Assembly: GCF_900753045.1 (NCBI RefSeq)
Contig: NZ_CAADXO010000012.1
Span: forward strand, 36,588-100,587
Reading direction: 5' to 3'
DNA length: 64,000 nucleotides
Source of the DNA: an uncultured Phascolarctobacterium sp.
Lineage (GTDB): Bacteria > Bacillota > Negativicutes > Acidaminococcales > Acidaminococcaceae
Shown here: positions 1 to 64,000 of the stretch, piece after piece
How positions within the stretch are numbered: the first letter of the stretch is position 1
Layout: every line of letters begins with the position of its first letter
Translations under genes and position numbers: made by a program
Notes under the pieces: generated by a model
What the model was told of the DNA's origin: nothing
Databases searched by the model: none
Seen by the model: only the letters and a program-made list of their open reading frames with translations

Positions 1-258
1 CGCACTACGAACCTGCCACTAAAGCGAGGCTTCATATTCGGCTCGTTGATGGGCATACCACGGTCGAGCATATCTTCAAGCCAGAGACCTTTTACCTCCA
101 AGATATTTTTGTATGCTTCCTCAAAGGTTTCGCCATCACTCCAACAACCGGGGAGCAGGGGAATACAGGCGAAGTAACCGCCGCCTTCGTCCTCAGGAAT
201 AACGCTGATTTCAACAGGATAATTTAAGGACATGTAATAGTTAAAGTCTTTTTTCATC
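1..258 (-). CDS. hicB: HicB-family antitoxin (UPF0150/RNase-H-like fold), partial; the ORF runs off the window start
   Basis: Reverse-strand ORF starting at ATG 258 translates MKKDFNYYMSLNYPVEISVIPEDEGGGYFACIPLLPGCWSDGETFEEAYKNILEVKGLWLED..., a typical HicB N-terminal domain. It lies directly downstream of hicA on the same strand. Not in the ORF table because it is truncated by the window edge. Confidence 0.6.
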
Positions 259-267
259 TGTTTCACC

Positions 268-510
268 TTAACCTTTCACTAAATCGTTCAATAAATCTGC
301 AATCTGACGTGCATAGATTTTTTTGATGGAGCCTTTGTGTACAGGGATGTACATTGTACTGTATCCTTTGCAAACAATTTTAAAATGACTGCCACCACCA
401 CGCGGAGGAATGACTTCAGCTCCTAGCCTTTCTAAAAGAGCTTTGGTCTGGTCCCAAGGCAAATCCTTTCCGTTGGCCAGAGCGCGGAGTTTTTTCTCGA
501 GGGATGTCAT
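268..510 (-). CDS. hicA: HicA-family mRNA interferase toxin
   Basis: 80 aa with the GSHFKI...KGYSTMYIPVHKG...IKKIYARQI pattern typical of HicA (YcfA-like). Sits immediately upstream of the hicB-like ORF on the same strand. Confidence 0.65.
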   Translation of the reverse strand: MTSLEKKLRALANGKDLPWDQTKALLERLGAEVIPPRGGGSHFKIVCKGYSTMYIPVHKGSIKKIYARQIADLLNDLVKG

Positions 511-557
511 ATTATACCTTCTTTCTTTATGATACTATATATAGTATAAAATATCAA

Positions 558-606
558 CAAAAAAATGGCTGTTACGTACTTCATTACGAAATTCGTAACA
601 GCCATT
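558..606 (-). terminator. Rho-independent terminator after cstA
   Basis: Inverted repeat AATGGCTGTTACG...CGTAACAGCCATT with an adjacent A7 run on the plus strand (T7 on the minus strand), just 3' of the cstA stop. Confidence 0.5.
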
Positions 607-643
607 GAACACGTTCAGTGTTTAATGCTTATAGCATATTTTA

Positions 644-2269
644 TTATTTTGCACCACCGAAGAGATACTTTCTTGATTCCAGGAACAGTGCAATTGCCAG
701 GATGAAGAGTACAGAACCCAATGCAGCGGTAATGATATGAGTTGCCATGTTAGCGAAGATGATTTGTGCCAATGCAACCAAAGTTACACAGAACATAAAT
801 GCCATCGGGATGAGAACCATCAGGTTGTCACGGCCAACGCTCTTCAGCCATACACCGACAGCCAACAGGGAGAGGGCAGCCAACAGCTGGTTAGCAGCAC
901 CGAAGATCGGCCAGATGGTGAGGTAGGAACCAAGGGACATATAACCGGACAGTACAACGGTAATCAGAGTAGCAACAAACGGGTTGGTGAGAACGTTGCC
1001 TTGAGCTTCACCGGTTTTCGGATCAACCTTAGTGAACAGCTCCTGGAAAATGAAGCGGCCCAGACGGGTTGCGGTATCAAGAGTAGTCATAGCGAAAGCG
1101 GAGATGGTCAGAGCAACGAAGCCTTTAGCAACGCCGAAGGAGAAGCCGAGCTTGGTCATGAAGGTACCAACGCCGTCAGCGAATACGTTTACAGGACCGC
1201 CATGCTTCAGCAGGTCGGTCAGCTTGTCGCCGCCAACATAGCCAACAGCAACAACTGCAACTACAGCCAGAACGCCTTCAAGCAGCATGGAGCCGTAGCC
1301 GATGAGCTTAGCATTGCCTTCGTTGTCGAGCTGTTTGGAGGTAGTACCGGAGGATACCAGGGAGTGGAAGCCACTGATAGCACCGCAGGCAACGGTTACG
1401 AACAGCATCGGGAACATCGGGTTAGTGCCTTTGCCGGAAGGATCAAAGGTGGTGAATGCCGGCAGCTGCATGGAAGGCTGATAAATTGCGATACCAACCA
1501 GAGCGAATGCGATGCAGGCATACAGCAGGAAGGAGTTCAGATAGTCACGCGGTTGCAGCAGAATCCAAACAGGAGCGATGGAAGCAACGAAGATGTAAAC
1601 CATCAGGATGCAAACCCAAACGTTTTTGGACAGGTGCAGCGGATACATGTTGCCGATAGCAATTGCAACAACCAGCATGATAACACCGATAACGGTGCCT
1701 ACGCCGAGGCTCAGGCCGCAGCGATATACAGAGAAGCCGAATACAACAGCCAGCAAGATGAACAGCAGGGAAGCGGTTGCAGCCTGCGGGCTTGCTACGA
1801 AGGTAGCGGCTACGATGTTAGCGAAAGCAGCGATAACAACCAGCAGAGTTACATATGCGAAAATGGAGAAGAGGAACTTGCCGCTCTTGCCCAAAGTTGC
1901 ATCGATAATCTGGCCGATGGTTTTGCCGTCAAAACGAATGGAGGAGTACAGAGCACCAAAGTCGTGTACGCCGCCGAAGAAGATACTGCCGATTAAAATC
2001 CACAGCATTACAGGAACCCAACCGAATACAGCAGCGGTGATAGGACCAACGATAGGACCGGCACCGGCGATGGAGGAGAAGTGATGGCCCATCAATACAG
2101 CGGGCTTGGTCGGCATATAGTCGACGTTATCGCACAATCTCTCAGCCGGAGTCTTACGGGTAGGGTCAACACCCCACTTTTTACACAGCCAGGAACCATA
2201 GGTTACGTAGGCAACAAAGAAGATAACCATTGAGCCTACAAGCAACAATAAACCACTCATAAATAACAT
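644..2269 (-). CDS. cstA: Carbon starvation protein A (CstA-family peptide/pyruvate transporter)
   Basis: 541-aa polytopic membrane protein. The N-terminal pattern ...YGSWL..WGVDP...TPA.. and the overall hydrophobic architecture match the CstA family. Confidence 0.85.
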   Translation of the reverse strand: MLFMSGLLLLVGSMVIFFVAYVTYGSWLCKKWGVDPTRKTPAERLCDNVDYMPTKPAVLMGHHFSSIAGAGPIVGPITAAVFGWVPVMLWILIGSIFFGGVHDFGALYSSIRFDGKTIGQIIDATLGKSGKFLFSIFAYVTLLVVIAAFANIVAATFVASPQAATASLLFILLAVVFGFSVYRCGLSLGVGTVIGVIMLVVAIAIGNMYPLHLSKNVWVCILMVYIFVASIAPVWILLQPRDYLNSFLLYACIAFALVGIAIYQPSMQLPAFTTFDPSGKGTNPMFPMLFVTVACGAISGFHSLVSSGTTSKQLDNEGNAKLIGYGSMLLEGVLAVVAVVAVGYVGGDKLTDLLKHGGPVNVFADGVGTFMTKLGFSFGVAKGFVALTISAFAMTTLDTATRLGRFIFQELFTKVDPKTGEAQGNVLTNPFVATLITVVLSGYMSLGSYLTIWPIFGAANQLLAALSLLAVGVWLKSVGRDNLMVLIPMAFMFCVTLVALAQIIFANMATHIITAALGSVLFILAIALFLESRKYLFGGAK

Positions 2270-2529
2270 CCTTTCTTTCCCTTTTGCATCATTGCAAAAT
2301 AAATAATTTAGAAAATGATAACTACTAGTGCACTCTATATCTTATGTGCAATATAGAAATAGTATACCACATTTAGGCTTGTTGTCAACGAATTGTCACA
2401 GAATTATTTATTAACTTAAAAAAGCGCAAAAGCTGTTAAGATTTGTACAGATTGTGCAAATGCTTAACAGCCGAAAGATTTTAAGCGTTTCCTCGGAGGA
2501 ACAAATTGTTTCGTATGAATTGACAGAGG

Positions 2530-3027
2530 TCAACCTTTTGCAAACTCAAAAATAGCCTTTTCTTTAGCGCCTGCTTTGTTGCAATAAAGCCTCTGCGCAG
2601 GGATATCTACGAGGTACAAAGCCAGGTCGGACCAGCCCTTCAGCGTGAAGCAGTAGTCCTTGTGCTGCCTGAGCTTCTGCAGGTCTGCCAAAGCCTTTTC
2701 TTCAATGCCATCTTCACAGATGAGCACGAGGGCATAGATACTGCTCATGTGCTCGGTAGTGGTTTTGAGCGCTGCCATAGCGTCTTTGGTGAACTGCAGG
2801 TAGGGGGCAACCATGTCCGCAGTCAGCTTTTTGTCGAAGTGCGTAGCATAAAGATATTCATTATGCTGCACGCTGTAGGTCTTTAGCGTAGGCACGATGA
2901 AATAGCCCTCGTCCGCAGCGTTAAGCTCTGCTGCAAGGACGAACGCCGGCGCTTGCGGCAAGGGCTTCTTATCATAATAGTGAGCAAGACGCTGCTCTAA
3001 TTGCTGTAAATATTCTTGACCGTTCAT
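2530..3027 (-). CDS. Hypothetical protein
   Basis: 165-aa ORF with a coding-like GC profile and no motif I recognise. Confidence 0.45.
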   Translation of the reverse strand: MNGQEYLQQLEQRLAHYYDKKPLPQAPAFVLAAELNAADEGYFIVPTLKTYSVQHNEYLYATHFDKKLTADMVAPYLQFTKDAMAALKTTTEHMSSIYALVLICEDGIEEKALADLQKLRQHKDYCFTLKGWSDLALYLVDIPAQRLYCNKAGAKEKAIFEFAKG

Positions 3028-3277
3028 TGTTGGGTACTTCCTTTGCGTTTGATAGCTTTTAGTATAAGCTATCAGCCGGCTTTTGTCCAGTATTGCCGTT
3101 TTTACGGCTTGTACAGGCTTCTTTGGCGTTTCTACACAGATTCGCTTTATATAATAGGATATGAATGTTCTTAAAATGCTACAATTATGAAAAAAATTTC
3201 GATAACTGATGACAATTACCGCAATTAAAGCTATAATAGGTATATAAACAAAAAATTATTTTATGAGGTGACATACA

Positions 3278-3853
3278 ATGCAATTTCCGATAGTTTTAGG
3301 TGTTTCTGCACGTCACGCACATCTGTGCCGTGAGCATATGGATATTTTATTTGGTGAAGGCAGCGAGCTGCACGTTAAAAAGGCAATCGGCCAGCCTGGT
3401 CAGTTTGCTTCCGAAGAACAGATTACCATGGTAACTCCCAAGGATTCCATGAAGCTGCGTATCATCGGTCCTCTGCGTCCGGAAACCCAGATTGAGCTTT
3501 CCCTGACCGACGCACGCAAGGTTGGCCTGGATGCTCCTATCCGCAACAGCGGCGACATCGCAGGCAGTGCAGGCGCTAAGCTCATCGGTCCGAAGGGCGA
3601 GCTGGAGCTGAAAGAGGGTATTATCATCGCAGCACGTCACGTGCATCTGTATCCGGAAACCGCTGAAAAATACGGCCTGAAGGATGGCGATATCGTTGAT
3701 ATCCAAACAGAGGGCGAGCGTTCCGTAACTATGCATAATGTTCTGGTACGTGCGGGCGTAAAGCATGCCGATGAGGTTCATATCGACACTGACGAAGCTA
3801 ATGCCTGCAACCTGGGCAGCGGCGTGATGGTTAACATCGTCTACAATAAATAA
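3278..3853 (+). CDS. pduL: Phosphate propanoyl/acetyl-transferase, PduL/EutD type
   Basis: Two copies of the PduL signature around ARH(A/V)HL: GVSARHAHLCREH near the N-terminus and IIAARHVHLYPE in the second half. Size is about 190 aa. Confidence 0.7.
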   Translation: MQFPIVLGVSARHAHLCREHMDILFGEGSELHVKKAIGQPGQFASEEQITMVTPKDSMKLRIIGPLRPETQIELSLTDARKVGLDAPIRNSGDIAGSAGAKLIGPKGELELKEGIIIAARHVHLYPETAEKYGLKDGDIVDIQTEGERSVTMHNVLVRAGVKHADEVHIDTDEANACNLGSGVMVNIVYNK

Positions 3854-3888
3854 TTCCACCGTTTTTCCAACAAAAGGATGGTGAGTAT

Positions 3889-5376
3889 ATGAAAAAAATT
3901 ACAGCCTTGGCAGCAGCACTTGTTTTGTGCGCTGCACATGCTTCAGCCTATGAAAACAGCTACGCAGGCTACAGCGTTAAGGACGGACAGCCTTACTATA
4001 AGCTGGAAGCGAAGAAGGTTTATGCGTATACCAATATCAGCAGCAAAAAGGTTTATCAGGATGAAGAGGATTTAAAAAATACCGCTGTCAACATCGTTAA
4101 CTATTACACAGCAGAGGATATGGAGCAGATTTTGGGCGATAAATTCTCTACTGCTTATTTTGATGCGGAATATGAGAAGCTGGCGCTCTTGGAGCGTTCC
4201 CAGCTTAATCCGAAAACTGTACCTGCGCCGCTGCTGGAGCTTGATAAATATGCCGAGCATGACAGTAACGGCAATCTGACGATTCAGAGCAAGGTGCTGA
4301 AGGAAAAGCTGGAAAAGCTTACGCCTCTTATTAAGACAGGAAAAATTGCCGGCAAAAAAGCGATAACTATTTCTTACCTATATAAACAGGGTGATGTGCT
4401 GGTTAAAATTGATACCAGCCTTGTTTCTGCCAACGACAGACTTTATCTGCTGTCTACCGTAAATACGGACCAGGATCTTTACGCACCCAAGAAGGACGAA
4501 AAAGATGCTGATACCGATGTGGATATTGATGATATCGATACTGACGAAGAAAGCGACGAAAATGACGAAGCAAAGACCGAGTCCAAGGATGCTGCTTCCA
4601 CAAAGGAAGATATGGAAAAGGCTCTGGAGGTTGAGAATGTTTTTGTCCGCGATGTACCGGCAGAAACAATGCAGCGCTTTGATAAAGCACACACTGATCT
4701 GCTGAAGGGCTTTAAGGCTTTTGCTCCGACAAGCACGCCGAAGGCCATCAGCTTTACTGATACTGCAGTCGGCAAAAGTGTGCAACTGCCGGATGACTGG
4801 TTCTACGGCCAGTTGAATCTCAAATACAAGGATAAGGGCACCTTTTACCTGACTTTGGCTTCTTCGATGAAGGAAATGCAGGAGGTTGCCGCTAATACTG
4901 ATTATGACAGCATTTATTCCGTATTATCTATTCCGCAGGCTGACCCCGAATACCAGAAGAAGGTTACGGAGCTTTACAGCAGCGGTGCGCGTAATGTTCT
5001 GGAGCATTGGAATCATCTGCTGATTACTGCCAGTGTTGACAACATTACCGACGCTGAAATCAAGGAGCTTCTTTCAACGCCTGTTGCCAACAGACTTGCT
5101 GTCGAGAGCTTTATCTCCGAAGGTCTGCAGCGCATGAAAGGCTTTAGCAACGAATACTTTGCTTTGAAGGATTATAAGACAAATTTTGACTTCACTCAAG
5201 AAAAAGCGCTCATCGACATCAGCGCTGATACCGATTTGCTGAAGGATTTTGCTTATAACAACAAAATTTTGCTGAGCTGCAACCAAAAAGCTGCTACAGC
5301 GATGCTTTTTATCAAAAAAACCGACGTTGAGACAGAAAAAAGCCTTGAACAGCAAGTAAACGAATGGCACTTTTAA
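3889..5376 (+). CDS. Secreted protein with an acidic low-complexity tract
   Basis: N-terminal signal peptide MKKITALAAALVLCAAHASA. Internal D/E-rich stretch DEKDADTDVDIDDIDTDEESDENDEAK. RBS GGTGAG precedes the ATG. Confidence 0.55.
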   Translation: MKKITALAAALVLCAAHASAYENSYAGYSVKDGQPYYKLEAKKVYAYTNISSKKVYQDEEDLKNTAVNIVNYYTAEDMEQILGDKFSTAYFDAEYEKLALLERSQLNPKTVPAPLLELDKYAEHDSNGNLTIQSKVLKEKLEKLTPLIKTGKIAGKKAITISYLYKQGDVLVKIDTSLVSANDRLYLLSTVNTDQDLYAPKKDEKDADTDVDIDDIDTDEESDENDEAKTESKDAASTKEDMEKALEVENVFVRDVPAETMQRFDKAHTDLLKGFKAFAPTSTPKAISFTDTAVGKSVQLPDDWFYGQLNLKYKDKGTFYLTLASSMKEMQEVAANTDYDSIYSVLSIPQADPEYQKKVTELYSSGARNVLEHWNHLLITASVDNITDAEIKELLSTPVANRLAVESFISEGLQRMKGFSNEYFALKDYKTNFDFTQEKALIDISADTDLLKDFAYNNKILLSCNQKAATAMLFIKKTDVETEKSLEQQVNEWHF

Positions 5377-5648
5377 TTACACAGGTGCAATGAATTGCAG
5401 TGCATGAAAATCTCACGTTTGAGAAAAGGAAAATTTAACATAATATACATTATCGGACGTAAAATATTATTTTGCAGTCTCTGCGCTAAAAAGGCAGCAT
5501 TATAGATATAGTTATTTCCCGACTGAGGAAAATGCTGAAAAAAGCGTCAGATTATGATAATTTTTCGCTTTTTGCTCCTCCCCCGAAGGTTTTAAGAAGC
5601 TTTTAGCGTTTTTTATGTTAAATTAGCCACCGTGCGCACTGCTGTTTG

Positions 5649-5676
5649 ACGAAATTACTTTTATCTGTTATAATTT
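5649..5676 (+). promoter_or_regulatory. Sigma-70-like promoter upstream of lexA
   Basis: TTGACG, then 17 bp, then TATAAT, about 40 bp upstream of the lexA RBS (GGAGGG). Confidence 0.4.
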
Positions 5677-5715
5677 GTATAAGGTAACTATAAACACATG
5701 ATTGGAGGGTCTAAA

Positions 5716-6381
5716 ATGGGAAGAAGAAAAGCACTCCCGCCGGACTTTGATGGCAACTATACCGAAGATATGTTGTCTGAACGCCAACGTAACATTTTGA
5801 AATTCGTCCGTACTTTTATTAATCATAAGGGTTATCCGCCTGCTGTACGCGAAATCGGTGCAGCAGTAGGTTTATCCTCCAGTGCTAGCGTGCATAATCA
5901 TCTGAAGAAGCTGCAGGAGTATGGTTTCATTCAGCGTGATGCTGCCAAACCGCGTGCTCTGGAGCTGATGAGCGAGAGCGATGCCTGGAGAAACAAACTC
6001 CTTGTTCCGGTACCGCTGGTTGGCAAGGTTACTGCAGGTGTTCCTATTCTTGCTGTCGAGAACATTGAAGAGACCTATCCTATTCCTCGCGACCTGATTG
6101 GCTGCGACGATGATGTTTTCATGCTTTCCGTATGCGGTGACAGCATGATTAACGCAGGTATTCTGGATCATGACTACATTATTGCACGTAAGCAGAATTT
6201 TGCTAATAACGGCGATATTGTCGTTGCCCTGATTGACGGCGAGGAAACCACCGTTAAGCGTTACTTCCGCGAGCTGCGCAGTGTGCGCCTGCAGCCGGAA
6301 AACGATAAGTACGAGCCGATTGTTGGTTCTGACAACATTAAGGTGCTTGGCAAGGTTATTTCTGTATTCCGCATGCTCTAA
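5716..6381 (+). CDS. lexA: LexA repressor (SOS regulator, S24 autopeptidase)
   Basis: N-terminal winged HTH (RQRNILKFVRTF...GYPPAVREIGAAVGLSSSASVHNHLKKLQEYGFIQR). C-terminal S24 peptidase with the cleavage-site region VPLVGKVTAGVP, catalytic Ser in CGDSM and Lys in TVKRY. Start chosen at the ATG with GGAGGG 7 nt upstream; the ORF table starts 18 nt earlier. Confidence 0.85.
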   Translation: MGRRKALPPDFDGNYTEDMLSERQRNILKFVRTFINHKGYPPAVREIGAAVGLSSSASVHNHLKKLQEYGFIQRDAAKPRALELMSESDAWRNKLLVPVPLVGKVTAGVPILAVENIEETYPIPRDLIGCDDDVFMLSVCGDSMINAGILDHDYIIARKQNFANNGDIVVALIDGEETTVKRYFRELRSVRLQPENDKYEPIVGSDNIKVLGKVISVFRML

Positions 6382-6442
6382 TAGCTTGACTGTAAAATGC
6401 ATGTAAAATGATGTCACTTTAGCGTCATATATGAAAAACAGC

Positions 6443-6472
6443 TCTTTACAGAGCTGTTTTTTTGTTATATAT
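6443..6472. terminator. Hairpin plus T-run terminator after lexA
   Basis: AAAAACAGCTCTTTACAGAGCTGTTTTTTT. Confidence 0.5.
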
Positions 6473-6519
6473 TATAGTTATGAATATGTGTAAACGATTT
6501 TTACAAGGAGATGACGCTT

Positions 6520-7455
6520 ATGTTACATCCATCTACTGATATTATCATGAACGCCCAGCAATTCTTTGCTGCGGACCAGAGCGAGGCGAATCTGGTTAAG
6601 CTGCTGCATGCAGTCAGCATTGTGCTGCAGGAAGGTGCCGAGGTGCTCATTCCTACTGCTGCCGATGCGCCGGAGGGCCAGCTGCTGCTGCAGACGCAGA
6701 CTACGGAAAGCGGCCTGGAATATATGACTGCTTTCAGCAGCAAGGAGGCCTACGAGCAGGGCGAGCCTTGCAACGTTATCAGCCGTCCTTTGGTCAACTA
6801 TTTTGAAGCTATCCTGCAAATGGATGGCATTGCGGGTATTATCTTTAACCCTGCTTCCCCCGCTCCCTTCAATATCCAAAACCAGATGATCAAAGAGCTG
6901 CTGGATGATGCCAAGAAGAACAAGCAGCAGAACGCTATTTCCGTTTGGCGCGGTGATATAACTACGCTGGACTGCGACGCGATTGTCAATGCTGCCAACA
7001 GCACGCTTTTAGGCGGCGGTGGCGTTGATGGTGCTATTCACAGCGCTGCAGGACCGCAGCTTTTGGAGGAATGCAAAACCTTAGGCGGCTGCACAACCGG
7101 TGCTGCTAAGATTACCTATGGCTATAACCTGCCTGCAAGCTACATTATTCATACAGTAGGCCCTATTTATAACGGTAAGGTTGAACAAAGACTGGAGCTG
7201 GCCGACTGCTACAAGAACAGCCTGGACCTGGCGCGCAAGCATCATCTGCACAGCATTGCTTTCCCGGCGATTTCTACCGGTGTTTATGCTTATCCTGTGG
7301 ATGAGGCTGCCCGTATCGCTCTTTTGACCTGCACCGAATGGATTAACGCCAACGCTGACTATGGCATGAGTGTTGTGCTGACCTGCTTCAACAGCGGCGT
7401 TTATAACGCTTATCAGGAGCTTGTTAAAAAGGCGCAAAGCGGCGAGCTGGACTAA
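6520..7455 (+). CDS. Macro-domain protein (ADP-ribose/O-acetyl-ADP-ribose processing) with an N-terminal SseB-like domain
   Basis: C-terminal half has macro-domain motifs DAIVNAANSTLLGGGGVDGAIH, IHTVGP and SIAFPAISTGVYAYP. The N-terminal 140 aa resemble an SseB-N-like domain. Start at the ATG 9 nt after AAGGAG. Confidence 0.7.
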   Translation: MLHPSTDIIMNAQQFFAADQSEANLVKLLHAVSIVLQEGAEVLIPTAADAPEGQLLLQTQTTESGLEYMTAFSSKEAYEQGEPCNVISRPLVNYFEAILQMDGIAGIIFNPASPAPFNIQNQMIKELLDDAKKNKQQNAISVWRGDITTLDCDAIVNAANSTLLGGGGVDGAIHSAAGPQLLEECKTLGGCTTGAAKITYGYNLPASYIIHTVGPIYNGKVEQRLELADCYKNSLDLARKHHLHSIAFPAISTGVYAYPVDEAARIALLTCTEWINANADYGMSVVLTCFNSGVYNAYQELVKKAQSGELD

Positions 7456-7478
7456 TTTAACAGTGCTTTTATGTACGA

Positions 7479-7513
7479 CAAAACCCGTGACTTCTTTCGG
7501 AGGTCACGGGTTT
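7479..7513. terminator. Bidirectional terminator between convergent genes
   Basis: AAACCCGTGACTTCTTTCGGAGGTCACGGGTTTTT. Confidence 0.5.
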
Positions 7514-7549
7514 TTCTTAGCTTTGGCGTAAGCTTAACAGCGTACAGAT

Positions 7550-10471
7550 TTACGCATTGATGATATTGTTGAACAAAGATTTATTGGCTTCGATAGGCTG
7601 CTTGCCGCCGACTACGCAGATCAGGCCGTCGCTGAGCATGTCCTCTACTACCTTAGCCAGTGCTTGCAGGTCTGCATTGCTTACCTGCAGGATTTCGTTG
7701 CGGATGCGCTGGCGCAGCTCTACGGGAACGTGCTTCAGATATTGCGCGGTAGCCTTGTCAAGACGCATGCTGTTGGTCAGGGGCTTATCCATCGTGCTGA
7801 TGGTACCGATAACGTACTTGTTCAGCTCGCGTTCGGGGAATTCTTCGTTTCTCAGCCATTCTGCCAGACCTTGGTAAGCCTCCAGAGTTTTCGGCAGCTG
7901 CGGGTCGCGGTAGGATGCAAACACGCCTACGCCGTTCAGCTCAAAGCGTGCGGTAACGCCGTAAGCGCCGCCCTGAATACGGATTTTGGTCCAGAGATAT
8001 TCGTAGCTCAGAATGGTTTCCAGTACAGCCATAGCGCCCACGTATTTGTGACCGTGCTTAGCAAAGTTGCCGCCTGCAGCAACGTATTGCACCTTGCCTG
8101 CGGTAGCAATAGCCTCGTTGACAGTGCCTACGGGCAGAACCTCAGCCTTCTCTCCTGCTTCGGCATCAGACAGCTTGCTGATGAAATCAAGGCACTGCTG
8201 TCTTACTGCTGCCTGCTCTTTTACGTCACAGCTGTAGCTGAGCAGGAAACGATTCTTTTGGAAGAAGCGTTTGATTAACTGTCGCAATTGCTCCAGTACC
8301 TGCGGTGCCAGCTCGTCGAAGTTGTCGGTCAGCTTTTTGAGGAACTGGTAATAGCTGAATTCATCCTGCTCGTTGACGCGTGCGCCGGCAGAGCAATAAG
8401 AGAACAGTCTGGTGATAGCAACTGTCTGACCGCGATTGAAGAAGTTGTCGTCCCAATCGGTTTTCAGCTCGGACACCAGCTCGCGGAAGCGGTCCAGATC
8501 GTCCATCTTGCTTTCCAAAGCAATAGCCTGCAGGATGTCCAGCATTTTCGGCAGGTTATCGGTAAGGCATTTTCCTTTGGTGGAAAAGTAAATTTTATAA
8601 TCGTCCGTAGATTCTGCTTCGGTGAAGGCGCGTACAGCGAACGCAATACCACCGGTATACATGATGGCGTTGGTTGCCAGCTCCTGATAGCTGTAGCGCT
8701 CGGTGTTGAACTTGCCCATGATATCGGTGAGCAGATAGCACAGAGGCAACTTGTCAGCTTCCATGTCGGTGATATCAAAATAGAAGCTGGTATAAGCGAT
8801 TTTATTGGTGTTGCGCGGAAGATACAGCAGATGGCTTGCGCCCAGCTCTTCCTCCTGCGTTTCAATCTTCTCTACCTCCTGTCTGATGTCGCTGCGTTTC
8901 AGTACAGGGATGGTGGCACGTGCTTCCTCACTGTCGGGAGTAGCCTGCAGGCGGTGCAGCTCGGCGCATTCGTCGATATGCTGCTGCAGCTCCTCCCGGC
9001 TCATCTGTGCTTTGATAGCGCTCATCTTGGCAGCAGCGGCCTCCTGGTCTGCCTCCTCCTTGCCGGGCTGCGGCAGCAGGGTTACCAGCACCTTATGGGT
9101 GTTGTCCAGCAGGTAATTTTCAATGATGCTTTCGTAATAATTGGTTTTCAGGCCCTCGCGCAGAGCTGCCAGATATTTGTTGTAGCACAGGCCTTCAATC
9201 GGATTGCCGTCGTACAGCCAGTTATCCATAACGCCGATGCCCAAAATCAGTCCCTTGGGATAGCCGCCGAAATCTGCCTCGCGCAACTTGAATTCCATAG
9301 AGTTGATGTTGGCCTCCAGCAGCTTTTTGTCAATGCCGTTGATGGTGATGTCCTGCAGTGTTTTATAGATAACACTGATAAATTTATCGCGCAGATCTTT
9401 CTCGCTGCCGCTGGCACGAATAGAAAATACCGGCTGATACATGCTGGAGGTGTAGCCGCCGTTGATAATCTGGCCTACACCTGCGTCCATCAGCGCACGG
9501 CGCAGTGCGGAGGATTCGCTGTCCAGCAGAGTGCTTTTCAGCAGGCTCAGCGCCATGCTGGTCTGCAGGTCGGTTGCCTTGCCTGTTACGATAGAAAGCT
9601 CGTGATATGTTTTGGCAGTGCAGTCCTCCTCTGCCCCAACCGGATAATATGCTTCGATATCCGCAGTACGCAGCAAGGGCTGCTGCTCTGCGATGGCGGA
9701 ATCAACAGTACCGGTCTTTTCGAAGCTGCTCAGATATTCGCTGTCGAGATATTCCAAAGTAGCGTCGATATCCATATCGCCGTATAAATAGATATAGCTG
9801 TTTTCCGGGCTGTAATAGGTTTTGTGGAACTGCTCGAATTTTTCCTGAGTCAGCTGCGGAATAGCGTCCGGATAGCCGCCGGATTCAAAACGGTAGCAGT
9901 TATCGGGGAACAGCGCCTTCAGTGCTTCGTTTTCCAGATAAGCGTCCGGCGAAGAATATACGCCCTTCATTTCGTTATAAACAACGCCGTTGTAGCTCAG
10001 CTCGCCGTCAAGGCTGTCCAGATTATAATGCCAGCCCTCTTGACGCAGGGTGTATTTGTTCTGATAGAAGGAAGGATAGAACACAGCGTCCAGATATACG
10101 TCCATCAGGTTATGGAAGTCCTTATCGTTGCGGCTGGCAACGGGATACATGGTCTTATCCGAGAAGGTCATAGCGTTCAAAAAGGTGTTCAGAGAACCCT
10201 TGACGAGGTCTACGAAGGGCTCCTTTAAGGGATATTTGCGGGAGCCGCAGAGAGAGGAATGCTCCAGAATATGTGCCACACCTGTATCATCTGCAGGCGG
10301 AGTTCTGAAGGAAATAGAAAAAACCTTGTTATCGTCATCGTTAGCAAGGTACAAAAGGCGTGCGCCGCTCTTGATATGCTCCATGATATATGCCTGGGAG
10401 CTGATTTCATCTACAAATTGTGCTTGTAAAACCTTAAAGCCGTGGTATACGGCATTTATTGCTAAAGTCAT
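7550..10471 (-). CDS. M16-family zinc metallopeptidase (PreP/insulinase-like, about 970 aa)
   Basis: Inverted zincin motif HILEHSSLCGSRKYP (HxxEH) near the N-terminus and the large four-domain size typical of M16C peptidases. Confidence 0.8.
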   Translation of the reverse strand: MTLAINAVYHGFKVLQAQFVDEISSQAYIMEHIKSGARLLYLANDDDNKVFSISFRTPPADDTGVAHILEHSSLCGSRKYPLKEPFVDLVKGSLNTFLNAMTFSDKTMYPVASRNDKDFHNLMDVYLDAVFYPSFYQNKYTLRQEGWHYNLDSLDGELSYNGVVYNEMKGVYSSPDAYLENEALKALFPDNCYRFESGGYPDAIPQLTQEKFEQFHKTYYSPENSYIYLYGDMDIDATLEYLDSEYLSSFEKTGTVDSAIAEQQPLLRTADIEAYYPVGAEEDCTAKTYHELSIVTGKATDLQTSMALSLLKSTLLDSESSALRRALMDAGVGQIINGGYTSSMYQPVFSIRASGSEKDLRDKFISVIYKTLQDITINGIDKKLLEANINSMEFKLREADFGGYPKGLILGIGVMDNWLYDGNPIEGLCYNKYLAALREGLKTNYYESIIENYLLDNTHKVLVTLLPQPGKEEADQEAAAAKMSAIKAQMSREELQQHIDECAELHRLQATPDSEEARATIPVLKRSDIRQEVEKIETQEEELGASHLLYLPRNTNKIAYTSFYFDITDMEADKLPLCYLLTDIMGKFNTERYSYQELATNAIMYTGGIAFAVRAFTEAESTDDYKIYFSTKGKCLTDNLPKMLDILQAIALESKMDDLDRFRELVSELKTDWDDNFFNRGQTVAITRLFSYCSAGARVNEQDEFSYYQFLKKLTDNFDELAPQVLEQLRQLIKRFFQKNRFLLSYSCDVKEQAAVRQQCLDFISKLSDAEAGEKAEVLPVGTVNEAIATAGKVQYVAAGGNFAKHGHKYVGAMAVLETILSYEYLWTKIRIQGGAYGVTARFELNGVGVFASYRDPQLPKTLEAYQGLAEWLRNEEFPERELNKYVIGTISTMDKPLTNSMRLDKATAQYLKHVPVELRQRIRNEILQVSNADLQALAKVVEDMLSDGLICVVGGKQPIEANKSLFNNIINA

Positions 10472-10644
10472 TGTTGCCTCCTAAAAATTTACACTATGGT
10501 ATTTATTATAGCATATTTCAAAAGCTATTGTCTGAAAATCTTGTAAAAACAGTTAGCTGTTTCTAAAAAAGATTATCTCCTTGCCAAAAGCGCTGTTCTT
10601 GCCTATAATAATTAGTAGAATAGGCAGACCTGGAGGGAATATTG

Positions 10645-10908
10645 ATGGAAGAAGCACGCTTTACACTGCGCATTCACCCTATTATTATGAATAAGATGAA
10701 GCATTTGGCAAAGATAAATGGCCGTTCGGTCAATAAGGAAATCGAACAGATTTTGAAATGGGTTATTGATGATTACGAGCGCCAATACGGAAAAATTGAG
10801 CTAACCAAGGCGGAAATGCCGGGCTTCAGCACAGGCGCGACGGTTAAGGAAGCGCCGGAACAGCCTATGGAAATGCTCTTTGGTTTGGATAATAAGAATA
10901 AAAAATAA
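10645..10908 (+). CDS. Arc/MetJ-type ribbon-helix-helix DNA-binding protein
   Basis: FTLRIHPIIMNKMKHLAKINGRSVNKEIEQILKWVI fits a beta-strand plus two-helix RHH pattern. Small protein with an own RBS (GGAGGG). Confidence 0.45.
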   Translation: MEEARFTLRIHPIIMNKMKHLAKINGRSVNKEIEQILKWVIDDYERQYGKIELTKAEMPGFSTGATVKEAPEQPMEMLFGLDNKNKK

Positions 10909-10942
10909 TATGCAGGTTCCCCTGCTCTACGCTATACAATAA

Positions 10943-10985
10943 TTAAGGCACTACTGCGCTCACAGTAGTGCCTTTAGTGTTTTTG
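10943..10985. terminator. Bidirectional hairpin terminator
   Basis: AAGGCACTACTGCGCTCACAGTAGTGCCTT followed by a T-rich run, between convergent genes. Confidence 0.45.
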
Positions 10986-10986
10986 C

Positions 10987-11982
10987 TTATTTTGCTATTG
11001 CATGTTCCTTAAGCTCAAGCTTTTGCTTTTCTTCTACATCTTTAATGCGGCAGCTGGCGAAAATAGAACCGGAAACGTTATGCCATACGCTGAAGATAGC
11101 GCCTGGAAGCGTAGCCAGCGGATTAGCAGCGAAGTTTGCGGTTGCCAGTGCAAGCGCCAGACCGCTGTTCTGCATTGCAACTTCGATAGCAATAGATGTT
11201 TCCTTAGCGTAGGATACCTTCATCAGACGCGCCATGCCCAGGCCCAGAGCCATACCGATGCCGTTGTGCAGGACAACAGCCAGCATTACGATCAGACCGC
11301 AGCTCATCAGCTTAGCAGCGTTAACCGCAACGATACCATCGATAATGGTTACAATCGCTACAACAGAAACCAGCGGCAGAATACCGCCCAGCTTGACAAT
11401 GGTATCGTGGAAAAGGCTGTTTAAGATGATACCTGCAAGCACAGGCAGCAGCACAATCTTCACTACGGAAAGCACCATAGCCATAAAGCTTACCTCAACC
11501 CAGGAGCCTGCCAGCAGGTACACCAGCACAGGTGTTACCAGCGGTGCAATCAAGGTCGAAGTGATGGTCATGCCCACGGATAAGGGAACGTCACCCTTAG
11601 CGATGTAGGCAATAACGTTGCTGGCAGTACCGCCGGGGCAGCAGCCCACGAGGATAACGCCCAGAGCGATATCAGTATCAAGATTCATCACTACAGCCAA
11701 AAGATAGGCTGACAGGGGCATAATGGTGTATTGCAGGATACAGCCGGAAATAACCTCCTTAGGTCGGGAAAAGACGATTTGGAAGTCCTCGCGCTTAATG
11801 GTCAGGCCCATGCCGAACATTGCCGTGCCCAGGAAGAGAGCGGTATACTGCGGAATCCACATGAATTCCTGCGGATGGGTGAAAGCAACCGCAGAGGTGA
11901 TTAAAATCACGACGGCGATGTACTTGGATAAAAATCCGCTTACCTTGCCAATGATGTTTAAAACGCTGTTTTGCTCGTTCAT
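10987..11982 (-). CDS. Bile acid:sodium symporter (BASS/SBF) family transporter
   Basis: 331-aa polytopic protein with ...LGVILVGCCPGGTASNVIAYIAKGDVPLSVGMT..., typical of the BASS family. Confidence 0.8.
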   Translation of the reverse strand: MNEQNSVLNIIGKVSGFLSKYIAVVILITSAVAFTHPQEFMWIPQYTALFLGTAMFGMGLTIKREDFQIVFSRPKEVISGCILQYTIMPLSAYLLAVVMNLDTDIALGVILVGCCPGGTASNVIAYIAKGDVPLSVGMTITSTLIAPLVTPVLVYLLAGSWVEVSFMAMVLSVVKIVLLPVLAGIILNSLFHDTIVKLGGILPLVSVVAIVTIIDGIVAVNAAKLMSCGLIVMLAVVLHNGIGMALGLGMARLMKVSYAKETSIAIEVAMQNSGLALALATANFAANPLATLPGAIFSVWHNVSGSIFASCRIKDVEEKQKLELKEHAIAK

Positions 11983-12107
11983 ATTAAATTGCCTCCTTAC
12001 ATGTATGCTGCCCTGGGGCAGTCACGCTGTTAATTGCCTCGAGCAGAAGCAATTACATGGGTATTGTACCACAAAAAGGAGGAAAAATCCATGCCCGGTT
12101 TAAAGTA

Positions 12108-12296
12108 TCAGCAGGCCTCCAGCAGGTGCGACACCTTCACCTGCAGCTTGTCGGCGATGCGGAATACCAGATCCATACTCGGGCGCGCGCTGCCGTGCTC
12201 GATTTTGCTCAAATACTGCGGAGTAATGCCTATCTCCTCTGCGAGCATCCCCTGCCCCAGCTCCTGCATGATTCTGTAATAACGTATTTTTCTGCC
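12108..12296 (-). CDS. XRE-family helix-turn-helix transcriptional regulator
   Basis: MGRKIRYYRIMQELGQGMLAEEIGITPQYLSKIEHGSARPSMDLVFRIADKLQV is a canonical XRE HTH of 63 aa. Confidence 0.7.
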   Translation of the reverse strand, partial: GRKIRYYRIMQELGQGMLAEEIGITPQYLSKIEHGSARPSMDLVFRIADKLQVKVSHLLEAC

Positions 12297-12590
12297 CATT
12301 TCTACATACTTTTCGCAATACATATATCATCCACTCCTCTACTTCTTACTGATTATAGCTTACAGTATTTCCGGCATTTCTTCATGTAAAAAAAGGTGCG
12401 AAGACTGCCTTGATACCGCTTGCCAAAGTAAATGCGGGCACATTACTGAAAAACGTGCCGGCAATCAGTGTTGTTTTGCATTATGCCTTAGCATAATCTT
12501 ATTATAAAAAATAGGATAGCCAGAGATTGGCTATCCTAAAAAATTTTTTGAGAAATTTTTAGATATTTTTTGCGAAAATGAATTTTGCGC

Positions 12591-13562
12591 TTAATTTACC
12601 GGTATCTCCTGTCTGGAAATAACCTCAATCAGCTCGCCCTGGCTTTTCAGCCAGATATCAATACCCTTGCCGAAAACCTCCGCTTCGATAAGCGTACCGT
12701 TTTCGCCCTCTTCTACTACCTTGGCGGTAGGCAGACGGTCAAGGATATACTCGTAGCTGCTGCCCTTAAACAGGAAGCGCAGGCGCTGCAGATGCCCGCC
12801 GTACATAAACTGGATGCGCTTGCGGAATTCGCCCTCCTCAAAGCGTTTGGAATACGGAACGGCAAAATGCGTTTCGGTGACGGTAAAGCTGTTGATTCTG
12901 TCGATGCGGTAGATAGTCGGGAAGGGATCGTTTTCTATCTCGAATTTGAGCTCCTCCTTCTCCTTGGGCACAATGAAGCCTGCCAGATAAAAGTAGAATT
13001 CGGAGAACATGATGCCTACGGGCTGCAGACTGCGCTGCACCAGCACACCGTCGGTACGGCGGTAGTTGATGATTATCTCCAGATGCTCATGCACAGCGCC
13101 GCTGATCTCCCACATTTTCTTCAGAAACTTATCTTTGTGCTGCGGTTCTACATAAAGCAGCTTTTCGTTGCCTATAAGCTCGCTCACGCGCTGCTGCTCG
13201 GTTTTGGGAATACAGCAGTCAATCAGCTTATCAAGAATCGGATACAGCTCCTTTTTGGTGAACGCCCTGCTCTCTAGCAGTATTTTGAGCGTGGCGAAAA
13301 CCTCCTCATTGGACAGCAGATTGCGTGATGGCGGTACAAGCTGGTAAGCGCCGAGCTTCTGGTTGTAGACCAAATCCTGCACCAGGCCTGATGCTTCATT
13401 CTGCTCATGTAAAAAGGACCGCAGGTCTTCTATGTCGCGCTGAATAGAGCGTAAGGAGCAGCCGAAGCGTTGGGCCTCCTCCTTCTTGTAGAGCATTTTG
13501 CCGTCTACCAGGCGCGAATACATATAGAGCAAACGATCCTTTGCGATGCGTAAATCTGTCAT
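12591..13562 (-). CDS. HTH plus WYL-domain transcriptional regulator
   Basis: N-terminal DeoR-like HTH (AQRFGCSLRSIQRDIEDLRSFL), a central WYL-like region, then a C-terminal extension. Start set at MTDLRIAK with GGGAGG 8 nt upstream. Confidence 0.55.
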   Translation of the reverse strand: MTDLRIAKDRLLYMYSRLVDGKMLYKKEEAQRFGCSLRSIQRDIEDLRSFLHEQNEASGLVQDLVYNQKLGAYQLVPPSRNLLSNEEVFATLKILLESRAFTKKELYPILDKLIDCCIPKTEQQRVSELIGNEKLLYVEPQHKDKFLKKMWEISGAVHEHLEIIINYRRTDGVLVQRSLQPVGIMFSEFYFYLAGFIVPKEKEELKFEIENDPFPTIYRIDRINSFTVTETHFAVPYSKRFEEGEFRKRIQFMYGGHLQRLRFLFKGSSYEYILDRLPTAKVVEEGENGTLIEAEVFGKGIDIWLKSQGELIEVISRQEIPVN

Positions 13563-13765
13563 TATTAGTTCCTCCCTGCCATGAAATTTGCAAAGCGGTT
13601 GATGTAAGAAAATCTCTTTAAGCTTATTATAGCACAATCATTCTCTTAAGCAAACGTTTTGCCACCGGCTATAAGCAAATTTTACCATAGCGGGAGGACA
13701 CATATTGTCTTTCTCTAAAAATATTTTTGGCCTTTTTATTTATTTTAGAGATAACAGGCTAAAAA

Positions 13766-15094
13766 TTACGCCTGTTCAGTTTTAAGCGCAGGCAGAAAGC
13801 CATCCAGTGATTCCAAAGCACGTGCTGCAATCTGAGCATTCTTTTCTCTCTTTTTGCGGATGCGTACAGTGAGCGGCGGAATGAGGCCGAAGTTGATGTT
13901 CATCGGCTGGAAGTTTTCAATCGCTGGGTTGCTGATGTAGTTGGCCAATGCTCCGTGCGCGGTTACGTCGGGGAATTCCACCTCAGGCAGCTCCAGTACC
14001 GCTCTGGCAGCAGCTAAACCGGCCATCAGTCCGGAGGCTGCCGACTCAACGTAGCCTTCTACGCCTGTCATTTGTCCGGCAAAGTAGAAGCGCTTGTTGC
14101 TGCGCAGGTTGAAATGCTTATCCAGCAGCTGCGGCGAATTCAGATAGGTGTTTTTGTGCATTACGCCGAAACGGACGAACTCTGCGTTCTCCAGACCGGG
14201 AATCATACCGAAAACACGTCTTTGCTCCGGCCATTTGAGATGTGTCTGGAAGCCAACCAGATTATAAAGGGAAGCTGCAGCGTTATCCTGACGCAGCTGA
14301 ACTACTGCATATGCTTCCTTGCCGTTGCGCGGGTCAATGAGGCCTACAGGCTTCAGCGGGCCGAAGCGCATAGTGTCCTCGCCTCTTGCTGCCATTTCCT
14401 CGATAGGCATGCAGGCTTCAAATACATCATGCTCAAAATCCTTAACGGGAGCGCTTTCCGCATTGCAGAGCGCTTCCCAGAAGGCAACGTATTCCTCCTT
14501 CGTGTAGAAGGGGCAGTTGAGGTAGTCGGCGCCGCCCTTGTCGTAGCGGGAGGCACGGTAAACCTTGTCATAGTCCAGAGAATCGGCGGTAACAATCGGT
14601 GCTGCGGCATCAAAGAAGTGCAGATAATCAGCCTGCAGCAGCTTTTTGATATCGGCGAAAAGCGCAGCGCTGGTCAGCGGTCCGCTGGCTACGATAACAG
14701 TGCCTTCGAGTCTTTCCAGGTCGGTCACCTCTTCGTGGATGACGGTAACGAGCGGGTTGGCCTTCACTGCTTCGGTTACAGCAGCGGCAAAGCCATCGCG
14801 GTCAACAGCCAGAGCGCCGCCGGCAGGCACCTGATGCTCGTCAGCCTTTTGCATGATGAGAGAGCCTAAACGGCGCATTTCTTCCTTCAGCAGGCCGACA
14901 GCGTTTTCAATATTGCCTGCGCGCAGGGAGTTGCTGCAGACAAGCTCGGCAAAATATGCGGTTTTATGTGCTTCGTCACTTTTTACGGGACGCATTTCGT
15001 GCAGGATTACGGGGATACCGTGGCGCGTGAGCTGGGTAACGGCTTCGCAGCCTGCCAGGCCCGCACCGATTACATGTACAGGAGAGATAGTCAT
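13766..15094 (-). CDS. trmFO: Methylenetetrahydrofolate--tRNA-(uracil54-C5)-methyltransferase TrmFO (Gid)
   Basis: N-terminal FAD-binding [11 protein letters not shown] and the characteristic LVCSNSLR motif, 442 aa. Lies directly downstream of topA as in the Firmicutes dprA-topA-trmFO cluster. Confidence 0.9.
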
Positions 15095-17431
15095 TTATTC
15101 GTTGCTGCCTTTCTTAGTTGTAGTAGTTTTTTTCGTTGCAGTGGTTTTCTTTGCAGTAGCGGTTTTTTTAGCAGTAGTTGTTTTAGTAGCTGTAGTCTTT
15201 TTAGCGGCAGTGGTTTTCTTCGCAGCAGTTTTGGTAGCAGCAGTTTTCTTAGCGGTAGTCTTTTTAGCCGCCGCAGTTTTCTTGGCTGCGGTTGTTTTGG
15301 CTTCCGCAGTCTTTGCTGCAGCGGTCTTGGAAGCATATACCGGTCTTGCCTTAGAGCATTCCGGGTTGCTGCAGAACTTGCGCTTGCTGCCGTTGCGTTC
15401 CACGTGCTCTACCATCATATGCTTACATTCCGGGCATTCCTCATTAAGCGGTTTATCCCAGGTGGTGTAATCGCACTCGGGATATTTTTCGCAGCCATAA
15501 AATACCTTGCCGGTTTTACTCTTGCGTTCGAGAATATCGGCGCCGCACTGAGGACATTTTACACCAATCGGGTGCAGGATAGGCTTAGTATTGCGGCATT
15601 TGGGGAAGTTGGGGCAAGCCAGGAACTTGCCGAAGCGTCCTTCGCGGATAACCATCATGGTGCCGTCGTTGCACTTGTCGCAGGGAACGTCGGATACCTC
15701 CAGCGGGATTTCGACAATAGGAATGGCCACGCCTGCGTGGTCCAGATCCTTTTTGAAGGGACCGTAGAATTCGCTGAGGACCTCGTCCTTGGTGTGCTTC
15801 TTCTCGGCAACCTCATCCAGCTTTTCCTCCATCTGGGCGGTGAAGCCGATGTTGATAAGCTCCTTGAAGTATTCAGTGAGCATATCCACGGTCATAATGC
15901 CAAGCTCGGTAACAAGCAGCTTTTTGGCTTCTTTGACAACGTAACCGCGGGTGAGCAGTGTAACGATGGTAGGCGCAAAGGTGCTGGGGCGGCCGATGCC
16001 CTTCTCCTCCAGCTCTTTGATGAGCGTTGCTTCGGTGAAGTGCGCGGGCGGCTCGGTGAAGTGCTGCTCTGCCGGCATAAGCTTGTAAAGCAGCAGCTTG
16101 CTGCCGGGTTCGACGTAAGGCACCTTGGAGTCCTTTTCTTTATCGTCATATTTGCTGTGCAGCTGCAAGAAGCCCGGGAATTTCAGTACGGAGCCTGTTG
16201 CGCGCAGCTGGTAGTCGGCAGCATCAATCGTCAGAGTGGTAACGTCATAAACAGCGTCCGACATCTGGCTGGCAACAACGCGGTTCCAGATGAGGGTATA
16301 CAGCTTGAGCTGGTCGCCTGTAAGGTACTCCTGCATCTCGGCCGGGGTACGCATAACGCTGGTCGGACGAATTGCCTCATGCGCGTCCTGTGCGTTCTTT
16401 TTGGTGCTGTAGTGGTTTTCCTTCGGCGGGCAGAATTCGCTGCCGAAGTTTTGCTTGATATAGTCGCGGATTTCGGCAATGGCAACCTCTGCCAGACGCA
16501 CGGAGTCGGTTCTCATGTAGGTAATCAGGCCGACGGAGGTTTTGCCCAGAGATACGCCTTCATAAAGCTGCTGTGCGAGCATCATGGTCTTTTTGGCGCT
16601 GAAGTTGAGCTTTTTATTGGCCTCCTGCTGCATGCTGGAGGTAGTAAACGGCGGTACGGGGTGACGCTTGCGTTCCTTCTTCACTGCGTCGCTCACGATG
16701 TAATCAGCCTTGGACAGCGCTTCCTCCGCTGCTCTTGCCTCCTGCTCGTTGTGCAGCTCCAGCTTTTTGCCCTGATATTTTACTGCTTCCGCTTCAAAGA
16801 GCTGTCCCTTGCTGCCTTCACGCAGCTTGGCGCTTAACGTCCAGTATTCTACCGGCACAAAGTCTTCAATTTCACGGTCGCGGTCGGCAACGATTTTGGT
16901 AGCAACGGATTGTACGCGGCCGGCGCTCAGGCCCTTGCGAATTTTGCGCCACAGCAGCGGGCTCAGCTGATAGCCTACGATACGGTCCAAAATACGGCGT
17001 GCCTGCTGTGCATCAACCATATCCATGTCAATGCAGCGCGGATGCTTGATAGCGTCCTTGACAGCGGCAGCGGTAATTTCATGAAATTCAATGCGGCAGG
17101 CAGATGTCGGGTCGATGCCCAGAATAAATGCCAGATGCCAGCTGATTGCTTCACCCTCGCGGTCAGGGTCAGTTGCCAGTAAAACTTTGTCGGCTTTTTT
17201 GGCTTCTGTTTTCAGCGCTTTGATTAAATCGCCCTTACCGCGGATGTTGATATATTTCGGCTCAAATTCGTTTGCATGCTCCTCGTCCGGCAGAAAGGTT
17301 ACACCTAGGGTGCTTTTCGGCAGGTCGCGCAAATGTCCCATAGAAGCCTTTACAGTATAGTTTTTGCCTAAAAATTTCTCGATAGTCTTGGATTTCGTAG
17401 GTGATTCCACGATAACCAGAGTCTTTGCCAT
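15095..17431 (-). CDS. topA: DNA topoisomerase I
   Basis: TOPRIM N-terminus MAKTLVIVESPTKSKTIEKFLG...ASMGHLRDLP, C-terminal Zn-ribbon repeats (CPxCG...), and a long K/A/T-rich tail. Confidence 0.95.
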   Translation of the reverse strand: MAKTLVIVESPTKSKTIEKFLGKNYTVKASMGHLRDLPKSTLGVTFLPDEEHANEFEPKYINIRGKGDLIKALKTEAKKADKVLLATDPDREGEAISWHLAFILGIDPTSACRIEFHEITAAAVKDAIKHPRCIDMDMVDAQQARRILDRIVGYQLSPLLWRKIRKGLSAGRVQSVATKIVADRDREIEDFVPVEYWTLSAKLREGSKGQLFEAEAVKYQGKKLELHNEQEARAAEEALSKADYIVSDAVKKERKRHPVPPFTTSSMQQEANKKLNFSAKKTMMLAQQLYEGVSLGKTSVGLITYMRTDSVRLAEVAIAEIRDYIKQNFGSEFCPPKENHYSTKKNAQDAHEAIRPTSVMRTPAEMQEYLTGDQLKLYTLIWNRVVASQMSDAVYDVTTLTIDAADYQLRATGSVLKFPGFLQLHSKYDDKEKDSKVPYVEPGSKLLLYKLMPAEQHFTEPPAHFTEATLIKELEEKGIGRPSTFAPTIVTLLTRGYVVKEAKKLLVTELGIMTVDMLTEYFKELINIGFTAQMEEKLDEVAEKKHTKDEVLSEFYGPFKKDLDHAGVAIPIVEIPLEVSDVPCDKCNDGTMMVIREGRFGKFLACPNFPKCRNTKPILHPIGVKCPQCGADILERKSKTGKVFYGCEKYPECDYTTWDKPLNEECPECKHMMVEHVERNGSKRKFCSNPECSKARPVYASKTAAAKTAEAKTTAAKKTAAAKKTTAKKTAATKTAAKKTTAAKKTTATKTTTAKKTATAKKTTATKKTTTTKKGSNE

Positions 17432-17442
17432 TTATGTTCCTC

Positions 17443-18564
17443 CTACTTTCGGTAGTAACGCTGCGCCTGATCCGTAGCCACCAGTCCGGCGGCCTGCAGG
17501 TCAAGCAGCTCCATGCTTACGGCAGCAAAAGAAGCTCCGCTCTGCTCCGTAAGCTTTTCTAAAGAAAGCGCTCCTGCCTGCAAAAGCGCAAGCAGTTTCG
17601 CTCCTAATTCCGTTGTGACAGGTGCGGGCGCAGGCTTTGGCTCCTGCGGCGCGCAGTCAAATATACTCGGCTGGGTTAAGCGGCGGTTCATCGCCTGCTG
17701 CCAGCTTCTTTTATCGTCTAAAATATCCTGTGGCATATCCACCAGCTTGGCACCGGTGCGGATAAGCTCGTGACAGCCTACGCTGCTGCCGTCGAAAATA
17801 TTCCCCGGCACGCAATATACCTCACGTCCCTCATCGGCAGCGATGTTCGCCGTAATTACAGCGCCGCTGCGCTTGCCTGCCTCTGCTACCAGTACGGCCT
17901 GCGACAGGCCGACGATGATGCGGTTGCGCGCAGGAAAGTTTGCCGCTGCGGGCGGAACTCCCGGCGGATATTCCGTTACTAGGGCACCTTGCTCGGCAAT
18001 GCGGGCGAACAGCCTGGCGTTTTCGGACGGATAGACAATATCCAGGCCGCAGCCCAGAACTGCCACCGTCACACCTCCGGCCTGCAGGCAGGCCTCGTGC
18101 GCCGCCGTATCAATGCCCTTGGCACCGCCGCTGATGATTGGTATGCTCTCGCGCGTCATTGCCTTGGCAAAGTAGCCTGCGGCACGCACGCCGTATTCGC
18201 TGCAGCGACGTGAGCCTACGATGGCCAAAGCATAATTTGCCTGCGGCAGCTCGCCCTTAACGTACAAAACTAAGGGCTTGTCGGTTAATTGGTGCAGGCT
18301 TTGCGGATAGGCAGCATCGGTATAGGCCAGTATCTGCACGCCGTTATGACGGCAGAAGTAATCCAGCCTTTGCGGCAGACGCGCATCACGGTTGCTGATA
18401 AAGTTTTGCACTGCTCGCGGCGTACAGAGCCCTGTTGCCGTGAGCATGGCGGCGCTCGCTTCAAAAACAGCGCGGGCACTGCCCAGAGCGTTAATCAGAT
18501 CAGGTATTCTGCTGCGTCCCAGACCGGGGACAACAGCGCAGACAGCGGCAAGGTATAAGGTATC
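17443..18564 (-). CDS. dprA: DNA processing protein DprA (Smf)
   Basis: Rossmann-like DprA core LAIVGSRRCSEYG...IISGGAKGIDTAAHEACL...VAVLGCGLDIVYP. Start placed at MDTLYLAA downstream of AGGAGG; the ORF table starts 60 nt earlier. Confidence 0.85.
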   Translation of the reverse strand, partial: DTLYLAAVCAVVPGLGRSRIPDLINALGSARAVFEASAAMLTATGLCTPRAVQNFISNRDARLPQRLDYFCRHNGVQILAYTDAAYPQSLHQLTDKPLVLYVKGELPQANYALAIVGSRRCSEYGVRAAGYFAKAMTRESIPIISGGAKGIDTAAHEACLQAGGVTVAVLGCGLDIVYPSENARLFARIAEQGALVTEYPPGVPPAAANFPARNRIIVGLSQAVLVAEAGKRSGAVITANIAADEGREVYCVPGNIFDGSSVGCHELIRTGAKLVDMPQDILDDKRSWQQAMNRRLTQPSIFDCAPQEPKPAPAPVTTELGAKLLALLQAGALSLEKLTEQSGASFAAVSMELLDLQAAGLVATDQAQRYYRK

Positions 18565-18806
18565 CATAAGGTCACACTCCTCCTGTTTTCCATACATGAT
18601 TATGCAGTCAGAGCGGAACTTCATGCCACAGCCTTCATAATATGCGATTTTCTTACATTATAATGATGAAATTCGTATTGGTCAAGTAAATTAATTATAC
18701 AATAGAAGAAATCGTCAGCAAAATGCGGGGCAAATTCTTCACGAAAACGCACAAAAATCGGCCTATATACAGCAAAAGGACTCCCTCATGTGAAGGAGTC
18801 CGAAAA

Positions 18807-19907
18807 TTATTTTTGCAGTCTTTGCATAACGTAGTCGACAATCTGCTGTGCTGCCAGAGGATGGGCATGCTCGCTGCACGCTGGTGCCTCACGCGGGCCT
18901 ACCGTGCTGCTTTTGATGTGCTGCACCAGCTCGTCGGTAGAACGTGCTACCAGAGCGCCGCAATACTGCTGCAGGAAGGCGGCGTTGCCCTCCTCCTGCC
19001 CCGGCAGCGGCTTGTAAATTAAAAGGTCCAGTCCGCTCGCCAGCACCTCGGCAGAGGTTAAACCGCCGGCCTTGGTGATAATCATATCAGCGCCGGCCAT
19101 GAGCTGCGGTACGTCCTCGCGGAAGCCGTAGATTTCGGCCGTTGCGCCGTATTTGGCCTGCAGCTGTGCGGCCAAAGCTTCGTTGTGGCCGGTGACGGCA
19201 ACAACGCGCAGGTTTTTCAGAGCGGCGCGCTGCAGTGCTGTAATAATCTCAGCCATCGGCAGCAGGCCCTCGCCCCCGCCCATCAAAAGGCAGACGCGTT
19301 CGTTTTCGTCCCAGCCGAAGAACTCGCGGCATTTCTGCTTATCGTGCTTAATCATAAACTGTTGGCGCACGGGAATGCCCGTAGCCTGAATGTCGGCAGT
19401 GGTAGCGAGCTTATCACGCAGCAGCTCGTCGGCGATAAAGTAGGTATCCACGCCGTCGCAAACCCACCAGCGGTGAATCGTAAAGTCGGTCACTACGGCG
19501 CCGAGCCAGAGCTTGGGATGCTGCTTTTTGTAATAGCCGATGATGCCTGCGGGTGTAGCGTGCGTAGCGATTACCGCGTCAGGCTGTACGCTGCGCAGGT
19601 AGCTGCCGCCTAACCATGCCAGCAGGCGGTTTAAAAGCTCACGCAGCCATAAGGAGCCGCCCTGCTTGTTGCCCCAGCTGTAGGCCAGCTTATAAAGCCA
19701 GGGGCAGCATTTTAAAATCCACAGGTAGGTGCCTAAAAAGGCCTTGCCCAGAAACTGCGGGAAGAAGTCGAAGATGTTGCCGTGGATGACCTCAACCTCC
19801 GGACGGTCGGCGAAAGCCTGCTCCAGCGCTTCGGCTGCCAGCCTGTGTCCCGAGCCTATGGGTGCCGAAAGCAGGAGCACAGTATATTTTTTTCGTGTTT
19901 CGTGCAT
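18807..19907 (-). CDS. GT28-family glycosyltransferase, MGDG-synthase/UgtP-like (glycolipid synthesis)
   Basis: N-terminal LLLSAPIGSGH plus C-terminal ...LLMGGGEGL... and ...ADMIITKAGGLTSAE..., resembling processive diacylglycerol glycosyltransferases. Confidence 0.65.
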   Translation of the reverse strand: MHETRKKYTVLLLSAPIGSGHRLAAEALEQAFADRPEVEVIHGNIFDFFPQFLGKAFLGTYLWILKCCPWLYKLAYSWGNKQGGSLWLRELLNRLLAWLGGSYLRSVQPDAVIATHATPAGIIGYYKKQHPKLWLGAVVTDFTIHRWWVCDGVDTYFIADELLRDKLATTADIQATGIPVRQQFMIKHDKQKCREFFGWDENERVCLLMGGGEGLLPMAEIITALQRAALKNLRVVAVTGHNEALAAQLQAKYGATAEIYGFREDVPQLMAGADMIITKAGGLTSAEVLASGLDLLIYKPLPGQEEGNAAFLQQYCGALVARSTDELVQHIKSSTVGPREAPACSEHAHPLAAQQIVDYVMQRLQK

Positions 19908-20073
19908 ATGTATCACCATCTATATTGTATCGGAAATATAGCTAATCGGAATTTTTTTGCGAAAAAGGCTTGCTATCATAGCCTTTATATTGTATCATAT
20001 TTTTAACTACAATCAATAGTTAATGTTCTCGCAAAGAGTAAAATTCGTGAGAAATTTTTGGGAGGCTCATCAA

Positions 20074-21126
20074 ATGACTACAAGAAGACCTGTTGAAAGC
20101 TTTAGCTTTCCTGTAGAAAAAATTAAAGAAGGTTATTATACTGACGCATATTTTATGCGTTCCGAAGAAATCTTAAACGGTGATAATTATCATCCGCGCG
20201 TGCTGATGCAGGTGTTCGCCCGTGACCATGTTGTTGTTTGCGGTACCGACGAAGTCATTGCTCTGATTCGTCAATGTGCTTTCCATCCGGAAACTATCGA
20301 AATTCATTCCCTGCGTGACGGCGAAGAGGTTGACGAATGGGAAACCGTTATGACTATCGAAGGCGATTATGCTGACTTTGCGCATCTGGAAACCATCTAT
20401 TTGGGTATTCTGGCACGCCAGAGCCGCATTGCTACCAATGTTCGCCGCGTAGTGAAGGCTGCCAACGGCAAGCCAGTGCTTTTCTTCCCTGCACGTTATG
20501 ATATTTACCAGACTCAGGAATCCGACGGCTATGCAGCTTTGGTTGGCGGTATCCACGGCTTCTCTACTGATGCTAATGCTTTGGCAGCAGGCGGCAAGGG
20601 CCTGGGCACTATCCCCCATGCTTTGATTGCTTCCTATAAGGGTGACACTGTTGCTGCTACCGAAGCCTTCGATAAATATGTTGACCCGTCTATCGCTCGT
20701 ATCGCCTTGGTTGACTTTGACAACGACTGCGTAAACACCTCTCTGGCTGTTGCCCGCAAGCTAGGCAAAAAGCTCGCAGGTGTGCGTCTTGATACCTCCG
20801 GCAGCATGGTTGACAAGAGCCTGTGGACTCAGATTGGTACCTTTAAACCGACTGGTGTCTGCAAGGAGCTTGTTTGCAACGTTCGCCGTGCGCTGGATGC
20901 CGAAGGCTTCAACCACGTTAAGATTATCGTTTCCGGCGGCTTTGACGCTGAGCGCGTAGCAGCTTTTGAGGAAATGGGCGTGCCTGTTGATACCTATGCA
21001 GTAGGCTCTTCCTTCTTCGACGGCAATATCAACTACACTGCTGATATCGTTAAGGTTGACGGCAAGGACTGCGCTAAGGCCGGCCGTAAATACAATCCTA
21101 ACCCCAAAATGGAGCTTGTAAAATAA
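20074..21126 (+). CDS. Nicotinate phosphoribosyltransferase-family protein (type II PRTase fold)
   Basis: About 350 aa with ...YTDAYFMRSEEIL... at the N-terminus and a C-terminal TIM-barrel-like region (VKIIVSGGFD...GVPVDTYAVGSSF). Start at the ATG after GGGAGG. Confidence 0.65.
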   Translation: MTTRRPVESFSFPVEKIKEGYYTDAYFMRSEEILNGDNYHPRVLMQVFARDHVVVCGTDEVIALIRQCAFHPETIEIHSLRDGEEVDEWETVMTIEGDYADFAHLETIYLGILARQSRIATNVRRVVKAANGKPVLFFPARYDIYQTQESDGYAALVGGIHGFSTDANALAAGGKGLGTIPHALIASYKGDTVAATEAFDKYVDPSIARIALVDFDNDCVNTSLAVARKLGKKLAGVRLDTSGSMVDKSLWTQIGTFKPTGVCKELVCNVRRALDAEGFNHVKIIVSGGFDAERVAAFEEMGVPVDTYAVGSSFFDGNINYTADIVKVDGKDCAKAGRKYNPNPKMELVK

Positions 21127-21139
21127 TTTGCAACAATGA

Positions 21140-21172
21140 GGTTGCAGTGCGAAAGTGCTGCAGCCTTTTTTG
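21140..21172. terminator. Weak hairpin plus T-run after the NAPRTase-family gene
   Basis: TGCAGTGCGAAAGTGCTGCAGCCTTTTTT. Confidence 0.35.
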
Positions 21173-21248
21173 CTATCCGAAGCCTAGCTTACACCAGGTT
21201 GAACTACAAGTTTTGCCCATAGTAAAGCTAGAATTACAACGTAAAAAC

Positions 21249-21450
21249 AGGAGAATATAGTGTCATGCAGGGAATAAAAATTACAGCGAATAAGTGTCTG
21301 GAACCACAGAAGGGGCGCAATGTCTGAGCGCTATGCTTTGCTCGTACAGTACAATCTCTTAGCTTTGCGCGAGTTTTGCGCCACTTCGTCTTGGTTCCAC
21401 ACGAAATGAGCGACCGTAATTTTTGCTGACCGAAAGGACACTTATTCTCC
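21249..21450. repeat. Intergenic nested-inverted-repeat element, tandem copy A
   Basis: About 200-bp unit bounded by GGAGAATATAGTGTC ... GACACTTATTCTCC, with inner inverted repeats GTGTCTGGAACCA/TGGTTCCACAC and GGCGCAA/TTGCGCC. Confidence 0.6.
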
Positions 21451-21492
21451 GTCTATAGCTCACTCTATGATATTTTTCGTATAAAAAAAGCA

Positions 21493-21690
21493 GGAGAATA
21501 AGTATCATGTAGGGAATAAAAATTACAACGAATAAGTGTCCGGAACCAAAAAAGTTCAGCATTGTTTGAGCGCTATGCAAACTCATATTGCAAAATCTCT
21601 AAGCTTCGCGCGAGTTTTGCGCCACTTCGTCTTGGTTCCACACGAAATGAGTGGCCGTAATTTTTGCTGACCGTAGAGATACTTACTCTC
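21493..21690. repeat. Intergenic nested-inverted-repeat element, tandem copy B
   Basis: Second copy about 243 bp downstream, bounded by GGAGAATAAGTATC ... GAGATACTTACTCTCC. The terminal arms carry compensatory substitutions relative to copy A. It ends at the hydF RBS. Confidence 0.6.
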
Positions 21691-21758
21691 CGAACTACAA
21701 TTTCTATGTGTTATTTTTTCATACATATATTTCATACATATATAAAGGAGAACCCACC

Positions 21759-22985
21759 ATGTCATTGAATACAACTCCCGCTGCCGAGCGTATCCACATC
21801 GGCATCTTCGGCAAGCGTAACGCCGGCAAGTCCAGCCTGATCAACGCCATCACCAGTCAGGAGCTTGCCATTGTCAGCGAACAAAAGGGCACCACTACCG
21901 ACCCTGTATATAAGGCTATGGAGCTTCTGCCCCTCGGCCCCGTAATGATTATCGACACCCCCGGCCTCGACGATGAAGGCGAGCTGGGCGCACAGCGCAT
22001 CGCCAAGGCTCAGCAGGTGCTTAACAAGTGCGACATCGCTCTGCTCGTTGTAGATGCCAGCGTAGGCCTCAGCGAAGCGGATAAAGCGCTGTGGCAGCAG
22101 CTGCAGGCGAAAAAGCTGCCCTCCATCCTCGTTCTGAACAAAGTAGAGCTGCTTGACGAAATGCGCCAGGCACTGCTCACCATGGAAGCCATGAAGCTCA
22201 CCAAGCAATGCTTCCTCGTCAGCGCTATCACCAATCGTAACATCAACGAGCTGAAGGAGGCCATCGCCGCCCTACGCCCGCGTGAGGTAGAACGCCAGCT
22301 GCTCGGCGATTTAATCAAGCCCTGCGACATCGTAGTGCTCGTAACGCCGATTGACAGCGCCGCCCCCAAGGGCAGGCTCATCCTGCCGCAGCAGCAGGTA
22401 CTGCGCAACGTGCTCGATAATAAGGGCATCGCCGTAAACGTACAGGAAAGCGAGCTGGCGGAAGCACTGGCACGCCTCGCCTTCCCGCCTAAGCTCGTCG
22501 TAACCGACAGCCAGGCCTTCGGCGTAGTCAGCAAAATTGTGCCGCCTACCGTTCCGCTCACCTCCTTCTCCATCCTCATGGCGCGCTACAAGGGCACGCT
22601 AAGCTCTGCCGTAGAGGCAGTGCGTGTGCTCGATACAGTGCAGGATGGGGATAAGATACTCATCAGCGAGGGCTGCACGCACCACCGCCAATGTCAGGAC
22701 ATCGGCACAGTAAAGCTTCCCGGCTGGATTCGCAGCTTCACCAAAGCGGAGCCTGAATTCTGCTTCAGCAGCGGCACGGAATTCCCCGAGGATTTGTCAC
22801 AATACAAGCTCGTAGTGCATTGCGGCGGCTGCATGCTCAACGAACGCGAAATGCAAAGCCGCAGTGAACGCGCTGCAGCGCAGAACGTTCCCATGACCAA
22901 CTACGGCATCGCCATTGCCTATATGCACGGCATTTTAAAGCGCAGCGTCGCTCCCCTGCCGGATATCGCCAAGCTGCTGGAGTAA
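21759..22985 (+). CDS. hydF: [FeFe]-hydrogenase maturation GTPase HydF
   Basis: GTPase motifs G1 GKRNAGKSS, G3 DTPG and G4 NKVE. C-terminal Fe-S ligand pattern CTHHRQC...HCGGC. Start at MSLNTT after AAAGGAG. Confidence 0.75.
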   Translation: MSLNTTPAAERIHIGIFGKRNAGKSSLINAITSQELAIVSEQKGTTTDPVYKAMELLPLGPVMIIDTPGLDDEGELGAQRIAKAQQVLNKCDIALLVVDASVGLSEADKALWQQLQAKKLPSILVLNKVELLDEMRQALLTMEAMKLTKQCFLVSAITNRNINELKEAIAALRPREVERQLLGDLIKPCDIVVLVTPIDSAAPKGRLILPQQQVLRNVLDNKGIAVNVQESELAEALARLAFPPKLVVTDSQAFGVVSKIVPPTVPLTSFSILMARYKGTLSSAVEAVRVLDTVQDGDKILISEGCTHHRQCQDIGTVKLPGWIRSFTKAEPEFCFSSGTEFPEDLSQYKLVVHCGGCMLNEREMQSRSERAAAQNVPMTNYGIAIAYMHGILKRSVAPLPDIAKLLE

Positions 22986-23019
22986 AGCAGCTGAACAGGA
23001 GAAAGTGAGGGTATGAACC

Positions 23020-23289
23020 ATGCACAGCTTTTTATATTATTACCTGATCTTCATCAACTGCACCGCCTTTGTCGTCTACGGTGCAGATAAAGCCTTCGCC
23101 AAGCTGCATAGCTGGCGTGTGCCGGAAATAGTGCTGCTGCTTTTGGCAGCGCTCGGCGGCAGCGCGGGTGCGTTTATTGCCATGCAGCTTTTCCGCCACA
23201 AGACACAGCATTTGAAGTTCATCTTCGGCGTACCGCTCATCTTCTTCCTGCAGGTTGCACTCATCAGCTATTTTTTCTATAAGGGCTGA
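23020..23289 (+). CDS. Small DUF1294-like membrane protein
   Basis: 89 aa with two predicted TM helices and the YGADKAFAKL...WRVPE pattern seen in DUF1294 proteins. Confidence 0.5.
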   Translation: MHSFLYYYLIFINCTAFVVYGADKAFAKLHSWRVPEIVLLLLAALGGSAGAFIAMQLFRHKTQHLKFIFGVPLIFFLQVALISYFFYKG

Positions 23290-23299
23290 GCGCTCCCTA

Positions 23300-23372
23300 A
23301 AAACCGTACAAACCGTGCAAAACCGTACAACCCCTTGCTGCATAAGGCTTTGGGGCTGTACGGTTTTTGTGT
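23300..23372. terminator. Palindromic terminator-like element, family copy 1
   Basis: AAAACCGTACA...TGTACGGTTTTTGT arms around the loop region CCCCTTGCTGCATAAGGCTTTGGGGC. Directly follows the DUF1294 gene stop. Confidence 0.5.
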
Positions 23373-23612
23373 TGTGTACGGTACTCCCACAGGAGTGGTT
23401 TTGGCAAATTATGTGAGTATATGCAAATCATTTTCTGCATCACAAAACGCTTCTCATTTCTGCGTATTAGAAGCATTTTTTGCTATTCGTGTAGTTTAGT
23501 GTAAAAAAAGTGCTTTTTTTCGCGTATTTTTACACGAATATTTTGGAGAAATGTGTTGTTTTTGACACGAAAGAATTTTATAATATAGGTAGAAACATCG
23601 GAGGTGATAAAT

Positions 23613-24908
23613 ATGTATAGAAAAATATCACAGAAATTACTTGCATGGAAAGAAAGTCCTTTCCGCAAACCACTTTTATTGCAAGGTGCCAGACAGGTAG
23701 GCAAAACCTTCTCTGTTTTGGAATTTGGGCGTAACAACTATGAAAATGTAGCATATTTTAACTTTGAAACCAACACACAATTAAACGCAACCTTTGAGGA
23801 AAATATAGAGCCGGGATATTTGCTGCCTATTTTATCACATATAGCAGGCACCAGTATCATCAAGGAAAAAACACTCATCATCTTCGATGAAGTGCAGCTT
23901 TGTGAACGTGCTCTCACCTCGTTAAAATACTTTTGCGAGCAGGCACCGGAATACCACATCATCGCTTTGGGAAGCCTTTTAGGTGTCGCAGTTAACCGCA
24001 AAACCTACTCCTTCCCAGTTGGTAAGGTGGATATGCTTACCATGTATCCGATGGATATGGAAGAATTTTTGTTGGCGCTGGACGAAAGCTACCTGTTGGA
24101 GAAAATCAAGGCCTGCTTTAAAGATAAAACTGCTATGCCTGCAGCCCTACACCAATCTGCCTTAGAGCTTTACCGACAATATCTTGTTGTAGGCGGTATG
24201 CCGGAGGCAGTGATGATTTTCAGCAAGACGAAGGATTATGTCTTTGTCCGTCATATTCAGGATACTATTCTTACAAGCTATCTTAATGATATGAGCAAGT
24301 ACAATACTGAAAATGAAATCAAAAAGACCAGGCTTACGTATGATAATATAACGGTGCAGCTTTCCAAGAAGAATACACGCTTTCAATATAAGCTGATAAA
24401 AAGCGGTGCGCGGGCAGCGGAGTTTGAAAACGCGATAGAATGGCTTATTCTTTCCGGTATAGTTGACCAGGTTTATAAGGTTGAGCAAATCAAAAAGCCT
24501 TTGGCTAACTACCGTGATATTGATGCCTTTAAGATTTATTTGTCAGATGTAGGCTTATTATGCGCCAAGAAAGACATTATTGCCAACGATATCCTTTATA
24601 TGGTGGATGAACTTAATGATTTTAAGGGTGGTATGACGGAAAACTATGTGCATAATCAACTGAAAATCAATGATTATACAACCTACTATTGGGAATCGGA
24701 TCGTGGCGCTGAAATTGACTTTATTATTCAGCGCGAAGGCAAGCTCATTCCTATTGAAGTAAAAGCTGCCGATAACACCAGAGCCAAAAGCTTGAAGCTG
24801 TATATGGACAGGTTCGAGCCTGCATATGCTATCAAACTTTCTACCAAAAATTTTGCTCAGGAGGATAATAAGCTTATTATTCCTTTATATGCAGCATTTT
24901 GTATCTGA
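23613..24908 (+). CDS. AAA+ ATPase with a DUF4143-type C-terminal domain
   Basis: Walker A LLLQGARQVGKT, Walker B LIIFDEVQ, and the long C-terminal region typical of the AAA_14/DUF4143 family. Start at MYRKISQ, 6 nt after GGAGGTG. Confidence 0.75.
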   Translation: MYRKISQKLLAWKESPFRKPLLLQGARQVGKTFSVLEFGRNNYENVAYFNFETNTQLNATFEENIEPGYLLPILSHIAGTSIIKEKTLIIFDEVQLCERALTSLKYFCEQAPEYHIIALGSLLGVAVNRKTYSFPVGKVDMLTMYPMDMEEFLLALDESYLLEKIKACFKDKTAMPAALHQSALELYRQYLVVGGMPEAVMIFSKTKDYVFVRHIQDTILTSYLNDMSKYNTENEIKKTRLTYDNITVQLSKKNTRFQYKLIKSGARAAEFENAIEWLILSGIVDQVYKVEQIKKPLANYRDIDAFKIYLSDVGLLCAKKDIIANDILYMVDELNDFKGGMTENYVHNQLKINDYTTYYWESDRGAEIDFIIQREGKLIPIEVKAADNTRAKSLKLYMDRFEPAYAIKLSTKNFAQEDNKLIIPLYAAFCI

Positions 24909-24937
24909 AGTAATAGAATAGCGTACACATAACAAAA

Positions 24938-24990
24938 ACCGTACACGCGCAAAGCCTTGCCACGCCTGCGTTTGTACGGTTTTGTTGTCT
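24938..24990. repeat. Palindromic terminator-like element, family copy 2
   Basis: AAAACCGTACACGCGCAAAGCCTTGCCACGCCTGCGTTTGTACGGTTTTGT, directly after the ATPase stop. Confidence 0.55.
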
Positions 24991-25118
24991 TAAAGTTGAT
25001 GCTCTGACTAATTATCATTACTTTTATCAGAAAATACTTATTCTGCCAGAAGCTTATAGGATCCCTTGTTTTTGAAAATTAGTTGCTCATAAGCTTTCAG
25101 AGCATCTTCATCATTGGC

Positions 25119-25928
25119 TTATTCTTCTGGTTCCGCAACCTTCGGCGGATACTTTTCTTCAAAAGCGCGCAATACACCAAGCAGTCTTTCGTCCAGATAG
25201 CTCATGCCCTGCTCCCGCAGTTTTTGCGGTATGCCGTAATAGCATTCTGCTACCGCACCGGTGATTGCTGCTAGCGTGTCGCTGTCACCACCGATAGAAA
25301 TAGCATTACGGATTGCATCTTCATAGCTTGTCGACTCGAAGAAAGCCATCAATGCCTGCGGTACGGTATTCTGGCAGGTTTCATTGAACATATAGGAATC
25401 GCGGATACCATCGAGCGTGAAGTCCATAGGATAATAGTTGGCATCAATATAATCCCTGATGGCTTGCATATCTGCGCCCTGCTTAGCCATAAAGGCTGCC
25501 ACGGCAGTTGCCTCCGCTCCCTTGATGCCCTCCGGATGGTTGTGCGTCACGTCTGTCACCATCAGCGAAAGCTGTTTAACCTGCTCCATGGTATTCGCAG
25601 TATATACAACACCGCTTACGCGCATTGCCGAACCGTTGCCATAGCTGTTATAAGGCTGCGGGTCGCCAAAATAAAGCCAGCAAGAAAAGGTTCTGCCATA
25701 ACCGGCATCAGGATATGCCTCACCAAAAGCACGCATTTTTGCTACAGCCTGCTCGCGCAAATCGCTGAAATCAGGCTTGCTCTCCAAAAGCGCCTCGCAT
25801 AACGCCAAAGACATTACGCTGTCATCTGTGAAAAAGCAGCCATTAGTAAAAAACTCAAAATCCTTTGCTTTGTAATTATCCCATTCAAAACGTGAACCGA
25901 CAATATCGCCGATAATTGCACCCAGCAT
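25119..25928 (-). CDS. ADP-ribosylglycohydrolase (ARH/DraG family)
   Basis: MLGAIIGDIVGSRFEW...FTDDSVMSLAL...GGDSDTLAAITGA are ARH metal-binding motifs. Start at MLGAI with GGAGG 8 nt upstream; the ORF table starts 15 nt earlier. Confidence 0.8.
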   Translation of the reverse strand: MLGAIIGDIVGSRFEWDNYKAKDFEFFTNGCFFTDDSVMSLALCEALLESKPDFSDLREQAVAKMRAFGEAYPDAGYGRTFSCWLYFGDPQPYNSYGNGSAMRVSGVVYTANTMEQVKQLSLMVTDVTHNHPEGIKGAEATAVAAFMAKQGADMQAIRDYIDANYYPMDFTLDGIRDSYMFNETCQNTVPQALMAFFESTSYEDAIRNAISIGGDSDTLAAITGAVAECYYGIPQKLREQGMSYLDERLLGVLRAFEEKYPPKVAEPEE

Positions 25929-26088
25929 TGTATACGCCTCCACTCTTTTGTTATATGTATATTATAGCATAATTGCTGCGATATTACTTGTTATATACGT
26001 ATATGCGTGTTAAAATGAGTTTGTAAACAGATAAATTTGATAGTCTTTTCAAACTTTTCTTTTATATTTTTATAAGGAGTTGGTCGTA

Positions 26089-26616
26089 TTGGAATACTTG
26101 GTTATCAAAAACAATATTACTGAGATAAAATGCGATGCTGTTGTCAATTCAGCTAATCAACATTTAATTAAAGGCTCTGGCATTTGTAAATCAATATATG
26201 AAAGTGCCGGGGAAGCAGAATTGGATAAGTATTTAGAATGCGCTGATGGTCTTGTTGAAGGTGAATGTATTGCAACACCAGGATTTAATTTGCCTGCAAA
26301 ATATATTTTTCATGTTCTCACTCCCAAGTATTATATAAAGAATGATATAAACATAGAAAAATTTAGTCAGTGCTATGCCTCTATTCTACAAGCAGCAGAA
26401 TACTATCGTTGTGAAACAATAGCTATTCCATGTATTGGCACGGGACATCATGGCTGGCCGTTGGATTTGTCTTCTAACATTGCTATAGATACTTTATATT
26501 GGATTATAAATGCAGATGAATCGCGTTTTTCTTTCTTAAAGCAAGTTATTTTTAGTTGTCCTGATTGGCAACATTACTTAACTTATAAGGGATTAATAAA
26601 TTCAAGGAAACTATAA
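26089..26616 (+). CDS. Stand-alone macro-domain protein
   Basis: IKCDAVVNSANQHLIKGSGICKSIYESAG ... IAIPCIGTGHHGWP are macro-domain motifs. GC is very low (about 33%) against a 57% host. Probable TTG start 9 nt after AGGAG; the ORF table uses TTG at 26080. Confidence 0.7.
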   Translation: MEYLVIKNNITEIKCDAVVNSANQHLIKGSGICKSIYESAGEAELDKYLECADGLVEGECIATPGFNLPAKYIFHVLTPKYYIKNDINIEKFSQCYASILQAAEYYRCETIAIPCIGTGHHGWPLDLSSNIAIDTLYWIINADESRFSFLKQVIFSCPDWQHYLTYKGLINSRKL

Positions 26617-26671
26617 ATATATACTATTGTATCTTTCCGTACATTATCGAACATAAAGGAGGCGCTACATC

Positions 26672-27058
26672 ATGCTCGTTATATATCCCGCAATTATTCA
26701 TGTTGATGATGATGGCCTGTGGGCAGAATTCCCCGATCTTCCGGGCTGCTTTACGCAAGGCGATACGCAGGAGGAGCTGCTGGCCAAAGCGGCGGAAGCT
26801 ATGGAATGCTTTTTGATGGGACTGCTGGAGGACGGCGAAAAGCTGCCGCAGGCTTCTGCTCCCCAAAACATCAAATTGACCGAACCCAATACCTATACTT
26901 CCTTGATTCAGTCGAAAATAGACCTAGCGAAGAATACGCGTTCTGTTAAAAAGACGCTGACTATTCCTGCGTGGCTCAACAAGCGCGCTCTGGACGCCAA
27001 TATTAACTTCAGCAGCCTGCTGCAGGACGCTCTTGTAAACGAACTGAAAATCGTCTAA
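26672..27058 (+). CDS. HicB-family antitoxin-like protein (UPF0150 N-domain plus C-terminal RHH), no adjacent hicA
   Basis: MLVIYPAIIHVDDDGLWAEFPDLPGCFTQGDTQEELLAKAAEAMECFL matches the HicB N-domain. The C-terminal KKTLTIPAWLNKRALDANINFSSLLQDAL looks like an RHH. Confidence 0.6.
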   Translation: MLVIYPAIIHVDDDGLWAEFPDLPGCFTQGDTQEELLAKAAEAMECFLMGLLEDGEKLPQASAPQNIKLTEPNTYTSLIQSKIDLAKNTRSVKKTLTIPAWLNKRALDANINFSSLLQDALVNELKIV

Positions 27059-27115
27059 ACCGTACATGCGCAAAGCCCTGCCCGGCCTGCGTTTGTACGG
27101 TTTTGTACGGTTTTC
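27059..27115. repeat. Palindromic terminator-like element, family copy 3
   Basis: AAACCGTACATGCGCAAAGCCCTGCCCGGCCTGCGTTTGTACGGTTTTGTACGGTTTT, near-identical to copy 2 and directly after the hicB-like stop. Confidence 0.55.
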
Positions 27116-27208
27116 TGCGACAGCCAAATATACATATAAATATACAGAAACGCTCTGCCAACCTTGCGGTCAGCAGAGCGTTTTATTGTGTCAGTATAAA
27201 GCCTCAGC

Positions 27209-30200
27209 TTATTTGAAGTAGCTTACGCCGGACAGGAAAATCTTCTGATCCTTGTCGCCAGCAATGTTGCGGAACAGGCCCGGAGCAAAGCGCTCGCTGT
27301 GACCCATCTTGCCGAGGATACGTCCGTCGGGGCTAGTGATGCCTTCGATAGCATACAGGCTGCCGTTCGGGTTGAACGGAGTGTTCATGGTCGGTACGCC
27401 CTGAGCATTTACATACTGGGTAGCAACCTGGCCGTTAGCGAACAGCTCTTTAATGGTGCTTTCCGGAGCGTAGAAACGGCCTTCGCCGTGGGATACGGCA
27501 ACTGCATGCTCTTCGCCGGGCTCGCACAGGCTGAACCACGGAGATTTGTTGGAAACAACTCTGGTGGTAACAATCTGGGAAATATGACGGCCGATGTTGT
27601 TGAAGGTCAGTGTCGGTGCATCGCTGGTCATATCGCGGATATCGCCGTACGGAACGAGGCCAAGCTTAATCAATGCCTGGAAGCCATTGCAGATACCCAG
27701 CATCAGGCCATCGCGGTTTTCGAGCAGGTCGCTGATTGCTTCCTTGATGCGCGGGTTGCGGAACATGGTAGCGATGAATTTGCCGCTGCCGTCAGGCTCG
27801 TCACCGGCGCTGAAGCCACCGGGGATCATAACGATCTGGGAGTTGTTGATATATTTAACCATTGCTTCTACGGATTCTTCGATAGCAGCAGCGGTAAGGT
27901 TGCGCACGATGAAGGTGTTAGCTTCGGCACCTGCAGCTTCAAAAGCGCGGGCACTGTCGTATTCGCAGTTGTTGCCGGGGAATACGGGGATGAATACGCG
28001 CGGTTTGGCGATATTCACCGGAGCGGTGAGCGTCAGCTCGCTCTTGTACAGCGGCATAGCGATGTCAGCAGGCTCCTCTGCCTTCGGAGTGCCGTCCGGG
28101 AAGATGCCCAGCAGCGGCTCGCGGTATGCGGCAAAGGCTTTCGCAGCGTCAATCTTGGTGTCGTTGATGGTGATGCCTGCTTCGGCAGTAGTGTGGCCGA
28201 GCAGCATGTAATCCAGACCTTCGAACAGCTCTTCCGGTTCTACGCCGGCTGCCAGCTCGATAACCATGCCACCGGGCTGCAGAGTAAAGAGGCTGTCGGT
28301 ATCGTGGAACGGTTTGATGAATTCAAAGCCAAGCTCGTTGCCCAGGCTCATGGTGGTTACCAGTGCAGCTACGCCACCCTCTTTAACAGCGGCAGCAGCA
28401 GCGATTTTGCCTGCTTCTATAGCCTTGTGTACAGCGGTCAGGTTTTCCTTCAGCGCTGCAAAATCCAGTACTTCGGCACTGTTGCGCGGGCAGGACAGGA
28501 AGATTACCTTGTCGCCTGCTGCCTTGAAGTCGGCAGATACAGCCTTGTTGCCATCGATTACGCCTACAGCGAAGGAAACGAGTGTAGGCGGAACGGTTTT
28601 GTCCATGAAGGTACCGCTCATGCTGTCCTTGCCGCCGATTGCCGGCAGGTCCAGTGCATCAAGTGCGGTGAAGGCGCCCAGCAGTGCGCTGAACGGCTGG
28701 CCCCAGCTGTTGGCATCATGCAGTTTCGGGAAGTACTCCTGCAGAGTCAGGCGCAGCTTAGCGGGGTCTGCACCCAGAGCTACGGCACGAACTACGGATT
28801 CGGTTACAGCGTACATTGCGCCGTGGAACGGGCTCCAGCAGGCAACGTTCGGGTTGTAGCCGCAGGCCATTACGCTGGCTGCAGTGGTGTTGCCATGCAG
28901 CACAGGAATGCGACCTACCATGCCCTCGCTCGGGGTGAGCTGGGTTTTGCCGCCAAACGGCATCATTACGGTGCCACGGCCGATGGTGCTGTCAAAGCGC
29001 TCGGACAGGCCCTTTTCGCTGCAAACATTCAGACGGCCGAGGTTAGCCAGCCATGCAGCCTCCAGGTCAGCAGCGGAGGTTACTTCGGCAGGAACCTGCT
29101 CGAATACGTTGTCCTCTTTTTCTTCGCTTACTACGATATTGGTGTGCTGTGCAACGCCGTTGGTATCGAGGAAAGCGCGGGACAGGTCAACAATTTTATC
29201 GCCACGCCAGAACATAACCAGGCGCGGTTCTTCGGTAACGTCGGCAACAACAGTTGCTTCCAGGTTTTCTTCGTCAGCATATTTGATGAAGGCGTCGCGG
29301 TCAGCGGCAGCGATAACAACAGCCATACGCTCCTGAGATTCGGAGATAGCCAGCTCGGTGCCGTCCAGGCCTTCGTATTTCTTGGGAACCTTGTCGAGAT
29401 CAATAACAAGACCGTCGGTCAGCTCGCCGATAGCAACGGATACACCGCCTGCACCGAAGTCGTTGCAGCGTTTGATCATTGCGGTTACGGCAGGGTTGCG
29501 GAACAGACGTTGGATTTTGCGTTCGGTCGGAGGATTACCCTTCTGTACCTCTGCGCCGCAGCTCATGAGGGAGTCAACAGTGTGCTCCTTGGAGGAACCG
29601 GTTGCACCGCCGCAGCCGTCACGGCCGGTTTTACCGCCCAGCAGTACTACGATATCGCCGGCAGAGGGACGCTCACGGCGAACTGCGCTACGGGGAGCAG
29701 CGCCGATTACGCCGCCGATTTCCATACGCTTCGCAACAAATTTATCATGATAGTATTCCTGTACATGGCCGGTTGCCAGACCGATCTGGTTGCCGTAGGA
29801 GCTGTAGCCTGCAGCTGCGCCGATGGTAATCTTGCGCTGAGGCAGCTTGCCGGGCAGGGTTTCGCTGATCGGGGTGCGCGGGTCGGCACTGCCGGTTACA
29901 CGCATAGCCTGATATACATAGGAACGGCCGGACAGCGGATCGCGGATTGCACCGCCGAGGCAGGTTGCAGCGCCGCCGAACGGTTCGATTTCGGTCGGAT
30001 GGTTATGGGTTTCGTTTTTGAACATTACCAGCCACTCTTCGGTTTTGCCGTCGATTTCGATAGGCACAACGATAGAGCAGGCATTGATTTCTTCGGACTG
30101 GTCAAGGTCAGCCAGCTTGCCTTCCTTGCGCAGCTTCTTCATGCCGATTACGGCAATGTCCATCAGGGTTACCGGACGCTCGGTGTCTTCACCGTAAACC

Positions 30201-30985
30201 TCGTCACGGGCAGCCATGTATTTGTCATAAGCCTCTTGTACAGGCTGGGTAAAGGTGCCAGGAACGATATCTACATCCTCAATCTGAGTCATGAAGGTGG
30301 TATGACGGCAGTGGTCGGACCAGTAGGTATCCAGCACACGGATTTCAGTAATAGTCGGCTCGCGGTGCTCCTCGTTAAAGTATTTCTGGCACCACAGCAG
30401 GTCGTCCAGGCTCATAGCCAGGCCCATGGATTGGCGCAGTGCTTCTGCTTCTTCCTTGGACATGGTCAGGAAACCGGTAACGGATTTAACCTTTTCCGGC
30501 TCCTCGCAGGTGCTGATGAGGGTTTCAGGCTTAGCCTGCTCAGCCTCACGCGCTTCAATCGGGTTGATGCAGTAAGCCTTGATTTTTTCAACTTCTTCCG
30601 CAGTCAGCTCGCCTTCCAGCACATATACCTTAGCGGCAGCAACCATCGGGCGCTCCTTTTGGGTAATCAGCTGGATACATTGTTCGGCAAAATCCTCACG
30701 CTGGTCATATTGACCGGGCAGCAGCTCTACGGCAAAGGCAGCCTCGCCTGCAGCCAGCGGCAGCTCTTCTTCTACAACATTGTCGACAGGTGGCTCGGAC
30801 AGTACCAGCTGTTTAGCCATAGCGAATTCCTCATCGCTCAGGCCCATCACGTCATAGCGGTTAACGATACGCATACCGGTAAGATTGCTCATACCAAGGT
30901 TATTGCGCAGGTCTGCCAGCAAGCCATGTGCTTCGACAGCAAAGGCATCCTTCTTTTCTACAAAAAGTCTTCTAATGTTACTCAT
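27209..30985 (-). CDS. purL: Phosphoribosylformylglycinamidine synthase, single-chain large form (about 1260 aa)
   Basis: N-terminal PurS-like region, central AIRS/FGAM synthetase domains and a C-terminal glutaminase with the triad region GICNGFQAL. Start at MSNIRR, 8 nt after GGAGG. Confidence 0.95.
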   Translation of the reverse strand: MSNIRRLFVEKKDAFAVEAHGLLADLRNNLGMSNLTGMRIVNRYDVMGLSDEEFAMAKQLVLSEPPVDNVVEEELPLAAGEAAFAVELLPGQYDQREDFAEQCIQLITQKERPMVAAAKVYVLEGELTAEEVEKIKAYCINPIEAREAEQAKPETLISTCEEPEKVKSVTGFLTMSKEEAEALRQSMGLAMSLDDLLWCQKYFNEEHREPTITEIRVLDTYWSDHCRHTTFMTQIEDVDIVPGTFTQPVQEAYDKYMAARDEVYGEDTERPVTLMDIAVIGMKKLRKEGKLADLDQSEEINACSIVVPIEIDGKTEEWLVMFKNETHNHPTEIEPFGGAATCLGGAIRDPLSGRSYVYQAMRVTGSADPRTPISETLPGKLPQRKITIGAAAGYSSYGNQIGLATGHVQEYYHDKFVAKRMEIGGVIGAAPRSAVRRERPSAGDIVVLLGGKTGRDGCGGATGSSKEHTVDSLMSCGAEVQKGNPPTERKIQRLFRNPAVTAMIKRCNDFGAGGVSVAIGELTDGLVIDLDKVPKKYEGLDGTELAISESQERMAVVIAAADRDAFIKYADEENLEATVVADVTEEPRLVMFWRGDKIVDLSRAFLDTNGVAQHTNIVVSEEKEDNVFEQVPAEVTSAADLEAAWLANLGRLNVCSEKGLSERFDSTIGRGTVMMPFGGKTQLTPSEGMVGRIPVLHGNTTAASVMACGYNPNVACWSPFHGAMYAVTESVVRAVALGADPAKLRLTLQEYFPKLHDANSWGQPFSALLGAFTALDALDLPAIGGKDSMSGTFMDKTVPPTLVSFAVGVIDGNKAVSADFKAAGDKVIFLSCPRNSAEVLDFAALKENLTAVHKAIEAGKIAAAAAVKEGGVAALVTTMSLGNELGFEFIKPFHDTDSLFTLQPGGMVIELAAGVEPEELFEGLDYMLLGHTTAEAGITINDTKIDAAKAFAAYREPLLGIFPDGTPKAEEPADIAMPLYKSELTLTAPVNIAKPRVFIPVFPGNNCEYDSARAFEAAGAEANTFIVRNLTAAAIEESVEAMVKYINNSQIVMIPGGFSAGDEPDGSGKFIATMFRNPRIKEAISDLLENRDGLMLGICNGFQALIKLGLVPYGDIRDMTSDAPTLTFNNIGRHISQIVTTRVVSNKSPWFSLCEPGEEHAVAVSHGEGRFYAPESTIKELFANGQVATQYVNAQGVPTMNTPFNPNGSLYAIEGITSPDGRILGKMGHSERFAPGLFRNIAGDKDQKIFLSGVSYFK

Positions 30986-31175
30986 ATACACGGCCTCCAA
31001 TGTAATTTTCTCGAGGTGAATACTTGCTATTTATGTATCTATTTTAACCAATACACTTATATGGTTATGTCAAATAGATTATAAAGAAATATATTGTCTA
31101 GGTAATAAACTTGTATTATTTTGACAATGTATTCCCTTGTAAAACCTGTTGTTTGTGACTTTATAGTGTCACATG

Positions 31176-32330
31176 CTAAGCTTCTATCACAGCAACGTGT
31201 TTTTCCGAACATTCCTGCAAGATGTGCCCATAGATAGCATAGGTGACCGCTATGCTAGTGTGTCCTAAGCGTTCTGTTATAAGAGCTATAGGTACATGCT
31301 TGTAAATCATGTTGGATGCATTTGTGTGTCTCAATCCGTGGAACGTGAAAGGTCTAGTGATACCTGCGCCTTTCCTAGTGAAATCCCACGCATGGATAAG
31401 CAACCGCTCCACATAGAAGCTATCTCTTTTCCTATTATAGAAGATATAAGGTGACTTGTCAAAGCTAAGTGGCTTTAAAGACATAAGAAGCTGTGTTGTC
31501 TTCTCAGATATTTTGATGGTGCGATACCCAGCTTGTGTCTTAGGGTATGTAACTATTGTCTTGTTATTCTTATCCTTAGCTAAGGTTCTTTTTACAGATA
31601 TTGTATTAGCAGCATCATCGAGACAATCCCACGTAAGAGCTAACAGCTCCCCTTCTCTCATGCCTGTTTCATAAGCAAGACAATACAGAGCATAGAACTG
31701 ATACTTCAGCATAGGTTTCTCCTTGTGCTCCCATAGGGGCAGGAGGAACGCTTTGATTCGCTCGTGCTCCTCTTGCGATAAGACAACCACTTCATGTTTA
31801 GGTTTGTCACTCTTTGGTGTCTTCTGCATCGAAGTTACAGGTGACTTTCCAATGAGGTCTTGTTCTACACACCATTTGAAAAAGAGCCTTAAGCGACCTA
31901 TATAATTAAGATAGGTATTAGTTGAATAGTTCTTTTGATGCCACTCTAAGAGCATGGTATCTATAGTATGAGTGGTGACCTTAGATAACGCTAAGCCATT
32001 AGCTGTTTTGTCTAGGAGCTTAAGTACACGCCTTGTGGTGATTATTACAGACCCTGACATCCGCTGAGCTTCTAGGTGCTTAAGGTACACCTCACCCTGA
32101 TACTTTATTGTGTCTTCTTCTGCTTTTACTTGCAGACCTTTATCCTCTTTGTCTCTCTGAAGCTTCTTCAGCTTCTCCACAGCTTCCTTTTTTGTGTCTG
32201 CTGTGGCTGATAGCCAACGCCTTTTGCCATCCACAGGGTCTAATTCTACCCTAACACGTACTTTACCGCTAGGGAGGACTATTATAGACCCCTCTCCTTT
32301 AGGTCTTCTACGAGTGGTTTTAGATGGCAT
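31176..32330 (-). CDS. int: Tyrosine-type site-specific recombinase (phage integrase)
   Basis: C-terminal catalytic region FHGLRHTNAS ... LGHTSIAVTYAIYGHI carrying the R..H-x-x-R...Y signature. Start at MPSKTTRRR, 7 nt after AGGAGG. Confidence 0.9.
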   Translation of the reverse strand: MPSKTTRRRPKGEGSIIVLPSGKVRVRVELDPVDGKRRWLSATADTKKEAVEKLKKLQRDKEDKGLQVKAEEDTIKYQGEVYLKHLEAQRMSGSVIITTRRVLKLLDKTANGLALSKVTTHTIDTMLLEWHQKNYSTNTYLNYIGRLRLFFKWCVEQDLIGKSPVTSMQKTPKSDKPKHEVVVLSQEEHERIKAFLLPLWEHKEKPMLKYQFYALYCLAYETGMREGELLALTWDCLDDAANTISVKRTLAKDKNNKTIVTYPKTQAGYRTIKISEKTTQLLMSLKPLSFDKSPYIFYNRKRDSFYVERLLIHAWDFTRKGAGITRPFTFHGLRHTNASNMIYKHVPIALITERLGHTSIAVTYAIYGHILQECSEKHVAVIEA

Positions 32331-32389
32331 TATAAAACCTCCTGACTTCAAAAATTGCCAAAAATTGTGAAAGGGTATATATAATATAG

Positions 32390-32800
32390 AGATTGGCTGG
32401 TTTCCCCCCCGTGCCGTGGTCTTCGGGTCTCCTGCCTGGAATAGTATACACTATATCTGAATAACATATACTATATCGGTACTCCCAAGGGCACAAGTTA
32501 TGTCCGATAATATATCTTATGTTAAATTTCCCTTGCTTATACAAGGTTTTTGATAAGCTGTCCATATGTTATTACCTAGTTTTTATGGGGATATTGCGAA
32601 CATATGTACATAATAGCGAACGTATAGTATGGTTTAGGTAAAAATTAGGTATAAAATGTATCTGTATATATACCCTAGGTATCTAGTGTATCTAGTGTAT
32701 CCTATATCCCTGCTACATCCATTATATCCCTGAGTTGCCGTTGGTTACATTACTATAGATACTATTGTTAACATTAGCAGCTATTGCTACTACCATTATA
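32390..32800. repeat. Repeat-rich non-coding region between int and the RHH regulator
   Basis: Short direct repeats: AGTATACACTATATC / CATATACTATATCGG; GTATCTAGT twice; TATATCCCTG twice. A 55-bp GC-rich island lies at 32396-32449. Confidence 0.45.
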
Positions 32801-32816
32801 CAGTCAACAGCTACTA

Positions 32817-33002
32817 TTATATATCGCTGCTGCGCTTATGTTGTATGGTGGTGTCTTGTTGCTCATGTATCCATTGTGTTATTAGTTGTCTGAGTAGCTC
32901 ACTGCTATTAATAGCCTTGCTTTTACATAATGCCTGAAAATCATCTTTTAAGCGTTGCGGTACACGTACTCTAATTACTGTATCTTTATCATTATCATAC
33001 AT
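32817..33002 (-). CDS. Ribbon-helix-helix (Arc/CopG-like) regulator, candidate prophage repressor or excision regulator
   Basis: VIRVRVPQRLKDDFQALCKSKAINSSELLRQLITQWI fits an RHH fold. Transcribed divergently from the early operon across an operator-containing region. Confidence 0.55.
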   Translation of the reverse strand: MYDNDKDTVIRVRVPQRLKDDFQALCKSKAINSSELLRQLITQWIHEQQDTTIQHKRSSDI

Positions 33003-33048
33003 TATTATACGCCTCCTCTCTTGTTGTTATCCTCATTATACCATGCGT

Positions 33049-33190
33049 GGCTACATTTTGCTACATTTTTTTGAAAAAAGTACTTGCATTTTGTAGCTAC
33101 ATGTGGTATTATATAACCATATAGAGATACAAAAATACAGATACTCTCTATATATTTTTTAAACATCATGTAGCTACATAGAGCTACAAA
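33049..33190. promoter_or_regulatory. Operator cluster
   Basis: GCTACATTTT twice in tandem, TGTAGCTACA, ATGTAGCTACAT and GAGCTACA, all between the divergent RHH gene and the first early gene. Confidence 0.45.
33085..33112 (+). promoter_or_regulatory. Rightward early promoter with an overlapping palindromic operator
   Basis: TTGCAT, then 16 nt, then TATTAT. The spacer contains the perfect palindrome TGTAGCTACA (33092-33101). Confidence 0.45.
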
Positions 33191-33205
33191 AGGAGGTAAA
33201 TTAAT

Positions 33206-33424
33206 ATGAGAAGACAACAACAGACTACTAAAAAGCATATTGTAGAACCTGAAAAAATAGGCTATAAGAAGCAGAATAATGGCAGCGGTTACGCTATCAA
33301 AAAATATACACGCTTGTATAACCGCTACTGGGGAGATTATACAGTAATAGTAAGTAACTATCCCTCTTTAAATGCTATGCACTTGTTTGGTGCTCATGCA
33401 GATGTACAGATGTACCGCTACTAA
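33206..33424 (+). CDS. Early hypothetical protein (basic, 72 aa)
   Basis: ATG preceded by AAGGAGG. The N-terminus KKHIVEPEKIGYKK is paralogous to the next ORF. Confidence 0.45.
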   Translation: MRRQQQTTKKHIVEPEKIGYKKQNNGSGYAIKKYTRLYNRYWGDYTVIVSNYPSLNAMHLFGAHADVQMYRY

Positions 33425-33517
33425 TAAACTTTTATCGGTACTACCGCCCCGGCGGTGGTACTCATTAAGAGCTTATTAAACTCTTAAAACTTAATAACCT
33501 AGGAGGGACAAAAACAG

Positions 33518-33742
33518 ATGAAAAGACAAAAGCATATTGTAAACCCTGAAAATAAGCTGGGCACTATTAAGAAAAATACCAGCGATATGGGTTATATCCT
33601 CTTTACTTATGCAAAGGGTGCTGCTACTGATGTTGTAATTGTAAGTGAGTATGATACAGACTTTATCCGCTGTATCGCTTTTGACGCTTATACTCAAAAA
33701 GTAAATGAGCAAAAAAGATACTTGCAAGCGTGGGACAAATAG
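33518..33742 (+). CDS. Early hypothetical protein, paralogue of 33206..33424
   Basis: MKRQKHIVNPENKLGTIKK... against ...KKHIVEPEKIGYKKQ; RBS AGGAGGG. Confidence 0.45.
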   Translation: MKRQKHIVNPENKLGTIKKNTSDMGYILFTYAKGAATDVVIVSEYDTDFIRCIAFDAYTQKVNEQKRYLQAWDK

Positions 33743-33754
33743 GAGGGAAAAGTT

Positions 33755-33991
33755 ATGACAATGACGGAGAACGTATATTTAACCTACATGCAACTATTAG
33801 CTAACTATTACGAAAATGTTTACAAGTCACGTAAATGCCAAACAACGTTAGCTAAATTGCATGTTAGCGGACAAATATCGGATGCAGAGTACATTTCTTA
33901 TATCCCACGCATGGAAGCAAAGCTGGAGATATTAGCAGAATTGCAGAACCGGAACTATGAAGAGGACTTGAGAGATTTTAGCAAACTGTAA
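33755..33991 (+). CDS. Early hypothetical protein
   Basis: 78-aa ORF following GGAGGG. Confidence 0.4.
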   Translation: MTMTENVYLTYMQLLANYYENVYKSRKCQTTLAKLHVSGQISDAEYISYIPRMEAKLEILAELQNRNYEEDLRDFSKL

Positions 33992-34082
33992 TAGCTTTTT
34001 TCGGACATACTAGACACTTGTCTAGTGTGTCTCATAAAGAGTTATTAAGGATAACTCTAAAAATATTAGGAGGTAAATTAAT

Positions 34083-34328
34083 ATGGTAAAAAATGTGTGT
34101 CTTATGCTGGCGGTGCTGCTCATGGTGCACCTGAGCTGTGATGCAGCATCCAACCGCATCGGTGGGGAGGTAGATAATACCAGCACTGCTACTATGATTC
34201 TGTGGGACATCCGCACTGCTGTACAAGATGGCAGGTACACCGACCATCTTGCAGACATAGCAGCACAAATAGGCTGCTATGAGCTGGCAGAACTTATCAG
34301 CAACGCAGGAGGTGCAGATAATGCCTGA
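34083..34328 (+). CDS. Early hypothetical protein
   Basis: 81-aa ORF with RBS AGGAGG and a hydrophobic N-terminus. Confidence 0.4.
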   Translation: MVKNVCLMLAVLLMVHLSCDAASNRIGGEVDNTSTATMILWDIRTAVQDGRYTDHLADIAAQIGCYELAELISNAGGADNA

Positions 34329-34638
34329 ATGGTTAGAAGCTTTACTGATTGAAAAATTTGTAGTGCCTAACAAGCTTACAGAAGACCAGCAGCAACTATT
34401 AGAACAAATAGTGCTGGTGGGTGCTGAACTACAACCCATGCAGGAACAACGCTGGTATATCTCTTTTCCATATGTGCAGGCAGATATTTTAAAGTGGTAT
34501 TTACAAGAACACCATATAAAATATCAGGCAATAGAGGTTGCTAAAAATGTTGTACAAATATGGTATAACGCCCCAAAAAATAAAAAGGAATGTAAAGCAC
34601 TTGACGCTTTTATAAACCTGCTTACTAAAACCTTTTAG
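34321..34638 (+). CDS. Early hypothetical protein
   Basis: Start MPEWLEAL, 8 nt after AGGAGG, overlapping the previous stop; the ORF table begins 42 nt earlier. Confidence 0.4.
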   Translation: MPEWLEALLIEKFVVPNKLTEDQQQLLEQIVLVGAELQPMQEQRWYISFPYVQADILKWYLQEHHIKYQAIEVAKNVVQIWYNAPKNKKECKALDAFINLLTKTF

Positions 34639-34718
34639 AGCTTTTCAGGCATCCGCTCCGGCGGGTGTCTCATAAAGCTTTTACAGCTTTAAATAATAAC
34701 CTAGGAGGGAACAAAAAT

Positions 34719-35108
34719 ATGAGAACAAACAAGCAAGTAAAAATCAGCTTGCAGGACTTGCAGGCAGGTAAATATGCCAGCTTGCGCCCCGTCGAATTGC
34801 TGCGGACCTGCAGCCGGTGCTATATCATGCAGGTGCGGAAAAATAACTTTGCAATCTGTGTTATGGAGAAGGACGGCAGCTTATATCCCATCAATGCCCA
34901 TGTAGACAATGAAAAGGGCATAACTTATCGCCTACCCTACCATAAATATAATGCTGTGTCTGAGCCTATATGGACTTTTTACGTCGATGACTATTTTCAA
35001 CTAGCTATTCAGCAACTTTGCGACGTGGTACGGGCAATAAATGCTGATTGTACCATATACGCAGGCACGGCAGGTTGCGGAATTACTACTCATAAATACA
35101 TCAAATAA
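34719..35108 (+). CDS. Early hypothetical protein
   Basis: Start MRTNKQ after AGGAGGG, preceded by the conserved 58-bp intergenic element; the ORF table begins 54 nt earlier. Confidence 0.4.
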   Translation: MRTNKQVKISLQDLQAGKYASLRPVELLRTCSRCYIMQVRKNNFAICVMEKDGSLYPINAHVDNEKGITYRLPYHKYNAVSEPIWTFYVDDYFQLAIQQLCDVVRAINADCTIYAGTAGCGITTHKYIK

Positions 35109-35191
35109 CTTTAAGAGCTTTTCAGGCATCCGCTCCGGCGGGTGTCTCATAAAGCTTTTACAGCTTTAAAACATTATAGGAGGTACAAAAA

Positions 35192-35380
35192 ATGTATGCT
35201 ATCTATTTAAAATGCCCTAGCGGACGTTTTCACCCTATTAGCTTGCCTGAGGGTATTACAGTTAACCGCTTACTTTTTGCAAGTCTATGGGCAGAAAAAG
35301 CGCAAGCTGAAAAAGTTATGCAAAAACTGAAAGCATGGAATACTACTGCAATATTGCAAGTACGTAAAGTAAGAGCATAA
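35192..35380 (+). CDS. Early hypothetical protein (62 aa)
   Basis: RBS AGGAGG, preceded by a second copy of the 58-bp element. Confidence 0.4.
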   Translation: MYAIYLKCPSGRFHPISLPEGITVNRLLFASLWAEKAQAEKVMQKLKAWNTTAILQVRKVRA

Positions 35381-35486
35381 ATTATATTCAATTTAGGAGG
35401 TACAAAAGAAAAGTGAAAAAATGTTTAGTTTATCTGATTGAGTGTTTTTTAGTATCTAAACATACTAATCAGGTATTAAAAGAGGT

Positions 35487-35518
35487 AGCAAGATGCATTG
35501 CAGCCTTGCTTTTTGTCT
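35487..35518 (+). terminator. Early-region rho-independent terminator
   Basis: AGCAAGATGCATTGCAGCCTTGCT followed by TTTTTGTC. Confidence 0.5.
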
Positions 35519-35573
35519 TATTCTTTTCCATTGATTGGGATAAGACCCTGGATGCATGGGAGGTGCTTAAGTA

Positions 35574-35780
35574 ATGGATACATTGCAACAGCTACAGGCA
35601 GAACGAGACCGCACACAAAAACACTTGACTAATATGTCAAGTCTCTACTGTAAAAAGTACATGCAGAAAAATGATAAAAGTGAAGCAGCTTCTGAACTTT
35701 TAATGGATATAAAGTACATGGAGGGATACTTGGACGCTATAAACACTGCATTACTTATAATAGAGCCTATTCCCTTTTAA
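35574..35780 (+). CDS. Hypothetical protein (68 aa)
   Basis: RBS GGGAGGTG. Confidence 0.4.
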   Translation: MDTLQQLQAERDRTQKHLTNMSSLYCKKYMQKNDKSEAASELLMDIKYMEGYLDAINTALLIIEPIPF

Positions 35781-35867
35781 GAGTTTTTAGGGCATGTAGG
35801 GCAACCGCCCTGCGTGCCTTATAAAGCTTTTAAAGCTTTAATATTACTAATCTAGGAGGTGTTACAC

Positions 35868-36107
35868 ATGGATGTAACCTTAAAAAATGGCAAGCACTAC
35901 AGTATTACCTTGCGTGCATGGGACGGAGCACATTGGATGCCTGACTGTGCCGGGGACGTGCTGGCAACTTGGCAACCTGAGACACACGAGGACATTGACT
36001 GGCTTGTAGATGACTGCGACAACTTCAACGCAGGTGTAGACCTTGACTGGCTGGAGCACTGCCCAACGTGTCAAGAGGTGTCCTTGGATGTTCAGGAGGT
36101 GCAATAA
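35868..36107 (+). CDS. Acidic small protein
   Basis: MDVTLKNGKHY...DIDWLVDDCDNFNAGVDLDWLEHCPTCQE is strongly D/E-rich. The ATG lies 8 nt after AGGAGG. Confidence 0.45.
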   Translation: MDVTLKNGKHYSITLRAWDGAHWMPDCAGDVLATWQPETHEDIDWLVDDCDNFNAGVDLDWLEHCPTCQEVSLDVQEVQ

Positions 36108-36322
36108 TGGGAGAGCACAAAAGACAAGGCAAGACCTTTTTCGTGACTGTAGACGCTCATATGCAGGTTGCAATACATCGTGCCCCTAGTGGACATTTTT
36201 CGTATATTATCTACTACGATGGTAGACAAACAACCGGGGCATTACGTATCACACAAGCACATGCAGCCGATAAGCTGGGATTGACACTGCCGGAGCTGCT
36301 GGAAAAATTCAAACTTGACTAG
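36107..36322 (+). CDS. Hypothetical protein (71 aa)
   Basis: MGEHKRQGKTFFVTVDAHMQ..., ATG coupled to the previous stop, RBS AGGAGGTG. Confidence 0.4.
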   Translation: MGEHKRQGKTFFVTVDAHMQVAIHRAPSGHFSYIIYYDGRQTTGALRITQAHAADKLGLTLPELLEKFKLD

Positions 36323-36591
36323 CTAAAAACTGAACAGAGGTACGGACAAAACTGTACCTCTAATTTTTTGCACCCTTTTTTCGCCCCTCAACCGAACGGA
36401 ACGAAATGATGTTCGTAGTTACTGAAGCTCACCTGAGCGGAACGAAACGTGTTGTCTTGTGCGACGCACGGAGCGAAACGAAACGAGGATGCAGGGGCAA
36501 CCCAAGCTGCCAAGGCAAGCAATGGTACTTTTGGGCAAGCAAGGCAAGCCAAAGGGTACACGTATTAGAAGAAAGCAAGCAAGTTTTCTAC

Positions 36592-36616
36592 AATGGGTCA
36601 CCTTTAATGAAGAAAG
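36592..36616 (+). promoter_or_regulatory. Candidate phage-RNAP promoter, copy 1, upstream of the RNAP gene
   Basis: AATGGGTCACCTTTAATGAAGAAAG. The core GGGTCACCTTTAG resembles the -12 to -1 region of SP6/T7-type promoters (SP6: GGTGACACTATAG). Confidence 0.45.
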
Positions 36617-36643
36617 ACCCATCAACACAAGGAGGTATTTACA

Positions 36644-39229
36644 ATGACACAAGTAGATGTGGACATGATGGAAGAAGAATTGAAGTTGGAATCTGCCTAC
36701 AGATTAGCAGGGTATGAAACGATGCAACGCAACCTGCAACAAGCCAAAGAAAATAGCATGGTAGATACAGCTACCCCTATTGGACAAGCATTTTTCACCC
36801 ACAAGCTGTTGGCTGTAAAAGACACAATCGAACAATGGCTTATCAAGAACATGAAACCCAAAGCAGGTGTAAAGCCTAACTATACTTTTCTTTTGGAAGA
36901 CCTGAAAAGAGAGTTCCGCACAGAGGATGATGAGGTTGATATTGACACCATATCTTCTATCTGTGCTAGTGTTACCTTATCCGCTATCTTAAATGCCTTA
37001 ACTCTCAAAGGTGAAAAAGGCAACTATCTGAATGATGTAGCTGCTAAAGCTGGGCGTGGCTTGTACTATGAGTATCAGATGAAAGCCTTTGAAAATTGGC
37101 TGAAGACACAAGACACCAATAAAGGAGCATTGGCAGGTATAGAAAAAAGAGTTGGTCTCCATTATCGTTATGTCTATCTGAAACAGGCTATGTCCAAATG
37201 TGGCTACGCTGCCCCAAATTGGGATAGTCAGAACACAGCTATCCGTACATTAGGTACTGCTTTTGTTGTCTTAGCACAGGAGGAGACAAACTACTTCACC
37301 TTAGAAGCTACTATGGATACCCCTTCTGAGCTTATCCCCACAGAGCAATTTACAGAAGCGTGGCAACGCAATGAAGACAATATGCTGGAACATGCAAGAC
37401 AAAGCTGCCCTATGATTATCCCTCCTAAAGATTGGACAAGCTATGAGGATGGTGGTTATTATGGTGACCTTGCATCCTTCACCTCTCTCCTGCGTTTAAA
37501 GTACCTTGATACTATTTTTGGTAAACAGTACAAACGTAGACTTATGCAACTTGACATTCCACAGGTTTATAAGGCTGTCAATAGTATTCAGGCAACACCA
37601 TGGGTAATCAATAAGCAGGTATTAGAGGTGCTGAAGCAATGTAGACAAAACAACTATATCCCCTGCTCTAGTGAGAATGGAAATGTGCTGTCTTTAGAAA
37701 ATGATGATGCTCCCAAACAACCAGCATCCACAGCCACGGATGAGGAAATAAAGGCATATAAGAAAAAGGCTGTGGAATACTACAAGGGATTGAAACGTCG
37801 TATGTCTTTGCAGAATCGTGCAAATACTATTATAAATACAGCAGAACGCTTCAGCTCCTATGCACACATCTACTTTCCGTGGAACATGGACTTCAGAGGT
37901 CGCATTTACCCTATCCCCTCTTTCAGTCCTCAAAGTGATGATTTAAACAAAGGCTTATTACTTTTTGCAGACACACCACCTTGCCAACATGAAGAAGACA
38001 TCAAGTGGCTTGCCATTACCGGAGCGAACCTTGCAGGTGTAGATAAAGTAAGCTACGATGATAGAATTGCATGGGTATATCAGCATGAAGAAGATATATT
38101 AGCATCTGCTGCTGACCCTATGGGACATCAATGGTGGCTGCAACAGGATGAGCCTGTACAGATGCTGGCGTTCTGCTTTGAGTGGGCAAAGGCTAAGCAA
38201 TGGATAGTTGCACATGGCTCTATTGTTGGTTGGGTAACAGGTCTCCCCTATGCTCAGGATGGAACGTGCTCCGGTCTGCAACATTTCAGTGCTATTCTCA
38301 GAGACCCTATTGGTGGTAAAGCTGTAAACCTTGTACCCCAAGACAAACCAAATGACATCTATGCACAAGTAGCGGAAAAAGTCAATGAGTTTTTGAAAAA
38401 AGATGCAGTAAATGGCACTCTTGATGAATGGGATGAAAAGAAGCTGAGAATGAAGTTTGGCACAAAAACCCTTGCGCAAATATGGTTAAACTTTGGGGTA
38501 AACCGCAAGGTTACCAAAAGACCAACCATGACACTCGCCTATGGTGCTAAAAAGGCAGGATATACTGCTCAAATTATGGAAGACACCATAAAGAAGGCAA
38601 TGAGAGAGCAGGGAGAAGCGTGTGTCTTCACTCAATCTAATAATTTTCAGGCTGCACAGTATTTGGCTGGTCAGATATGGGATGCTGTGGGTCAAACAGT
38701 TGTAAAGGCTGTTGAGGGTATGGATTGGTTACATAAATGTGCTAAACTTGTCACAAAAAATTCAAATGTTGTATCTTGGGTTACCCCTCTAGGCTTACTG
38801 TTACAACAGAGCTATGTCAAGTTTGATATTGAAATTGTTAAGCTCAGATGTGCTGGAAAACGCTATCGTATCTATACTCCACATCAGAATGGACAGATAG
38901 ACAAAAGCAGACAAACAAATGGCATTGCCCCTAACTTCATTCATAGCATGGATGCATGTCACTTGCAACTTACAGTCTGCAAATGCAAAGATGCAGGAAT
39001 TAATCACTTTACGATGATTCACGATAGCTATGGTTGTCCTATGTCTCAGGTGGATATTATGTATAAGTTAGTAAGAGAAGCCTTTATAGAGCTTTATACA
39101 GAGCATGATGTTCTTGCTGAATTTAAAGAATCTCTACAATATTTAGTAACTAAAGAACTCCCTGCTCCACCTAAAAAGGGAGAATTAGACCTGAACATTA
39201 TAAGAGACAGTAAGTATATATTTTGCTAA
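36644..39229 (+). CDS. Single-subunit DNA-directed RNA polymerase (T7 gene 1 family)
   Basis: Motif A region DGTCSGLQHFSAILRD against T7 DGSCSGIQHFSAMLRD. Motif C MIHDSYG. LAFCFEWAKAK against T7 LAFCFEY. 861 aa against 883 aa in T7. Confidence 0.95.
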   Translation: MTQVDVDMMEEELKLESAYRLAGYETMQRNLQQAKENSMVDTATPIGQAFFTHKLLAVKDTIEQWLIKNMKPKAGVKPNYTFLLEDLKREFRTEDDEVDIDTISSICASVTLSAILNALTLKGEKGNYLNDVAAKAGRGLYYEYQMKAFENWLKTQDTNKGALAGIEKRVGLHYRYVYLKQAMSKCGYAAPNWDSQNTAIRTLGTAFVVLAQEETNYFTLEATMDTPSELIPTEQFTEAWQRNEDNMLEHARQSCPMIIPPKDWTSYEDGGYYGDLASFTSLLRLKYLDTIFGKQYKRRLMQLDIPQVYKAVNSIQATPWVINKQVLEVLKQCRQNNYIPCSSENGNVLSLENDDAPKQPASTATDEEIKAYKKKAVEYYKGLKRRMSLQNRANTIINTAERFSSYAHIYFPWNMDFRGRIYPIPSFSPQSDDLNKGLLLFADTPPCQHEEDIKWLAITGANLAGVDKVSYDDRIAWVYQHEEDILASAADPMGHQWWLQQDEPVQMLAFCFEWAKAKQWIVAHGSIVGWVTGLPYAQDGTCSGLQHFSAILRDPIGGKAVNLVPQDKPNDIYAQVAEKVNEFLKKDAVNGTLDEWDEKKLRMKFGTKTLAQIWLNFGVNRKVTKRPTMTLAYGAKKAGYTAQIMEDTIKKAMREQGEACVFTQSNNFQAAQYLAGQIWDAVGQTVVKAVEGMDWLHKCAKLVTKNSNVVSWVTPLGLLLQQSYVKFDIEIVKLRCAGKRYRIYTPHQNGQIDKSRQTNGIAPNFIHSMDACHLQLTVCKCKDAGINHFTMIHDSYGCPMSQVDIMYKLVREAFIELYTEHDVLAEFKESLQYLVTKELPAPPKKGELDLNIIRDSKYIFC

Positions 39230-39252
39230 TGGGTCACCTTTAGTGAAGAAAG
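39227..39252 (+). promoter_or_regulatory. Candidate phage-RNAP promoter, copy 2
   Basis: TAATGGGTCACCTTTAGTGAAGAAAG, immediately after the RNAP stop. Confidence 0.45.
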
Positions 39253-39412
39253 AAGACAATAGATAACTATAGATTCCTATAGACTCTATAGAGACCTTTA
39301 AGTACCTAAGGTTATGTTATTAATAACTAATAATAAACTACCTAAGGTAACTAAAGGTCTCTATTGTCTTTAAAGTCCCTTTAGTTTACTTTAGTTACCT
39401 AAAGAAAATGCT

Positions 39413-39439
39413 AATGGGTCACCTTTAGTGAAGAAAAGA
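39413..39439 (+). promoter_or_regulatory. Candidate phage-RNAP promoter, copy 3
   Basis: TAATGGGTCACCTTTAGTGAAGAAAAG, 186 bp downstream of copy 2. The segment between them is AT-rich and full of internal repeats. Confidence 0.45.
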
Positions 39440-39530
39440 CAACATGCTTTTAAACACTAAATCGCTGCCGTTTCTATTTTTCCTTTCAGTGTGTTGTCTT
39501 TTCCTTAATTCATTTAAGGAGGTATTGTCT

Positions 39531-39815
39531 ATGGTGAAACATGACCTCTGTCATGTTGAGTGCTTAGAACCTACAAAGCACTACGATGAGCATTATGCGT
39601 CCATGATAGGCTTAGAGCCTATTGAGCTGATGCAGCTTGTGTTGACCTATGATGAATTTATTGGCTTTCTCAAAGGCAACATCATCAAATACACCCTGCG
39701 AGCCGGAAAGAAGCAAGGTGAAGCTGCGGAAAAGGATGTAGCTAAGGCTAAACGCTATACTGAATGGCTCGTAAAACTTGGCTATAAGATGCCAATCAAT
39801 CCAAAGGAGGACTAA
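39531..39815 (+). CDS. Hypothetical phage protein, possibly DUF3310-like
   Basis: ...FIGFLKGNIIKYTLRAGKKQGEAAEKDVAKAKRYTEWL...; start MVKHD after AAGGAGG. Confidence 0.4.
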   Translation: MVKHDLCHVECLEPTKHYDEHYASMIGLEPIELMQLVLTYDEFIGFLKGNIIKYTLRAGKKQGEAAEKDVAKAKRYTEWLVKLGYKMPINPKED

Positions 39816-39819
39816 AAAT

Positions 39820-40317
39820 TTGGTAAACATTAAATTCAAAAAACTTGACCCTGAAGCCACTCTCCCCCAAGCAATGACAGGTGGAGCTGCTGGTCTTGAC
39901 TTGGTTTGTCTTAACCGCATGGCGGTGACACCGAACCGCTGGTCTTCAAAGGCAGCTATCATTCACACAGGCTTGGCTATGGAGCTGCCTGAAGGCTATT
40001 ATGCTGAGGTTGTCTTGCGCTCCTCTACAGGCAGAGACACAAAACTCAGACTTGCTAATCAGGTCGGTATTATTGATTCTGATTATCGTGGTGAAATCAT
40101 GTTGTATGTGGAGAATTTAGGTGACCATCTTGAAATTATTGATGCTGGTCAAAGAATTGCGCAACTGTTGATTCACAAGATTGAAGAAGTGGTGATTGAA
40201 GAAGTCACTGATGAGCTGTCTAAGACTGAAAGAGGTCTTGAAAGTGGCAGTACAGGCAAAGGTACTAAACCTGCTGTGAAGACAAGAAGAACCAAGGAGG
40301 GAGCTAAGGATGCCTAA
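39820..40317 (+). CDS. dut: dUTP diphosphatase
   Basis: dUTPase motifs AGLDL, RSSTG and GIIDSDYRGE. TTG start 9 nt after AGGAGG; the ORF-table start (39778) overlaps the previous gene. Confidence 0.85.
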   Translation: MVNIKFKKLDPEATLPQAMTGGAAGLDLVCLNRMAVTPNRWSSKAAIIHTGLAMELPEGYYAEVVLRSSTGRDTKLRLANQVGIIDSDYRGEIMLYVENLGDHLEIIDAGQRIAQLLIHKIEEVVIEEVTDELSKTERGLESGSTGKGTKPAVKTRRTKEGAKDA

Positions 40318-40726
40318 ATTTAAAGTTGGTGACAGAGTTATAGTACAACCATATAGCTATAGGGATGAGATTACAGGTACTATCATTAACGTCAGGGGGC
40401 AGTATTGTCTTTATGATGTGGCATTAGATAAGCCTTTTTTAGAAAGCATGAAAACCTATCTTGCTGCTCCGGGTGAGCTTGCTCCTGCTAAGGAGGATAA
40501 GGCTAAGATTGTCTTCTATGTAGACCCTAAAGAACGTGCTGTTCATTGTAAGTTTTTTGGTTCTATGGGTATGGTGGCTCATACCAAGGCTGTATGCAGC
40601 CCTGATGATGATTTTGATTTTCTGACAGGTGTTCAGATTGCCCTGCAACGTATGCTGAAGGCACAGCATAAAGAGCTGGTACTTCCAGCACTTGGTAATG
40701 TTAAATTTATTGATTTCAAAAAATAA
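40310..40726 (+). CDS. Hypothetical protein (138 aa)
   Basis: ATG overlaps the dut stop; RBS AGGAGGG. Confidence 0.45.
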   Translation: MPKFKVGDRVIVQPYSYRDEITGTIINVRGQYCLYDVALDKPFLESMKTYLAAPGELAPAKEDKAKIVFYVDPKERAVHCKFFGSMGMVAHTKAVCSPDDDFDFLTGVQIALQRMLKAQHKELVLPALGNVKFIDFKK

Positions 40727-40741
40727 AGGAGAATAACAAAC

Positions 40742-41341
40742 ATGGCAAAGAATGATTTTGCACAAATTACAACCCCTGCTGGTGAAGCGGTGTACCCTAA
40801 GCTCCGCAGCACCGAAGTATTTGATGGCGAGGATACCGGAAAGTATGTCTGCGGTATCAAATTGTCTAAAGCAGACACTGATAAGCTGATTCAACGTATT
40901 GAAAACGAATGGGAGATGGCTAAGAAGTCTCCCGACTTTGACGGCAAGCGTTATGGTCGCAACTCTGCACCTGCCCTTGGTTTCCATGAAGACAAAGATG
41001 GTGATATTGTCTTTAAGGCTAAGACCAATGCTGTTATCAAGACCAAAGCTGGTGAGGTTATCGAAAAGACTATGGCTGTCTTTGATAAGAAGGGTAAACC
41101 TATGGATGAAGAGATGGAAGTAGGCAATGGTTCTACCATCCGTCTGTGTATGCTTCTGCGCCCCTTCTATGCTTCTGCTACTGTCTATGGCATCCAACTG
41201 CTCCTGAAGGCTGTTCAGGTGCTGAACTATGTTGCTCCTGCTGCTGGTGCGGTATCTGCTGATGATTGTGGCTTTGATGTCGAAGAAGAATTTGACGAAG
41301 ACAATCCCCCGTTTGCAACCTCTGAGGGTGCAGACTTTTAA
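40742..41341 (+). CDS. ssDNA-binding protein, T7 gp2.5 family
   Basis: Architecture parallels T7 gp2.5: N-terminal AxPxxYPKL and a central ...GSTIRLCMLLRPF... region. The acidic C-terminal tail ends in Phe (...DEDNPPFATSEGADF), as in T7 gp2.5 (...DEDGDF). Confidence 0.65.
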   Translation: MAKNDFAQITTPAGEAVYPKLRSTEVFDGEDTGKYVCGIKLSKADTDKLIQRIENEWEMAKKSPDFDGKRYGRNSAPALGFHEDKDGDIVFKAKTNAVIKTKAGEVIEKTMAVFDKKGKPMDEEMEVGNGSTIRLCMLLRPFYASATVYGIQLLLKAVQVLNYVAPAAGAVSADDCGFDVEEEFDEDNPPFATSEGADF

Positions 41342-41347
41342 GAGCCT

Positions 41348-41815
41348 ATGGCTATTAAATTTAATCGTAGAGGTGGCTTTGCTACCCTCAACAAACCCTA
41401 TCGTAGCGGTTTAGAAGACCGCCTTGCACAGCAACTTGAAAACGCAGGTGTACCTAAGGTGTACGAAAAATACTCTATCGCCTATGAGATTCCTGCTACA
41501 AAGCATCATTATACCCCTGATTTCATTCTGCCTAATGGTATCATCATTGAAGCCAAGGGTATCTTTGAAGCTGCTGACCGCAAGAAACATCTGCTTATCA
41601 GACAACAATATCCGAATTTAGACATACGCTTTGTATTCTCCAACGCTAAGACAAGAATTGGCACAGGTGCAAAGACAACTGTGGCTGAATGGTGTGAGAA
41701 GCATGGTTTCCAATACGCCAGCCGTGAGATTCCCTCTCGCTGGTTCAAAGAGACCATGAAGGACACCAATGGTCTTGTCCTGCGTGGAAAAGGTGAGCGT
41801 ATTGTCACTCTTTAA
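41348..41815 (+). CDS. Endonuclease I (Holliday-junction resolvase), T7 gene 3 family
   Basis: YRSGLEDRLAQQLE and YTPDFILPNGIIIEAKGIFEAADRKKHLLIRQQYPNLDIRFVFS align closely with T7 endo I (FRSGLEDKVSKQLE; YTPDFLLPNGIFVETKGLWESDDRKKHLLIREQHPELDIRIVFS). Confidence 0.9.
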   Translation: MAIKFNRRGGFATLNKPYRSGLEDRLAQQLENAGVPKVYEKYSIAYEIPATKHHYTPDFILPNGIIIEAKGIFEAADRKKHLLIRQQYPNLDIRFVFSNAKTRIGTGAKTTVAEWCEKHGFQYASREIPSRWFKETMKDTNGLVLRGKGERIVTL

Positions 41816-42143
41816 ATTCAAAGAGCGCACTAAGACCACACAGATATGTGTTGTCTTACGAAACCTAAAGGGTAAGCGCAAAGGTGAGCTGTTTAGGGCA
41901 GCTTACAGACAAGGTGAAGTTGACACAGGCTTTCATTTTATTGTCTTCAACAATGGTCTTTTTGAGACCGACAGAGAAATAAAGGCAGTTGCCGGATATA
42001 ATCTGCCTGAATGTGAGACTTCTGTGTATGTCTTAGCTGATACGTTAGGACGAAAGAAAATATCCGATGCTCAGCAGTATGTACTGAATGAGCTGAAGGC
42101 ACACTATAATGTGCCTATAAAATTTATTACTGACGAGGTGTAA
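41802..42143 (+). CDS. T7-lysozyme (gene 3.5, amidase_2/PGRP fold) homologue lacking two of the three Zn ligands
   Basis: FKFKERTKTTQICVV against T7 VQFKQRESTDAIFVH, and GFHFIVFNNGLFETDREIKAVAGYNL against GYHFIIKRDGTVEAGRDEMAVGSHAKGYN. His17 is replaced by Val and Cys130 by Ile, with Tyr46 changed to Phe; His122 and Lys128 are retained. TTG start after GGTGAG. Confidence 0.65.
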   Translation: MSLFKFKERTKTTQICVVLRNLKGKRKGELFRAAYRQGEVDTGFHFIVFNNGLFETDREIKAVAGYNLPECETSVYVLADTLGRKKISDAQQYVLNELKAHYNVPIKFITDEV

Positions 42144-42146
42144 CTT

Positions 42147-43763
42147 ATGGAGACACATCAACCCTGCCCTGCTTGTGGCAGCCATGATGCCCTAACCATA
42201 TATGAAGATGGACACAGTTATTGTTTTTCATGCAACACCTACTTTCGCAGCGACAAGGAGGAGAAAAAATTGTCAAGTGGTTTAAAGAAACAAGGTCTGA
42301 TAGACCTACAGGACATGGTGGTCTCCCCCTTGCCTAAGCGAAAACTGACAAAACAAACCTGCGCCAAATACGGCTACTTTACCTCTAAGGTGCATGGTCA
42401 GCCTGTGCAGGTTGCTTGTTACTATGATGATGATAACAAACTCTTGGGGCAGAAAATCAGATATGCTGATAAGACCTTTGAAGCTAGAGGTTCTTTTAGT
42501 GAGCGATTCTTTGGGCAACATCTGTTCCAAGGTGGCGGTAAGAAGCTGGTAGTGACCGAGGGTGAGATTGATTGTCTTACTGTCTCGCAGGTACAGGGTA
42601 ACAAATATCCTGTTGTGAGTATTCCTACAGGTGCTGCTAGTGCTGCTAAGGTCTTCAGAGCTAACTTTAATTGGCTAGAGAGCTTTGAGGAAGTCATTGT
42701 TATGTTTGATATGGATGATGCTGGACGTAAAGCAGTTAAGGCTGTTAGTGGTATCCTGTCACCTAACAAACTTAAGATAGCATGGTTGCCTTGCAAAGAC
42801 CCTAATGAATGTTTGCAGGAAGGCAAGGCTGATGCTGTTGTTAAAGCTGTTTGGGAAGCTAAGACATACACCCCTGCTGACATCATCAAAGGTGATGAGC
42901 TGTGGGAGGTATTGTCTAAGCATGAAGAATCCCTGAACTACCCCCTGCCTTGGGACATCCCACTGCAAAACATGACTGATGGGTTACGAAAAGGTGAGCT
43001 GGTAGTTATCACAGCAGGCACAGGTATAGGCAAAACTACGTTCGTTAGACAACTAGCCTATCATCTTGGTACAGAGTGCTATTGTAAAGTAGGTATGCTG
43101 ATGTTGGAAGAAAATGTTAAGCACACCGCCAATGGTCTTGTGTGTCTTAAGCTTGGCAAACCTGCCCATAGACCTATCATTGACAGTGAGTACAAAAAAG
43201 CATTTGAAGACATCATGGATAATTTTGTCTTCTACAATCACTTCGGCTCGCTGGAATGTGAAGACCTCTTGCAGACCATCCGTTACATGGTGACAGGTGA
43301 GCAGGTGGATTTTGTTGTCTTAGACCACATCTCCATTGCTATCAGCGGTCTTGACATTGAGAATGAGCGTAAGGCTACTGATGTACTTATGACGAAACTT
43401 CGTTCGCTTGTAGAAGAAACAGGTGTAGGAATGTTGGTTGTCTCTCACCTGCGCAGAACTGATGGCACTCCTGCTGAAGAAGGTGGAGCACTCTCCCTCT
43501 CACATCTGCGTGGTTCGCAAGCAATCTCACAGCTCTCTGATGCTGTGTGGGGTCTTGAAAGAAACCAGCAGGATGAGGGAATGAAGAAGAATCTTGTACG
43601 TGTGAGGGTGCTGAAGAACAGATATAGTGGTGATACAGGTATCGCCGGATACCTTGCATATGACAAGGAACATAATATCTTAAAAGCTGTAAAGGACTTA
43701 TCAGAGTATGAAGCACCTGCATGTCCTTTTGATACTGATGAAACAGAGAAAGGAGATTTTTAG
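42147..43763 (+). CDS. Bifunctional DNA primase/helicase, T7 gp4 family
   Basis: N-terminal Zn ribbon CPACGSHDALTIYEDGHSYCFSC. TOPRIM region LVVTEGEIDCLTV...YPVVSIPTGAASAAK...VMFDMDDAGRKA matches T7 gp4. Walker A GTGIGKTTF. The acidic C-terminus ends ...ETEKGDF. Confidence 0.9.
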   Translation: METHQPCPACGSHDALTIYEDGHSYCFSCNTYFRSDKEEKKLSSGLKKQGLIDLQDMVVSPLPKRKLTKQTCAKYGYFTSKVHGQPVQVACYYDDDNKLLGQKIRYADKTFEARGSFSERFFGQHLFQGGGKKLVVTEGEIDCLTVSQVQGNKYPVVSIPTGAASAAKVFRANFNWLESFEEVIVMFDMDDAGRKAVKAVSGILSPNKLKIAWLPCKDPNECLQEGKADAVVKAVWEAKTYTPADIIKGDELWEVLSKHEESLNYPLPWDIPLQNMTDGLRKGELVVITAGTGIGKTTFVRQLAYHLGTECYCKVGMLMLEENVKHTANGLVCLKLGKPAHRPIIDSEYKKAFEDIMDNFVFYNHFGSLECEDLLQTIRYMVTGEQVDFVVLDHISIAISGLDIENERKATDVLMTKLRSLVEETGVGMLVVSHLRRTDGTPAEEGGALSLSHLRGSQAISQLSDAVWGLERNQQDEGMKKNLVRVRVLKNRYSGDTGIAGYLAYDKEHNILKAVKDLSEYEAPACPFDTDETEKGDF

Positions 43764-43997
43764 ATGTTTGAAATCTTAGAAAAGCTTATTGATTGGTGTA
43801 CTTCCCTGCTGTCTTGGTTGTCTCGTAAGCAGGTAGAAGCTGCTAAGGCTCGCATTAAGAACTGCAATAGCATGATTCATAGTGCCAATAAAGCTAAGAT
43901 GGCATATTTGCAGAAGCATGAGAAGACAATCAATGCTCTTGAAAATGAGCGTGAGCGTATGGAATACTTCTTGTCACAAGATGCTGTGGAGCTGTAA
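43764..43997 (+). CDS. Hypothetical protein (77 aa)
   Basis: ATG overlaps the gp4-like stop (TAGATG). Confidence 0.45.
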   Translation: MFEILEKLIDWCTSLLSWLSRKQVEAAKARIKNCNSMIHSANKAKMAYLQKHEKTINALENERERMEYFLSQDAVEL

Positions 43998-44000
43998 GCT

Positions 44001-45347
44001 ATGCTCTACTTTGATATTGAAACCGATGGTCTGCTGGACAATGTTACTAAAGGGCATTGTCTAGTAATCATCGACGAACAGAACAACATCTCAGCTTACA
44101 GACCTGATGATTTTAAAAAAGGAGCTATGCGATTAATCGCTGCTCTGAGGGATGGAGAAAGCATCTGCGGGCATAACATCATCAATTATGACTGTGCTGT
44201 CTTAGCTAAGCTCTATCCCGAGTTTCGCATAAAGCGAGAATGGAGACCACAAGTTTTAGATACCCTTGTGCTGTCACGTCTTATCTGTGGCAACATAGAA
44301 GATACTGACCACGCTAGGGTACGTAATGGTACACTCCCTGCTAAATTGATTGGTAGACAATCACTAAAGGCATGGGGTTATCGCCTTGGGGAACTTAAAG
44401 GTACGTATGGTGAGCAAGAGGATGCATGGGATTCTTTCAGTGAGGAAATGCTCTCCTATTGTGTGCAGGATGTCACTGTTACCAAGAAGCTCTATACATA
44501 CCTCATGAAGATTGGTGCACCTGCTAAGGCTATAGAGCTGGAGCATCAAGCACAATGGCTGATGTCTAAGCAGGAGCGGAATGGTTTTGTCTTTGACTTA
44601 GAAAAGGCAGAAAAGCTGAGGGAAACCTTAGAATTGCGCTATGCTGTGTTGTCTTCTCAGCTTGTGGCTATTGTGCCACAGATACCTGATAAGGTCTTTA
44701 TACCAAAAAGAGATAACAAACGCTTAGGGTATAAAGCAGGTGTACCTATTCAAAGATATAAGGACTTCAATCCTAGTAGCAGACAGCAGGTAGCATGGGT
44801 GCTGGAGCATCAATTCAACTACTTGCCGGAAAACGAAGACTGCTATGAGGATGAACGCCTGAAGATTGATGGTGATACCTTTAAGTTTATTAAGGGTGAT
44901 GAAAATGCCCCACAAGAACTAAGAGACTTAGCTGCTGTCTTTGAGGAGTATCTTATGGTGGCTAAGCGGTTAGGTCAGCTTGCCACAGGTAACCAAGCAT
45001 GGCTGAAGCATGTTAAGGCTGATGGTAGAATCCATGGTAGCGTAAATCCTTGTGGTACAGTAACAGGACGTGCTACCCATGCGAACCCTAATGTTGCCCA
45101 AGTCCCCCACGTTGGTAGTCCTTATGGTCAAGAGTGCAGGGAATTGTTTAGAGCACCTGAGGGTTGGTTTGAGGTAGGTGTAGATGCCTGTGGCTTGGAG
45201 CTTAGGTGTCTTGCACACTATCTTTATCCCTATGATAAAGGTGCTTATGCCCATGTTATCTTGAATGGTGATATTCATACATTGAATCAACAGGCTGCTG
45301 GGTTACCTACTAGAAACGCAGCTAAGACATTTATATATGCGTTCCTT
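44001..45347 (+). CDS. DNA polymerase (T7 gp5 family), exon 1: 3'-5' exonuclease and N-terminal polymerase part
   Basis: MLYFDIETDGLL (ExoI), HNIINYDCAVL (ExoII), and ...GRIHGSVNPCGTVTGRATH...LELRCLAHY...TFIYAFL against T7 TFIYGFL. The reading frame stops 5 codons after the T7-equivalent position, where the intron begins. Confidence 0.85.
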
Positions 45348-46002
45348 AAAATGCACTATTGAGGAACTAAAACCCATTGAAAACGGTGAAACTCTCACTG
45401 AGACAATACCGTGCTAAGATTTTGGAGGAAATGTGAATAGATGAACAAAACTAATCATTATAGAGGTGCAGAAAATCCACAGTATAAATATGGTGCTGGT
45501 GTCTTTGTTAGAAAAAGGACAGAGATAAAAGAACGTATTGGTAAATGTGAACGCTGTGGTAAAGATTTGACTAATGCAGGACATTATGAGTGGTGTGTGC
45601 ATCATAAAAACCATAACCATTATGATAACACTGAGGGTAATTATGAGTTATTATGCAAGAAGTGCCATCAATTAGAGCATCAATGTGTAAAGAATATCCC
45701 TAAATCATATGAAAAAGTATGTGAACTCTGTGGAGATACCTTTACTGCAAAAGCACATAATCAAAAATATTGCCCTGGCTGTCTCAAAGTCCAACGAAAT
45801 ATGCGCCGATATAGAAGTTTTGAGCAAATAAAAGCATATATCCTTCAAAATAAAGTGTAACGACTATTCCGTAAGGAAGTACAGCACAAGCTAATGGTGC
45901 TGGAAGTGGTGGGCATTGATGATATAGTCTATTCTCATAGGTGACTATGAGCAGTTTCTTAGAAAACGCTTGGGGACTTGCGAACCCTAGGGAATAATTA
46001 AG
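45348..46002 (+). mobile_element. Group I self-splicing intron in the DNA polymerase gene
   Basis: 5' exon ends ...TTCCTT. An internal guide candidate GAGGA 13 nt downstream can form P1 with a U-G pair at the splice site. The intron ends in G (..TAAG). Joining 45347 to 46003 restores ...TFIYAFL|YGAGDKAIG..., matching T7 ...TFIYGFLYGAGDEKIG. Confidence 0.7.
45441..45860 (+). CDS. Intron-encoded HNH homing endonuclease
   Basis: Zn-finger-like CERCGK and an HNH core HHKNHNHYDNTEGNYELLCKKCHQLEH. Own RBS GGAGGA. Confidence 0.8.
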   Translation: MNKTNHYRGAENPQYKYGAGVFVRKRTEIKERIGKCERCGKDLTNAGHYEWCVHHKNHNHYDNTEGNYELLCKKCHQLEHQCVKNIPKSYEKVCELCGDTFTAKAHNQKYCPGCLKVQRNMRRYRSFEQIKAYILQNKV

Positions 46003-46512
46003 TATGGTGCTGGTGATAAAGCTATTGGTAAACAGCTTGGTGGGGATGAAAAGGTTGGCAAGCAGGTAAAGAACAAATTCCTGAAGGCTACCCCTGCTAT
46101 CAAGATGCTGCGTGAAGCTGTCAAGAATACACTCGTGGTTGAGTACCACGGAAAAATTAAAGAATGGAAACGAAAATATTTAAGAGGGTTGGATGGCAGA
46201 CATCTCCATGTGAGAAGTCTACATTCAGCTCTCAATTTGCTTTTACAGTCCTGTGGTGCATTGATATGTAAAAAATGGATATGCCTATGGGAAGAAAACA
46301 TGATTAAAGCTGGCTATGACCATGGAAAAGATTTTCAATTCATGGCATGGGTGCATGATGAGGGGCAAGTAGCTTGCAGAACCGAAGCTATTGCTGAAGA
46401 AGCTGTGAGAATTGCCCAAGAATCTATGAGACAAACACAAGAATATTATGGAATCAGATGCCAATTAGATACCGAGGGAAAGATTGGTAAAAATTGGTAT
46501 GATTGCCACTAG
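46003..46512 (+). CDS. DNA polymerase (T7 gp5 family), exon 2
   Basis: YGAGDKAIGKQLGG...LRGLDGRHLHVRSLHSALNLLLQSCGALICKKW...AWVHDEGQVACRTE...QLDTEGKIGKNWYDCH aligns with the T7 gp5 C-terminus (...MGPNWAICH). Confidence 0.8.
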   Translation, partial: YGAGDKAIGKQLGGDEKVGKQVKNKFLKATPAIKMLREAVKNTLVVEYHGKIKEWKRKYLRGLDGRHLHVRSLHSALNLLLQSCGALICKKWICLWEENMIKAGYDHGKDFQFMAWVHDEGQVACRTEAIAEEAVRIAQESMRQTQEYYGIRCQLDTEGKIGKNWYDCH

Positions 46513-46518
46513 GAGGTT

Positions 46519-47154
46519 ATTACAATAAAGATATTAGTAGCATGTGAAGAAAGTCAACGTGTAACCATTGAGTTACGTAAGTTAGGGCATGAAGCCTATA
46601 GTTGCGACATCATCCCTTGTAGTGGGGGGCATCCTGAATGGCACTTGCAGCAGGATGTTATCCCATTGTTGAAAGAGAAGTGGGATATGATTATTGCTTT
46701 TCCACCTTGTACCTATTTCACAACAGCAGGTGCATGTCGCATGTTTCATAAAGTAGAGGGTGTTAGCATCCTGGACGAAGAACGCTATGCTAATGCTATG
46801 AAGATGAAAGCATTGTTTTTAGCTATCTATGAAGCAGATTGTCCTTATATTTGTATTGAGAATCCTACTCCTATGAAAGTGGTAGGACTTCCTCCTCATT
46901 CACAAGTTATTCAACCCTATCAGTTTGGGCATCCGTGGAGCAAAAGAACTTTATTATGGTTAAAAGGTCTTCCACCTTTGAAGGCTACATGTGTGGTTGA
47001 ACCCACAATGGGAAGTTGGGTTAATGGTTCAGCAGATGCCTACAAGAAAGCTAATGGAAAGCACAATGGCAAAAGTTCTGCTATTGAGCGTAGTAAGACC
47101 TTTGAGGGTATTGCTAGAGCTATGGCAGAGCAATGGGCAGGAAAGAATGTTTAA
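46519..47154 (+). CDS. C5-cytosine-methyltransferase-fold protein with a degenerate SAM motif and no target-recognition domain
   Basis: The frame is open from the DNA pol stop with no ATG/GTG/TTG before the TTG at 46645. Homology to C5-MTases, as I recall their motifs, starts at 46528: KILVACEESQ at motif I (FxGxGG expected), FPPCTYFTTAG at motif IV (PCQ), ICIENP at motif VI (ENV), and HPWSKRT at motif VIII (QxRxR). A conservative CDS would be 46645..47154. Confidence 0.5.
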   Translation: MTIKILVACEESQRVTIELRKLGHEAYSCDIIPCSGGHPEWHLQQDVIPLLKEKWDMIIAFPPCTYFTTAGACRMFHKVEGVSILDEERYANAMKMKALFLAIYEADCPYICIENPTPMKVVGLPPHSQVIQPYQFGHPWSKRTLLWLKGLPPLKATCVVEPTMGSWVNGSADAYKKANGKHNGKSSAIERSKTFEGIARAMAEQWAGKNV

Positions 47155-47533
47155 CATCCCCACTCTACTCTTAGTCATATGCACCGCCTATACCCCTGCC
47201 TTGGACGAATGTGGGAAGACCGATGGCATTACAGCAAGTGGACACCCTGCAATCATGGGGCAAACAGTAGCCTGTGATGGACTACCTCTAGGAACTGAGG
47301 TGGTTATTGATGGTCACAGCTACATTGTTCAGGACAGGTTCGGCGGTGATTATGGTAAGACAAAAATTGATATATTTATGAACACTAAAGCAGAAGCCTT
47401 TAGGTTCGGAAGACAAACAAAAATTGTGGAGGTAAAGCCTTATGTCGAAACAAAAGCAACCTTTTGTGCCAAAGATTGGTCAGAAGGTCTATATCAAACG
47501 TCAGAACTCCTTAGGAGAACCTATCTATTTTGA
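47147..47533 (+). CDS. 3D-domain (MltA/RlpA-like) cell-wall-binding protein with an N-terminal signal anchor
   Basis: LPLGTEVVIDGHSYIVQDRFGGDYGKTKIDIF matches the 3D domain pattern (GT.V.I.G...D.GG...IDIF). Its C-terminal 92 nt overlap the next ORF in another frame. Confidence 0.5.
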   Translation: MFNIPTLLLVICTAYTPALDECGKTDGITASGHPAIMGQTVACDGLPLGTEVVIDGHSYIVQDRFGGDYGKTKIDIFMNTKAEAFRFGRQTKIVEVKPYVETKATFCAKDWSEGLYQTSELLRRTYLF

Positions 47534-47657
47534 GGGTGAGGTAACAAGAATCCGTGTGGAAGTTAAGTGTAAGCAAGGTAGTTTCAGAACTGTAGCTTCA
47601 CCTCATACTTTAGAGACCAAAGCAAAAGGTCTTGTAGCAGGAGGTGACCTGTTCTGA
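47442..47657 (+). CDS. Hypothetical protein (71 aa)
   Basis: Strong RBS GGAGGT 8 nt upstream. Its stop overlaps the thyX start (TGATG), suggesting translational coupling. Confidence 0.5.
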   Translation: MSKQKQPFVPKIGQKVYIKRQNSLGEPIYFEGEVTRIRVEVKCKQGSFRTVASPHTLETKAKGLVAGGDLF

Positions 47658-48277
47658 TGGTAAGTGCTAAGCTTATCTCTATCACCCCTAACTACATGGA
47701 GGTATTGAAGACTGCTTGTAGTCAACCCTATGGTAAAGATGTTACTGAAAAGTCTATCAAGAAAATTATTGAGAGTGGACATCTTAGTGTCTTGGAGCAT
47801 TGCTCTGCTTCTTTTTTGGTTACGTGTAGTGTACGTGTCTTAGGACAACTCACGAGACATCGCCACCTCAGCTTCACCTGTAAATCTGCTCGTGGTAGTG
47901 TCTTTGATACCTGCATTATTCCTGATGGTATGTATGATTTTGCTAAAAAGCATGGCGTACCTAAAGAAGTTATTGATTCTATGATTGATAAGCATCCTAT
48001 GCTTCATGCCTACAAAGAATGTATTGCTGATGGTCTTAGTGAGCAGGATGCTGCCTATTTTTTACCACAGGGCGTTGAGACATCCTTGGTAGTAACAGGT
48101 AATTTTAGAGCATGGCATGAATATTTGCCTAAGCGTTTATGCAAGAGAGCTATGCCGGAGCATAGAGAGTTGGCTATGGCTATTCAAAAATGCTTGGCTG
48201 ATGCTGCACCTGAAATCTTTGATAAAAACTTTATGAACTGTAAGCACTGTACTGAAAGGAGCTGTGATTTTAAATGA
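47657..48277 (+). CDS. thyX: Flavin-dependent thymidylate synthase ThyX
   Basis: ThyX signature RHRHLSFTCKSAR (RHR-x7-S-x-R) plus the N-terminal HLSVLEHCSASF motif, 206 aa. Confidence 0.8.
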   Translation: MVSAKLISITPNYMEVLKTACSQPYGKDVTEKSIKKIIESGHLSVLEHCSASFLVTCSVRVLGQLTRHRHLSFTCKSARGSVFDTCIIPDGMYDFAKKHGVPKEVIDSMIDKHPMLHAYKECIADGLSEQDAAYFLPQGVETSLVVTGNFRAWHEYLPKRLCKRAMPEHRELAMAIQKCLADAAPEIFDKNFMNCKHCTERSCDFK

Positions 48278-48411
48278 TAATGCAGCTGGGAAAATGCTTT
48301 ATGTATGCTCTTATCATTCTTATCTTATTTATCCTTTTCTACAGTCTTTTTGTGGGTGGCGTACTTGCTATGCTTCACCTGCTGATGGAGGTATTTAATC
48401 TTGGCTTCTAA
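48274..48411 (+). CDS. Small single-pass membrane peptide (45 aa)
   Basis: MIMQLGKCFMYALIILILFILFYSLFVGGVLAMLHLLMEVFNLGF. Its start overlaps the thyX stop (ATGA) and its 3' end overlaps the exonuclease start. Not in the ORF table (under 60 aa). Confidence 0.35.
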   Translation: MIMQLGKCFMYALIILILFILFYSLFVGGVLAMLHLLMEVFNLGF

Positions 48412-49174
48412 ACCTTTACATCTGCTCTTTGATGCTGACATGATTGTCTTCCGCACCTGTGCAGCAGCAGAGCAGGAAATTAATTGGTATGGTGACCTGT
48501 GGACACTACACTCTGACTTAGCAGAGGTTAAGGATGCTATTGACACAATGATTGTCAGTATCACCGATAAAGTCCTGCGTCACATGGAGCACGAGGGAGC
48601 TTATACCATTACCATGTGCTTCTCCTGCTACCCCTACTTCCGCTCTAAAGTCTATCCCCCCTATAAGCTCAATCGTGTAGCTAAGAGAAAACCTCTTGCC
48701 TACCATTCTGCTGTTGAGTGGGTAAAGAAAAACTATAATGTGTTGTCTATCCCAAGCCTTGAAGCTGATGATATTTTAGGTATCTATGGGACAATGCCTG
48801 ACACCTCTGCTGTTATTATCAGCGGTGACAAGGATATGCGGTCTATCCCCTGTCCTTTTTATAACTTCATTCAGGACACATTCCATAAGACAACACAAGA
48901 AGAAGCTGACTATCAGTTCTTATATCAGACCCTTGTTGGTGATGTTACTGATAACTACAAAGGTTGCCCTAAGATTGGTGAGGTTGGAGCAAAGAGAATC
49001 CTAGACAAAGACTGCTCATGGGATGCTGTGTTAGCTGCTTATGAGAAAGCAGGTTTGTCTGAGGAAGAAGCACTGACACAGGCGAGGGTTGCTCGTATTC
49101 TCAGATATGAGGATGTTGATGCAGACCTTAAGCCTATCCTTTGGACACCCAAAGGGTCACAAAAGAGACAATAA
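48401..49174 (+). CDS. 5'-3' exonuclease (T7 gene 6 / FEN family)
   Basis: LLFDADMIVF, YKLNR, EADDILG, SGDKD, and the H3TH region LVGDVTDNYKGCPKIGEVGAKRIL. TTG start 8 nt after GGAGGT. Confidence 0.85.
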   Translation: MASKPLHLLFDADMIVFRTCAAAEQEINWYGDLWTLHSDLAEVKDAIDTMIVSITDKVLRHMEHEGAYTITMCFSCYPYFRSKVYPPYKLNRVAKRKPLAYHSAVEWVKKNYNVLSIPSLEADDILGIYGTMPDTSAVIISGDKDMRSIPCPFYNFIQDTFHKTTQEEADYQFLYQTLVGDVTDNYKGCPKIGEVGAKRILDKDCSWDAVLAAYEKAGLSEEEALTQARVARILRYEDVDADLKPILWTPKGSQKRQ

Positions 49175-49197
49175 AGTAAAGGGGCATATAAGCGACA

Positions 49198-49416
49198 ATG
49201 AATATTAATATTGTATCTAATAAAGGGGATGATGGAGAAAAACTACCATATGTAAACCCTGTAATTTATGAACATTTAGAGAGAGCCTACAGTCTTGGTA
49301 GCCTTATGACACACAATGCCAAAAACAATGACGAGTTAATTGGATATATTAGGGGCGTTATGGATGTGCTGGGGCATATCAAGGCTATGGCTAACTTGAA
49401 TGATGATGAGGAGTGA
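49198..49416 (+). CDS. Hypothetical protein (72 aa)
   Basis: Sits at the position of T7 gene 6.5. Confidence 0.4.
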   Translation: MNINIVSNKGDDGEKLPYVNPVIYEHLERAYSLGSLMTHNAKNNDELIGYIRGVMDVLGHIKAMANLNDDEE

Positions 49417-49420
49417 TAAG

Positions 49421-49609
49421 ATGTGCTGGAAGATTAAGACCCCCAGCGTAAACACTGATGTATCTGCATCCTCCTTAGTACCGGAAACCAATGCTAAAGA
49501 CCCTGATAGTCCTGAGTATGGTGGTACTGCTGATACCTTTAACAAGAAAAAAGGTAGACAACAACTGACGATTGCTCGCAATGGCGTGTACAATCCTACT
49601 CAGTTGTAG
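49421..49609 (+). CDS. gp6.7-like small virion protein
   Basis: N-terminus MCWKIKTPSVNTD... against T7 gp6.7 MCFSPKIKTPKMDTN; RBS GAGGAG. Confidence 0.55.
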   Translation: MCWKIKTPSVNTDVSASSLVPETNAKDPDSPEYGGTADTFNKKKGRQQLTIARNGVYNPTQL

Positions 49610-49621
49610 AAGGGAGGAACT

Positions 49622-49801
49622 ATGTGCGGTAAAAAACCAAAAGTACAACAAGCTGCTCCTGCTGCTGCCCCTGTTGCAGCACCCTTGAAGATTGATAATG
49701 TGGCTGAGGATACCAAAAAAGGAAATCCGAACGCTAAGACCAAGGGCAAGAAAAAGCTTACCATTACTCAGATTGGTAGCGGTACAGGGGTGAACCTTTA
49801 A
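49622..49801 (+). CDS. Small basic Ala/Lys-rich protein (59 aa) with an MC- N-terminus like gp6.7
   Basis: MCGKKPKVQQAAPAAAPVAAPLKIDN...KGKKKLTITQIGSGTGVNL. Strong RBS AGGGAGG; its stop overlaps the portal ATG (TAATG). Not in the ORF table (under 60 aa). Confidence 0.4.
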   Translation: MCGKKPKVQQAAPAAAPVAAPLKIDNVAEDTKKGNPNAKTKGKKKLTITQIGSGTGVNL

Positions 49802-51348
49802 TGGCAGAGACAGCAAAAGCTTTATATGAGCGATTGGCTATTGAGCGTGAGGTGTATATTGATAGAGCTGAGGATTGTGCAAAATATACAATCCCTTTTT
49901 TATTTCCGAAAAAAGAAGCTAATGGTACTACTAAGTACCCTACGCCCTACCAAGCGGTAGGTGCAAGAGGTGTCAACAACCTCACTTCAAAGCTGGTATT
50001 AGCTCTGTTCCCTCCAAACACACCCTTTTTCAGACAAGACATCCGAGATGATGTCCTCAAATACTATGAGAGCAAACCTGAAGACAAACAAGAGATAGAG
50101 CAAGCATTAGTACAAAGAGAACAAACGGCTCAGAAATACTTTGAATCTTCACAGATGCGTGTCTCCATGGAGGTGTGTCTGAAACAGCTTATTATAGCTG
50201 GTAATGCTTTACTGTTCTTCCCTCCTAAAGAGGGTGGCATTAAAGTCTATAAGCTGAATAGTTATGTGGTACAAAGAGATTTTGTGGGACATCCTATTCA
50301 GATGATTACCTGTGACAAACTTGCTATCAATACTCTGCCCTATGAGGTCTTAGGACAACTAGATATTGATTTGTCTACCAAACGTGGTGATGAATTGGTT
50401 GAGGTCTATACCCATATCACCTATTCGTCCAAAGACAACAGATATTATAGTTACCAAGAGATTGAGGGTAAACAGATTGATGGCTATGAGCAGTCTTTCC
50501 CTGCTGATGTTTGTCCTTGGATTCCTGTCCGTCTCTTTAAGATGGATGGTGAACATTATAGTCGCTCGTATGTTGAGGAATATATTGGTGACTTAAAGAC
50601 CTTAGAAGGTCTCTCTAAAGCCATTGCAGAGATGTCTGCTATTGCTGCTTCTGTAATCTACCTTGTGCGCCCTAATGGTGTGACACAGCCTAGCAAGATT
50701 ATGAAGACAAAAAATGGTGGCTTTGTAACAGGTAACAAGGAAGATGTTACTTGCCTGTCGCTGGACAAGACACAAGACATGCAGATTGCCAAAATGACAG
50801 CTGATGCTATCGAAAGCAGATTGTCTTATGCATTTATGCTAAATTCTGCTGTCCAACGTAGTGGCGAACGTGTAACGGCTGAGGAAATCCGCTATGTGGC
50901 TAATGAGTTAGAAGACACCTTAGGTGGTATCTATTCTATTCTGTCGCAAGAATTGCAGCTCCCCTTGGCTAACACACTTTTGAATATCCTTTCCAAAAAA
51001 GGTGAAATCGCTGATGTCCCCAAAGATATTGTGTCTCTTGCCGTAACTACAGGCATGGAAGCTATCGGACGTGGACATGACCAACAGAAGCTTACTGTCT
51101 TTATTCAGGGCATTGCTCAGATTCCTGATGCAGCATCTGTTGTGAATTGGGAAGGTGTCGCTCGTGCTTGGGCAAATAGTTGTAATCTTGATACCACAGG
51201 TTTAATTAAGACTGCCGAACAAATTCAGCAGGAACAACAACAAGCACAAATGATGGCAATGGCACAGGCTGCTGTACCTAATGCAACCAAAGGTGCTATG
51301 GATGCCATGAATCAGCAAACACAAGGAGGTAGTGAATCTAATGGCTGA
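49801..51348 (+). CDS. Head-to-tail connector (portal) protein, T7 gp8 family
   Basis: Extensive collinear similarity to T7 gp8: ...YTIPFLFPK..., TPYQAVGARGVNNL, SYVVQRDFVGHPIQM, RSYVEEYIGDLKTLE, AFMLNSAVQRSGERVTAEEIRYVANELEDTLGGIYSILSQELQLPL. Confidence 0.92.
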   Translation: MAETAKALYERLAIEREVYIDRAEDCAKYTIPFLFPKKEANGTTKYPTPYQAVGARGVNNLTSKLVLALFPPNTPFFRQDIRDDVLKYYESKPEDKQEIEQALVQREQTAQKYFESSQMRVSMEVCLKQLIIAGNALLFFPPKEGGIKVYKLNSYVVQRDFVGHPIQMITCDKLAINTLPYEVLGQLDIDLSTKRGDELVEVYTHITYSSKDNRYYSYQEIEGKQIDGYEQSFPADVCPWIPVRLFKMDGEHYSRSYVEEYIGDLKTLEGLSKAIAEMSAIAASVIYLVRPNGVTQPSKIMKTKNGGFVTGNKEDVTCLSLDKTQDMQIAKMTADAIESRLSYAFMLNSAVQRSGERVTAEEIRYVANELEDTLGGIYSILSQELQLPLANTLLNILSKKGEIADVPKDIVSLAVTTGMEAIGRGHDQQKLTVFIQGIAQIPDAASVVNWEGVARAWANSCNLDTTGLIKTAEQIQQEQQQAQMMAMAQAAVPNATKGAMDAMNQQTQGGSESNG

Positions 51349-52093
51349 TACTGAAAACCAAAATACACAGGTTAATGAAGAACCTAAGGAAACACAGGTA
51401 GATATTACCGATACTACTATTGTTTCCAATGGTGAAGTAATTGATACTGCTAAAGATGAAGGTGGCAATGGTGAGGAAGAAACCACCACTGATGAAAAAG
51501 ACACCAAAGAAGAAAAAGAAGACAAACCTGCTGAGGAGCAGGAGGAGTACCAAAAAGCTAAGGGCGAGATTGAATCTGCCAAGACTGAGCTGGAAGGTAA
51601 AGGCATCGACTATGCTGCCTTAGAAGCTGAATACAATGAGAAGGGTGAGTTGTCTGAAGACAGCTATAAGCTGTTGGAAGAAAAAGGCTACCCTAAAGCT
51701 CTTGTAGAAGCAGCTCTTGCAGGTTGGCAAGCTAAGGCTGATGCTTTTGCTAACAAGATTATTGAGGATGCAGGTGGTATCAATGAGTACAAGCGCATCC
51801 AAAAATTCGTACAGTCCCAAGGTAAAGGTGCTGTCAGTGCCTTCAATGCTATTGTAAACAAAGATGATTTGTCTGTTGTGTCTGCTTACATTGCAGGTGT
51901 AAAGGCTCAAATGGTAGCGCAACATGGTACTGCTAATCCTACTTTGGGTGGTAGTGGTAACGTGGGTAAATCCAAAGGCTATACTGATGCCAATGAGATG
52001 ATTAAGGCTATGAGTGACCCACGCTATGGTAAAGACCCCAACTATATGCAGGAAGTAGAGCGTAAAGTAGCTGCTTCTAAATTCTTCGGTTAA
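51341..52093 (+). CDS. Capsid scaffolding protein (T7 gp9-like)
   Basis: Highly acidic, coiled-coil-prone protein at the gene-9 position. Start MADTEN after GGAGGT. Confidence 0.65.
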   Translation: MADTENQNTQVNEEPKETQVDITDTTIVSNGEVIDTAKDEGGNGEEETTTDEKDTKEEKEDKPAEEQEEYQKAKGEIESAKTELEGKGIDYAALEAEYNEKGELSEDSYKLLEEKGYPKALVEAALAGWQAKADAFANKIIEDAGGINEYKRIQKFVQSQGKGAVSAFNAIVNKDDLSVVSAYIAGVKAQMVAQHGTANPTLGGSGNVGKSKGYTDANEMIKAMSDPRYGKDPNYMQEVERKVAASKFFG

Positions 52094-52109
52094 GACAAAA
52101 ACGTCAATC

Positions 52110-52140
52110 CCCTCCCTAGCTGGAGGGTTATTTTTTTTTA
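52110..52140 (+). terminator. Hairpin plus T-run immediately upstream of the capsid gene
   Basis: CCCTCC-CTAGCT-GGAGGG followed by TTATTTTTTTTTA. Confidence 0.4.
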
Positions 52141-52166
52141 TTCAAAATTATTAAAGGAGTGATTTA

Positions 52167-53180
52167 ATGGCTGATATGATTATTGCCAACCCCGGTCTTG
52201 CACAATCTGATAAAGGCAAAGACCGCTTAGGTTTATTTCTGAAAATGTTTACCGGTGAAGTTCTCACCGCTTTCTCTCAATCCACTATTACCGGTGGTCG
52301 CTTCTCTGAGCGTACTATTGAACATGGTAAGTCTGCTATCTTCCCGATTGTAGGTCGTGCAAAAGCTAAGTACCTGAAAGCAGGTAAGAACTTGGATGAC
52401 CTGCGCACCCCCATTGAGCACAATGAGCGCACTATCGTGCTGGATGGTCTGCTGACCTCTGACTGCATGATTTTTGATTTGGATGAAGCTATGAACCACT
52501 TTGAGCTGCGTTCTAAGTATTCCAAGGAAATGGGTGAAGCGTTGGCTGTTGCTCAGGACTGTGCTATCTTGGCTGAAGTAGCTAAGATGATTGTAGCAGA
52601 CAAAGAGAATCTGCCTACCAATGCTACTACTGGTGTCAAAGGTACTGGCAAGGGTCTGATTGTCACCGAGACTGTGGCAACCGCTGACTATGGCGAGACT
52701 GAAGCTATGGGCGTAGCTATCTTTAAGGAACTGTTGAAAATCAAGACCAAAATGTCTGAGAACAATGTTCCGCTGGCAGGTCGCAACTGCTATATTAAAC
52801 CGATGGCACTCAATGCACTGATTGCCAACAAAGACATCATCAACAAACTGTATGGTGCTTCTATGACCATTGAGGGCAACAACCCTCCGAAACTGATTGG
52901 TTTTGATTTGATTGAAGCTCCCCTGCTGACCGAGGGTGGTGTAGATAACGAGAATGTTATGCAAGGTGATGGTCATGTATTCCCTACTACCTACAAAGAC
53001 ACCTGCCAATTCATTGTGGCACATCCGTCTTCTGCTGGTATCTTGACCCTCAAAGGTCTTGGTATGGAACATGCTCGCCGTCCTGAATATCAGGCTGACC
53101 AAATTATTGCTAAGTATGCAAAAGGCTTTGGTGGTCTGCGCCCTGAAGCAGCCTTCATGGGTGTTGTAACTCAGGCTTAA
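52167..53180 (+). CDS. Major capsid protein, T7 gp10 family
   Basis: LGLFLKMFTGEVLTAF, ...GKSAIFPIVGR..., NLDDLRTPIEHNERTIVLDGLLTSD...EAMNH, and the C-terminus ...EYQADQIIAKYAKGFGGLRPEAA closely parallel T7 gp10A. Confidence 0.92.
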   Translation: MADMIIANPGLAQSDKGKDRLGLFLKMFTGEVLTAFSQSTITGGRFSERTIEHGKSAIFPIVGRAKAKYLKAGKNLDDLRTPIEHNERTIVLDGLLTSDCMIFDLDEAMNHFELRSKYSKEMGEALAVAQDCAILAEVAKMIVADKENLPTNATTGVKGTGKGLIVTETVATADYGETEAMGVAIFKELLKIKTKMSENNVPLAGRNCYIKPMALNALIANKDIINKLYGASMTIEGNNPPKLIGFDLIEAPLLTEGGVDNENVMQGDGHVFPTTYKDTCQFIVAHPSSAGILTLKGLGMEHARRPEYQADQIIAKYAKGFGGLRPEAAFMGVVTQA

Positions 53181-53198
53181 TTTTAAACTACTAACCTT

Positions 53199-53230
53199 AG
53201 GGGATGGCGTATGCTGTCCCCTATTTTTTC
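53199..53230 (+). terminator. Late terminator after the capsid gene (T7 T-phi analogue)
   Basis: AGGGGATGGCGTATGCTGTCCCCT followed by ATTTTTTCT. Confidence 0.5.
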
Positions 53231-53251
53231 TAAAAATGAAAGGAGATGTCA

Positions 53252-53821
53252 ATGCAACTAACAGCGTTAACTGAACTTGATGCAGTCAATAGTATCATTG
53301 GTACTATTGGTGAAGCTCCTATCAACAGTCTTGAAGAAATGACAGATGTGGATGCTATTAATGCCTTACGTATCCTGCGGAATATCAGCAGACAAGAGCA
53401 GTCACGAGGATGGACTTTTAACAAGACACCCCACTTCACCCTTAACCCTGATGTAGACACCAAAAAGATTCCATGGAACAGTAACTACTTGTATCTTAAG
53501 GATAACCATGGTGTCAAACTCGTTAGACAAGGTGACTATGTGAAAGACCTGTTTAAAGACACATTGATATTTGAGCAGCCTTTAGATGTAGAGATGGTGC
53601 TTTATCTTGATTTTGAAAACTTGCCGGAGCAGATGAGAAACTATATCTTAGCTAAGGCATGTTTTATCTTCCAAAGCTCCTACTTTGGTGATGATAGTTT
53701 GACCAAGGTTACCCAGCAGGAGATTGCTGAAGCATGGCAACATCTGATGGAATTTGAGGTAGACAATAACAGCTACTCTATGCTGGAGCATACCTATGTG
53801 CATAAGCTGAGATTGAGGTGA
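53252..53821 (+). CDS. Tail tubular protein A, T7 gp11 family
   Basis: [22 protein letters not shown]...[20 protein letters not shown] against T7 [22 protein letters not shown]...[20 protein letters not shown]. Confidence 0.85.
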   Translation: [189 protein letters not shown]

Positions 53822-53825
53822 GATT

Positions 53826-56564
53826 ATGGGATTGATTAATCAAGACATAAAGAACCTTGTTAGTGGTGTGTCTCAGCAACCCCCTATCCTCAGACACCCT
53901 GAACAGTTAGAGGAACAGTTGAATGGTTATTCTAGTGAAGCAGGTGGCTTACAAAAGAGACCCCCTAGTATTCTAGTAGCCAACTTAGGGCGTAAAATAA
54001 ATGATTCCGCTAAGCCTTTGGTACACTTTATTGACAGAGATGTGAATGAGAAGTATATTGTCTTGTTCACAGGTAGTGATATTGAGATTTATGATATGCA
54101 AGGTAACAGAAAAACTGTGAACTTTGCTAGTGATACTAAATCTTATATCTATACACAGTCCCCACGTTATAATCTGAAGCCAATCACGATTGCAGATTAT
54201 ACTTTTATCTGCAACACTCTGCAAAAGACAAAGATGGCTGATACTATTGATAATAATAGTTGGGATACCCAAGGTCTCCTTGTCAACATCAAGAGTGGTC
54301 AGTATGGTAGAACTTATCGTATTGATGTAAATGGTACAACTATAGCAAGCCATGAGACACCTGACGGCTCAGATAAAAGCCACACAAAACTGATTACCAC
54401 TGACTATATTGCACAGCAATTAGCAACTAAAGCAAAGGATAGTGGCTTTGTGGTTACCACAGGTTCTTCATGGTTATATCTGAAGAAAACTGCTATTAAA
54501 ACTGTTACAGGTGAGACAGTATATTTACAACCTACCACATCTCCTGTACAACAAGAAGACCGCTTCAAAGGGTTGGCTTTTACAGGACACTTTCATACTT
54601 GGGCAGAATTTCCAACTGTTATATCACGTAATGGTTATGTTATAACAGTTAAGTTTCCTACAGAAGAAAATCTGCGTGCTAATTCAAATGAGAGCTTTGA
54701 TAGTGATTATGCTGCTTACAATAAGATGATGGCAGAGATTACACGATGTCAAAATGACAAATGGGAAGTCTCTAATGAGGTGATAACACAACAGGCTGCA
54801 CACTTAAAGTTAGATAGCACGATGAATGTCTATACACTCACATGGACTGCATCTACCTCTGTTCCTAGTAATACAAAAGTTTATTCTCTGATTGATTCTG
54901 CTACTGTCTATGATGGTTATAATAACCAAGCTGCTTTTGGTATTCTAAAGTCTGTTCAAAAATTCTCTAATTTACCTGTCAATGCTCCTGATGGTTTCAC
55001 TGTTAAAATCAATGGTGAAGAAGGTAGCAGTACAGATGATTATTATGTCTCCTATGTGGCAGCAGACCAAGTATGGCGTGAATGTGCAAGACCCTCAATG
55101 AAAAATCATATTGATAATACTACTATGCCCCATGTGCTAGTGCGTGAAGCAGATGGTACTTTCACTTTCAAATGTGCGGATTGGTCTGTGCGTGATGTAG
55201 GTGATGAAGACAGCAACCCTGAACCTTCCTTTATTGGCGAGACAATTAATGATGTCTTCTATCACAGAAACCGCTTAGGCTTTCTTAGTGGTGAGAATAT
55301 TATCCTCACTCGCTCTGCTGACTTCTTTAACTTTTGGATGACTAGTGCAACCAAGGTGCAGGATACAGACCCTATCGACTTAGCGGTCTCTGACAATACT
55401 ATTAGTACCCTCTATAATGCTGTCACGTTTGATACTGACCTTATCTTATTCAGTCAAGAAGCACAATTTATGCTCTCTGCCGATGGTGTCTTGACACCTA
55501 CAAGTGCTAACCTGTCCCCGGCAGTTACCCACTACGAAGCTAGTCTTAAAGCTAAGCCTGTCAATGCAGGACGCAATGTTTACTTTGTAGCTGAAAGAGC
55601 TAAGTATACTACTGTGCGTGAGTTCTTCACCGCAGCAGACAACACAGATGCTAAGGATGTTCAAGACATAACATCCCACGTTCCTAACTACATTCCTAAT
55701 GGTGTCTATAAAATCATACCTTCTACTGTTGAGAATGTCATGCTTTATCTTACTGAAGGTGATGAGACCTCAATGTATGTCTATAAGTACCTCTTTATCG
55801 ACAGCCAGCGTGTACAGGCTGCATGGTCTAAGTGGGATATGCAGGGTGTTGTCTATGGAGGGCAATTTATTGACAACTATCTCTATCTGATAGTTGAGCG
55901 TAATGGTTACTACTGTTTGGAGAAGGTTTCCTTTACCATTAATACTACTGACTTTGATAGTGAAGCCTATCGTATCTTGTTGGACTGTAAACACTCCTAT
56001 CAGATTCCTGCTGATTGCTATGATTCTCTAAAGGATGAAACTACAGTAAATGTACGTGACATCTTTGGAGATATATATGAGCAGGACAGACAATATAGTG
56101 CTGTTACTTCTGATGGTACGTATGCTAAGGCTAAAGAAGGTAAGCTGGTATTTATAGGTGATTATTCTAACCAAGTGTTAACTGTAGGTATCAACTATAA
56201 CTTTAAGATTGTTATGTCAACTATTATGGTTAAGCAATCTGATAATGGTAATACTCAGGCTCTTATTGAGGGCAGATTACAGCTTCGTCAGATGTGGTTT
56301 AACTATGCTGATAGTGGCTACTTTAAAGTAACTGTAGATATTAAAGACAAACAAGCCTATGTCTATGAGCATACCTCTAGGCTCTTAGGTACTCGTTTTA
56401 ATATCTTAGGTGCAATGCCTTTTACCACAGGTTCTTTTAAGTTCCCTATCCAAGCCAAAAATGAAAACGTAAACATTTGTTTGGAAACAGACACCCCACT
56501 TCCTGTATCTCTTGTAGGTGCAGGTTGGATTGGTAACTATCAAAGGAGGACGAGACTATTTTAA
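53826..56564 (+). CDS. Tail tubular protein B, T7 gp12 family
   Basis: MGLINQDIKNLVSGVSQQPPILRHPEQ...GLQKRPP against T7 MALISQSIKNLKGGISQQPDILRYPDQ...GLQKRPP. Internal INDVFYHRNRLGFLSGENIILTRSADFFNF against INDVFFFRNRLGFLSGENIILSRTAKYFNF. 912 aa. Confidence 0.92.
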   Translation: MGLINQDIKNLVSGVSQQPPILRHPEQLEEQLNGYSSEAGGLQKRPPSILVANLGRKINDSAKPLVHFIDRDVNEKYIVLFTGSDIEIYDMQGNRKTVNFASDTKSYIYTQSPRYNLKPITIADYTFICNTLQKTKMADTIDNNSWDTQGLLVNIKSGQYGRTYRIDVNGTTIASHETPDGSDKSHTKLITTDYIAQQLATKAKDSGFVVTTGSSWLYLKKTAIKTVTGETVYLQPTTSPVQQEDRFKGLAFTGHFHTWAEFPTVISRNGYVITVKFPTEENLRANSNESFDSDYAAYNKMMAEITRCQNDKWEVSNEVITQQAAHLKLDSTMNVYTLTWTASTSVPSNTKVYSLIDSATVYDGYNNQAAFGILKSVQKFSNLPVNAPDGFTVKINGEEGSSTDDYYVSYVAADQVWRECARPSMKNHIDNTTMPHVLVREADGTFTFKCADWSVRDVGDEDSNPEPSFIGETINDVFYHRNRLGFLSGENIILTRSADFFNFWMTSATKVQDTDPIDLAVSDNTISTLYNAVTFDTDLILFSQEAQFMLSADGVLTPTSANLSPAVTHYEASLKAKPVNAGRNVYFVAERAKYTTVREFFTAADNTDAKDVQDITSHVPNYIPNGVYKIIPSTVENVMLYLTEGDETSMYVYKYLFIDSQRVQAAWSKWDMQGVVYGGQFIDNYLYLIVERNGYYCLEKVSFTINTTDFDSEAYRILLDCKHSYQIPADCYDSLKDETTVNVRDIFGDIYEQDRQYSAVTSDGTYAKAKEGKLVFIGDYSNQVLTVGINYNFKIVMSTIMVKQSDNGNTQALIEGRLQLRQMWFNYADSGYFKVTVDIKDKQAYVYEHTSRLLGTRFNILGAMPFTTGSFKFPIQAKNENVNICLETDTPLPVSLVGAGWIGNYQRRTRLF

Positions 56565-56611
56565 AAGTATCTAAATTAAACATTGCACAGCTCTGTGACT
56601 TTAGAGAAAAC

Positions 56612-56986
56612 ATGAGAGAGGAAGACAGACTAGAGTGGTATTATGCTTCAGGCTGCTCTTTTGGTCTCACACCTGTTTTAGAGTTGAAGGATGCTTTGTG
56701 TCTTTATGATGATGAGACACACAAGGTCTATGCCGTTGGTGGTATTGAAGCTGACTTAATATGGGTTGTCTGCACTACAGAAGTAGACAAGCACCCTATC
56801 AAGTTCCTGCGCTTCTGTAAACCCTTTTTCAAGAAGTGGGTACAATGGCATGTCAGCAATTATGTATGGATGAAGAATATCAAACATATCAGATGGCTCA
56901 CATGGTTAGGTGCTAAATTCTACAAATACAAAGAAATCAATGGAGAGCCATTTCAGAAATTTAGTTTATATCCGGCAAAGGAGTGA
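56612..56986 (+). CDS. Hypothetical protein at the T7 gene-13 position
   Basis: 124 aa, Trp/Tyr-rich; assigned by position only. Confidence 0.4.
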   Translation: MREEDRLEWYYASGCSFGLTPVLELKDALCLYDDETHKVYAVGGIEADLIWVVCTTEVDKHPIKFLRFCKPFFKKWVQWHVSNYVWMKNIKHIRWLTWLGAKFYKYKEINGEPFQKFSLYPAKE

Positions 56987-56992
56987 TGTCTT

Positions 56993-57637
56993 ATGTGCAG
57001 TCCTATGGTGGCTGCTGGTATCAGTACAGGCTTGAAAGTAGCAGGTGACTACATGGGACAACGTGCGCAAGCTAAGGCAGCACAGGCTACCATGAACGCA
57101 CAGGCTAAGGCAGCTATTACTGAAATGAATTGGAATATCATGGATTTAGAACAGCAGCGCACAGATGCCTTTGACCAAGCTGTTGTGGAGATTAGCAACA
57201 CTAGGTTGAACTCTATGCAACTCAATAGTGGCGTAAAGGCTGCTGTGAATGAGACCATGAGCGGACGTACAGCTAACCTCATTGTACGTGCTGCCGAAGG
57301 TGATACCGCTCGTGCTGTGTCCTCTATCCAAGATAACTATAAACGTAAATCTAATGAGGTTGACCTGAATCGTGAGCGTCAGGTAAAATCTACTCACGAA
57401 TATTTAGAGAACCTTAATGCTTCTGCTCCTAAGATGCCTAGTAGATTCACTAACTTATTGTCTTCTGCTGCAACAGGCTTGAATAATTATACGCAAGCTA
57501 AGAATATTATGAATCAGCAGAAGATTACAGGTGGTGCTGGAAAAGCAGCAAAAAATGCTACTAAGACATGGGTGGGCAACGCTCCACGTAGCGTCCATGA
57601 GAAGCTAGGTATTGGTAATGGTATTTACAGGAGGTAA
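56993..57637 (+). CDS. Internal virion protein B, T7 gp14 family
   Basis: N-terminus MCSPMVAAGISTGLKVAGDYMGQRAQAKAAQATMNAQ against T7 gp14 MCWAAAIPIAISGAQAISGQNAQAKMIAAQTAAG. Size and position fit. Confidence 0.7.
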   Translation: MCSPMVAAGISTGLKVAGDYMGQRAQAKAAQATMNAQAKAAITEMNWNIMDLEQQRTDAFDQAVVEISNTRLNSMQLNSGVKAAVNETMSGRTANLIVRAAEGDTARAVSSIQDNYKRKSNEVDLNRERQVKSTHEYLENLNASAPKMPSRFTNLLSSAATGLNNYTQAKNIMNQQKITGGAGKAAKNATKTWVGNAPRSVHEKLGIGNGIYRR

Positions 57638-57642
57638 GAAGA

Positions 57643-59736
57643 TTGAGTAAAGAAGTACAGGCAGCGGTAGGTACTCAACGGCAGTTTGCAAAGCAACCGG
57701 AGATGCCCTATGCGCTGTCCTTAAATAAATTCAATGCATCTACAGGTATCTCACAACGTACAGATTTAGATGCACAGCGCTTAGCATCATCTTTAGGTCT
57801 CCTTGGTAAGAATATCATGGAGGAGCGTATTGCTGATGAGAAGCGTACCCAAGACCAAGCAGTCTTGGTCAATGCAGACAAACTCCTTGCAGGTAAGACA
57901 CAAGAAGACCTGAAGAAGTTTGACCGCATGGCAGCTTTACAGAACTCTAGTGCTGATTTTGACTTGACAGATAACCGCTATGCTATGGCTGTTCTTGAAA
58001 AAGGCATTGGTAAAATGGCAAGCCAATATGCTAAAGAGCAATGGGCAAATGACCCTGCTTCTGAAAAGCCTAAGAGTGTATCTGAAGCTGTTAGTCTTTT
58101 CAATAAATATTTGCAGGAGAACAGAGCTAACTTCAGTGATGATGGTATCTCTAATAAGGTAGCATTTGACCAAGGCTATTATGAGGGTGCTGTTCAAGAC
58201 ACAATAAAAATAGCTAATGAAGCTGACAAGAGAATCAATGATGATAAGCGTCAGAAGATGGTCATGTTAGGTTCTAGTGAGTTTCAAGACCTTGTGTATA
58301 GTGGAGCTAAGGGTGAAGACTTCCTCACTCGTGGCAATGAAGCGTTGCGTAAAGTTCAGTTAGGTGCTAGAGATAGAGATGGTTTCATTAAAGCTGTTGC
58401 TCCTCTTGCTCAGATGATTGCTGACCAAGATTTTGATACGGCAAGATTGGATGCCTTAGGTGACTATCAGTACGAAGATGGTTTGTCTTTAAAGCAGATG
58501 GTTAACCTCTACCCCTCCTATACCAAGATTGCAGATAACTTCAATCTGAGAGTTACCGATGATATTGTGTCTAAATGCACACGTCCTGATGGCACTGTTG
58601 ACCTCTCAAAAGCTGAAGCATTGTTGTCTCAGTTACCTGCGGAAACTACAAATGCTGATGGTATTCCTGAAGCTAACCTGCCTATCTCGCAGGGAGACAA
58701 CCCCGACTTAGCAGACCTGTCACCCACTATGAAAAGTGTGTTACCTATGGTTGGTGGTGCTATCTATCAGTTAGGTTTTAAGGATGCACAGATTACCAGC
58801 GGTTATCGTACAGCAGAGCACAATGCGTCTGTGGGTGGTGTACCAAACTCAGAACATACCCAAGGCAATGCTGTGGATATTTATTTAGGTGACAATGTGG
58901 ACGAAGCACAGGCAAATAAAGCATTGGCTTATTTTAAGCAATACTTTGGTGAGGTCTTGTTCCATGATGCTGGCACAGGCAGACATTTGCATCTTGCTGA
59001 TTACCATGGTGGTATGAAAGCTGCTAATCCTAAAGAGCAGTCTGCTGCTGCCTATAATCCCCAACGTGTCAATAAGATACGCCAAGCTATCTATGCCAAA
59101 CAGGCACAGGCTCAGCGTGTTAAGGCTCAACGTGATGCTGAGGAAAGAGACAGAATCAATATGGCTCTTTTGCAGACCAATGACCCCAACGAGCAATTAC
59201 AGATTATTAATAGCTCTAACTTGCCAGCAGCAACTAAAGCTACTATGGCTCGTACTATTACACGCCAAGCACGTCAGTCCGCTAAAGGCTATGGTAATGA
59301 TGCAGAAGCTAAACATTTTTGGTCATATGAAAATAGCTATCAATATATTAAAGACACACAGACATATGCCGAATGGTACAAAGCTTATCAAGACCCTGAT
59401 GTTGATGGAGATTCTGATGAGTATAAGGCTTTGCAAAAGAGAGCTAATAGAGCCACAGCAAGACTTAATGACTTGCTAGAGTTCAAAAAGAAACGTGGGT
59501 ATATTCCTAGTGAGCAGGCTAAGACAACACAGTCTAATGAACCTCCTGATGATACCCCTGTGTTCTCTCAAAAAGACAAGGATATTGCTGAGATGAAGAT
59601 ATGGGCAAACAGTAACCCTAAAAATTCTGCTGGCGTACCTTTGGATGAAGACCAAATACGTGATGCTATTGATAAGTTTGCTATACGTAATGGTCTTGAT
59701 GTGAATGATATTGAGGAGGAGGTCTTTGGTTCATAA
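57643..59736 (+). CDS. Internal virion protein C (gp15-like) carrying a peptidase-M15 (LAS metallopeptidase) domain
   Basis: Position and size match gp15, with a moderate match at the MSK N-terminus. The region at about 58780-59015 encodes ITSGYRTAEHNASVGGVPNSEHTQGNAVDIY...HLHLADYHGG. That is the SxHxxGxAxD...H zinc-site signature of M15/VanY-like peptidoglycan peptidases. Confidence 0.72.
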   Translation: MSKEVQAAVGTQRQFAKQPEMPYALSLNKFNASTGISQRTDLDAQRLASSLGLLGKNIMEERIADEKRTQDQAVLVNADKLLAGKTQEDLKKFDRMAALQNSSADFDLTDNRYAMAVLEKGIGKMASQYAKEQWANDPASEKPKSVSEAVSLFNKYLQENRANFSDDGISNKVAFDQGYYEGAVQDTIKIANEADKRINDDKRQKMVMLGSSEFQDLVYSGAKGEDFLTRGNEALRKVQLGARDRDGFIKAVAPLAQMIADQDFDTARLDALGDYQYEDGLSLKQMVNLYPSYTKIADNFNLRVTDDIVSKCTRPDGTVDLSKAEALLSQLPAETTNADGIPEANLPISQGDNPDLADLSPTMKSVLPMVGGAIYQLGFKDAQITSGYRTAEHNASVGGVPNSEHTQGNAVDIYLGDNVDEAQANKALAYFKQYFGEVLFHDAGTGRHLHLADYHGGMKAANPKEQSAAAYNPQRVNKIRQAIYAKQAQAQRVKAQRDAEERDRINMALLQTNDPNEQLQIINSSNLPAATKATMARTITRQARQSAKGYGNDAEAKHFWSYENSYQYIKDTQTYAEWYKAYQDPDVDGDSDEYKALQKRANRATARLNDLLEFKKKRGYIPSEQAKTTQSNEPPDDTPVFSQKDKDIAEMKIWANSNPKNSAGVPLDEDQIRDAIDKFAIRNGLDVNDIEEEVFGS

Positions 59737-62700
59737 TGAGTATTATCGAGGATTTAAATAAACTTGGTGATGAATCATATGGTGATTTACAAGCCAAGGG
59801 CGAAGCACAGCTCCAAAAGATACAACATCAAGGCTATAACCCTTTTGATGATTTTGCCGGTGCTGTTACCGAATGGATTGCAGACATAAATAAATCAGGA
59901 CAAAAACTTACTGAGAAAGCAAGTGAAGCTTACCAAGCAGGTGTCTTGCCTGATTCTATAGATGATATGGCATTACCTCAACAGGATATGTCTCCTGCCC
60001 AAGAAAAGGTTGCCCAAGCTTTGCAGGATGCTGTGGATGATGCTCGCTATACTGCCACTAAAGACCCTCTTACTCTCGTAGGTGATGTAGCTGGTGCTGT
60101 TAGTCCTTGGATTCCCTTAGCTGTTCAAGTACCTATCATGGTACATGAGATGCAGAAGGCACAAGAGATTGAAAACGCCCCTGAGATGTCTGACCAAGCC
60201 AAAGCATCCCTGCTCCCTATGTTGGCAGGTACTGTGGCAGCTTCTGTGACACATGGCGTGGGGGGGCTTTTATCTAAGGCTGCCCCCACAGTCTCTAAGG
60301 TTATGACTACACCTTTTGTGGGTAGTGGTATCGCAGCAGGTACAGTTCTTGCTATGGATGAAAATGTCCGTAAGTATGCAGAAGAACATCCTGCTCGTTT
60401 TGCTGTCAGTCAGTTTCTGACAGATACTGCTATTAGTGCTAAAAAGCTTGCCAAAGCAGATTGGTCTGCTAAGACAACCCCTATCACGGATGCAGAGATT
60501 GTGTCTGAAAAGACAAATCCTGCTACTGAGGTTATGGCTGATAAGACTAAGGTTGAGGAGACAAACAAAAAGTTAGGTTCTCCTACTAAAGAGAAGAATA
60601 AAAGAAAGTGTAAGCATCGTAAGCAACATCGTGAGAATGTATGGGATGTTGACAATGACTATGAGGAGATGGTTACACCTGCTCAGGTTACTAAGCGTGA
60701 ACCCAAGACAACCGCTGAAAAAGCTTATCCTGAACAGATGCCTGAACAGCAAATGCAACAGGATGCTATTGCTAATCAGTTAGCTAAAGACCGCATCGAA
60801 GCCAGTCAGACACCTGAAATTATGCAGGGTGCTCATGGTGATAAGCTTGAATATAGCAAAGATAATCTTTATCCTCATCCTGTGAGTGCAGAAGATATTT
60901 GGGAAACTGCAAAAGCTATGTTCCCTATTCGCCCCGGTAGGCTGGATTTAGCTGATAGTGATAGAACCTTAGGCTACTTTATGCCCCATGGTAAAGGTAT
61001 TCGTATCCGTGGTTTCCGTGCATGGTCTGTAATCTGTCACGAAATCGGACATGGTTTGTCTGATAAATTTGGTTGGGGTAAAGATACAGCAATTCAAAAA
61101 GAACTTTATGATGGTGCAACTTCCATATGGCAACATGGTGAGTATGGCAATAGATATGCCCCGGAAAACTATGCTACCTATGTAGAAGAAGGACGTGCTG
61201 CCTTTATGAATGAGTATTGTGTTAACCCTGAGATGGCTAAGAAGCACTTCCCTCTTGCCTATGCTGAGTTTGAAAAGGCTATTACAAGTGATAGATTCTA
61301 TCAGGCACAAATGAACCTTTTAGGTCAACAGGTACGCCGATGGGGTTCTCAGTCTGCCTTCAGCAAAGCTGCTGGTATGTTCCATTGGGCAGACAAAGAG
61401 CTTGGCAAAAGAATTGATAAACTCATTGGTACTTGGACTGCTACTAAAAAGCATTTTGCTTGGGAGTATGCTGACCTTGACGAAAGCATAAGAGCCTATG
61501 AGGATAATCAAGGTGTAAAGATAGCTATGGAGAATGACCCTGCTGTCTTAGCACAGTATGCAAAGCAAGCAGGTAATGATACTGTTGGTTGTCTTCTGAA
61601 TGGTAATAATCTAGGCACTAGAGCTGCTATTAAGATGTTGCAAACAAAATTCAATGTCGCTCTTAATAATGTTGTTGCTAGTGATATTATAGTACCCCTA
61701 AGACCACTAGGTAAGCGTGGTGCTGAACTCCAAAAGTGGCTTGCAGAGACAGAATATAAGGATATGTATGAAGCCTTTAATACTTACCAAACAGCTAAGC
61801 ATGAATTAGAAGTTATGTCAACAGGACGTAAGACAACACATACTCTTGAAGAATGTAATAAAATCATTGCTAAAGCAGAAGAACTGCCTGAAATGAAAGT
61901 GGCTTCTAACCTTTGGAAACAATGGAATGAGAATGTGTTGCGTATTGCTGTTGCTGGTCAGATTATCCCTGCAAAGGTTGCTAATACCTTTTTGAAAAAA
62001 TACCCTGAATATATCCCTATGTCTCGTTCATTTGAGATTGAGGGTACAAGTGACTTCTTTGCATCCCATAAAGCTATGACTGTTGAGGGTTCTGAGCGTA
62101 TCATCAAAGACCCTATGGTACAGGCTATGAAGAATATGCAGAGTATTGTCACTAAGGTAGAGCGCAACCGTGTTGGTCTTGCTCTTGCTGATTTAGCTAA
62201 GGGTGAAAATGGACATTTTCTTATGATGCCTGTAAAAGATGGTAAATACAAGCACGCTTCACAAATTATTACTGTCTATGAAGATGGGCATCCTAAATAC
62301 TACCAATGTATGATGAAAGGTCTCTATGAAGCTATGACTTCCGAAGATGGCAATATAAGTGCTTCTAAACTTGACATTATTGAGAAAATCTCTCATGGTG
62401 CAGCAACAGCTTTACGTATTGGTGCTACTAGCACACCTATGTTTGCTACTGCTAACCTCTGCAAAGATATTCTTGAAGCAACTATTATGAACGCTGATGG
62501 GCGTAGTGCTTCTCACATTCCCCTTGTTGCTCCTATGAAAATCTTTTGGCAGGGATTGCAGATGCTCAATAGTGACAATGCTTTTGGTAAACTTATCATC
62601 CGCAACAACAGAGAACGTGCTCTGCTTAGACAATACAAAAGAGAATTTAGGTCTAATGGTGTCACTATGTCCACACGCTTAGGCTCTATTGCTGAAATTA

Positions 62701-63917
62701 ATAAAGACTTTAGGAAAATTGTAGACCCTAACATTAGTGATTCTGCCCTTGATAAAATCTTATATCCTATCAAAGTATTATGGAATTGGAATGTAGCATA
62801 TGGTGAAGCTATGGAACAGTTACCACGTATGGCTCTTTATCGACGTGCTAAAGGACGTGGTGCTTCTATGATTGAAGCTGCTATGGTTGCTTCTGACAGT
62901 ACCCTTAATTTTGCGAAGAGTGGTACTACTGTTAAAATTCTTAACATGCATACACCTTTTTTAAATGCTGCTTTTCAAGGTACTTTAAAGACAGCTAGAG
63001 AGCTTTCTAAAAATCCTCTCAGTGTTGGTCTTGCATTGGCAGAACATCTACTATTGCCAACCCTTGTGCTTTGGTATTGGAATAAGGATGAAGATTGGTA
63101 TAAAGATATGCCTATGGAAATGAAAAATAAAGCATGGTATATAAAAATAGGAGACCATATTTATGACTATCCTAAACCAGCCTTTATCGGACAGCTTGCT
63201 GGCTCAATACCTGAAAGATTATTAGATGTTATGTCTGAGGGTGAAGATAAGCAGGTTATTGCTGATGCTGTCTATAAGCTTATCAAAGAGCTTGCTCCGT
63301 CAGGCGCACCCCCTATCATCGAAAAATTCTATGAGTGGCAGACAAATCATTCTATGTACCGAAACCGCCCTCTTGTTGACCAGCGTCTTGAAAAGCTCAG
63401 TCCTAAGAACCAATATAATCAGTACACCTCTATGTTAGCACGTGGTATTGGACAGGTAACTAATCTGTCACCTATTAAGATAGACAATACAATCTATGGT
63501 CTCACAGGCTCTATGGGTTATGCTTTTATGAATGTTGTGGATATGGTAGCTAGGGATAATATCACCCCCAGCAAGAAATGGACTGAATATACTCGCTTTA
63601 CTTATACTGAGGGTACAGGTACTTCCCGTAGCAAGGATGTATTCTTTGGTGGTCTTGATAAGTTAGAGACACAATATGCAGATGCTTCTTTTGAGGGCAG
63701 GAAGCCTAAGGTGGGCAAAGAACTCAAAGGTATGCGTAAAGCTAGGGCAGATGCTATGAAAGTTTCTAAGGCTATCAGGGAACTGTATGCAGACAAAACT
63801 ATGGATGCAGACACTAAGCGTACTAAACTTGATGAGCTGAATAAGAAGCAGAATAGTATTTTCAGAACTGCTAACAAGAAATACCTCAATTATAAATATA
63901 TACAAGCACCTAAATAA
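59736..63917 (+). CDS. Internal virion protein D (gp16-like, 1393 aa)
   Basis: Giant protein at the gene-16 position; its ATG overlaps the gp15 stop. I did not recognise an SLT/lytic-transglycosylase motif. An HExxH motif (WSVICHEIGHGLSD) lies at about 61038-61052. Confidence 0.7.
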   Translation: MSIIEDLNKLGDESYGDLQAKGEAQLQKIQHQGYNPFDDFAGAVTEWIADINKSGQKLTEKASEAYQAGVLPDSIDDMALPQQDMSPAQEKVAQALQDAVDDARYTATKDPLTLVGDVAGAVSPWIPLAVQVPIMVHEMQKAQEIENAPEMSDQAKASLLPMLAGTVAASVTHGVGGLLSKAAPTVSKVMTTPFVGSGIAAGTVLAMDENVRKYAEEHPARFAVSQFLTDTAISAKKLAKADWSAKTTPITDAEIVSEKTNPATEVMADKTKVEETNKKLGSPTKEKNKRKCKHRKQHRENVWDVDNDYEEMVTPAQVTKREPKTTAEKAYPEQMPEQQMQQDAIANQLAKDRIEASQTPEIMQGAHGDKLEYSKDNLYPHPVSAEDIWETAKAMFPIRPGRLDLADSDRTLGYFMPHGKGIRIRGFRAWSVICHEIGHGLSDKFGWGKDTAIQKELYDGATSIWQHGEYGNRYAPENYATYVEEGRAAFMNEYCVNPEMAKKHFPLAYAEFEKAITSDRFYQAQMNLLGQQVRRWGSQSAFSKAAGMFHWADKELGKRIDKLIGTWTATKKHFAWEYADLDESIRAYEDNQGVKIAMENDPAVLAQYAKQAGNDTVGCLLNGNNLGTRAAIKMLQTKFNVALNNVVASDIIVPLRPLGKRGAELQKWLAETEYKDMYEAFNTYQTAKHELEVMSTGRKTTHTLEECNKIIAKAEELPEMKVASNLWKQWNENVLRIAVAGQIIPAKVANTFLKKYPEYIPMSRSFEIEGTSDFFASHKAMTVEGSERIIKDPMVQAMKNMQSIVTKVERNRVGLALADLAKGENGHFLMMPVKDGKYKHASQIITVYEDGHPKYYQCMMKGLYEAMTSEDGNISASKLDIIEKISHGAATALRIGATSTPMFATANLCKDILEATIMNADGRSASHIPLVAPMKIFWQGLQMLNSDNAFGKLIIRNNRERALLRQYKREFRSNGVTMSTRLGSIAEINKDFRKIVDPNISDSALDKILYPIKVLWNWNVAYGEAMEQLPRMALYRRAKGRGASMIEAAMVASDSTLNFAKSGTTVKILNMHTPFLNAAFQGTLKTARELSKNPLSVGLALAEHLLLPTLVLWYWNKDEDWYKDMPMEMKNKAWYIKIGDHIYDYPKPAFIGQLAGSIPERLLDVMSEGEDKQVIADAVYKLIKELAPSGAPPIIEKFYEWQTNHSMYRNRPLVDQRLEKLSPKNQYNQYTSMLARGIGQVTNLSPIKIDNTIYGLTGSMGYAFMNVVDMVARDNITPSKKWTEYTRFTYTEGTGTSRSKDVFFGGLDKLETQYADASFEGRKPKVGKELKGMRKARADAMKVSKAIRELYADKTMDADTKRTKLDELNKKQNSIFRTANKKYLNYKYIQAPK

Positions 63918-63966
63918 ATGTTATAATTTAGGTGAATTTACACAAAGATAAGGGAGGACATTTATT

Positions 63967-64000
63967 ATGTCAACAACAGCAAAAGCTTTTCTAATAAGCT
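63967..64000 (+). CDS. Start of the next late gene (tail fibre expected by synteny), truncated by the window end
   Basis: RBS GGGAGGA then ATG; MSTTAKAFLIS... Only 11 codons are visible. Confidence 0.3.
   Translation, partial: MSTTAKAFLIS

Follow-up and report, generated by a model that had tools for sequence, protein, structure and literature searches.

What is the repeated palindromic sequence that separates hydF from the gene upstream of it in an uncultured Phascolarctobacterium sp., and does it belong to hydF at all? In the 64,000-nt stretch of DNA analysed here (hereafter the window), the spacer between a nicotinate/quinolinate phosphoribosyltransferase-like (QRPTase-like) gene and hydF, which encodes the [FeFe]-hydrogenase maturation GTPase, is 632 nt long and holds two head-to-tail units. 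An earlier note, made from the letters of this DNA, described these units as tandem elements of about 240 bp with three nested inverted repeats, suggested a structured RNA or a MITE-like element, and proposed a link to hydrogenase-maturase expression. To our knowledge, almost no non-coding biology has been described for Phascolarctobacterium succinatutens, an abundant human-gut succinate consumer.

Two head-to-tail units upstream of hydF

The spacer lies between the QRPTase-like gene (20023-21126; Pfam QRPTase_N and QRPTase_C), which precedes hydF in sister species too, and hydF itself (21759-22985, ATG at 21759; Pfam MMR_HSR1, HydF_dimer and HydF_tetramer). Both genes, and all features described between them, are on the plus strand. 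A terminator-like hairpin with a T run (21138-21167) closes the upstream gene. In the sister-species homologue the hydF ribosome-binding site (RBS) follows almost directly; in the window an inserted segment starts right behind the hairpin, after TTTTTTGCTATCC. This segment comprises a 5' leader that travels with the element (21220-21249), an intact rod-forming element of 201 nt (copy A, 21250-21450), an inter-copy spacer (21451-21492), a duplicate of 199 nt (copy B, 21493-21691), and a trailer that runs, through a 13-nt direct duplication, up to the hydF RBS (21692-21758, with the RBS AAGGAGAA at 21746-21753). The inter-copy spacer is the trailer of copy A and was duplicated along with the unit, as seen from the direct repeats and from the tandem-repeat period, which covers it. 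The exact 13-nt duplication (TTTCATACATATA twice, 21717-21742) forms the right edge of the inserted segment, directly 5' of the RBS, and the RBS-proximal ...TACATATATAAAGGAG is homologous to the sister-species spacer.

Tandem Repeats Finder delimits the repeat to 21243-21718 (period 241, 2.0 copies, 82% matches), and copies A and B are 85% identical at a period of 241-242 nt. The sequence, a repeat finder and Tandem Repeats Finder thus agree on the tandem units of about 240 bp. A profile of the element family (nhmmer) matches copy A over its full length with 205 bits. The terminal 14-mer and an inner 21-mer are confined to this locus within the 64 kb, where about 0.3 and 0 matches, respectively, are expected by chance, and neither repeat comparison nor the nhmmer family profile finds a further copy of the element in the window. 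The only other tandem repeat in the window (15110-15280, periods 15-48) lies inside a minus-strand gene (15095-17431), where it encodes the Lys/Ala/Thr-rich C-terminal tail of a putative DNA topoisomerase I of 778 aa, and is apparently ordinary low-complexity coding sequence.

The three inverted repeats of copy A pair GGAGAATATAGTGTC (21250-21264) with GACACTTATTCTCC (21437-21450) as outer arms, GTGTCTGGAACCA (21294-21306) with TGGTTCCACAC (21392-21402), and GAAGGGGCGCAA (21309-21320) with TTGCGCCACTTC (21376-21387). The positions given in the earlier note are correct, but its GGCGCAA/TTGCGCC pair is present in copy A only, as the corresponding helix of copy B is broken, with AAAAGTTCAGCATT (21550-21563) opposite TTGCGCCACTTC (21617-21628). 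The left inner arm of copy B, AAAGTTCAGCA, is of a type that pairs properly in another locus (L088); in copy B it faces a GCGCCACTTC arm, and the helix is therefore broken. The outer arms of copy B, GGAGAATAAGTATC (21493-21506) and GATACTTACTCTCC (21678-21691), do remain paired: GTGTC/GACAC in copy A has become GTATC/GATAC in copy B, so that the compensatory change reported for these arms is real.

The leader holds a AAAGCTAGAAT box (21224-21234) that resembles the reverse complement of the element's apex. At other loci a AAAGCTAAGA-like box occurs 5' of the rod, and it is on the element's 5' side in both orientation forms described below. A leader-apex pseudoknot is conceivable, but AAAGCTAAGA and CTCTTAGCTTT are complementary at three locus types and not at the others; the leader/apex complementarity more likely reflects fragments of inverted partial copies.

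Fold and covariation

Both units fold into rods far more stable than those of shuffled sequence, copy A at -74.1 kcal/mol (z = -5.0) and the weaker copy B at -59.5 kcal/mol (z = -3.8); in neither case did any of 200 shuffles reach the observed value. Across the copies tested, z-scores range from -3.8 to -6.1. The reverse complements of A and B likewise fold into stable rods.

We aligned 17 distinct variants of the element. RNAalifold predicts 44 pairs in seven helices, of which 16 carry compensatory double changes. The proportion of paired cells (98.9%, versus 91.3% in shuffles), the number of pairs changed on both sides (16 versus 7.9) and the covariation score (0.258 versus 0.109) were each matched by 0 of 500 shuffles. 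When partners were slid by 1-3 columns as a control, 29-50% were paired and the covariation score was at most 0.063. The larger alignment thus bears out the suggestion of a structured, repeated element with genuine covariation, and covariation at this level of significance is the generic mark of a structured non-coding RNA (ncRNA). Compensatory changes in a DNA palindrome can also come about through hairpin-templated repair, without selection on an RNA.

The centre of the element is almost invariant among the 17 variants; it reads AGTGTCYGGAACCA...GAAG...TGAGCGCTATGC before, and GCGCGAGTTTT...CTTCGTCTTGGTTCCACACGAAA after, a variable apex of about 30 nt. In copy A this conserved central domain, defined from pair counts in the alignment and from loop conservation, spans 21294-21405 and contains the helices GTGTCTGGAACCA/TGGTTCCACAC and GAAGGGGCGCAA/TTGCGCCACTTC, the invariant boxes TGAGCGCTATGC (21325-21336) and GCGCGAGTTTT (21367-21377), and the apex between them (21337-21366). 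In the central internal loops, unpaired columns are conserved like paired ones, with 13 of 18 invariant, so that the constraint exceeds mere pairing. Conservation is lowest, in contrast, in the columns of the outermost stems (mean major-allele frequency 0.67), which are homologous across loci but strongly diverged, with one version per locus (GGAGAATATAGTGTC, GGGAATGGAATGTCG, AGTAATTAAATTCTC and GAGCAATTGCTATATCG among them). That the outer stems were copied from the local target, an idea raised by their RBS-like GGAGAA, is ruled out by the homology of the outer stems of all loci to one another. The 3' arms contain the anti-SD-like TTCTCC.

Some copies have additional parts. Those at the pnp and rib sites described below carry a short G+C-rich accessory hairpin in the 3' strand, with a compensatory change of its own. 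An optional insert of about 115 nt is located in the 5' strand, between the GGAACCA helix and the GAAG helix, in another strain's hydF locus (L069, 6487-6605) and in about 32 other loci (e.g., L059, 7173-7293). Its fold is a pair of similar hairpins (CCAAGAAGCAAG...CTGATTGG) that contain tandem G.A mismatches. A direct repeat, GGGCGCA, borders the insert, which shows presence/absence polymorphism at four sites, with deletion footprints (CCACATGCGGGCGCAATG) in L019 and L041. A K-turn was considered for this insert and rejected: the tandem G.A lies beside a helix, but there is no 3-nt bulge.

Distribution of the element

A 21-mer taken from the centre of the element recovered six loci, spread over four Phascolarctobacterium species that belong to the succinatutens group; this agrees with the source of the window, and relatives of HydF and Xth bear the same genus name. 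A pattern of the two apical boxes, which were absent from the first, 21-mer search, matched more than 119 contigs, nearly all from the human gut, and gave zero matches among viral contigs; on clustering, these contigs gave about 14 sequence variants and a single chance match. By their flanking genes, the variants represent five insertion sites: QRPTase-like/hydF, xth/uvrB, upstream of tctB/tctA, beside pnp, and ribBA/ribH. The search for further copies that the earlier note had proposed thus has a positive outcome: the xth-uvrB, tctB, pnp and rib loci carry the same element. Each of the five sites is intergenic, with housekeeping genes around it, and two are within operons. Inspection of the flanking genes showed no transposase, integrase or invertase adjoining any locus. 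Run over the window and 944 kb of related loci, the nhmmer family profile detected tandem or partial duplicates but no extra dispersed copies; tandem and half copies occur at xth-uvrB as well. These comparisons establish a family with a covariation-supported structure, under constraint and independent of hydF.

At the tctB site, a variable number of tandem repeats of about 44 nt (GCAAAGCTAAGAGCAAACTACATTGAGTAACTGAACTCTTATT) run into the 5' end of the element (about 4230-4350 in L005, and the equivalent position in L012 and L002-L004); each carries a AAAGCTAAGAG box, the reverse complement of the apex sequence CTCTTAGCTTT.

Insertion within one clade

In sister species, whose HydF proteins are 70-81% identical, the gene order is the same and the QRPTase-hydF spacer is just 63-136 nt long; it consists of the terminator and then the RBS, and the element profile has no match in it. 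Likewise, the sister-species xth-uvrB spacer is 14-29 nt long and lacks the element, which in the succinatutens clade follows directly behind the xth stop codon as part of the cassette. Comparison of these spacers, with empty sites seen in other species only, shows the element to be an insertion specific to the P. succinatutens clade. The hydF empty-site comparison yields at most an ambiguous CTATC/TCATC as a target duplication, and no direct repeat at the element boundaries is common to the copies compared. Since the element lies inside operons at xth-uvrB and ribBA-ribH, read-through transcription is expected there.

Orientation

The element occurs in both orientations at two of its sites. 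At hydF, a single copy in the opposite orientation is found in three loci (L013, L053 and L011) whose flanking genes are 94-96% identical to those of the window, and orientation follows lineage. At xth-uvrB both forms are common, with 15 loci in sense and 28 in antisense, and the insertion point is exactly shared (e.g., L068, 2215-2440, versus L059, 7084-7455). Among the 35 loci with a full-length uvrB start (13 sense, 22 antisense), orientation is unrelated to the uvrB sequence: uvrB distances are 0.036 and 0.033 within the orientation groups and 0.035 between them, nearest neighbours agree in orientation in 20 of 35 cases (P = 0.36), and in one pair the orientation of the element differs although the 600-nt uvrB start is identical. 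The two forms are about 10% diverged (88-93% identical when aligned inverted), their leaders and trailers differ in length, and the flanks immediately outside the rod are not common to both. On these comparisons, the two forms look like old alleles reshuffled by recombination, and not like the states of an active flip-flop switch.

In antisense xth-uvrB, pnp and rib copies (e.g., L006, L009, L030 and L048), the 5' arm bears on its minus strand a perfect extended -10 sequence (TGCTAAAAT) that points outward, and in the antisense xth-uvrB form it is directed at uvrB. The sense xth-uvrB form has lost the TG (CACTAAAAT), and the opposite arm compensates.

Constraint, exchange between copies and decay of copy B

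We compared the diversity of orthologous elements, taken from different strains and species, with that of their neighbouring genes at three loci (hydF, tctB and the sense form of xth-uvrB). Pairwise diversity is 0.007-0.017 in the element and 0.07-0.10 at third codon positions of the adjacent genes, so that synonymous sites next to the element vary 5-10 times more than its orthologous copies do. The diversity profile is without a gradient on moving out from the element, which speaks against a recent sweep. The apex and inner helix come in a few cassette types that are common to several loci, which indicates that copies exchange sequence, and the low diversity could therefore be due in part to gene conversion between copies. 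The arms, however, differ from locus to locus, so that exchange with other copies cannot homogenise them, and their conservation nevertheless equals that of the core. Constraint on the element is therefore comparable to or above that on coding DNA.

The two copies in the window differ in this respect. Orthologues of copy A in other strains are 98-99% identical, and copy A is the conserved and presumably functional member of the pair. In L043, L069 and L088 the second copy has suffered internal deletions, different in each, and L028 lacks it altogether. Together with its broken inner helix, this shows copy B to be a mosaic, recombinant unit in decay, and the duplication as a local by-product. 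The tandem duplication is therefore real, as the earlier note had it, but it is a local feature whose second copy is degenerating here and truncated or absent in other strains.

Strand preference and search for known signals

The plus strand of the element, which is the hydF strand in the window, folds better than its complement in 14 of the 17 variants, and the consensus fold is -42.7 kcal/mol for the plus strand versus -31.7 kcal/mol for the minus strand (alifold). Over the union of pairs predicted from either strand, G-U exceeds A-C by 31 to 10 cells and by 11 to 5 columns. The strand bias is moderate and does not amount to proof. At three sites, inverted hydF, inverted xth-uvrB and ribBA-ribH, the strand that folds better runs antisense to the operon around it.

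A scan with Rfam 15 at the gathering score gave no match in the 64-kb window, either unit included, and none for the element in ten related loci, where T-box and FMN riboswitches were detected away from the element. With the threshold relaxed to E <= 10 over 21050-21850, only microRNA-hairpin noise was returned, with no 6S or other model. The plasmid, phage and viral collections contained no match to the element and no autonomous relative of it, and the element was not found in the literature searched, including the supplements of a human-microbiome survey of structured RNAs. Thus the element is previously undescribed, in that none of the RNA families, mobile elements and published motifs searched corresponds to it.

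A comparison of 16 representatives showed neither a sigma-70-like promoter nor an intrinsic terminator that keeps the same position among them, and inspection of reading frames across copies revealed no conserved ORF. A small protein was rejected, as the candidates (an SD-ATG at the 5' side and an ORF starting in CTATGC) vary in frame and length between copies. We also rejected a type I toxin-antitoxin system: AGGAGAATATAGTGTCATG opens a non-hydrophobic ORF of 20 codons in copy A that is not conserved, copy B reading ATG TAG at this position and other loci having no ATG or an early stop. A sigma-54 promoter suggested by TGGCGCAAAACTCGC on the minus strand lacks a conserved GG in other copies, and a parS-like site suggested by GGTTCCACACGAAAT resembles one half of TGTTCCACGTGAAACA, the second half being missing.

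What the element may be

The reading that we favour, at about an even chance, is a selectively maintained structured repeat, or candidate ncRNA family, of the P. succinatutens clade, for which a folded single strand is the most likely form. A low-copy cassette, made up of a short leader, a rod of about 200 nt and a short trailer, has entered a few housekeeping-operon spacers in this clade and is kept by selection as a long imperfect hairpin with a near-invariant centre, locus-specific but pairing outer stems and optional accessory hairpins. The active form would be a folded single strand, with RNA the likeliest because the element is inside operons at xth-uvrB and ribBA-ribH and must be transcribed there; the conserved centre would probably serve as a protein-binding platform, or as a processing or stability signal. 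In the window, the cassette lies between the upstream terminator and the hydF RBS and has been duplicated locally. Not everything fits this reading: no promoter or terminator with a common position was found among the copies, and a purely co-transcribed role is at odds with the three sites at which the better-folding strand is antisense to the operon. Only tentatively, and as a less probable claim, do we suggest a new class of structured ncRNA or single-strand-hairpin element: a rod of about 200 nt with an invariant protein-binding centre, spreading as a self-contained cassette, selected at a few operon spacers, and present as ancient alleles of opposite orientation side by side.

Two alternatives are serious. 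The element could be a small family of independently transcribed, trans-acting sRNA genes, whose products would be rods of about 200 nt with a protein-binding centre and for which, as self-contained cassettes lying at whatever place they reached, orientation relative to the neighbours would be irrelevant. Some three to five sites under strong purifying selection, conserved internal loops with variable accessory hairpins, a leader box that moves along with the element, and a strand that folds better whatever the direction of the flanking genes are all to be expected of such genes, as is the decay of redundant duplicates in the manner of extra gene copies. We nevertheless regard this as rather unlikely, because the 16 representatives lack a sigma-70-like promoter or intrinsic terminator at a common position, the distance from leader box to rod varies, and insertion into operon spacers of 14-29 nt makes read-through unavoidable. 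A site acting at the DNA level, as a cruciform or hairpin for recombination, replication or a nucleoid protein, would be indifferent to the direction of transcription; both orientations at exactly one insertion point at two loci, cassette exchange between copies, recurrent tandem and partial duplications, stable folds of both strands and the lack of detected transcription signals agree with it. Yet a symmetric duplex predicts neither conserved asymmetric internal loops nor the tolerance of G-U over A-C; moreover, the accessory hairpins, as we read their fold, carry tandem G.A mismatches, which are typical of RNA, and no recombinase or related gene lies beside any locus. We consider a DNA-level site unlikely, and less probable than the sRNA genes.

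The remaining explanations account for parts of the evidence and conflict with more of it. The earlier note's MITE-like element with TIRs, taken more broadly as an ordinary selfish MITE- or REP-type repeat that is non-autonomous, mobilised by a transposase encoded elsewhere and neutral to its host, agrees with a lineage-specific intergenic insertion that sister species lack, with the palindromic layout, and with the occurrence of tandem and partial copies and of both orientations. It is improbable because the termini are the least conserved part of the element and differ between loci, no target-site duplication is consistent, only about five sites were found (a handful per genome), the plasmid, phage and viral collections hold no matching autonomous element, and orthologues exceed synonymous sites in conservation by a factor of 5-10, where neutral decay would give the reverse. 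A typical MITE is disfavoured on these grounds, and REP/REPIN-RAYT was rejected on others: the element is a single 200-nt rod and not a set of 20-40-nt units, and its flanking genes are housekeeping genes. An invertible DNA switch, flipped by a site-specific recombinase to turn hydF or uvrB on and off, would explain why both orientations exist at the hydF and xth-uvrB sites, why orientation at xth-uvrB is uncorrelated with uvrB phylogeny even between identical 600-nt starts, and why an extended -10 (TGCTAAAAT) faces uvrB in the inverted form. Such a switch is very improbable, as forms that are about 10% diverged, with leaders and trailers of different lengths and different flanks right outside the rod, do not arise by flipping a single sequence; the neighbourhood contains no invertase gene, and at hydF orientation follows lineage. 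Least credible of all is that the tandem units serve hydF alone, as a riboswitch or leader RNA. The position between terminator and RBS, on the same strand as hydF in the window, and the anti-SD-like TTCTCC of the 3' arms would suit it; however, the element also occurs at unrelated loci, is antisense to hydF in close strains with 94-96% identical flanking genes, is absent upstream of hydF in sister species, can dispense with its second copy and has no Rfam match. The proposed link to hydF is thus not supported. As the same element is present at unrelated loci in either orientation, it is not a hydF-specific switch, and its effect on hydF, if any, would be a side effect of a large hairpin in the leader and not dedicated control. 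For annotation, the long hydF leader of this genome should accordingly be entered as an inserted repeat and not as a hydrogenase-specific regulator.

More conserved than the surrounding protein-coding DNA, with clear covariation and conserved loops, the element is a concrete candidate for a functional structure of a new kind, in RNA or DNA, and the two orientations at one insertion point, together with the exchange of inner cassettes, could inform how such elements arise, move and persist.

Relation to known repeats and RNAs

As a descriptive class, the element can be placed among ERIC/BOX-type structured intergenic repeats, as judged from its intergenic location, occurrence in either orientation, stable hairpin and several copies. 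ERIC (or IRU) sequences are imperfect palindromes confined to intergenic transcribed regions, occur in either orientation, in some copies carry insertions at fixed internal sites, and keep their pairing by compensation. The present element resembles them in being an intergenic imperfect palindrome in either orientation, with internal inserts in some copies and compensated pairing. In contrast to ERIC, with which it has no sequence similarity, it is about 200 nt long and not 127, occupies about five sites and not tens to hundreds, is found in a Negativicute, is invariant in its centre and not as a whole, and has orthologues far more conserved than synonymous sites. The pneumococcal BOX, RUP and SPRITE repeats and the Correia elements of Neisseria are short non-coding intergenic repeats with modular parts that form hairpins in transcripts and are also found within operons; our element is likewise non-coding and hairpin-forming, has optional parts, and lies between genes, including within operons. 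Those repeats, however, have many copies and conserved termini and look recently mobile, RUP and Correia having TIRs and target duplications, whereas the present element has variable termini, no target duplication, a low copy number and strong purifying selection.

With REP/REPIN-RAYT systems the element has in common a hairpin-forming repeat with compensatory substitutions, and on the REP side there is strand-specific recognition of a single strand. REPs are 20-40 nt long, REPINs are doublets of them, and both are abundant and RAYT-linked, whereas our element is one rod of 200 nt whose conserved centre is complex, and no RAYT gene was seen near any of its loci. Multi-copy sRNA families such as Qrr, the csRNAs and PrrF similarly have few paralogous copies, sometimes in tandem, with conserved sequence and structure and decay of redundant copies, and 6S RNA is a rod of about 180-200 nt, similar in shape and length to the present one. 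Unlike these, the element has no promoter, terminator or Rfam match that we could find, and it lies within operon spacers. The invertons of gut bacteria are also segments bounded by inverted repeats and found in both orientations in natural populations; in the present element the orientations are diverged alleles with different flanks, and there is neither a recombinase nearby nor a conserved internal promoter.

Two further features of related loci were observed. In one sister-species contig (L138, 557-1402), a ThsB_TIR gene (Thoeris-type defence) and a gene with an 8xMP domain lie directly upstream of xth. At the rib and pnp sites, other G+C-rich intergenic sequence, apparently structured or repeated, lies beside the element (L048, 4990-5235; L030, about 11740-11790; and L101, in the 5' flank of the element); CCCCCTTCCGTC...GGGGCAGGCAAGAGGG is common to L030 and L101, and this sequence may represent a second repeat family.

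What the first reader, a model, noticed from the sequence alone, without database searches (positions are those of the whole stretch)
24938..27115. Low-GC ADP-ribose-reversal cassette (ARH, macro domain, orphan HicB-like) bracketed by near-identical 50-bp palindromic repeats
A divergent pair, an ADP-ribosylglycohydrolase (25119..25928, minus) and a macro-domain gene (26089..26616, plus), is followed by a HicB-like antitoxin with no hicA. The macro gene is about 33% GC in a 57% GC genome. The block is flanked by directly repeated AAACCGTACAYGCGCAAAGCCYTGCCMSGCCTGCGTTTGTACGGTTTTGT at 24938-24990 and 27059-27115. Two enzymes that remove ADP-ribose with no visible ADP-ribosyltransferase resemble the antitoxin or immunity half of ADP-ribosylating toxin or defence systems. 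The GC anomaly and flanking repeats indicate recent acquisition.
Basis: partly seen in the sequence, partly recalled or inferred. Interest (0 to 1): 0.6.

Follow-up and report, generated by a model that had tools for sequence, protein, structure and literature searches.

The report
Mosaic accessory-gene hot spot, not a cassette
The three genes are real, but they are a patchwork inside a strain-variable accessory-gene hot spot of a gut Phascolarctobacterium, and the flanking repeats are a genus-wide terminator-like hairpin that separates every module there, so the finding is largely ordinary.

Summary
The sequence features are all present: an ADP-ribosylglycohydrolase (ARH, 25119-25928, minus), a macro-domain gene (26089-26616), hicB (26672-27058) and two 50-nt palindromic repeats that are 46/50 identical.

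The "repeat-bracketed, recently acquired cassette" reading fails.
- A third hairpin copy lies at 23301-23386.
- In about 50 related Phascolarctobacterium loci the same hairpin sits at most junctions between variable modules in the gap between the DUF1294 gene and purL.
- The hairpin also follows ordinary genes such as valS and an iron-uptake operon.

The block is a mosaic of three parts.
- **ARH:** it is present in every layout sampled with the DUF1294 gene and stands alone in the P. succinatutens type strain.
- **Macro:** only a 681-bp segment (25974-26654, 32% GC) carrying the macro gene is compositionally extreme.
- **hicB:** it is the remnant of a hicAB pair that is intact in sister strains. 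The macro segment begins exactly where hicA would end.

ARH and macro do look like a functional pair. They are adjacent in three arrangements here and in Macro-vWA-ARH operons on mobile elements. Sister strains often carry a DUF3990 gene (Pfam ADP-ribosyltransferase clan) next to ARH.

The most likely role is stand-alone reversal of foreign ADP-ribosylation, which has already been predicted in the literature. I rate this a new member of a known kind, of modest interest.

The parts
23020..23289 (+). DUF1294 gene, the conserved left anchor of the hot spot
   Evidence: Pfam PF06961, E 2.8e-23. Present upstream of the variable region in all loci retrieved with it.
23301..23386 (.). hpA: type-1 palindromic unit. 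The core hairpin is 23320-23366, with two extra left-arm copies at 23301 and 23310. It is inverted relative to the other two copies.
   Evidence: Folds at -43 to -45 kcal/mol, z about -5. Present directly after the DUF1294 gene in every related locus.
23604..24908 (+). AAA_14/DUF4143 ATPase, a separate optional module. It matches the PADLOC candidate defence family PDC-S01.
   Evidence: Pfam. PADLOC PDC-S01, E 9.3e-173. Absent from this position in L121, L125, L134, L234 and others. 39.6% GC.
24922..24985 (.). hpB1: type-2 palindromic unit (core 24936-24982), lying between the convergent ATPase and ARH genes
   Evidence: -27 kcal/mol on either strand, with an A-tract and a T-tract on its flanks. 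96.8% identical to the single hpB of the ARH-only strain L134, where it lies on the other side of ARH.
25119..25928 (-). ARH3-like ADP-ribosylglycohydrolase, 269 aa. It is the near-constant resident of this site.
   Evidence: Pfam PF03747. Closest solved relatives are ARH3, E 2e-14. Motifs E15, T34-D35-D36, SYGNGSAMR and G-G-D215-S-D217-T218 are kept. Present in all 10 layouts retrieved with the DUF1294 gene, truncated in two.
25974..26654 (+). Low-GC macro segment (31.6% GC) holding its own promoter-like site, the macro gene and a 38-nt junction
   Evidence: blastn breakpoints. ARH-only strains share the window sequence up to 25973. hicAB strains share it again from 26655, which is the hicA stop. 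Promoter-like site at 25988-26016.
26089..26616 (+). Macro-domain protein, 175 aa, a MacroD-like fold with altered catalytic motifs
   Evidence: Pfam PF01661. Best NCBIfam hit is O-acetyl-ADP-ribose deacetylase, 105 bits against a cutoff of 200. PDB hits are MacroD-type domains. The subfamily motifs are KGSGICKxIY and GxGHHGWP in place of GGGVDGAIH and GVYGYP.
26617..26654 (+). 38-nt macro/hicB junction containing an arm-like CCGTACA remnant
   Evidence: Present, allowing up to 6 mismatches (those printed differ at 0-2 positions), in all 28 fetched loci that hold the Macro-HicB arrangement. Absent from hicAB loci.
26672..27058 (+). Orphan hicB antitoxin gene, 128 aa
   Evidence: Pfam PF15919. 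94-97% identical to HicB proteins that follow an intact 62-aa HicA (PF07927, E 9.6e-16) in L017, L083, L141 and L244.
27057..27113 (.). hpB2: type-2 palindromic unit (core 27057-27103) plus one extra right-arm copy. It overlaps the hicB stop codon.
   Evidence: -38 kcal/mol, z -6.2.
27148..27183 (-). Separate intrinsic terminator of purL (T2). Together with hpB2 it forms a 145-nt composite (27057-27201) that recurs next to the p340 gene in other strains.
   Evidence: Terminator scan: 16-bp stem plus T-run. The composite matches L141 11222-11378 at 83%.
27209..30985 (-). purL (FGAM synthase), the conserved right anchor of the hot spot
   Evidence: The precomputed Pfam domains of the orthologue are AIRS_C and GATase_5. 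97-100% identity across related loci.

Best explanation
The interval is the right-hand half of a strain-variable accessory-gene hot spot between the DUF1294 gene and purL in a Phascolarctobacterium succinatutens-like genome. The hot spot is built from independently gained and lost modules. Most of these are toxin-antitoxin or candidate defence genes. Most module junctions carry a copy of a genus-specific 47-nt palindrome (a 62-66 nt unit with its flank).

The palindrome has the anatomy of a bidirectional intrinsic terminator: an A-tract, a long stem and a T-tract. By inference it insulates neighbouring modules transcriptionally. It also supplies short shared homology at which modules are exchanged by recombination.

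1. An ARH3-like ADP-ribosylglycohydrolase that is almost always present at this site. It belongs to a large, highly mobile subfamily found in defence islands, type I restriction-modification loci, conjugative-element-like regions and phages.
2. A 681-bp low-GC segment carrying a divergent MacroD-like macro gene with its own promoter, transcribed divergently from ARH.
3. hicB, the antitoxin of a hicAB pair. Its hicA is absent here because the macro segment abuts hicB exactly at the position of the hicA stop codon.

Inferred function: ARH and macro act together as a stand-alone ADP-ribose-removal pair. They would strip ADP-ribose put on host macromolecules by transferases encoded elsewhere, such as phage enzymes, toxins of competitors, or the DUF3990 transferase-fold protein that occupies the neighbouring slot in sister strains. 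HicB is probably just an orphan autorepressor or antitoxin co-transcribed with macro.

Shown versus inferred: the gene identities, the mosaic structure, the module variability and the hairpin distribution are shown. The enzymatic substrates, the protective role and the recombination mechanism are inferred.
For: Module structure:
- Three hairpin copies in the window delimit two modules.
- Across about 50 related loci the layout is DUF1294 gene, hpA, then one to three modules each ending in hpB, then purL.
- The alternative cargo includes ARH alone; ARH+Macro+HicB; p340/p459 with or without hicAB; GmrSD; HTH+DUF3990 (PADLOC PDC-M42A/B); Fic; and the PDC-S01 ATPase.

Hairpin family:
- It also follows valS and the binding-protein gene of an iron-uptake operon. 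Other copies lie after an HTH gene close to a Mur-ligase gene. Related 47-nt variants with the same outer arms but different inner stems lie beside glmS.
- The structure is conserved: 93.8% of cells are paired, with compensatory changes at pairs 12-36 and 14-34.

Mosaic:
- blastn breakpoints fall at 25973/25974 and 26654/26655.
- GC3 is 0.23 for macro, 0.51 for ARH, 0.57 for hicB and 0.63-0.73 for core genes.
- Intact hicA precedes a 94-97% identical hicB in L017, L083, L141 and L244.

ARH-macro linkage:
- The two are divergent neighbours here and in a sister lineage where purL is 97% and ARH 96% identical but macro only 65%.
- They are convergent neighbours at a different locus (L149: ARH 80%, macro 50%).
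- Macro-vWA-ARH operons occur in IMG/VR contigs.

Conflict context of ARH:
- It lies next to McrBC, is fused to HsdM_N, lies next to SSB, and occurs in a Porphyromonas phage.
- The ARH metal-binding motifs are intact.

Literature:
- Transferase-less ARH-centred host systems are predicted to counter viral ADP-ribosylation (PMC9503650).
- Orphan hydrolases protect against a transferase toxin (PMC11833690).
Against: - No biochemical or genetic data exist for any of these proteins.
- The macro protein lacks the Asp and His that MacroD-type enzymes use: C33 and Y37 stand in their places, and GHHG replaces GV(Y/F)G. It might bind rather than hydrolyse ADP-ribose.
- ARH is truncated in two strains (L137, L138). 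Macro is missing from 7 of the 10 layouts sampled with the DUF1294 gene. Neither is therefore essential.
- PADLOC has no model matching ARH, macro or HicB.
- Some module junctions have no hairpin: ARH/macro, macro/hicB, and HTH-DUF3990/ATPase in L118. Hairpins are therefore not the only exchange points.
- The order of events that produced the macro-hicB junction cannot be resolved.
Confidence: 0.6

Rival explanations
1. One reading: ARH, macro and hicB form one recently acquired mobile cassette whose ends are the two direct repeats. It would act as the antitoxin or immunity half of an ADP-ribosylating toxin system.
For: - Two 46/50-identical direct repeats flank the three genes.
- The trio with the same junctions recurs in many strains.
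- Macro is strongly low in GC.
Against: - A third repeat copy and repeats at most other module junctions and after housekeeping genes.
- ARH stands alone between hairpins in L037, L134 and L136.
- Macro occurs without hicB in L235, L239, L241 and L247, and hicB occurs with hicA and without an adjacent macro in L141, L083 and L017.
- The compositional breakpoints at 25974 and 26654 lie inside the block, not at the repeats.
Confidence: 0.05
2. Housekeeping reading: ARH and macro dispose of endogenous ADP-ribose derivatives such as O-acetyl-ADP-ribose from sirtuins or ADP-ribose-1''-phosphate. Their position in a variable region would then be incidental.
For: - The best NCBIfam match of macro is O-acetyl-ADP-ribose deacetylase.
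- The closest solved relatives of ARH are ARH3, and members of the ARH superfamily release ADP-ribose from O-acetyl-ADP-ribose (PMC9503650).
- ARH is present in nearly all strains at this site.
Against: - Both genes are dispensable in natural strains: macro is absent from 7 of 10 sampled layouts and ARH is truncated in 2.
- Both have GC3 below core genes.
- The ARH subfamily is repeatedly found in restriction loci, mobile elements and phages.
- Macro alleles differ by 35% between lineages whose purL and ARH differ by 3-4%.
- All scores are far below the equivalog cutoffs.
Confidence: 0.2
3. The palindromic units are recombination sites of a dedicated cassette-exchange system, functionally analogous to integron attC arrays that lack a nearby integrase. 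Modules would be captured and shuffled site-specifically at the hairpins.
For: - Hairpins sit at most junctions between variable modules, in a fixed orientation pattern: hpA inverted, hpB direct.
- Extra tandem copies of the 10-nt arm occur at the borders.
- The 145-nt hpB+T2 composite is directly repeated on both sides of the p340-to-hicB module in L141.
- At a second site, after the iron-uptake operon, the hairpin is followed by different cargo in different genomes.
- The outer arms end in AAC...GTT.
Against: - No recombinase lies in or beside the hot spot. The only integrase (31176-32351) belongs to a T7-like prophage that is absent from other strains with the same modules.
- Modules are multi-gene, carry their own promoters and lie in both orientations.
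- Several junctions lack hairpins.
- The arms do not fit the RYYYAAC/GTTRRRY consensus.
- The anatomy is fully explained by bidirectional terminators plus homologous recombination.
Confidence: 0.12
4. Macro has replaced HicA as the toxin partner of HicB, creating a new macro/HicB toxin-antitoxin pair.
For: - Macro occupies exactly the hicA position, 55 nt upstream of hicB on the same strand with no terminator between them.
- The arrangement is widespread and has a single origin.
Against: - Several strains keep an intact macro gene while the adjacent hicB is reduced to a 33-nt relic and no other hicB is seen in the part of the locus recovered: L235, L239, L241 and L247.
- In the sister lineage macro is not next to hicB at all.
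- Characterised macro domains remove or bind ADP-ribose and none is known as a toxin (my own knowledge).
Confidence: 0.03

Closest known systems
Transferase-less ARH ('ARG')-centred host conflict systems predicted by Iyer, Burroughs, Anantharaman and Aravind 2022 (PMC9503650), and orphan ADP-ribosylhydrolases acting as immunity enzymes (Lu et al. 2025, PMC11833690)
   Same: - An ADP-ribosylglycohydrolase with no coupled transferase.
- Embedded in a variable conflict-gene neighbourhood.
- Accessory modules are gained and lost between close relatives.
- Related operons add a vWA protein, as described for those systems.
   Different: - The partner here is a small divergent macro protein, not a phosphatase or a Nudix/WYL regulator.
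- The described systems were reported mainly in actinobacteria, planctomycetes and proteobacteria, not Negativicutes.
- No activity has been tested.
DarT-DarG, DraT-DraG and Tre1-Tri1 (ADP-ribosyltransferase toxin or regulator with a macro or ARH reversal partner)
   Same: The same two hydrolase superfamilies (macro and ARH) reverse ADP-ribosylation. A predicted transferase-fold gene (DUF3990) lies next door in sister strains.
   Different: - No transferase gene in this window.
- Macro is a single MacroD-like domain rather than a TARG1-like DarG with a DarT-binding domain.
- ARH scores far below the DraG and Tri1 equivalog cutoffs.
- DUF3990 has its own HTH partner and occurs independently of macro.
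HicAB type II toxin-antitoxin system
   Same: HicB here is a full-length HicB-like antitoxin, 94-97% identical to copies that sit in canonical hicA-hicB operons in sister strains.
   Different: hicA is missing from the whole 64-kb window, and a macro gene occupies its place.
Repetitive extragenic palindromes (REP/BIME) and the 'minimal mobile elements' described in Neisseria, where different gene cassettes occupy the gap between two conserved genes. This comparison rests on my own knowledge and was not checked in the literature here.
   Same: - A short dispersed palindromic repeat in intergenic regions.
- A fixed chromosomal gap between conserved genes that holds different cassettes in different strains.
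- Exchange is most simply explained by homologous recombination.
   Different: - The hairpin family appears confined to Phascolarctobacterium. The hairpins from other genera in the scan share only the searched 10-nt arms.
- Its copy number is unknown.
- No REP-associated transposase link was shown.
- Here the repeats mark most internal module junctions rather than being scattered.
Integron attC cassette arrays, including clusters of attC sites that lack an integrase
   Same: Imperfect palindromes follow successive variable cassettes, many of them toxin-antitoxin genes.
   Different: - No integrase.
- No R'/R'' consensus.
- Modules are multi-gene, carry promoters and lie in both orientations.
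- The hairpins also follow housekeeping genes.

Membership tests
HicAB toxin-antitoxin system | HicB-like antitoxin protein | tested here: met
   PF15919 scores 58.6 bits against a cutoff of 27.
HicAB toxin-antitoxin system | Adjacent hicA toxin gene (PF07927) | tested here: not met
   There is no hicA in the window (tblastn best E 0.22). Intact hicA is present upstream of the orthologous hicB in L017, L083, L141 and L244.
DarTG | DarT (DUF4433) transferase gene next to the macro gene | tested here: not met
   The only plausible genes between 23300 and 27200 are the ATPase, ARH, macro and hicB. None of them is a transferase.
DarTG | DarG-type macro domain with a C-terminal toxin-binding domain | tested here: not met
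   The protein is a 175-aa single domain. Its best matches are MacroD/YmdB-type domains.
DraG (ADP-ribosyl-[dinitrogen reductase] hydrolase) | Equivalog-level match to TIGR02662 | tested here: not met
   58.6 bits against a cutoff of 337.
Tri1 (ADP-ribosylarginine hydrolase immunity protein) | Equivalog-level match to NF041672 | tested here: not met
   34.9 bits against a cutoff of 490.
ARH superfamily (PF03747), catalytically competent | Conserved binuclear-metal ligands and the substrate loop | tested here: met
   The alignment to ARH3 keeps TDD (T34-D36), SYGNG-AMR and GGD-DT (D215, D217, T218). Activity itself was not tested.
MacroD/YmdB O-acetyl-ADP-ribose deacetylase | Equivalog-level score and the catalytic Asp/His in GGGVDGAIH | tested here: not met
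   NF001664 scores 105 bits against a cutoff of 200. The motif is KGSGICKSIY, with Cys and Tyr where canonical members in the same alignment have Asp and His.
Macro domain (PF01661) | Domain match above the gathering score | tested here: met
   87.8 bits against a cutoff of 22.
Integron cassette array / attC | Integron integrase adjacent, or attC sites with R''/R' boxes (RYYYAAC/GTTRRRY) | tested here: not met
   No integrase lies in the hot spot in any strain. The arms read AAAAAAC...GTTTTGT. No attC covariance model was available, so a formal attC test was not run.
Intrinsic (bidirectional) terminator | Stable GC-containing stem followed by a T-run on the transcribed strand | tested here: inconclusive
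   The hairpins are stable, with an A-tract on the 5' side and a T-tract on the 3' side on both strands, at gene 3' ends. The simple scan did not list them because their loop exceeds its limit. Termination itself was not tested.
REP/BIME-type dispersed palindromes | Many intergenic copies per genome and an associated Y1 (RAYT) transposase | tested here: inconclusive
Only an IS200-type TnpA fragment was seen nearby, in one strain.
Defence or accessory-gene hot spot | A fixed site between conserved genes with alternative known or candidate defence cargo in different strains | tested here: met
   PDC-S01 ATPase, GmrSD, PDC-M42 (DUF3990+HTH), Fic and HicAB alternate between the DUF1294 gene and purL.

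The most novel reading that the evidence does not exclude
The 47-66 nt palindromic units are not just terminators. They would be the recombination sites of a hairpin-guided cassette-exchange mechanism in Phascolarctobacterium, served by a recombinase encoded elsewhere. This mechanism would assemble defence and toxin-antitoxin modules at a few chromosomal hot spots, making it a Negativicutes analogue of integron attC arrays. The ARH-macro pair would be one of its circulating anti-ADP-ribosylation modules.
Probability: 0.1. Interest if true: 0.65.

Novelty: new member of a known kind. Interest (0 to 1): 0.3.

Why it matters
If the functional inference holds, this is one more natural example of bacteria keeping stand-alone ADP-ribose-removing enzymes as protection against foreign ADP-ribosyltransferases. 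That idea has been predicted computationally and shown for a few enzymes.

The locus is useful in practice because natural strains already provide the controls: ARH alone, ARH plus macro, either one with or without the neighbouring DUF3990 transferase-fold gene, and hicB with or without hicA.

Three by-products may be worth more than the original finding:
- The macro subfamily with Cys/Tyr/His-His in place of the canonical catalytic residues.
- The link of this ARH subfamily to restriction-modification loci and Macro-vWA-ARH operons.
- The hairpin-punctuated hot spot.

None of them is established here as a new mechanism.

Tried and rejected
- **Known RNA families:** Rfam found nothing above threshold in the whole window. 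Around the hairpins it gave only a chance snoRNA hit at E 0.62. There are no tRNA genes that could serve as integration sites.
- **DNA-uptake sequence:** I rejected this for the 10-nt arm. All 8 copies in 64 kb lie inside the 4-kb hot spot.
- **Phage or plasmid origin of the block:** DNA searches found only short ARH matches of about 70% identity. IMG/VR macro genes are at most 39% identical to this one.
- **Cognate transferase or hicA hidden in the window:** tblastn with DUF3990, its HTH partner and HicA gave only chance hits.
- **Window layout derived from an L244-like layout by deleting p340-p459-hicA:** I withdrew this idea. L244, L235 and L241 carry a 33-nt hicB relic directly after macro, so the macro-hicB linkage is older than those layouts.
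- **Exact look-up of the 178-aa TTG-start macro product:** it found nothing. The 175-aa product starting at 26089 is the one on record.
- **PADLOC:** no model matches ARH, macro or HicB.
- **Genome-wide hairpin count:** Most hits outside Phascolarctobacterium share only the searched arms and look like chance terminators.


Full report
**1. What is in the sequence**

- Pfam assigns 25119-25928(-) to ADP_ribosyl_GH, the ORF ending at 26616 to Macro, and 26672-27058 to HicB_lk_antitox.
- The proposed starts give 269-aa and 175-aa products, which are exactly the products called on public contigs.
- The two repeats lie at 24936-24985 and 27057-27106. They are 46/50 identical, and essentially no chance matches are expected.
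- Each repeat is a long palindrome that folds stably on either strand.
- Macro is 33% GC with third-position GC of 0.23.

Two details are wrong or incomplete.
- The background is not 57% GC. The window is 45%, its non-prophage left part 49.5%, and the flanking core genes 56-58%.
- There is a third copy of the palindrome, inverted, at 23301-23386, just after the DUF1294 gene.

The hairpins therefore delimit two modules. The first holds an AAA_14/DUF4143 ATPase (23604-24908). The second holds ARH, macro and hicB.

**2. Where it comes from and how it varies**

A collection scan for the palindrome arms, and exact-protein look-ups, place the window in Phascolarctobacterium. The closest named genome is P. 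succinatutens YIT 12067.

The look-ups and a metagenome scan returned about 50 versions of the same chromosomal site. In all of them the order is DUF1294 gene, a type-1 hairpin (hpA), one to three modules each followed by a type-2 hairpin (hpB), then purL.

The layouts seen are:
- **Minimal:** hpA, ARH, hpB. This occurs in L134, L136 and the type strain (L037). In L137 and L138 the ARH is truncated.
- **With p340/p459:** two genes of unknown function are added, with or without an intact hicA-hicB pair (L139, L141).
- **With GmrSD:** GmrSD plus HTH-DUF3990 plus a 317-aa gene (L142).
- **With Fic:** a Fic module (L133, L135).
- **With the ATPase:** the window and L119-L124.
- **With HTH-DUF3990 alone:** L237-L239, L247, L248, L252.

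PADLOC matches the ATPase to the candidate defence family PDC-S01 (E 9e-173). It matches DUF3990 and its HTH partner to PDC-M42A/B. This is a typical accessory or defence-gene hot spot.

**3. The repeats**

The hairpin is a family, not a pair.
- Besides the hot spot, copies follow valS and the binding-protein gene of an iron-uptake operon. At the iron-uptake site the next gene differs between genomes.
- Other copies follow an HTH gene close to a Mur-ligase gene.
- Related 47-nt variants, with the same outer arms but different inner stems, lie beside glmS.
- The two subtypes share the 10-nt outer arms and an AAAGCC motif.
- The subtypes differ in the inner stem by compensatory changes. In a 26-sequence alignment 93.8% of cells are paired, and pairs 12-36 and 14-34 change on both sides.
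- The unit is preceded by an A-tract and followed by a T-tract, and it sits at gene 3' ends. hpB2 even contains the hicB stop codon, and hpB1 lies between two convergent genes.

This is the anatomy of a bidirectional intrinsic terminator, although termination was not tested. purL has its own separate terminator at 27148-27183.

Extra tandem copies of the arm at the borders hint that recombination happens in or near these units. So does a 145-nt hpB-plus-terminator composite that flanks the p340-to-hicB module in L141. However, several junctions have no hairpin, and no recombinase is encoded in the hot spot. The only nearby integrase (31176-32351) belongs to a T7-like prophage that other strains lack.

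**4. The 'cassette' is a mosaic**

blastn against other layouts gives sharp breakpoints.
- ARH-only strains share the window sequence from the ARH 3' end to 25973, 45 nt upstream of the ARH start. After that they run straight into hpB.
- hicAB strains share the window sequence again from 26655, which corresponds to the last base of the hicA stop codon.
- The 681 bp in between (31.6% GC) carry a promoter-like site, the macro gene and a 38-nt junction.
- That junction is present (printed copies differ at 0-2 positions) in all 28 fetched Macro-HicB loci, so the arrangement arose once.

HicB is 94-97% identical to copies preceded by a 62-aa HicA (PF07927) in L017, L083, L141 and L244. The antitoxin is therefore orphan here because macro sits where hicA should be.

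Several strains (L235, L241, L244 and others) keep macro intact but retain only a 33-nt relic of the adjacent hicB. This argues against macro being a toxin held in check by HicB.

**5. Are ARH and macro a pair?**

Yes, by gene-neighbourhood evidence.
- A sister lineage with purL 97% and ARH 96% identical has a macro gene at the same divergent position. That macro is only 65% identical and 29% GC. Its hicAB lies on the other side of ARH.
- A more distant relative has the two genes convergent at a different locus, with ARH 80% and macro 50% identical.
- ARH of the same subfamily (36-53% identical) lies within 3 kb of a macro gene in 13 of 80 IMG/VR macro loci and 2 of 60 metagenomic ones. It usually forms a Macro(about 337 aa)-vWA-ARH operon.

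The ARH subfamily is very large: all 8000 candidates that were scored passed E 1e-10, and the top hits outside this genus are 63-70% identical. It occurs next to McrBC, fused to the HsdM N-terminal domain inside a type I restriction-modification locus, next to SSB in a conjugative-element-like region, and in a Porphyromonas phage.

Its closest solved relatives are ARH3, and the metal-binding and substrate-loop motifs are intact.

Macro is MacroD-like by fold. Its subfamily has KGSGICKxIY and GxGHHGWP where canonical members have GGGVDGAIH and GVYGYP. Binding of ADP-ribose is therefore likely, but the catalytic mechanism is uncertain.

**6. The missing transferase**

The window has none. In sister strains a DUF3990 gene sits between hpA and hpB, immediately beside the ARH 3' end, in at least seven loci of this lineage. 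In the sister lineage it lies in the same islet but is separated from ARH by hicAB.

DUF3990 is listed in the Pfam ADP-ribosyltransferase clan (PMC7955679). It forms the C-terminal domain of the Rhs5 protein of Serratia, an Rhs family whose variable C-terminal domains are paired with immunity genes (PMC4524185).

It has its own overlapping HTH partner, and it occurs with ARH alone as well as with ARH plus macro. A specific toxin-antidote relation to ARH or macro is therefore possible but not shown.

**7. Most likely function and comparison with what is known**

The best-supported reading is that ARH and macro are a stand-alone ADP-ribose-removal pair kept in a conflict-gene hot spot. They would act on modifications made by transferases encoded elsewhere. 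hicB would be a leftover antitoxin.

This matches published ideas:
- Transferase-less ARH-centred host systems, often with vWA, are predicted to counter viral ADP-ribosylation (PMC9503650).
- Orphan hydrolases have been shown to protect against a transferase toxin (PMC11833690).

Membership in DarTG, DraTG, Tre1-Tri1 or canonical MacroD is not met at the level of defining features. A housekeeping role in O-acetyl-ADP-ribose disposal remains a real alternative.

**8. Verdict**

The enzyme pair and the orphan antitoxin hold. The repeat-bracketed, recently acquired three-gene cassette does not.
- I rate it a new member of known kinds and of modest interest.
- The most novel possibility left open is that the hairpins are true recombination sites of a cassette-exchange mechanism. 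I give that about 10%.

Noticed in passing
window 31176-64000: An integrated T7-like prophage lies directly downstream of purL, where other strains have thiE/thiM/thiD. It carries a tyrosine integrase (31176-32351, minus), a single-subunit T7-type RNA polymerase (36644-39229), a T7 primase-helicase, PolA, a portal, a Gp10A-like capsid, a nozzle protein and internal virion proteins. It is about 42% GC.
   Followed up: partly
window 21259-21692: Two tandem copies of a unit of about 241 nt (85-87% identical) lie in the gap upstream of hydF. In strain L135 the homologous gap holds an IS200-type Y1 transposase N-terminal fragment, so these may be remnants of insertion-sequence ends.
   Followed up: partly
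window 23604-24908: The AAA_14/DUF4143 ATPase in the first hairpin-bounded module is a strong match to the PADLOC candidate single-gene defence family PDC-S01 (E 9e-173). Paralogues about 33% identical lie next to hairpins at another locus (L012, L029, L040).
   Followed up: partly
L320/L321 6001-7197; L314-L319 6001-6807; L324-L326 6001-6867: Close homologues (64-68% identical) of the window's ARH appear in three contexts: fused to an HsdM N-terminal domain inside a type I restriction-modification locus with multiple HsdS genes and an integrase; beside McrBC; and beside SSB in a conjugative-element-like region.
   Followed up: partly
L183 4983-7590; also L163, L194, L196, L267: There is a recurrent three-gene operon: a macro protein of about 337 aa, a vWA protein of about 217 aa, and an ARH of the same subfamily. 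It occurs on IMG/VR and metagenome contigs, some of them with integrases.
   Followed up: partly
window 26089-26616 (alignment A1): The macro subfamily replaces the canonical GGGVDGAIH and GVYGYP motifs with KGSGICKxIY and GxGHHGWP. The Cys, Tyr and His-His are conserved among the roughly dozen closest subfamily members in the alignment, which suggests a changed catalytic or binding chemistry.
   Followed up: no
L142 12303-13602; L143 1732-3031; L237-L239, L247, L248, L252: An overlapping gene pair, DUF3990 (Pfam ADP-ribosyltransferase clan) plus a 213-aa protein with a C-terminal HTH, occupies the slot beside ARH in L142 and L237-L252. In the sister lineage (L143) it lies in the same islet but is separated from ARH by hicAB. 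It matches PADLOC candidate system PDC-M42A/B.
   Followed up: partly
L141 11390-13873 (p340, p459): Two co-oriented genes of 340 and 459 aa recur as a hot-spot module and have no Pfam, NCBIfam or PADLOC match. In several strains p459 is reduced to a 37-aa stub.
   Followed up: no
L076 6332-7578; L009 6104-7921; L012 7176-8000: At two other chromosomal sites a hairpin copy is followed by the same 343-aa AAA_25 gene (L076, L009). At one of those sites another genome has a DUF4143 ATPase instead (L012). Hairpins may therefore mark further variable insertion sites.
   Followed up: partly

Follow-up and report, generated by a model that had tools for sequence, protein, structure and literature searches.

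The window (the whole stretch of 64,000 nucleotides analysed) very probably contains, at positions 31040-64000, the left-hand ~33 kb of a temperate T7-like podovirus that is intact, ~45 kb long and integrated in an uncultured human-gut Phascolarctobacterium. The prophage is not a new kind of element, temperate T7-like phages being already known; it adds a well-documented case from an unusual group of hosts. An earlier note on the same DNA had proposed a temperate T7-like prophage upstream of purL, and this proposal holds: an integrase, an RHH regulator with operators, a T7-type RNA polymerase (RNAP) and the T7 gene order are all found.

Host and phage proteins have exact counterparts in RefSeq, where they are assigned to "uncultured Phascolarctobacterium sp." and lie on a 237-kb contig. 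In a copy of the NCBI taxonomy, Phascolarctobacterium belongs to the class Negativicutes, diderm Firmicutes with an outer membrane. The genes named earlier in the host flank (dprA, topA, trmFO, lexA, hydF and purL) are all present. GC content falls sharply at ~31,000-31,040, from 49.2% in the flank (1-31039) to 41.5% in the element (31040-64000). The latter value agrees with the ~42% first estimated. The flank does not have the ~57% GC claimed for it; it averages 49%, and only a few of its genes reach ~56%. The host is a diderm Negativicute of ~49% GC rather than a "high-GC Firmicute". There is no tRNA within the window, which contains the left junction only, as had been stated. For the right end of the prophage, an identical overlap of 14.3 kb and near-identical relatives served as the source.

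Phage genes were assigned with Pfam and PHROGs, and from the RNAP through gp16 they all lie on the + strand, in the T7 order that the earlier note had described. The T7-type single-subunit RNAP (36644..39229, +; PF00940, E=7.7e-110; phrog_414, E=7.8e-233) contains motifs A (DGTCSGLQH), B (RKVTKRPTMTLAYG) and C (HDSYG) in its translation, and is at most 36% identical to that of any deposited phage. A complete P. faecium genome encodes a 49%-identical RNAP in the same integrase-RNAP-replication layout, and related terminases are encoded in genomes of P. succinatutens, Veillonella and Dialister.

Directly 5' of the RNAP gene lies a candidate phage-RNAP promoter, AATGGGTCACCTTTAATGAAGA (36592..36613, +). 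This 22-mer occurs in three copies with at most one mismatch, where none would be expected by chance. The other two are identical tandem copies (39228-39249 and 39413-39434) that flank an AT-rich stretch rich in inverted repeats (39228..39434, +). The primary replication origin of T7 lies just downstream of gene 1, and the tandem promoters with their AT-rich stretch resemble it, which suggests an origin role. Because there are only three promoter copies and none in the late region, late transcription may proceed by read-through or from another promoter class.

The tyrosine integrase reported at the left end is supported by both databases (31176..32351, -; PF00589, E=2.1e-24; phrog_1, E=1.1e-59), and its start is probably the ATG at 32330. 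It is followed by a repeat-rich stretch (32352..32816) of direct and inverted repeats that is apparently non-coding; an 81-aa ORF at 32320-32565 has no Pfam or PHROG match. Next comes the gene for a 61-aa RHH (Arc/CopG-like) regulator, the proposed immunity repressor (32817..33002, -). It matches RHH_1 (E=4.8e-4) and Arc-like PHROGs, although the RHH_1 score of 20.4 bits is borderline, 0.1 bit under the Pfam cut-off of 20.5. An AF2 model predicts a strand-helix-helix topology; a structure search with the protein gave no structural match, and its 61 residues hold no autocleavage domain. No excisionase was recognised in the element, nor was a classical CI or MarR repressor with Pfam and PHROGs.

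The divergent switch region (33003..33205) was read from the sequence and from pattern and repeat searches. Its rightward early promoter consists of TTGCAT (33084-33089), a 17-nt spacer and TATTAT (33107-33112). The palindromic operator TGTAGCTACA occurs at 33092 and 33169, together with half-sites. The second copy, in the form ATGTAGCTACAT (33168-33179), is accompanied by the half-site GCTACA (33183-33188) and lies just 5' of the RBS of the first rightward gene. Further half-sites (33050-33055 and 33060-33065) overlap the leftward RHH promoter, whose -10 is at 33035-33040. Thus, of the RHH regulator and palindromic operators claimed in the earlier note, the operators are clear and the family assignment is borderline. 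The early genes beyond (33206..36322, +; from the ORF list) encode small proteins, for which no family match was found, and include a 67-nt hairpin element that is repeated (34627-34693 and 35104-35170) and of which part recurs at 35814-35841. The block of integrase, RHH gene and switch is conserved among relatives; the adjoining early genes are mosaic.

In 22 relatives the C-terminal helices of the RHH protein are conserved and the N-terminal segment is of four types. Each type pairs with its own operator at the same positions: TGTAGCTACA, TGTTGCAACA/TGTTATAACA, TGTAATTACA or GTAGTG..CACTAC. This co-variation marks the RHH protein as the switch regulator, apparently the main switch beside the integrase. 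It is possible, if rather unlikely, that the protein is merely accessory (compare Arc and Mnt of P22), the true repressor being an unannotated small protein or a regulator acting at triple GAACGGAACGAAA repeats. The repeat search places these repeats at 36387-36485, between the RNAP promoter and an intrinsic terminator (36336..36361, +; a 10-bp stem, then a T run) that separates the early genes from the RNAP gene. In the P. faecium relative, a Bro-N/ANT antirepressor-like gene immediately precedes the RNAP gene, and the proposed repressor of described temperate T7-like phages is a MarR protein at the RNAP promoter (PMC10134795). Against an accessory role, no regulator other than the RHH gene can be recognised in the leftward module adjoining the integrase, the first operator (33092-33101) is set within the spacer of the one strong early promoter that reads rightward, and protein type and operator change together.

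With the RHH protein as main switch, a life cycle can be proposed. In the lysogen, the protein would be made from the leftward promoter and would bind the operators in the early-promoter spacer, before the first RBS and over its own promoter. With the early promoter off and the terminator standing before the RNAP gene, no single-subunit RNAP would be made, and everything dependent on phage promoters would be silent. In lytic growth, the RNAP would read its own 22-bp promoters, one 5' of its own gene and two downstream at the origin-like region, and would then drive the replication, structural, lysis and packaging genes in T7 order. The DNA polymerase mRNA would first lose a 655-nt group I intron.

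The attachment site lies beside host purL, which encodes a large single-chain FGAM synthase (27209..30985, -; TIGR01857, 1861.8 bits; N-terminal translation). The real purL start, read from the sequence, is the ATG at 30985, with the RBS GGAGG at 30994-30998. The 9-bp attL core TATTTTAAC (31040..31048) was located by comparison of attL, attP and attR and by the empty attB; the overlap strictly common to the att sites is TTTTAAC (31042-31048). The core lies between thiE and purL, upstream of the ATG at a distance of 55 bp and not of ~30 bp, as first estimated.

In contigs from many samples the same core is seen again, at attL, attR and attP. The purL-flank attL is present in four further contigs. 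The attR, with the thiE flank and the short direct repeat that the earlier note had proposed to look for, is found in at least 12 independent contigs, and attP-type junctions, which join the terminase end to the integrase end, in at least six. The empty attB, predicted from the two junctions alone, is matched exactly in 68 gut metagenome contigs; all four of those inspected have the order purL / core / thiE-thiM-thiD. The suggested check for excised forms or an empty site therefore came out on the side of integration. Integration is real and site-specific: the integrase recombined attP with the chromosomal attB via the 9-bp core. Instead of excised circles, the attP-type junctions, one of which is on an 81-kb contig, could represent tandem prophages or replicative concatemers.

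Read on the purL strand, the core is GTTAAAATA and includes TAAAAT, the -10 hexamer of the probable purL promoter. At the empty site, a promoter scan found TGGATA-16-TAAAAT with an upstream TG, 3' of the terminator after thiE; by its consensus match this is likely the purL promoter, with its -10 inside the att core. In the lysogen, this -10 would be retained and the -35 region would be phage-derived. Transcription of purL might also start from conserved outward promoters, which like the hybrid one are consensus matches only. One, inside the 3' part of the integrase gene, is TTGACA-17-TATAAT (31462-31434, toward purL), which scores 12/12 in the promoter scan and is invariant in 21 relatives. 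Another, TTTACA-17-AATAAT (31143-31115, -, also toward purL), lies in the P' arm (31049..31175), which is highly conserved in 12 relatives. The P' arm also contains an inverted repeat GTGAC..GTCAC with ATAGTGTCAC (~31146-31171), a motif that resembles the tandem ATAGTGACCA repeats of the P arm at the other phage end. Both sets of repeats are predicted integrase arm-type sites.

These data point to stable lysogeny. An improbable alternative is transient integration during an essentially lytic infection, without a repressed prophage. The title of PMC8776855 describes T7-like cyanophages with integrases as integrating without forming lysogens, and the Phascolarctobacterium element is known from sequence alone. 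However, the integrated form is found in long host contigs, namely the 237-kb contig of the RefSeq metagenome-assembled genome and, for the relative, the complete P. faecium chromosome. Both junctions occur in many independent samples, and a regulator-operator module with four matched specificities is a pattern typical of superinfection immunity in temperate phages.

The stably lysogenic phage proposed here carries a full set of T7 core genes. The DNA-metabolism block (39444..43763, +; Pfam/PHROGs) consists of a DUF3310 protein (39444-39815), a dUTPase-like protein (39778-40317), a gp2.5-like SSB (40742-41341), endonuclease I (41348-41815) and a primase-helicase (42147-43763). Further on, the block 46645..49609 (+) holds, by family matches, a methyltransferase-like protein (46645-47154), a 3D-domain/peptidase-like protein (within 46991-47533), the thymidylate synthase ThyX (47657-48277) and a gp6-like exonuclease (48401-49174), as well as small ORFs.

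The virion genes, all on the + strand, start with the portal (49801-51348; PF12236, E=7.5e-86), the scaffold (51332-52093) and the gp10-type major capsid protein (52167-53180; PF21703, E=8.8e-46), with phrog_1052, and PF05396 on the identical contig, as a further basis for the block 49801..53180. The capsid protein is at most 45% identical over its full length to that of any deposited phage. Terminator-like hairpins with T runs, read from the sequence, follow the scaffold (~52109-52139) and capsid (~53198-53229) genes. Next are the gp11 tail tubular protein (53246-53821; PF17212, E=3.6e-42), the gp12 nozzle (53826-56564; PF25675, E=9.5e-276) and the internal virion (ejection) proteins gp13 (56612-56986) and gp14 (56993-57637), which were assigned jointly (phrog_308/phrog_805; PF11090/PF24072 on the identical contig). 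The last two, with a Peptidase_M15 domain (57643-59736; PF08291) and an LPD38 domain (59736-63917; PF18857), are assigned as gp15 and gp16 by position and size and not by homology to the T7 proteins. On the identical human-gut contig the rightward extension suggested by the earlier note can be followed: it carries on with a T7 tail fibre, a holin, an M15 endolysin, the ribonucleotide reductase NrdD, and the small and large terminase.

The family A DNA polymerase gene is split. Exon 1 (44001..45347, +; 449 aa; PF00476, phrog_17) encodes the 3'-5' exonuclease domain and the first polymerase half, and ends ...RNAAKTFIYAFL inside motif B. Exon 2 (46003..46512, +; 169 aa; phrog_15971, E=2.5e-38; frame checked) starts YGAGDKAIGK. 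We take the insertion to fall between the residues equivalent to I765 and Y766 of E. coli Pol I. The 655 nt between the exons (45348..46002, +) match Rfam Intron_gpI at 29.2 bits (E=3e-5), below the gathering score of 50, and contain an HNH homing-endonuclease ORF (45441-45860, +; phrog_25862, E=5.8e-22). In 28 of 36 near-identical relatives the intron is absent and the exons are fused in frame at exactly the same point; one relative has the same 655-bp insert, and there are relatives with other inserts at this point or five codons before. Judged from these comparisons, the gene is interrupted precisely, by an optional group I intron, and not disrupted. Since the gene is interrupted, the prophage is "intact" only if splicing occurs.

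The claim of intact gene content is therefore upheld for the T7 core genes, all present and full length in the window and the identical contig, and needs this qualification for the polymerase. The interrupted gene, and the failure to recognise an excisionase or a classical CI/MarR repressor, might indicate a cryptic, decaying remnant incapable of excision or growth. This is very improbable given full-length core genes and a precise optional intron. In addition, the exact capsid sequence is found on 110 contigs, and genomes nearly identical to this one are spread over many samples, in integrated form as well as with attP-type junctions; one is a 44.8-kb circularly permuted contig. A chimeric assembly of a free phage contig and a host contig, which the metagenome-assembled source and the abrupt GC change might suggest, is refuted by identical junctions in independent assemblies that follow attL/attR/attP/attB core logic and by the 68 exact empty sites; coincidental T7 synteny, the other way in which the earlier note could have failed, is excluded by protein searches, in which RNAP, capsid, portal and nozzle fall in T7-like families.

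Known temperate members of the T7-like group include a prophage of Pseudomonas putida KT2440, Agrobacterium phage Pasto, Pelagibacter phage HTVC019P and Pseudomonas phage LUZ100 (PMC10134795). Like the Phascolarctobacterium prophage, known examples combine the T7 plan with a tyrosine integrase that acts site-specifically and is encoded at the early (left) end, close to the RNAP gene, and are found integrated in chromosomes. LUZ100 also has a phage promoter directly 5' of the RNAP gene. The host here is a Negativicute (Bacillota), in contrast to the characterised phages cited in PMC10134795, whose hosts are Proteobacteria (Pseudomonas, Agrobacterium, Pelagibacter). In place of a proposed MarR there is a small RHH regulator with four matched protein-operator types, and the att site is an intergenic promoter (thiE-purL) instead of the tRNA-Leu proposed for LUZ100 and pelagiphages (PMC10134795). 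A review of temperate T7-like phages (Boeckman et al. 2022, Virology 568:86), as far as it is described in PMC10134795, has hits that include "Gram-positive".

With T7 and the Autographivirales the prophage shares a single-subunit RNAP with its catalytic motifs; two tandem promoters and an AT-rich region behind the RNAP gene; homologues of gp2.5, gp3, gp4, gp5, gp6, gp8-gp14, gp17, gp18 and gp19; terminator-like hairpins after the scaffold and capsid genes; and lytic genes all on one strand. Unlike T7, it has an integrase-regulator module, proteins in the gp15 and gp16 positions (M15 peptidase and LPD38 domains) without match to T7 families, and extra genes for ThyX, dUTPase, class III ribonucleotide reductase NrdD and a GGDEF protein. 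The spliced DNA polymerase has 618 aa and is shorter than T7 gp5, which has 704 aa.

Group I introns with HNH genes are known from the DNA polymerase genes of the T7-like phages PhiI, W31 and Pf-WMP3 (PMC3428280). These too are optional, hold the HNH ORF inside and interrupt a highly conserved part of a family A polymerase gene, and, as here, U is the last base of exon 1 and G that of the intron. The insertion here is inside motif B (O-helix), in contrast to the sites 674, 676 and 881 described in PMC3428280. In the P. faecium prophage, an Endonuclease_7 gene lies between the polymerase halves.

The regulator resembles the Arc, Mnt and CopG repressors in its very small size, its predicted strand-helix-helix fold, and its palindromic and tandem half-site operators over promoters. 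Its specificity-determining variation is in the N-terminal segment, the part that holds the DNA-reading strand in RHH proteins. It differs in that it appears to be the main switch by the integrase and not an accessory immI-type regulator, and in its just sub-threshold Pfam score.

A survey of Negativicute prophages (Rands, Brussow and Zdobnov 2019, bioRxiv 10.1101/606087) found mostly lambdoid prophages resembling those of other Firmicutes, and concluded that acquisition from Proteobacteria is unlikely; its text makes no mention of T7-like phages, podoviruses or RNA polymerase. The survey likewise concerns human-gut Acidaminococcales and Veillonellales, with related phages across both orders. 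In contrast to its conclusion, the deposited relatives listed for the present lineage all infect Gram-negative hosts, mostly Proteobacteria.

The element that runs from 31040 to the end of the window, beside the host gene purL, is in substance the temperate T7-like prophage that the earlier note had read from the sequence, and this identification is well supported. Direct measurement gives a GC content of 49.2% at 1-31039 and 41.5% at 31040-64000, and a 1-kb composition profile is host-like to about 31,000 and uniformly lower from there. The note's value of about 42% for the element agrees with this. Its value of about 57% for the host flank fits only a few genes; host purL, hydF and topA have 52-56%. 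The host genes that it named are in place: purL (1862 bits against NCBIfam TIGR01857), hydF, dprA, topA and lexA are recognised by NCBIfam, and trmFO is so named by RefSeq.

The first phage gene is a tyrosine integrase on the - strand (31176-32351; Pfam and PHROGs, PF00589 E=2.1e-24). It lies at the early end, 4.3 kb upstream of the gene for the single-subunit RNA polymerase (RNAP), which is the arrangement of temperate T7-like phages. The T7-type RNAP (36644-39229, + strand) matches PF00940 (E=7.7e-110), RPOL_N (E=2.8e-9) and, over its full length, phrog_414 (E=7.8e-233), and its translation contains the catalytic motifs. The whole element is on the + strand from 33206 onward. According to Pfam and PHROGs, the RNAP gene is followed by genes for a gp2.5-like SSB, endonuclease I, primase-helicase, family A DNA polymerase, gp6-like exonuclease, portal, scaffold, gp10 capsid, gp11, gp12 nozzle, gp13 and gp14. 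Next come two large internal proteins in the gp15 and gp16 positions (57643-59736 and 59736-63917, + strand), then fibre, holin, endolysin, and the small and large terminases. A DUF3310 protein and a dUTPase-like protein accompany the genes from SSB to primase-helicase, and ThyX accompanies the polymerase and exonuclease. This is the T7 order from RNAP through gp16 that had been claimed to follow the integrase. Protein searches with RNAP and capsid also matched T7-like families, with homology clear at the order level. A phage-encoded single-subunit RNAP and a conserved T7 gene order on one strand are among the features by which the Autographivirales are recognised.

The two proteins in the gp15 and gp16 positions have no match to T7 families; they carry a Peptidase_M15 domain and an LPD38 domain, respectively. 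Judging from these domains, the ejection apparatus seems to degrade the wall with a peptidase, where T7 uses a transglycosylase. Among the phage proteins of unknown family, PADLOC found no match.

The right end of the phage is taken from a 47.7-kb human-gut metagenome contig (L001), not from the source genome's own right junction. L001 encodes the exact gp16-position protein and is identical to the window across an overlap of 14,265 bp. Beyond the overlap, L001 first encodes two small membrane proteins and a stand-alone GGDEF protein, then a tail fibre whose N-terminal domain is that of T7, and a DUF4376 protein. Genes for a holin, an M15 endolysin and the class III ribonucleotide reductase NrdD come next. 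Last are a gp18-like small terminase and, at the end of the contig, the first part of the large terminase. Extension to the right thus brought every gene that the earlier note had expected there. Because L001 supplies the fibre, lysis and terminase genes, the gene set is complete, and the prophage is about 45 kb long.

Two genes of the continuation may be mentioned separately. The GGDEF protein (184 residues; L001 15002-15556, about 0.7-1.3 kb beyond the window) has the motif SGDEF and a Pfam match at E=4.4e-15. Its gene sits between the gp16-position gene and the tail fibre, downstream of the two small membrane proteins, which are preceded by sigma-70-like promoter sequences. It is a possible lysogenic-conversion gene acting on c-di-GMP. 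The anaerobic class III NrdD (L001 20790-22955) lies between the endolysin and terminase genes. Further genes of nucleotide metabolism are ThyX (47657-48277) and the dUTPase-like gene (39778-40317); an NrdG activase was not recognised in the phage.

Evidence for site-specific integration is provided by comparison with IMG/VR, in which about 20 contigs have a terminase fragment 99-100% identical and 22 have an integrase 93-98% identical. Three kinds of junction occur among them. The purL-side junction, attL, is seen in the window and in four other contigs (...TATGTAT-CTATTTTAAC-CAATACAC...). The thiE-side junction, attR, is seen in at least 12 contigs, including P. succinatutens CAG:287 (...AATGAAA-ATATTTTAAC-ACACTTCGGCG...), which supplies the short repeat expected to match the left junction; thiE, thiM and thiD follow this flank. 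Finally, at least six contigs join the terminase end to the integrase end, as in attP (...AATGAAA-CTATTTTAAC-CAATACAC...), and one of these is a 44.8-kb circularly permuted genome.

The empty site attB, predicted from the two junctions alone as ATGTWTCTATTTTAACACACTTYGGCG, was searched for with a junction-spanning DNA pattern and 68 contigs from human-gut metagenomes contain it as an exact match. The four that were checked have purL, the core and then thiE-thiM-thiD, with 94-97% identity to the host DNA of the window. A chimeric assembly, which would have undone the prophage reading, is excluded by this exact match, which also defines attB. No tRNA lies within the window, and a tRNA attachment site was rejected.

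The core common to attL, attR, attP and attB is TATTTTAAC, 9 bp long (31040-31048), with a strictly shared overlap of 7 bp. Variants at core positions 1-2 go with the phage arm, which makes it most likely that strands are exchanged within TTTTAAC. Chromosomal integration at matching att sites is a feature of the temperate T7-like prophages. The catalytic domain of a tyrosine recombinase, and a short core that attP and attB share without difference, are characteristic of attachment systems with a lambda-type tyrosine integrase. Candidate arm-type integrase sites are ATAGTGACCA, found twice in the P arm, and ATAGTGTCAC in the P' arm. Pfam and PHROG searches of the phage ORFs gave no excisionase family match.

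The ends of the IMG/VR contigs gather at about 2.8 and 3.2 kb after the start of the terminase, as a terminal repeat of about 410 bp spanning attP might produce. This reading was rejected in favour of prophage trimming, because the ends are gene boundaries (integrase stop, last phage ORF and thiE start). In another relative, L095 (11300-12131), the integrase-side core is joined to a flank other than purL, where tandem genes for Rpn-like repeat proteins are found. It may be a secondary attachment site that shares GTTAAAATA.

The attachment site lies in the putative promoter of purL. The gene starts with ATG at 30985, preceded by GGAGG, and the att core is 55 bp upstream; an exact look-up of the purL protein found neither start version on record. 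In the empty site, a terminator-like hairpin just 3' of thiE is followed, in a promoter scan, by TGGATA-16-TAAAAT with an upstream TG. The -10 element of this promoter is inside the att core. In the lysogen, purL therefore retains its -10, and phage DNA replaces the -35 region.

The phage DNA contains two sites directed towards purL on the - strand. One is the promoter-like TTTACA-17-AATAAT in the P' arm (31143-31115; promoter scan). The other is in the 3' part of the integrase gene (31462-31434), a perfect TTGACA-17-TATAAT whose hexamers are invariant in 21 relatives, though nearby synonymous sites vary. Judging by these consensus matches, the phage would supply purL transcription in the lysogen, and purL regulation in Phascolarctobacterium may change upon lysogeny. 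The TTGACA at 31069-31074 (- strand) was rejected as a new -35 for purL, being 21 nt from the -10 and polymorphic among relatives. No riboswitch or other RNA upstream of purL reached the Rfam gathering threshold in the window or in L001.

The control region of lysogeny is at 33003-33205. Leftward of it are the gene for a 61-residue ribbon-helix-helix (RHH) protein (32817-33002, - strand), a repeat-rich stretch of about 465 bp without a convincing gene, and the integrase. The protein scores 20.4 bits against Pfam RHH_1, for which the cut-off is 20.5, and matches Arc-like repressor PHROGs; ParG is matched at E=0.93. In an AlphaFold (AF2) single-sequence model (pLDDT 73), the N-terminus is extended and two helices come after it, a topology compatible with the RHH fold; Foldseek found no significant structural match for it. 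The protein has no cleavage domain. MarR and other winged-helix families have no match among the early ORFs; the phage has the RHH regulator instead.

The palindromic operators reported in the earlier note are present, and its RHH regulator is a borderline match, 0.1 bit under the cut-off. The rightward promoter, TTGCAT-17-TATTAT, carries TGTAGCTACA in its spacer, and a second palindrome, ATGTAGCTACAT, with a GCTACA half-site stands just before the first rightward ribosome-binding site. Two GCTACA half-sites cover the leftward promoter. A 77-residue ORF at 33005-33238 (- strand) was rejected as a gene, having no family match and overlapping this operator and promoter region.

The decisive evidence for the role of the RHH protein is comparative. 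Across 22 relatives, the C-terminal two-thirds are nearly constant, and the N-terminal segment occurs in four types. In a comparison of 23 sequences, each type is paired with its own operator at the same promoter positions. Type A (the window and nine relatives) has DTVIRVRVPQ and the operator TGTAGCTACA. Type B has DVFIQVRVPKE and GTAGTG..CACTAC, type C has DSYIRLRIAAD with TGTTGCAACA and TGTTATAACA, and type D has DAIMQIRLPIS with TGTAATTACA. The block of integrase, RHH gene and switch is 84-92% conserved, and the adjoining early genes are mosaic. Since N-terminal type and operator co-vary, we conclude from these alignments that the RHH protein is probably the operator-binding regulator of the switch, with at least four specificities in the population. 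We infer that it is the sole immunity repressor.

Between the early genes there is also a 67-nt element, in two near-identical copies (34627-34693 and 35104-35170) and a partial one (35814-35841). It consists of a GC-rich hairpin (GCATCCGC..GCGGGTGT) followed by CTCATAAAGCTTTTACAGCTTTAAA. These elements could be early promoters, terminators or RNA-processing sites like those between the early genes of T7.

Between the early genes and the RNAP gene there is an intrinsic terminator (36336-36361). A 22-bp motif, AATGGGTCACCTTTA(G/A)TGAAGA, occurs three times where no copy is expected by chance, and is a candidate promoter for the phage RNAP. One copy is 30 bp upstream of the RNAP start, and two stand in tandem just 3' of the RNAP gene, flanking a 163-bp AT-rich stretch full of inverted repeats. 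The primary origin of T7 is laid out in the same way, its two tandem promoters and AT-rich region lying immediately 3' of gene 1. A relaxed search (up to 8 mismatches) again gave only these three copies, with none in the late region. Terminator-like hairpins with T runs are found 3' of the scaffold and capsid genes.

The sequence GA(A/G)CG(G/A)AACGAAA is present in three spaced copies at 36387-36485, between the early terminator and the promoter upstream of RNAP, and a promoter-like site (36281-36308) immediately precedes that terminator. These may form a second control point on RNAP expression. The RNAP region (35390-39300) was also compared with a set of relatives (L095-L116). It falls into two classes, with about 72-76% and 90-92% nucleotide identity to the window, and both occur in phages with nearly the same integrase and structural genes. 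This suggests that the RNAP gene, and perhaps promoter specificity, is exchanged within the population.

The DNA polymerase gene is interrupted by a predicted group I intron. The exonuclease domain is encoded in a first ORF (44001-45362, + strand) together with the first half of the polymerase; next is an ORF for an HNH endonuclease (45441-45860, +; phrog_25862 E=5.8e-22), and the C-terminal part of the polymerase extends to 46512 (+). The insert is 655 nt long (45348-46002, +). The last residues of exon 1 are ...RNAAKTFIYAFL, with a T as its final nucleotide at 45347; G at 46002 is the last nucleotide of the insert, and exon 2 resumes the frame with YGAGDKAIGK. These junction sequences place the insert inside polymerase motif B.

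The exons are joined with a gap of 0 at exactly this junction in 28 of the 36 near-identical relatives in which both could be placed. One relative, L241, has the same 655-bp insert; in others, inserts of other kinds, 233 or 683-708 bp long, are found at this point or five codons earlier. Rfam RF00028 gives 29.2 bits (E=3e-5 in a 1.1-kb local search), below its gathering score of 50, and the P7 region aligns strongly. An optional insert, an in-frame junction, a U before the 5' splice site, a 3' G and an embedded endonuclease ORF are the marks of a group I intron with a homing endonuclease. The earlier impression that gene content is intact therefore stands only if the predicted intron splices. 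Group I introns with HNH genes are found in the polymerase genes of the T7-like phages PhiI, W31 and Pf-WMP3, at positions other than that of the prophage intron (PMC3428280).

An exact-sequence look-up of an insulinase-family host protein and of the phage RNAP and capsid leads to RefSeq "uncultured Phascolarctobacterium sp." and a 237-kb contig. Phascolarctobacterium, an abundant succinate-consuming gut commensal, belongs to the Negativicutes (family Acidaminococcaceae), Firmicutes that possess an outer membrane. With its nozzle and ejected internal proteins, a T7-type virion is by its build consistent with such a diderm host.

Two host segments, 23375-25131 and 25974-27056, have 38% GC and are missing from empty-site contigs of related strains. 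The first encodes a 434-residue AAA_14/DUF4143 ATPase with a match to PDC-S01, a candidate defence family (E=9e-173), and the second a Macro-domain protein and a HicB-like antitoxin. Between the two segments is a gene for an ADP-ribosylglycohydrolase.

Relatives of the phage were sought by scanning its terminase fragment against one genome per species. Matches were found in P. succinatutens (87%), a contig binned as Segatella copri (81%), Veillonella intestinalis (72%), a Dialister sp. (70%) and another Veillonella (69%). Prophages of Alpha- and Gammaproteobacteria and Desulfovibrionaceae follow at 40-59%. The Segatella copri contig, L003, carries a close relative of the phage (terminase 81%, NrdD 80% and GGDEF protein 69%), and its label is most likely a binning error rather than a sign of a Bacteroidota host.

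The RNAP has 452 strong homologues, including a large group at 49% identity annotated from P. faecium, and its 90%-identity cluster has 469 members. The complete P. faecium chromosome LR215982.1 contains a related T7-like prophage of the same layout (1959890-1982409). There, the integrase is next to nadD-like host genes, followed by small leftward genes and the same replication genes; a Bro-N/ANT antirepressor-like gene comes directly ahead of that for RNAP, and an Endonuclease_7 gene separates the two parts of the DNA polymerase. The NrdD of this prophage is located in the replication module instead.

Among 50,697 records of deposited phages there is no nucleotide match. The best protein identities to these are at most 36% for RNAP and at most 45% for capsid over full length, and the matched records listed are all from Gram-negative hosts, mostly Proteobacteria. 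Because such values fall short of relatedness at genus or subfamily level, the element would be a new lower-rank taxon, with relatedness clear at the order level only.

T7-like phages were long held to be strictly lytic viruses of Gram-negative bacteria. The present comparison finds the temperate type to be common in an outer-membraned Firmicute lineage and the prophage frequent in human-gut metagenomes, as judged from the size of the RNAP cluster, the empty sites and dozens of lysogen contigs. Since a complete P. faecium genome contains a relative, experiments on the system may be feasible. The repressors and operators, compact, naturally diversified and placed beside a single-subunit RNAP, could give orthogonal parts for anaerobe genetics.

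These observations can be joined in a single reading, which we put forward as tentative and rather doubtful as a whole: a resident T7-like lineage of diderm Firmicutes, with lysogeny run by an RHH protein and phage takeover of purL transcription. Temperate T7-like podoviruses would be resident in Phascolarctobacterium, Veillonella and Dialister, and their nearest relatives outside diderm Firmicutes would be prophages of Proteobacteria. Swapping of the DNA-reading strand of the RHH protein along with the operators would give at least four immunity types. Insertion into the purL -10 would let conserved outward promoters take over purL transcription. The prophage bears on the question of whether Negativicute phages track host ancestry or envelope type. 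If the joint reading is true, it would be a counter-example to the published view that Negativicute phages were not acquired from Gram-negative phyla, and the hosts open to the T7-type virion would be determined by the architecture of the envelope rather than by host phylogeny.

That view comes from a survey of Negativicute prophages (bioRxiv 10.1101/606087), which describes mainly lambdoid elements and argues against acquisition from Proteobacteria; the survey text mentions neither T7-like phages nor RNA polymerase.

The temperate T7-like phages are an established category (Boeckman et al. 2022, as cited in PMC10134795), and nothing in the element demands a new mechanism. What distinguishes it is the host class, the RHH switch with matched protein and operator types, the att site in the putative purL promoter and the position of the intron. 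The characterised temperate examples named in PMC10134795 infect Proteobacteria. Only for some of the members, and not as a strictly defining trait, a MarR-type repressor at the RNAP promoter has been proposed. In LUZ100, as described there, the RNAP gene is directly preceded by a phage promoter, as it is by a candidate promoter in the prophage. LUZ100 uses a MarR-based switch and a proposed tRNA-Leu integration site, whereas the prophage has an RHH regulator and a site in the putative purL promoter.
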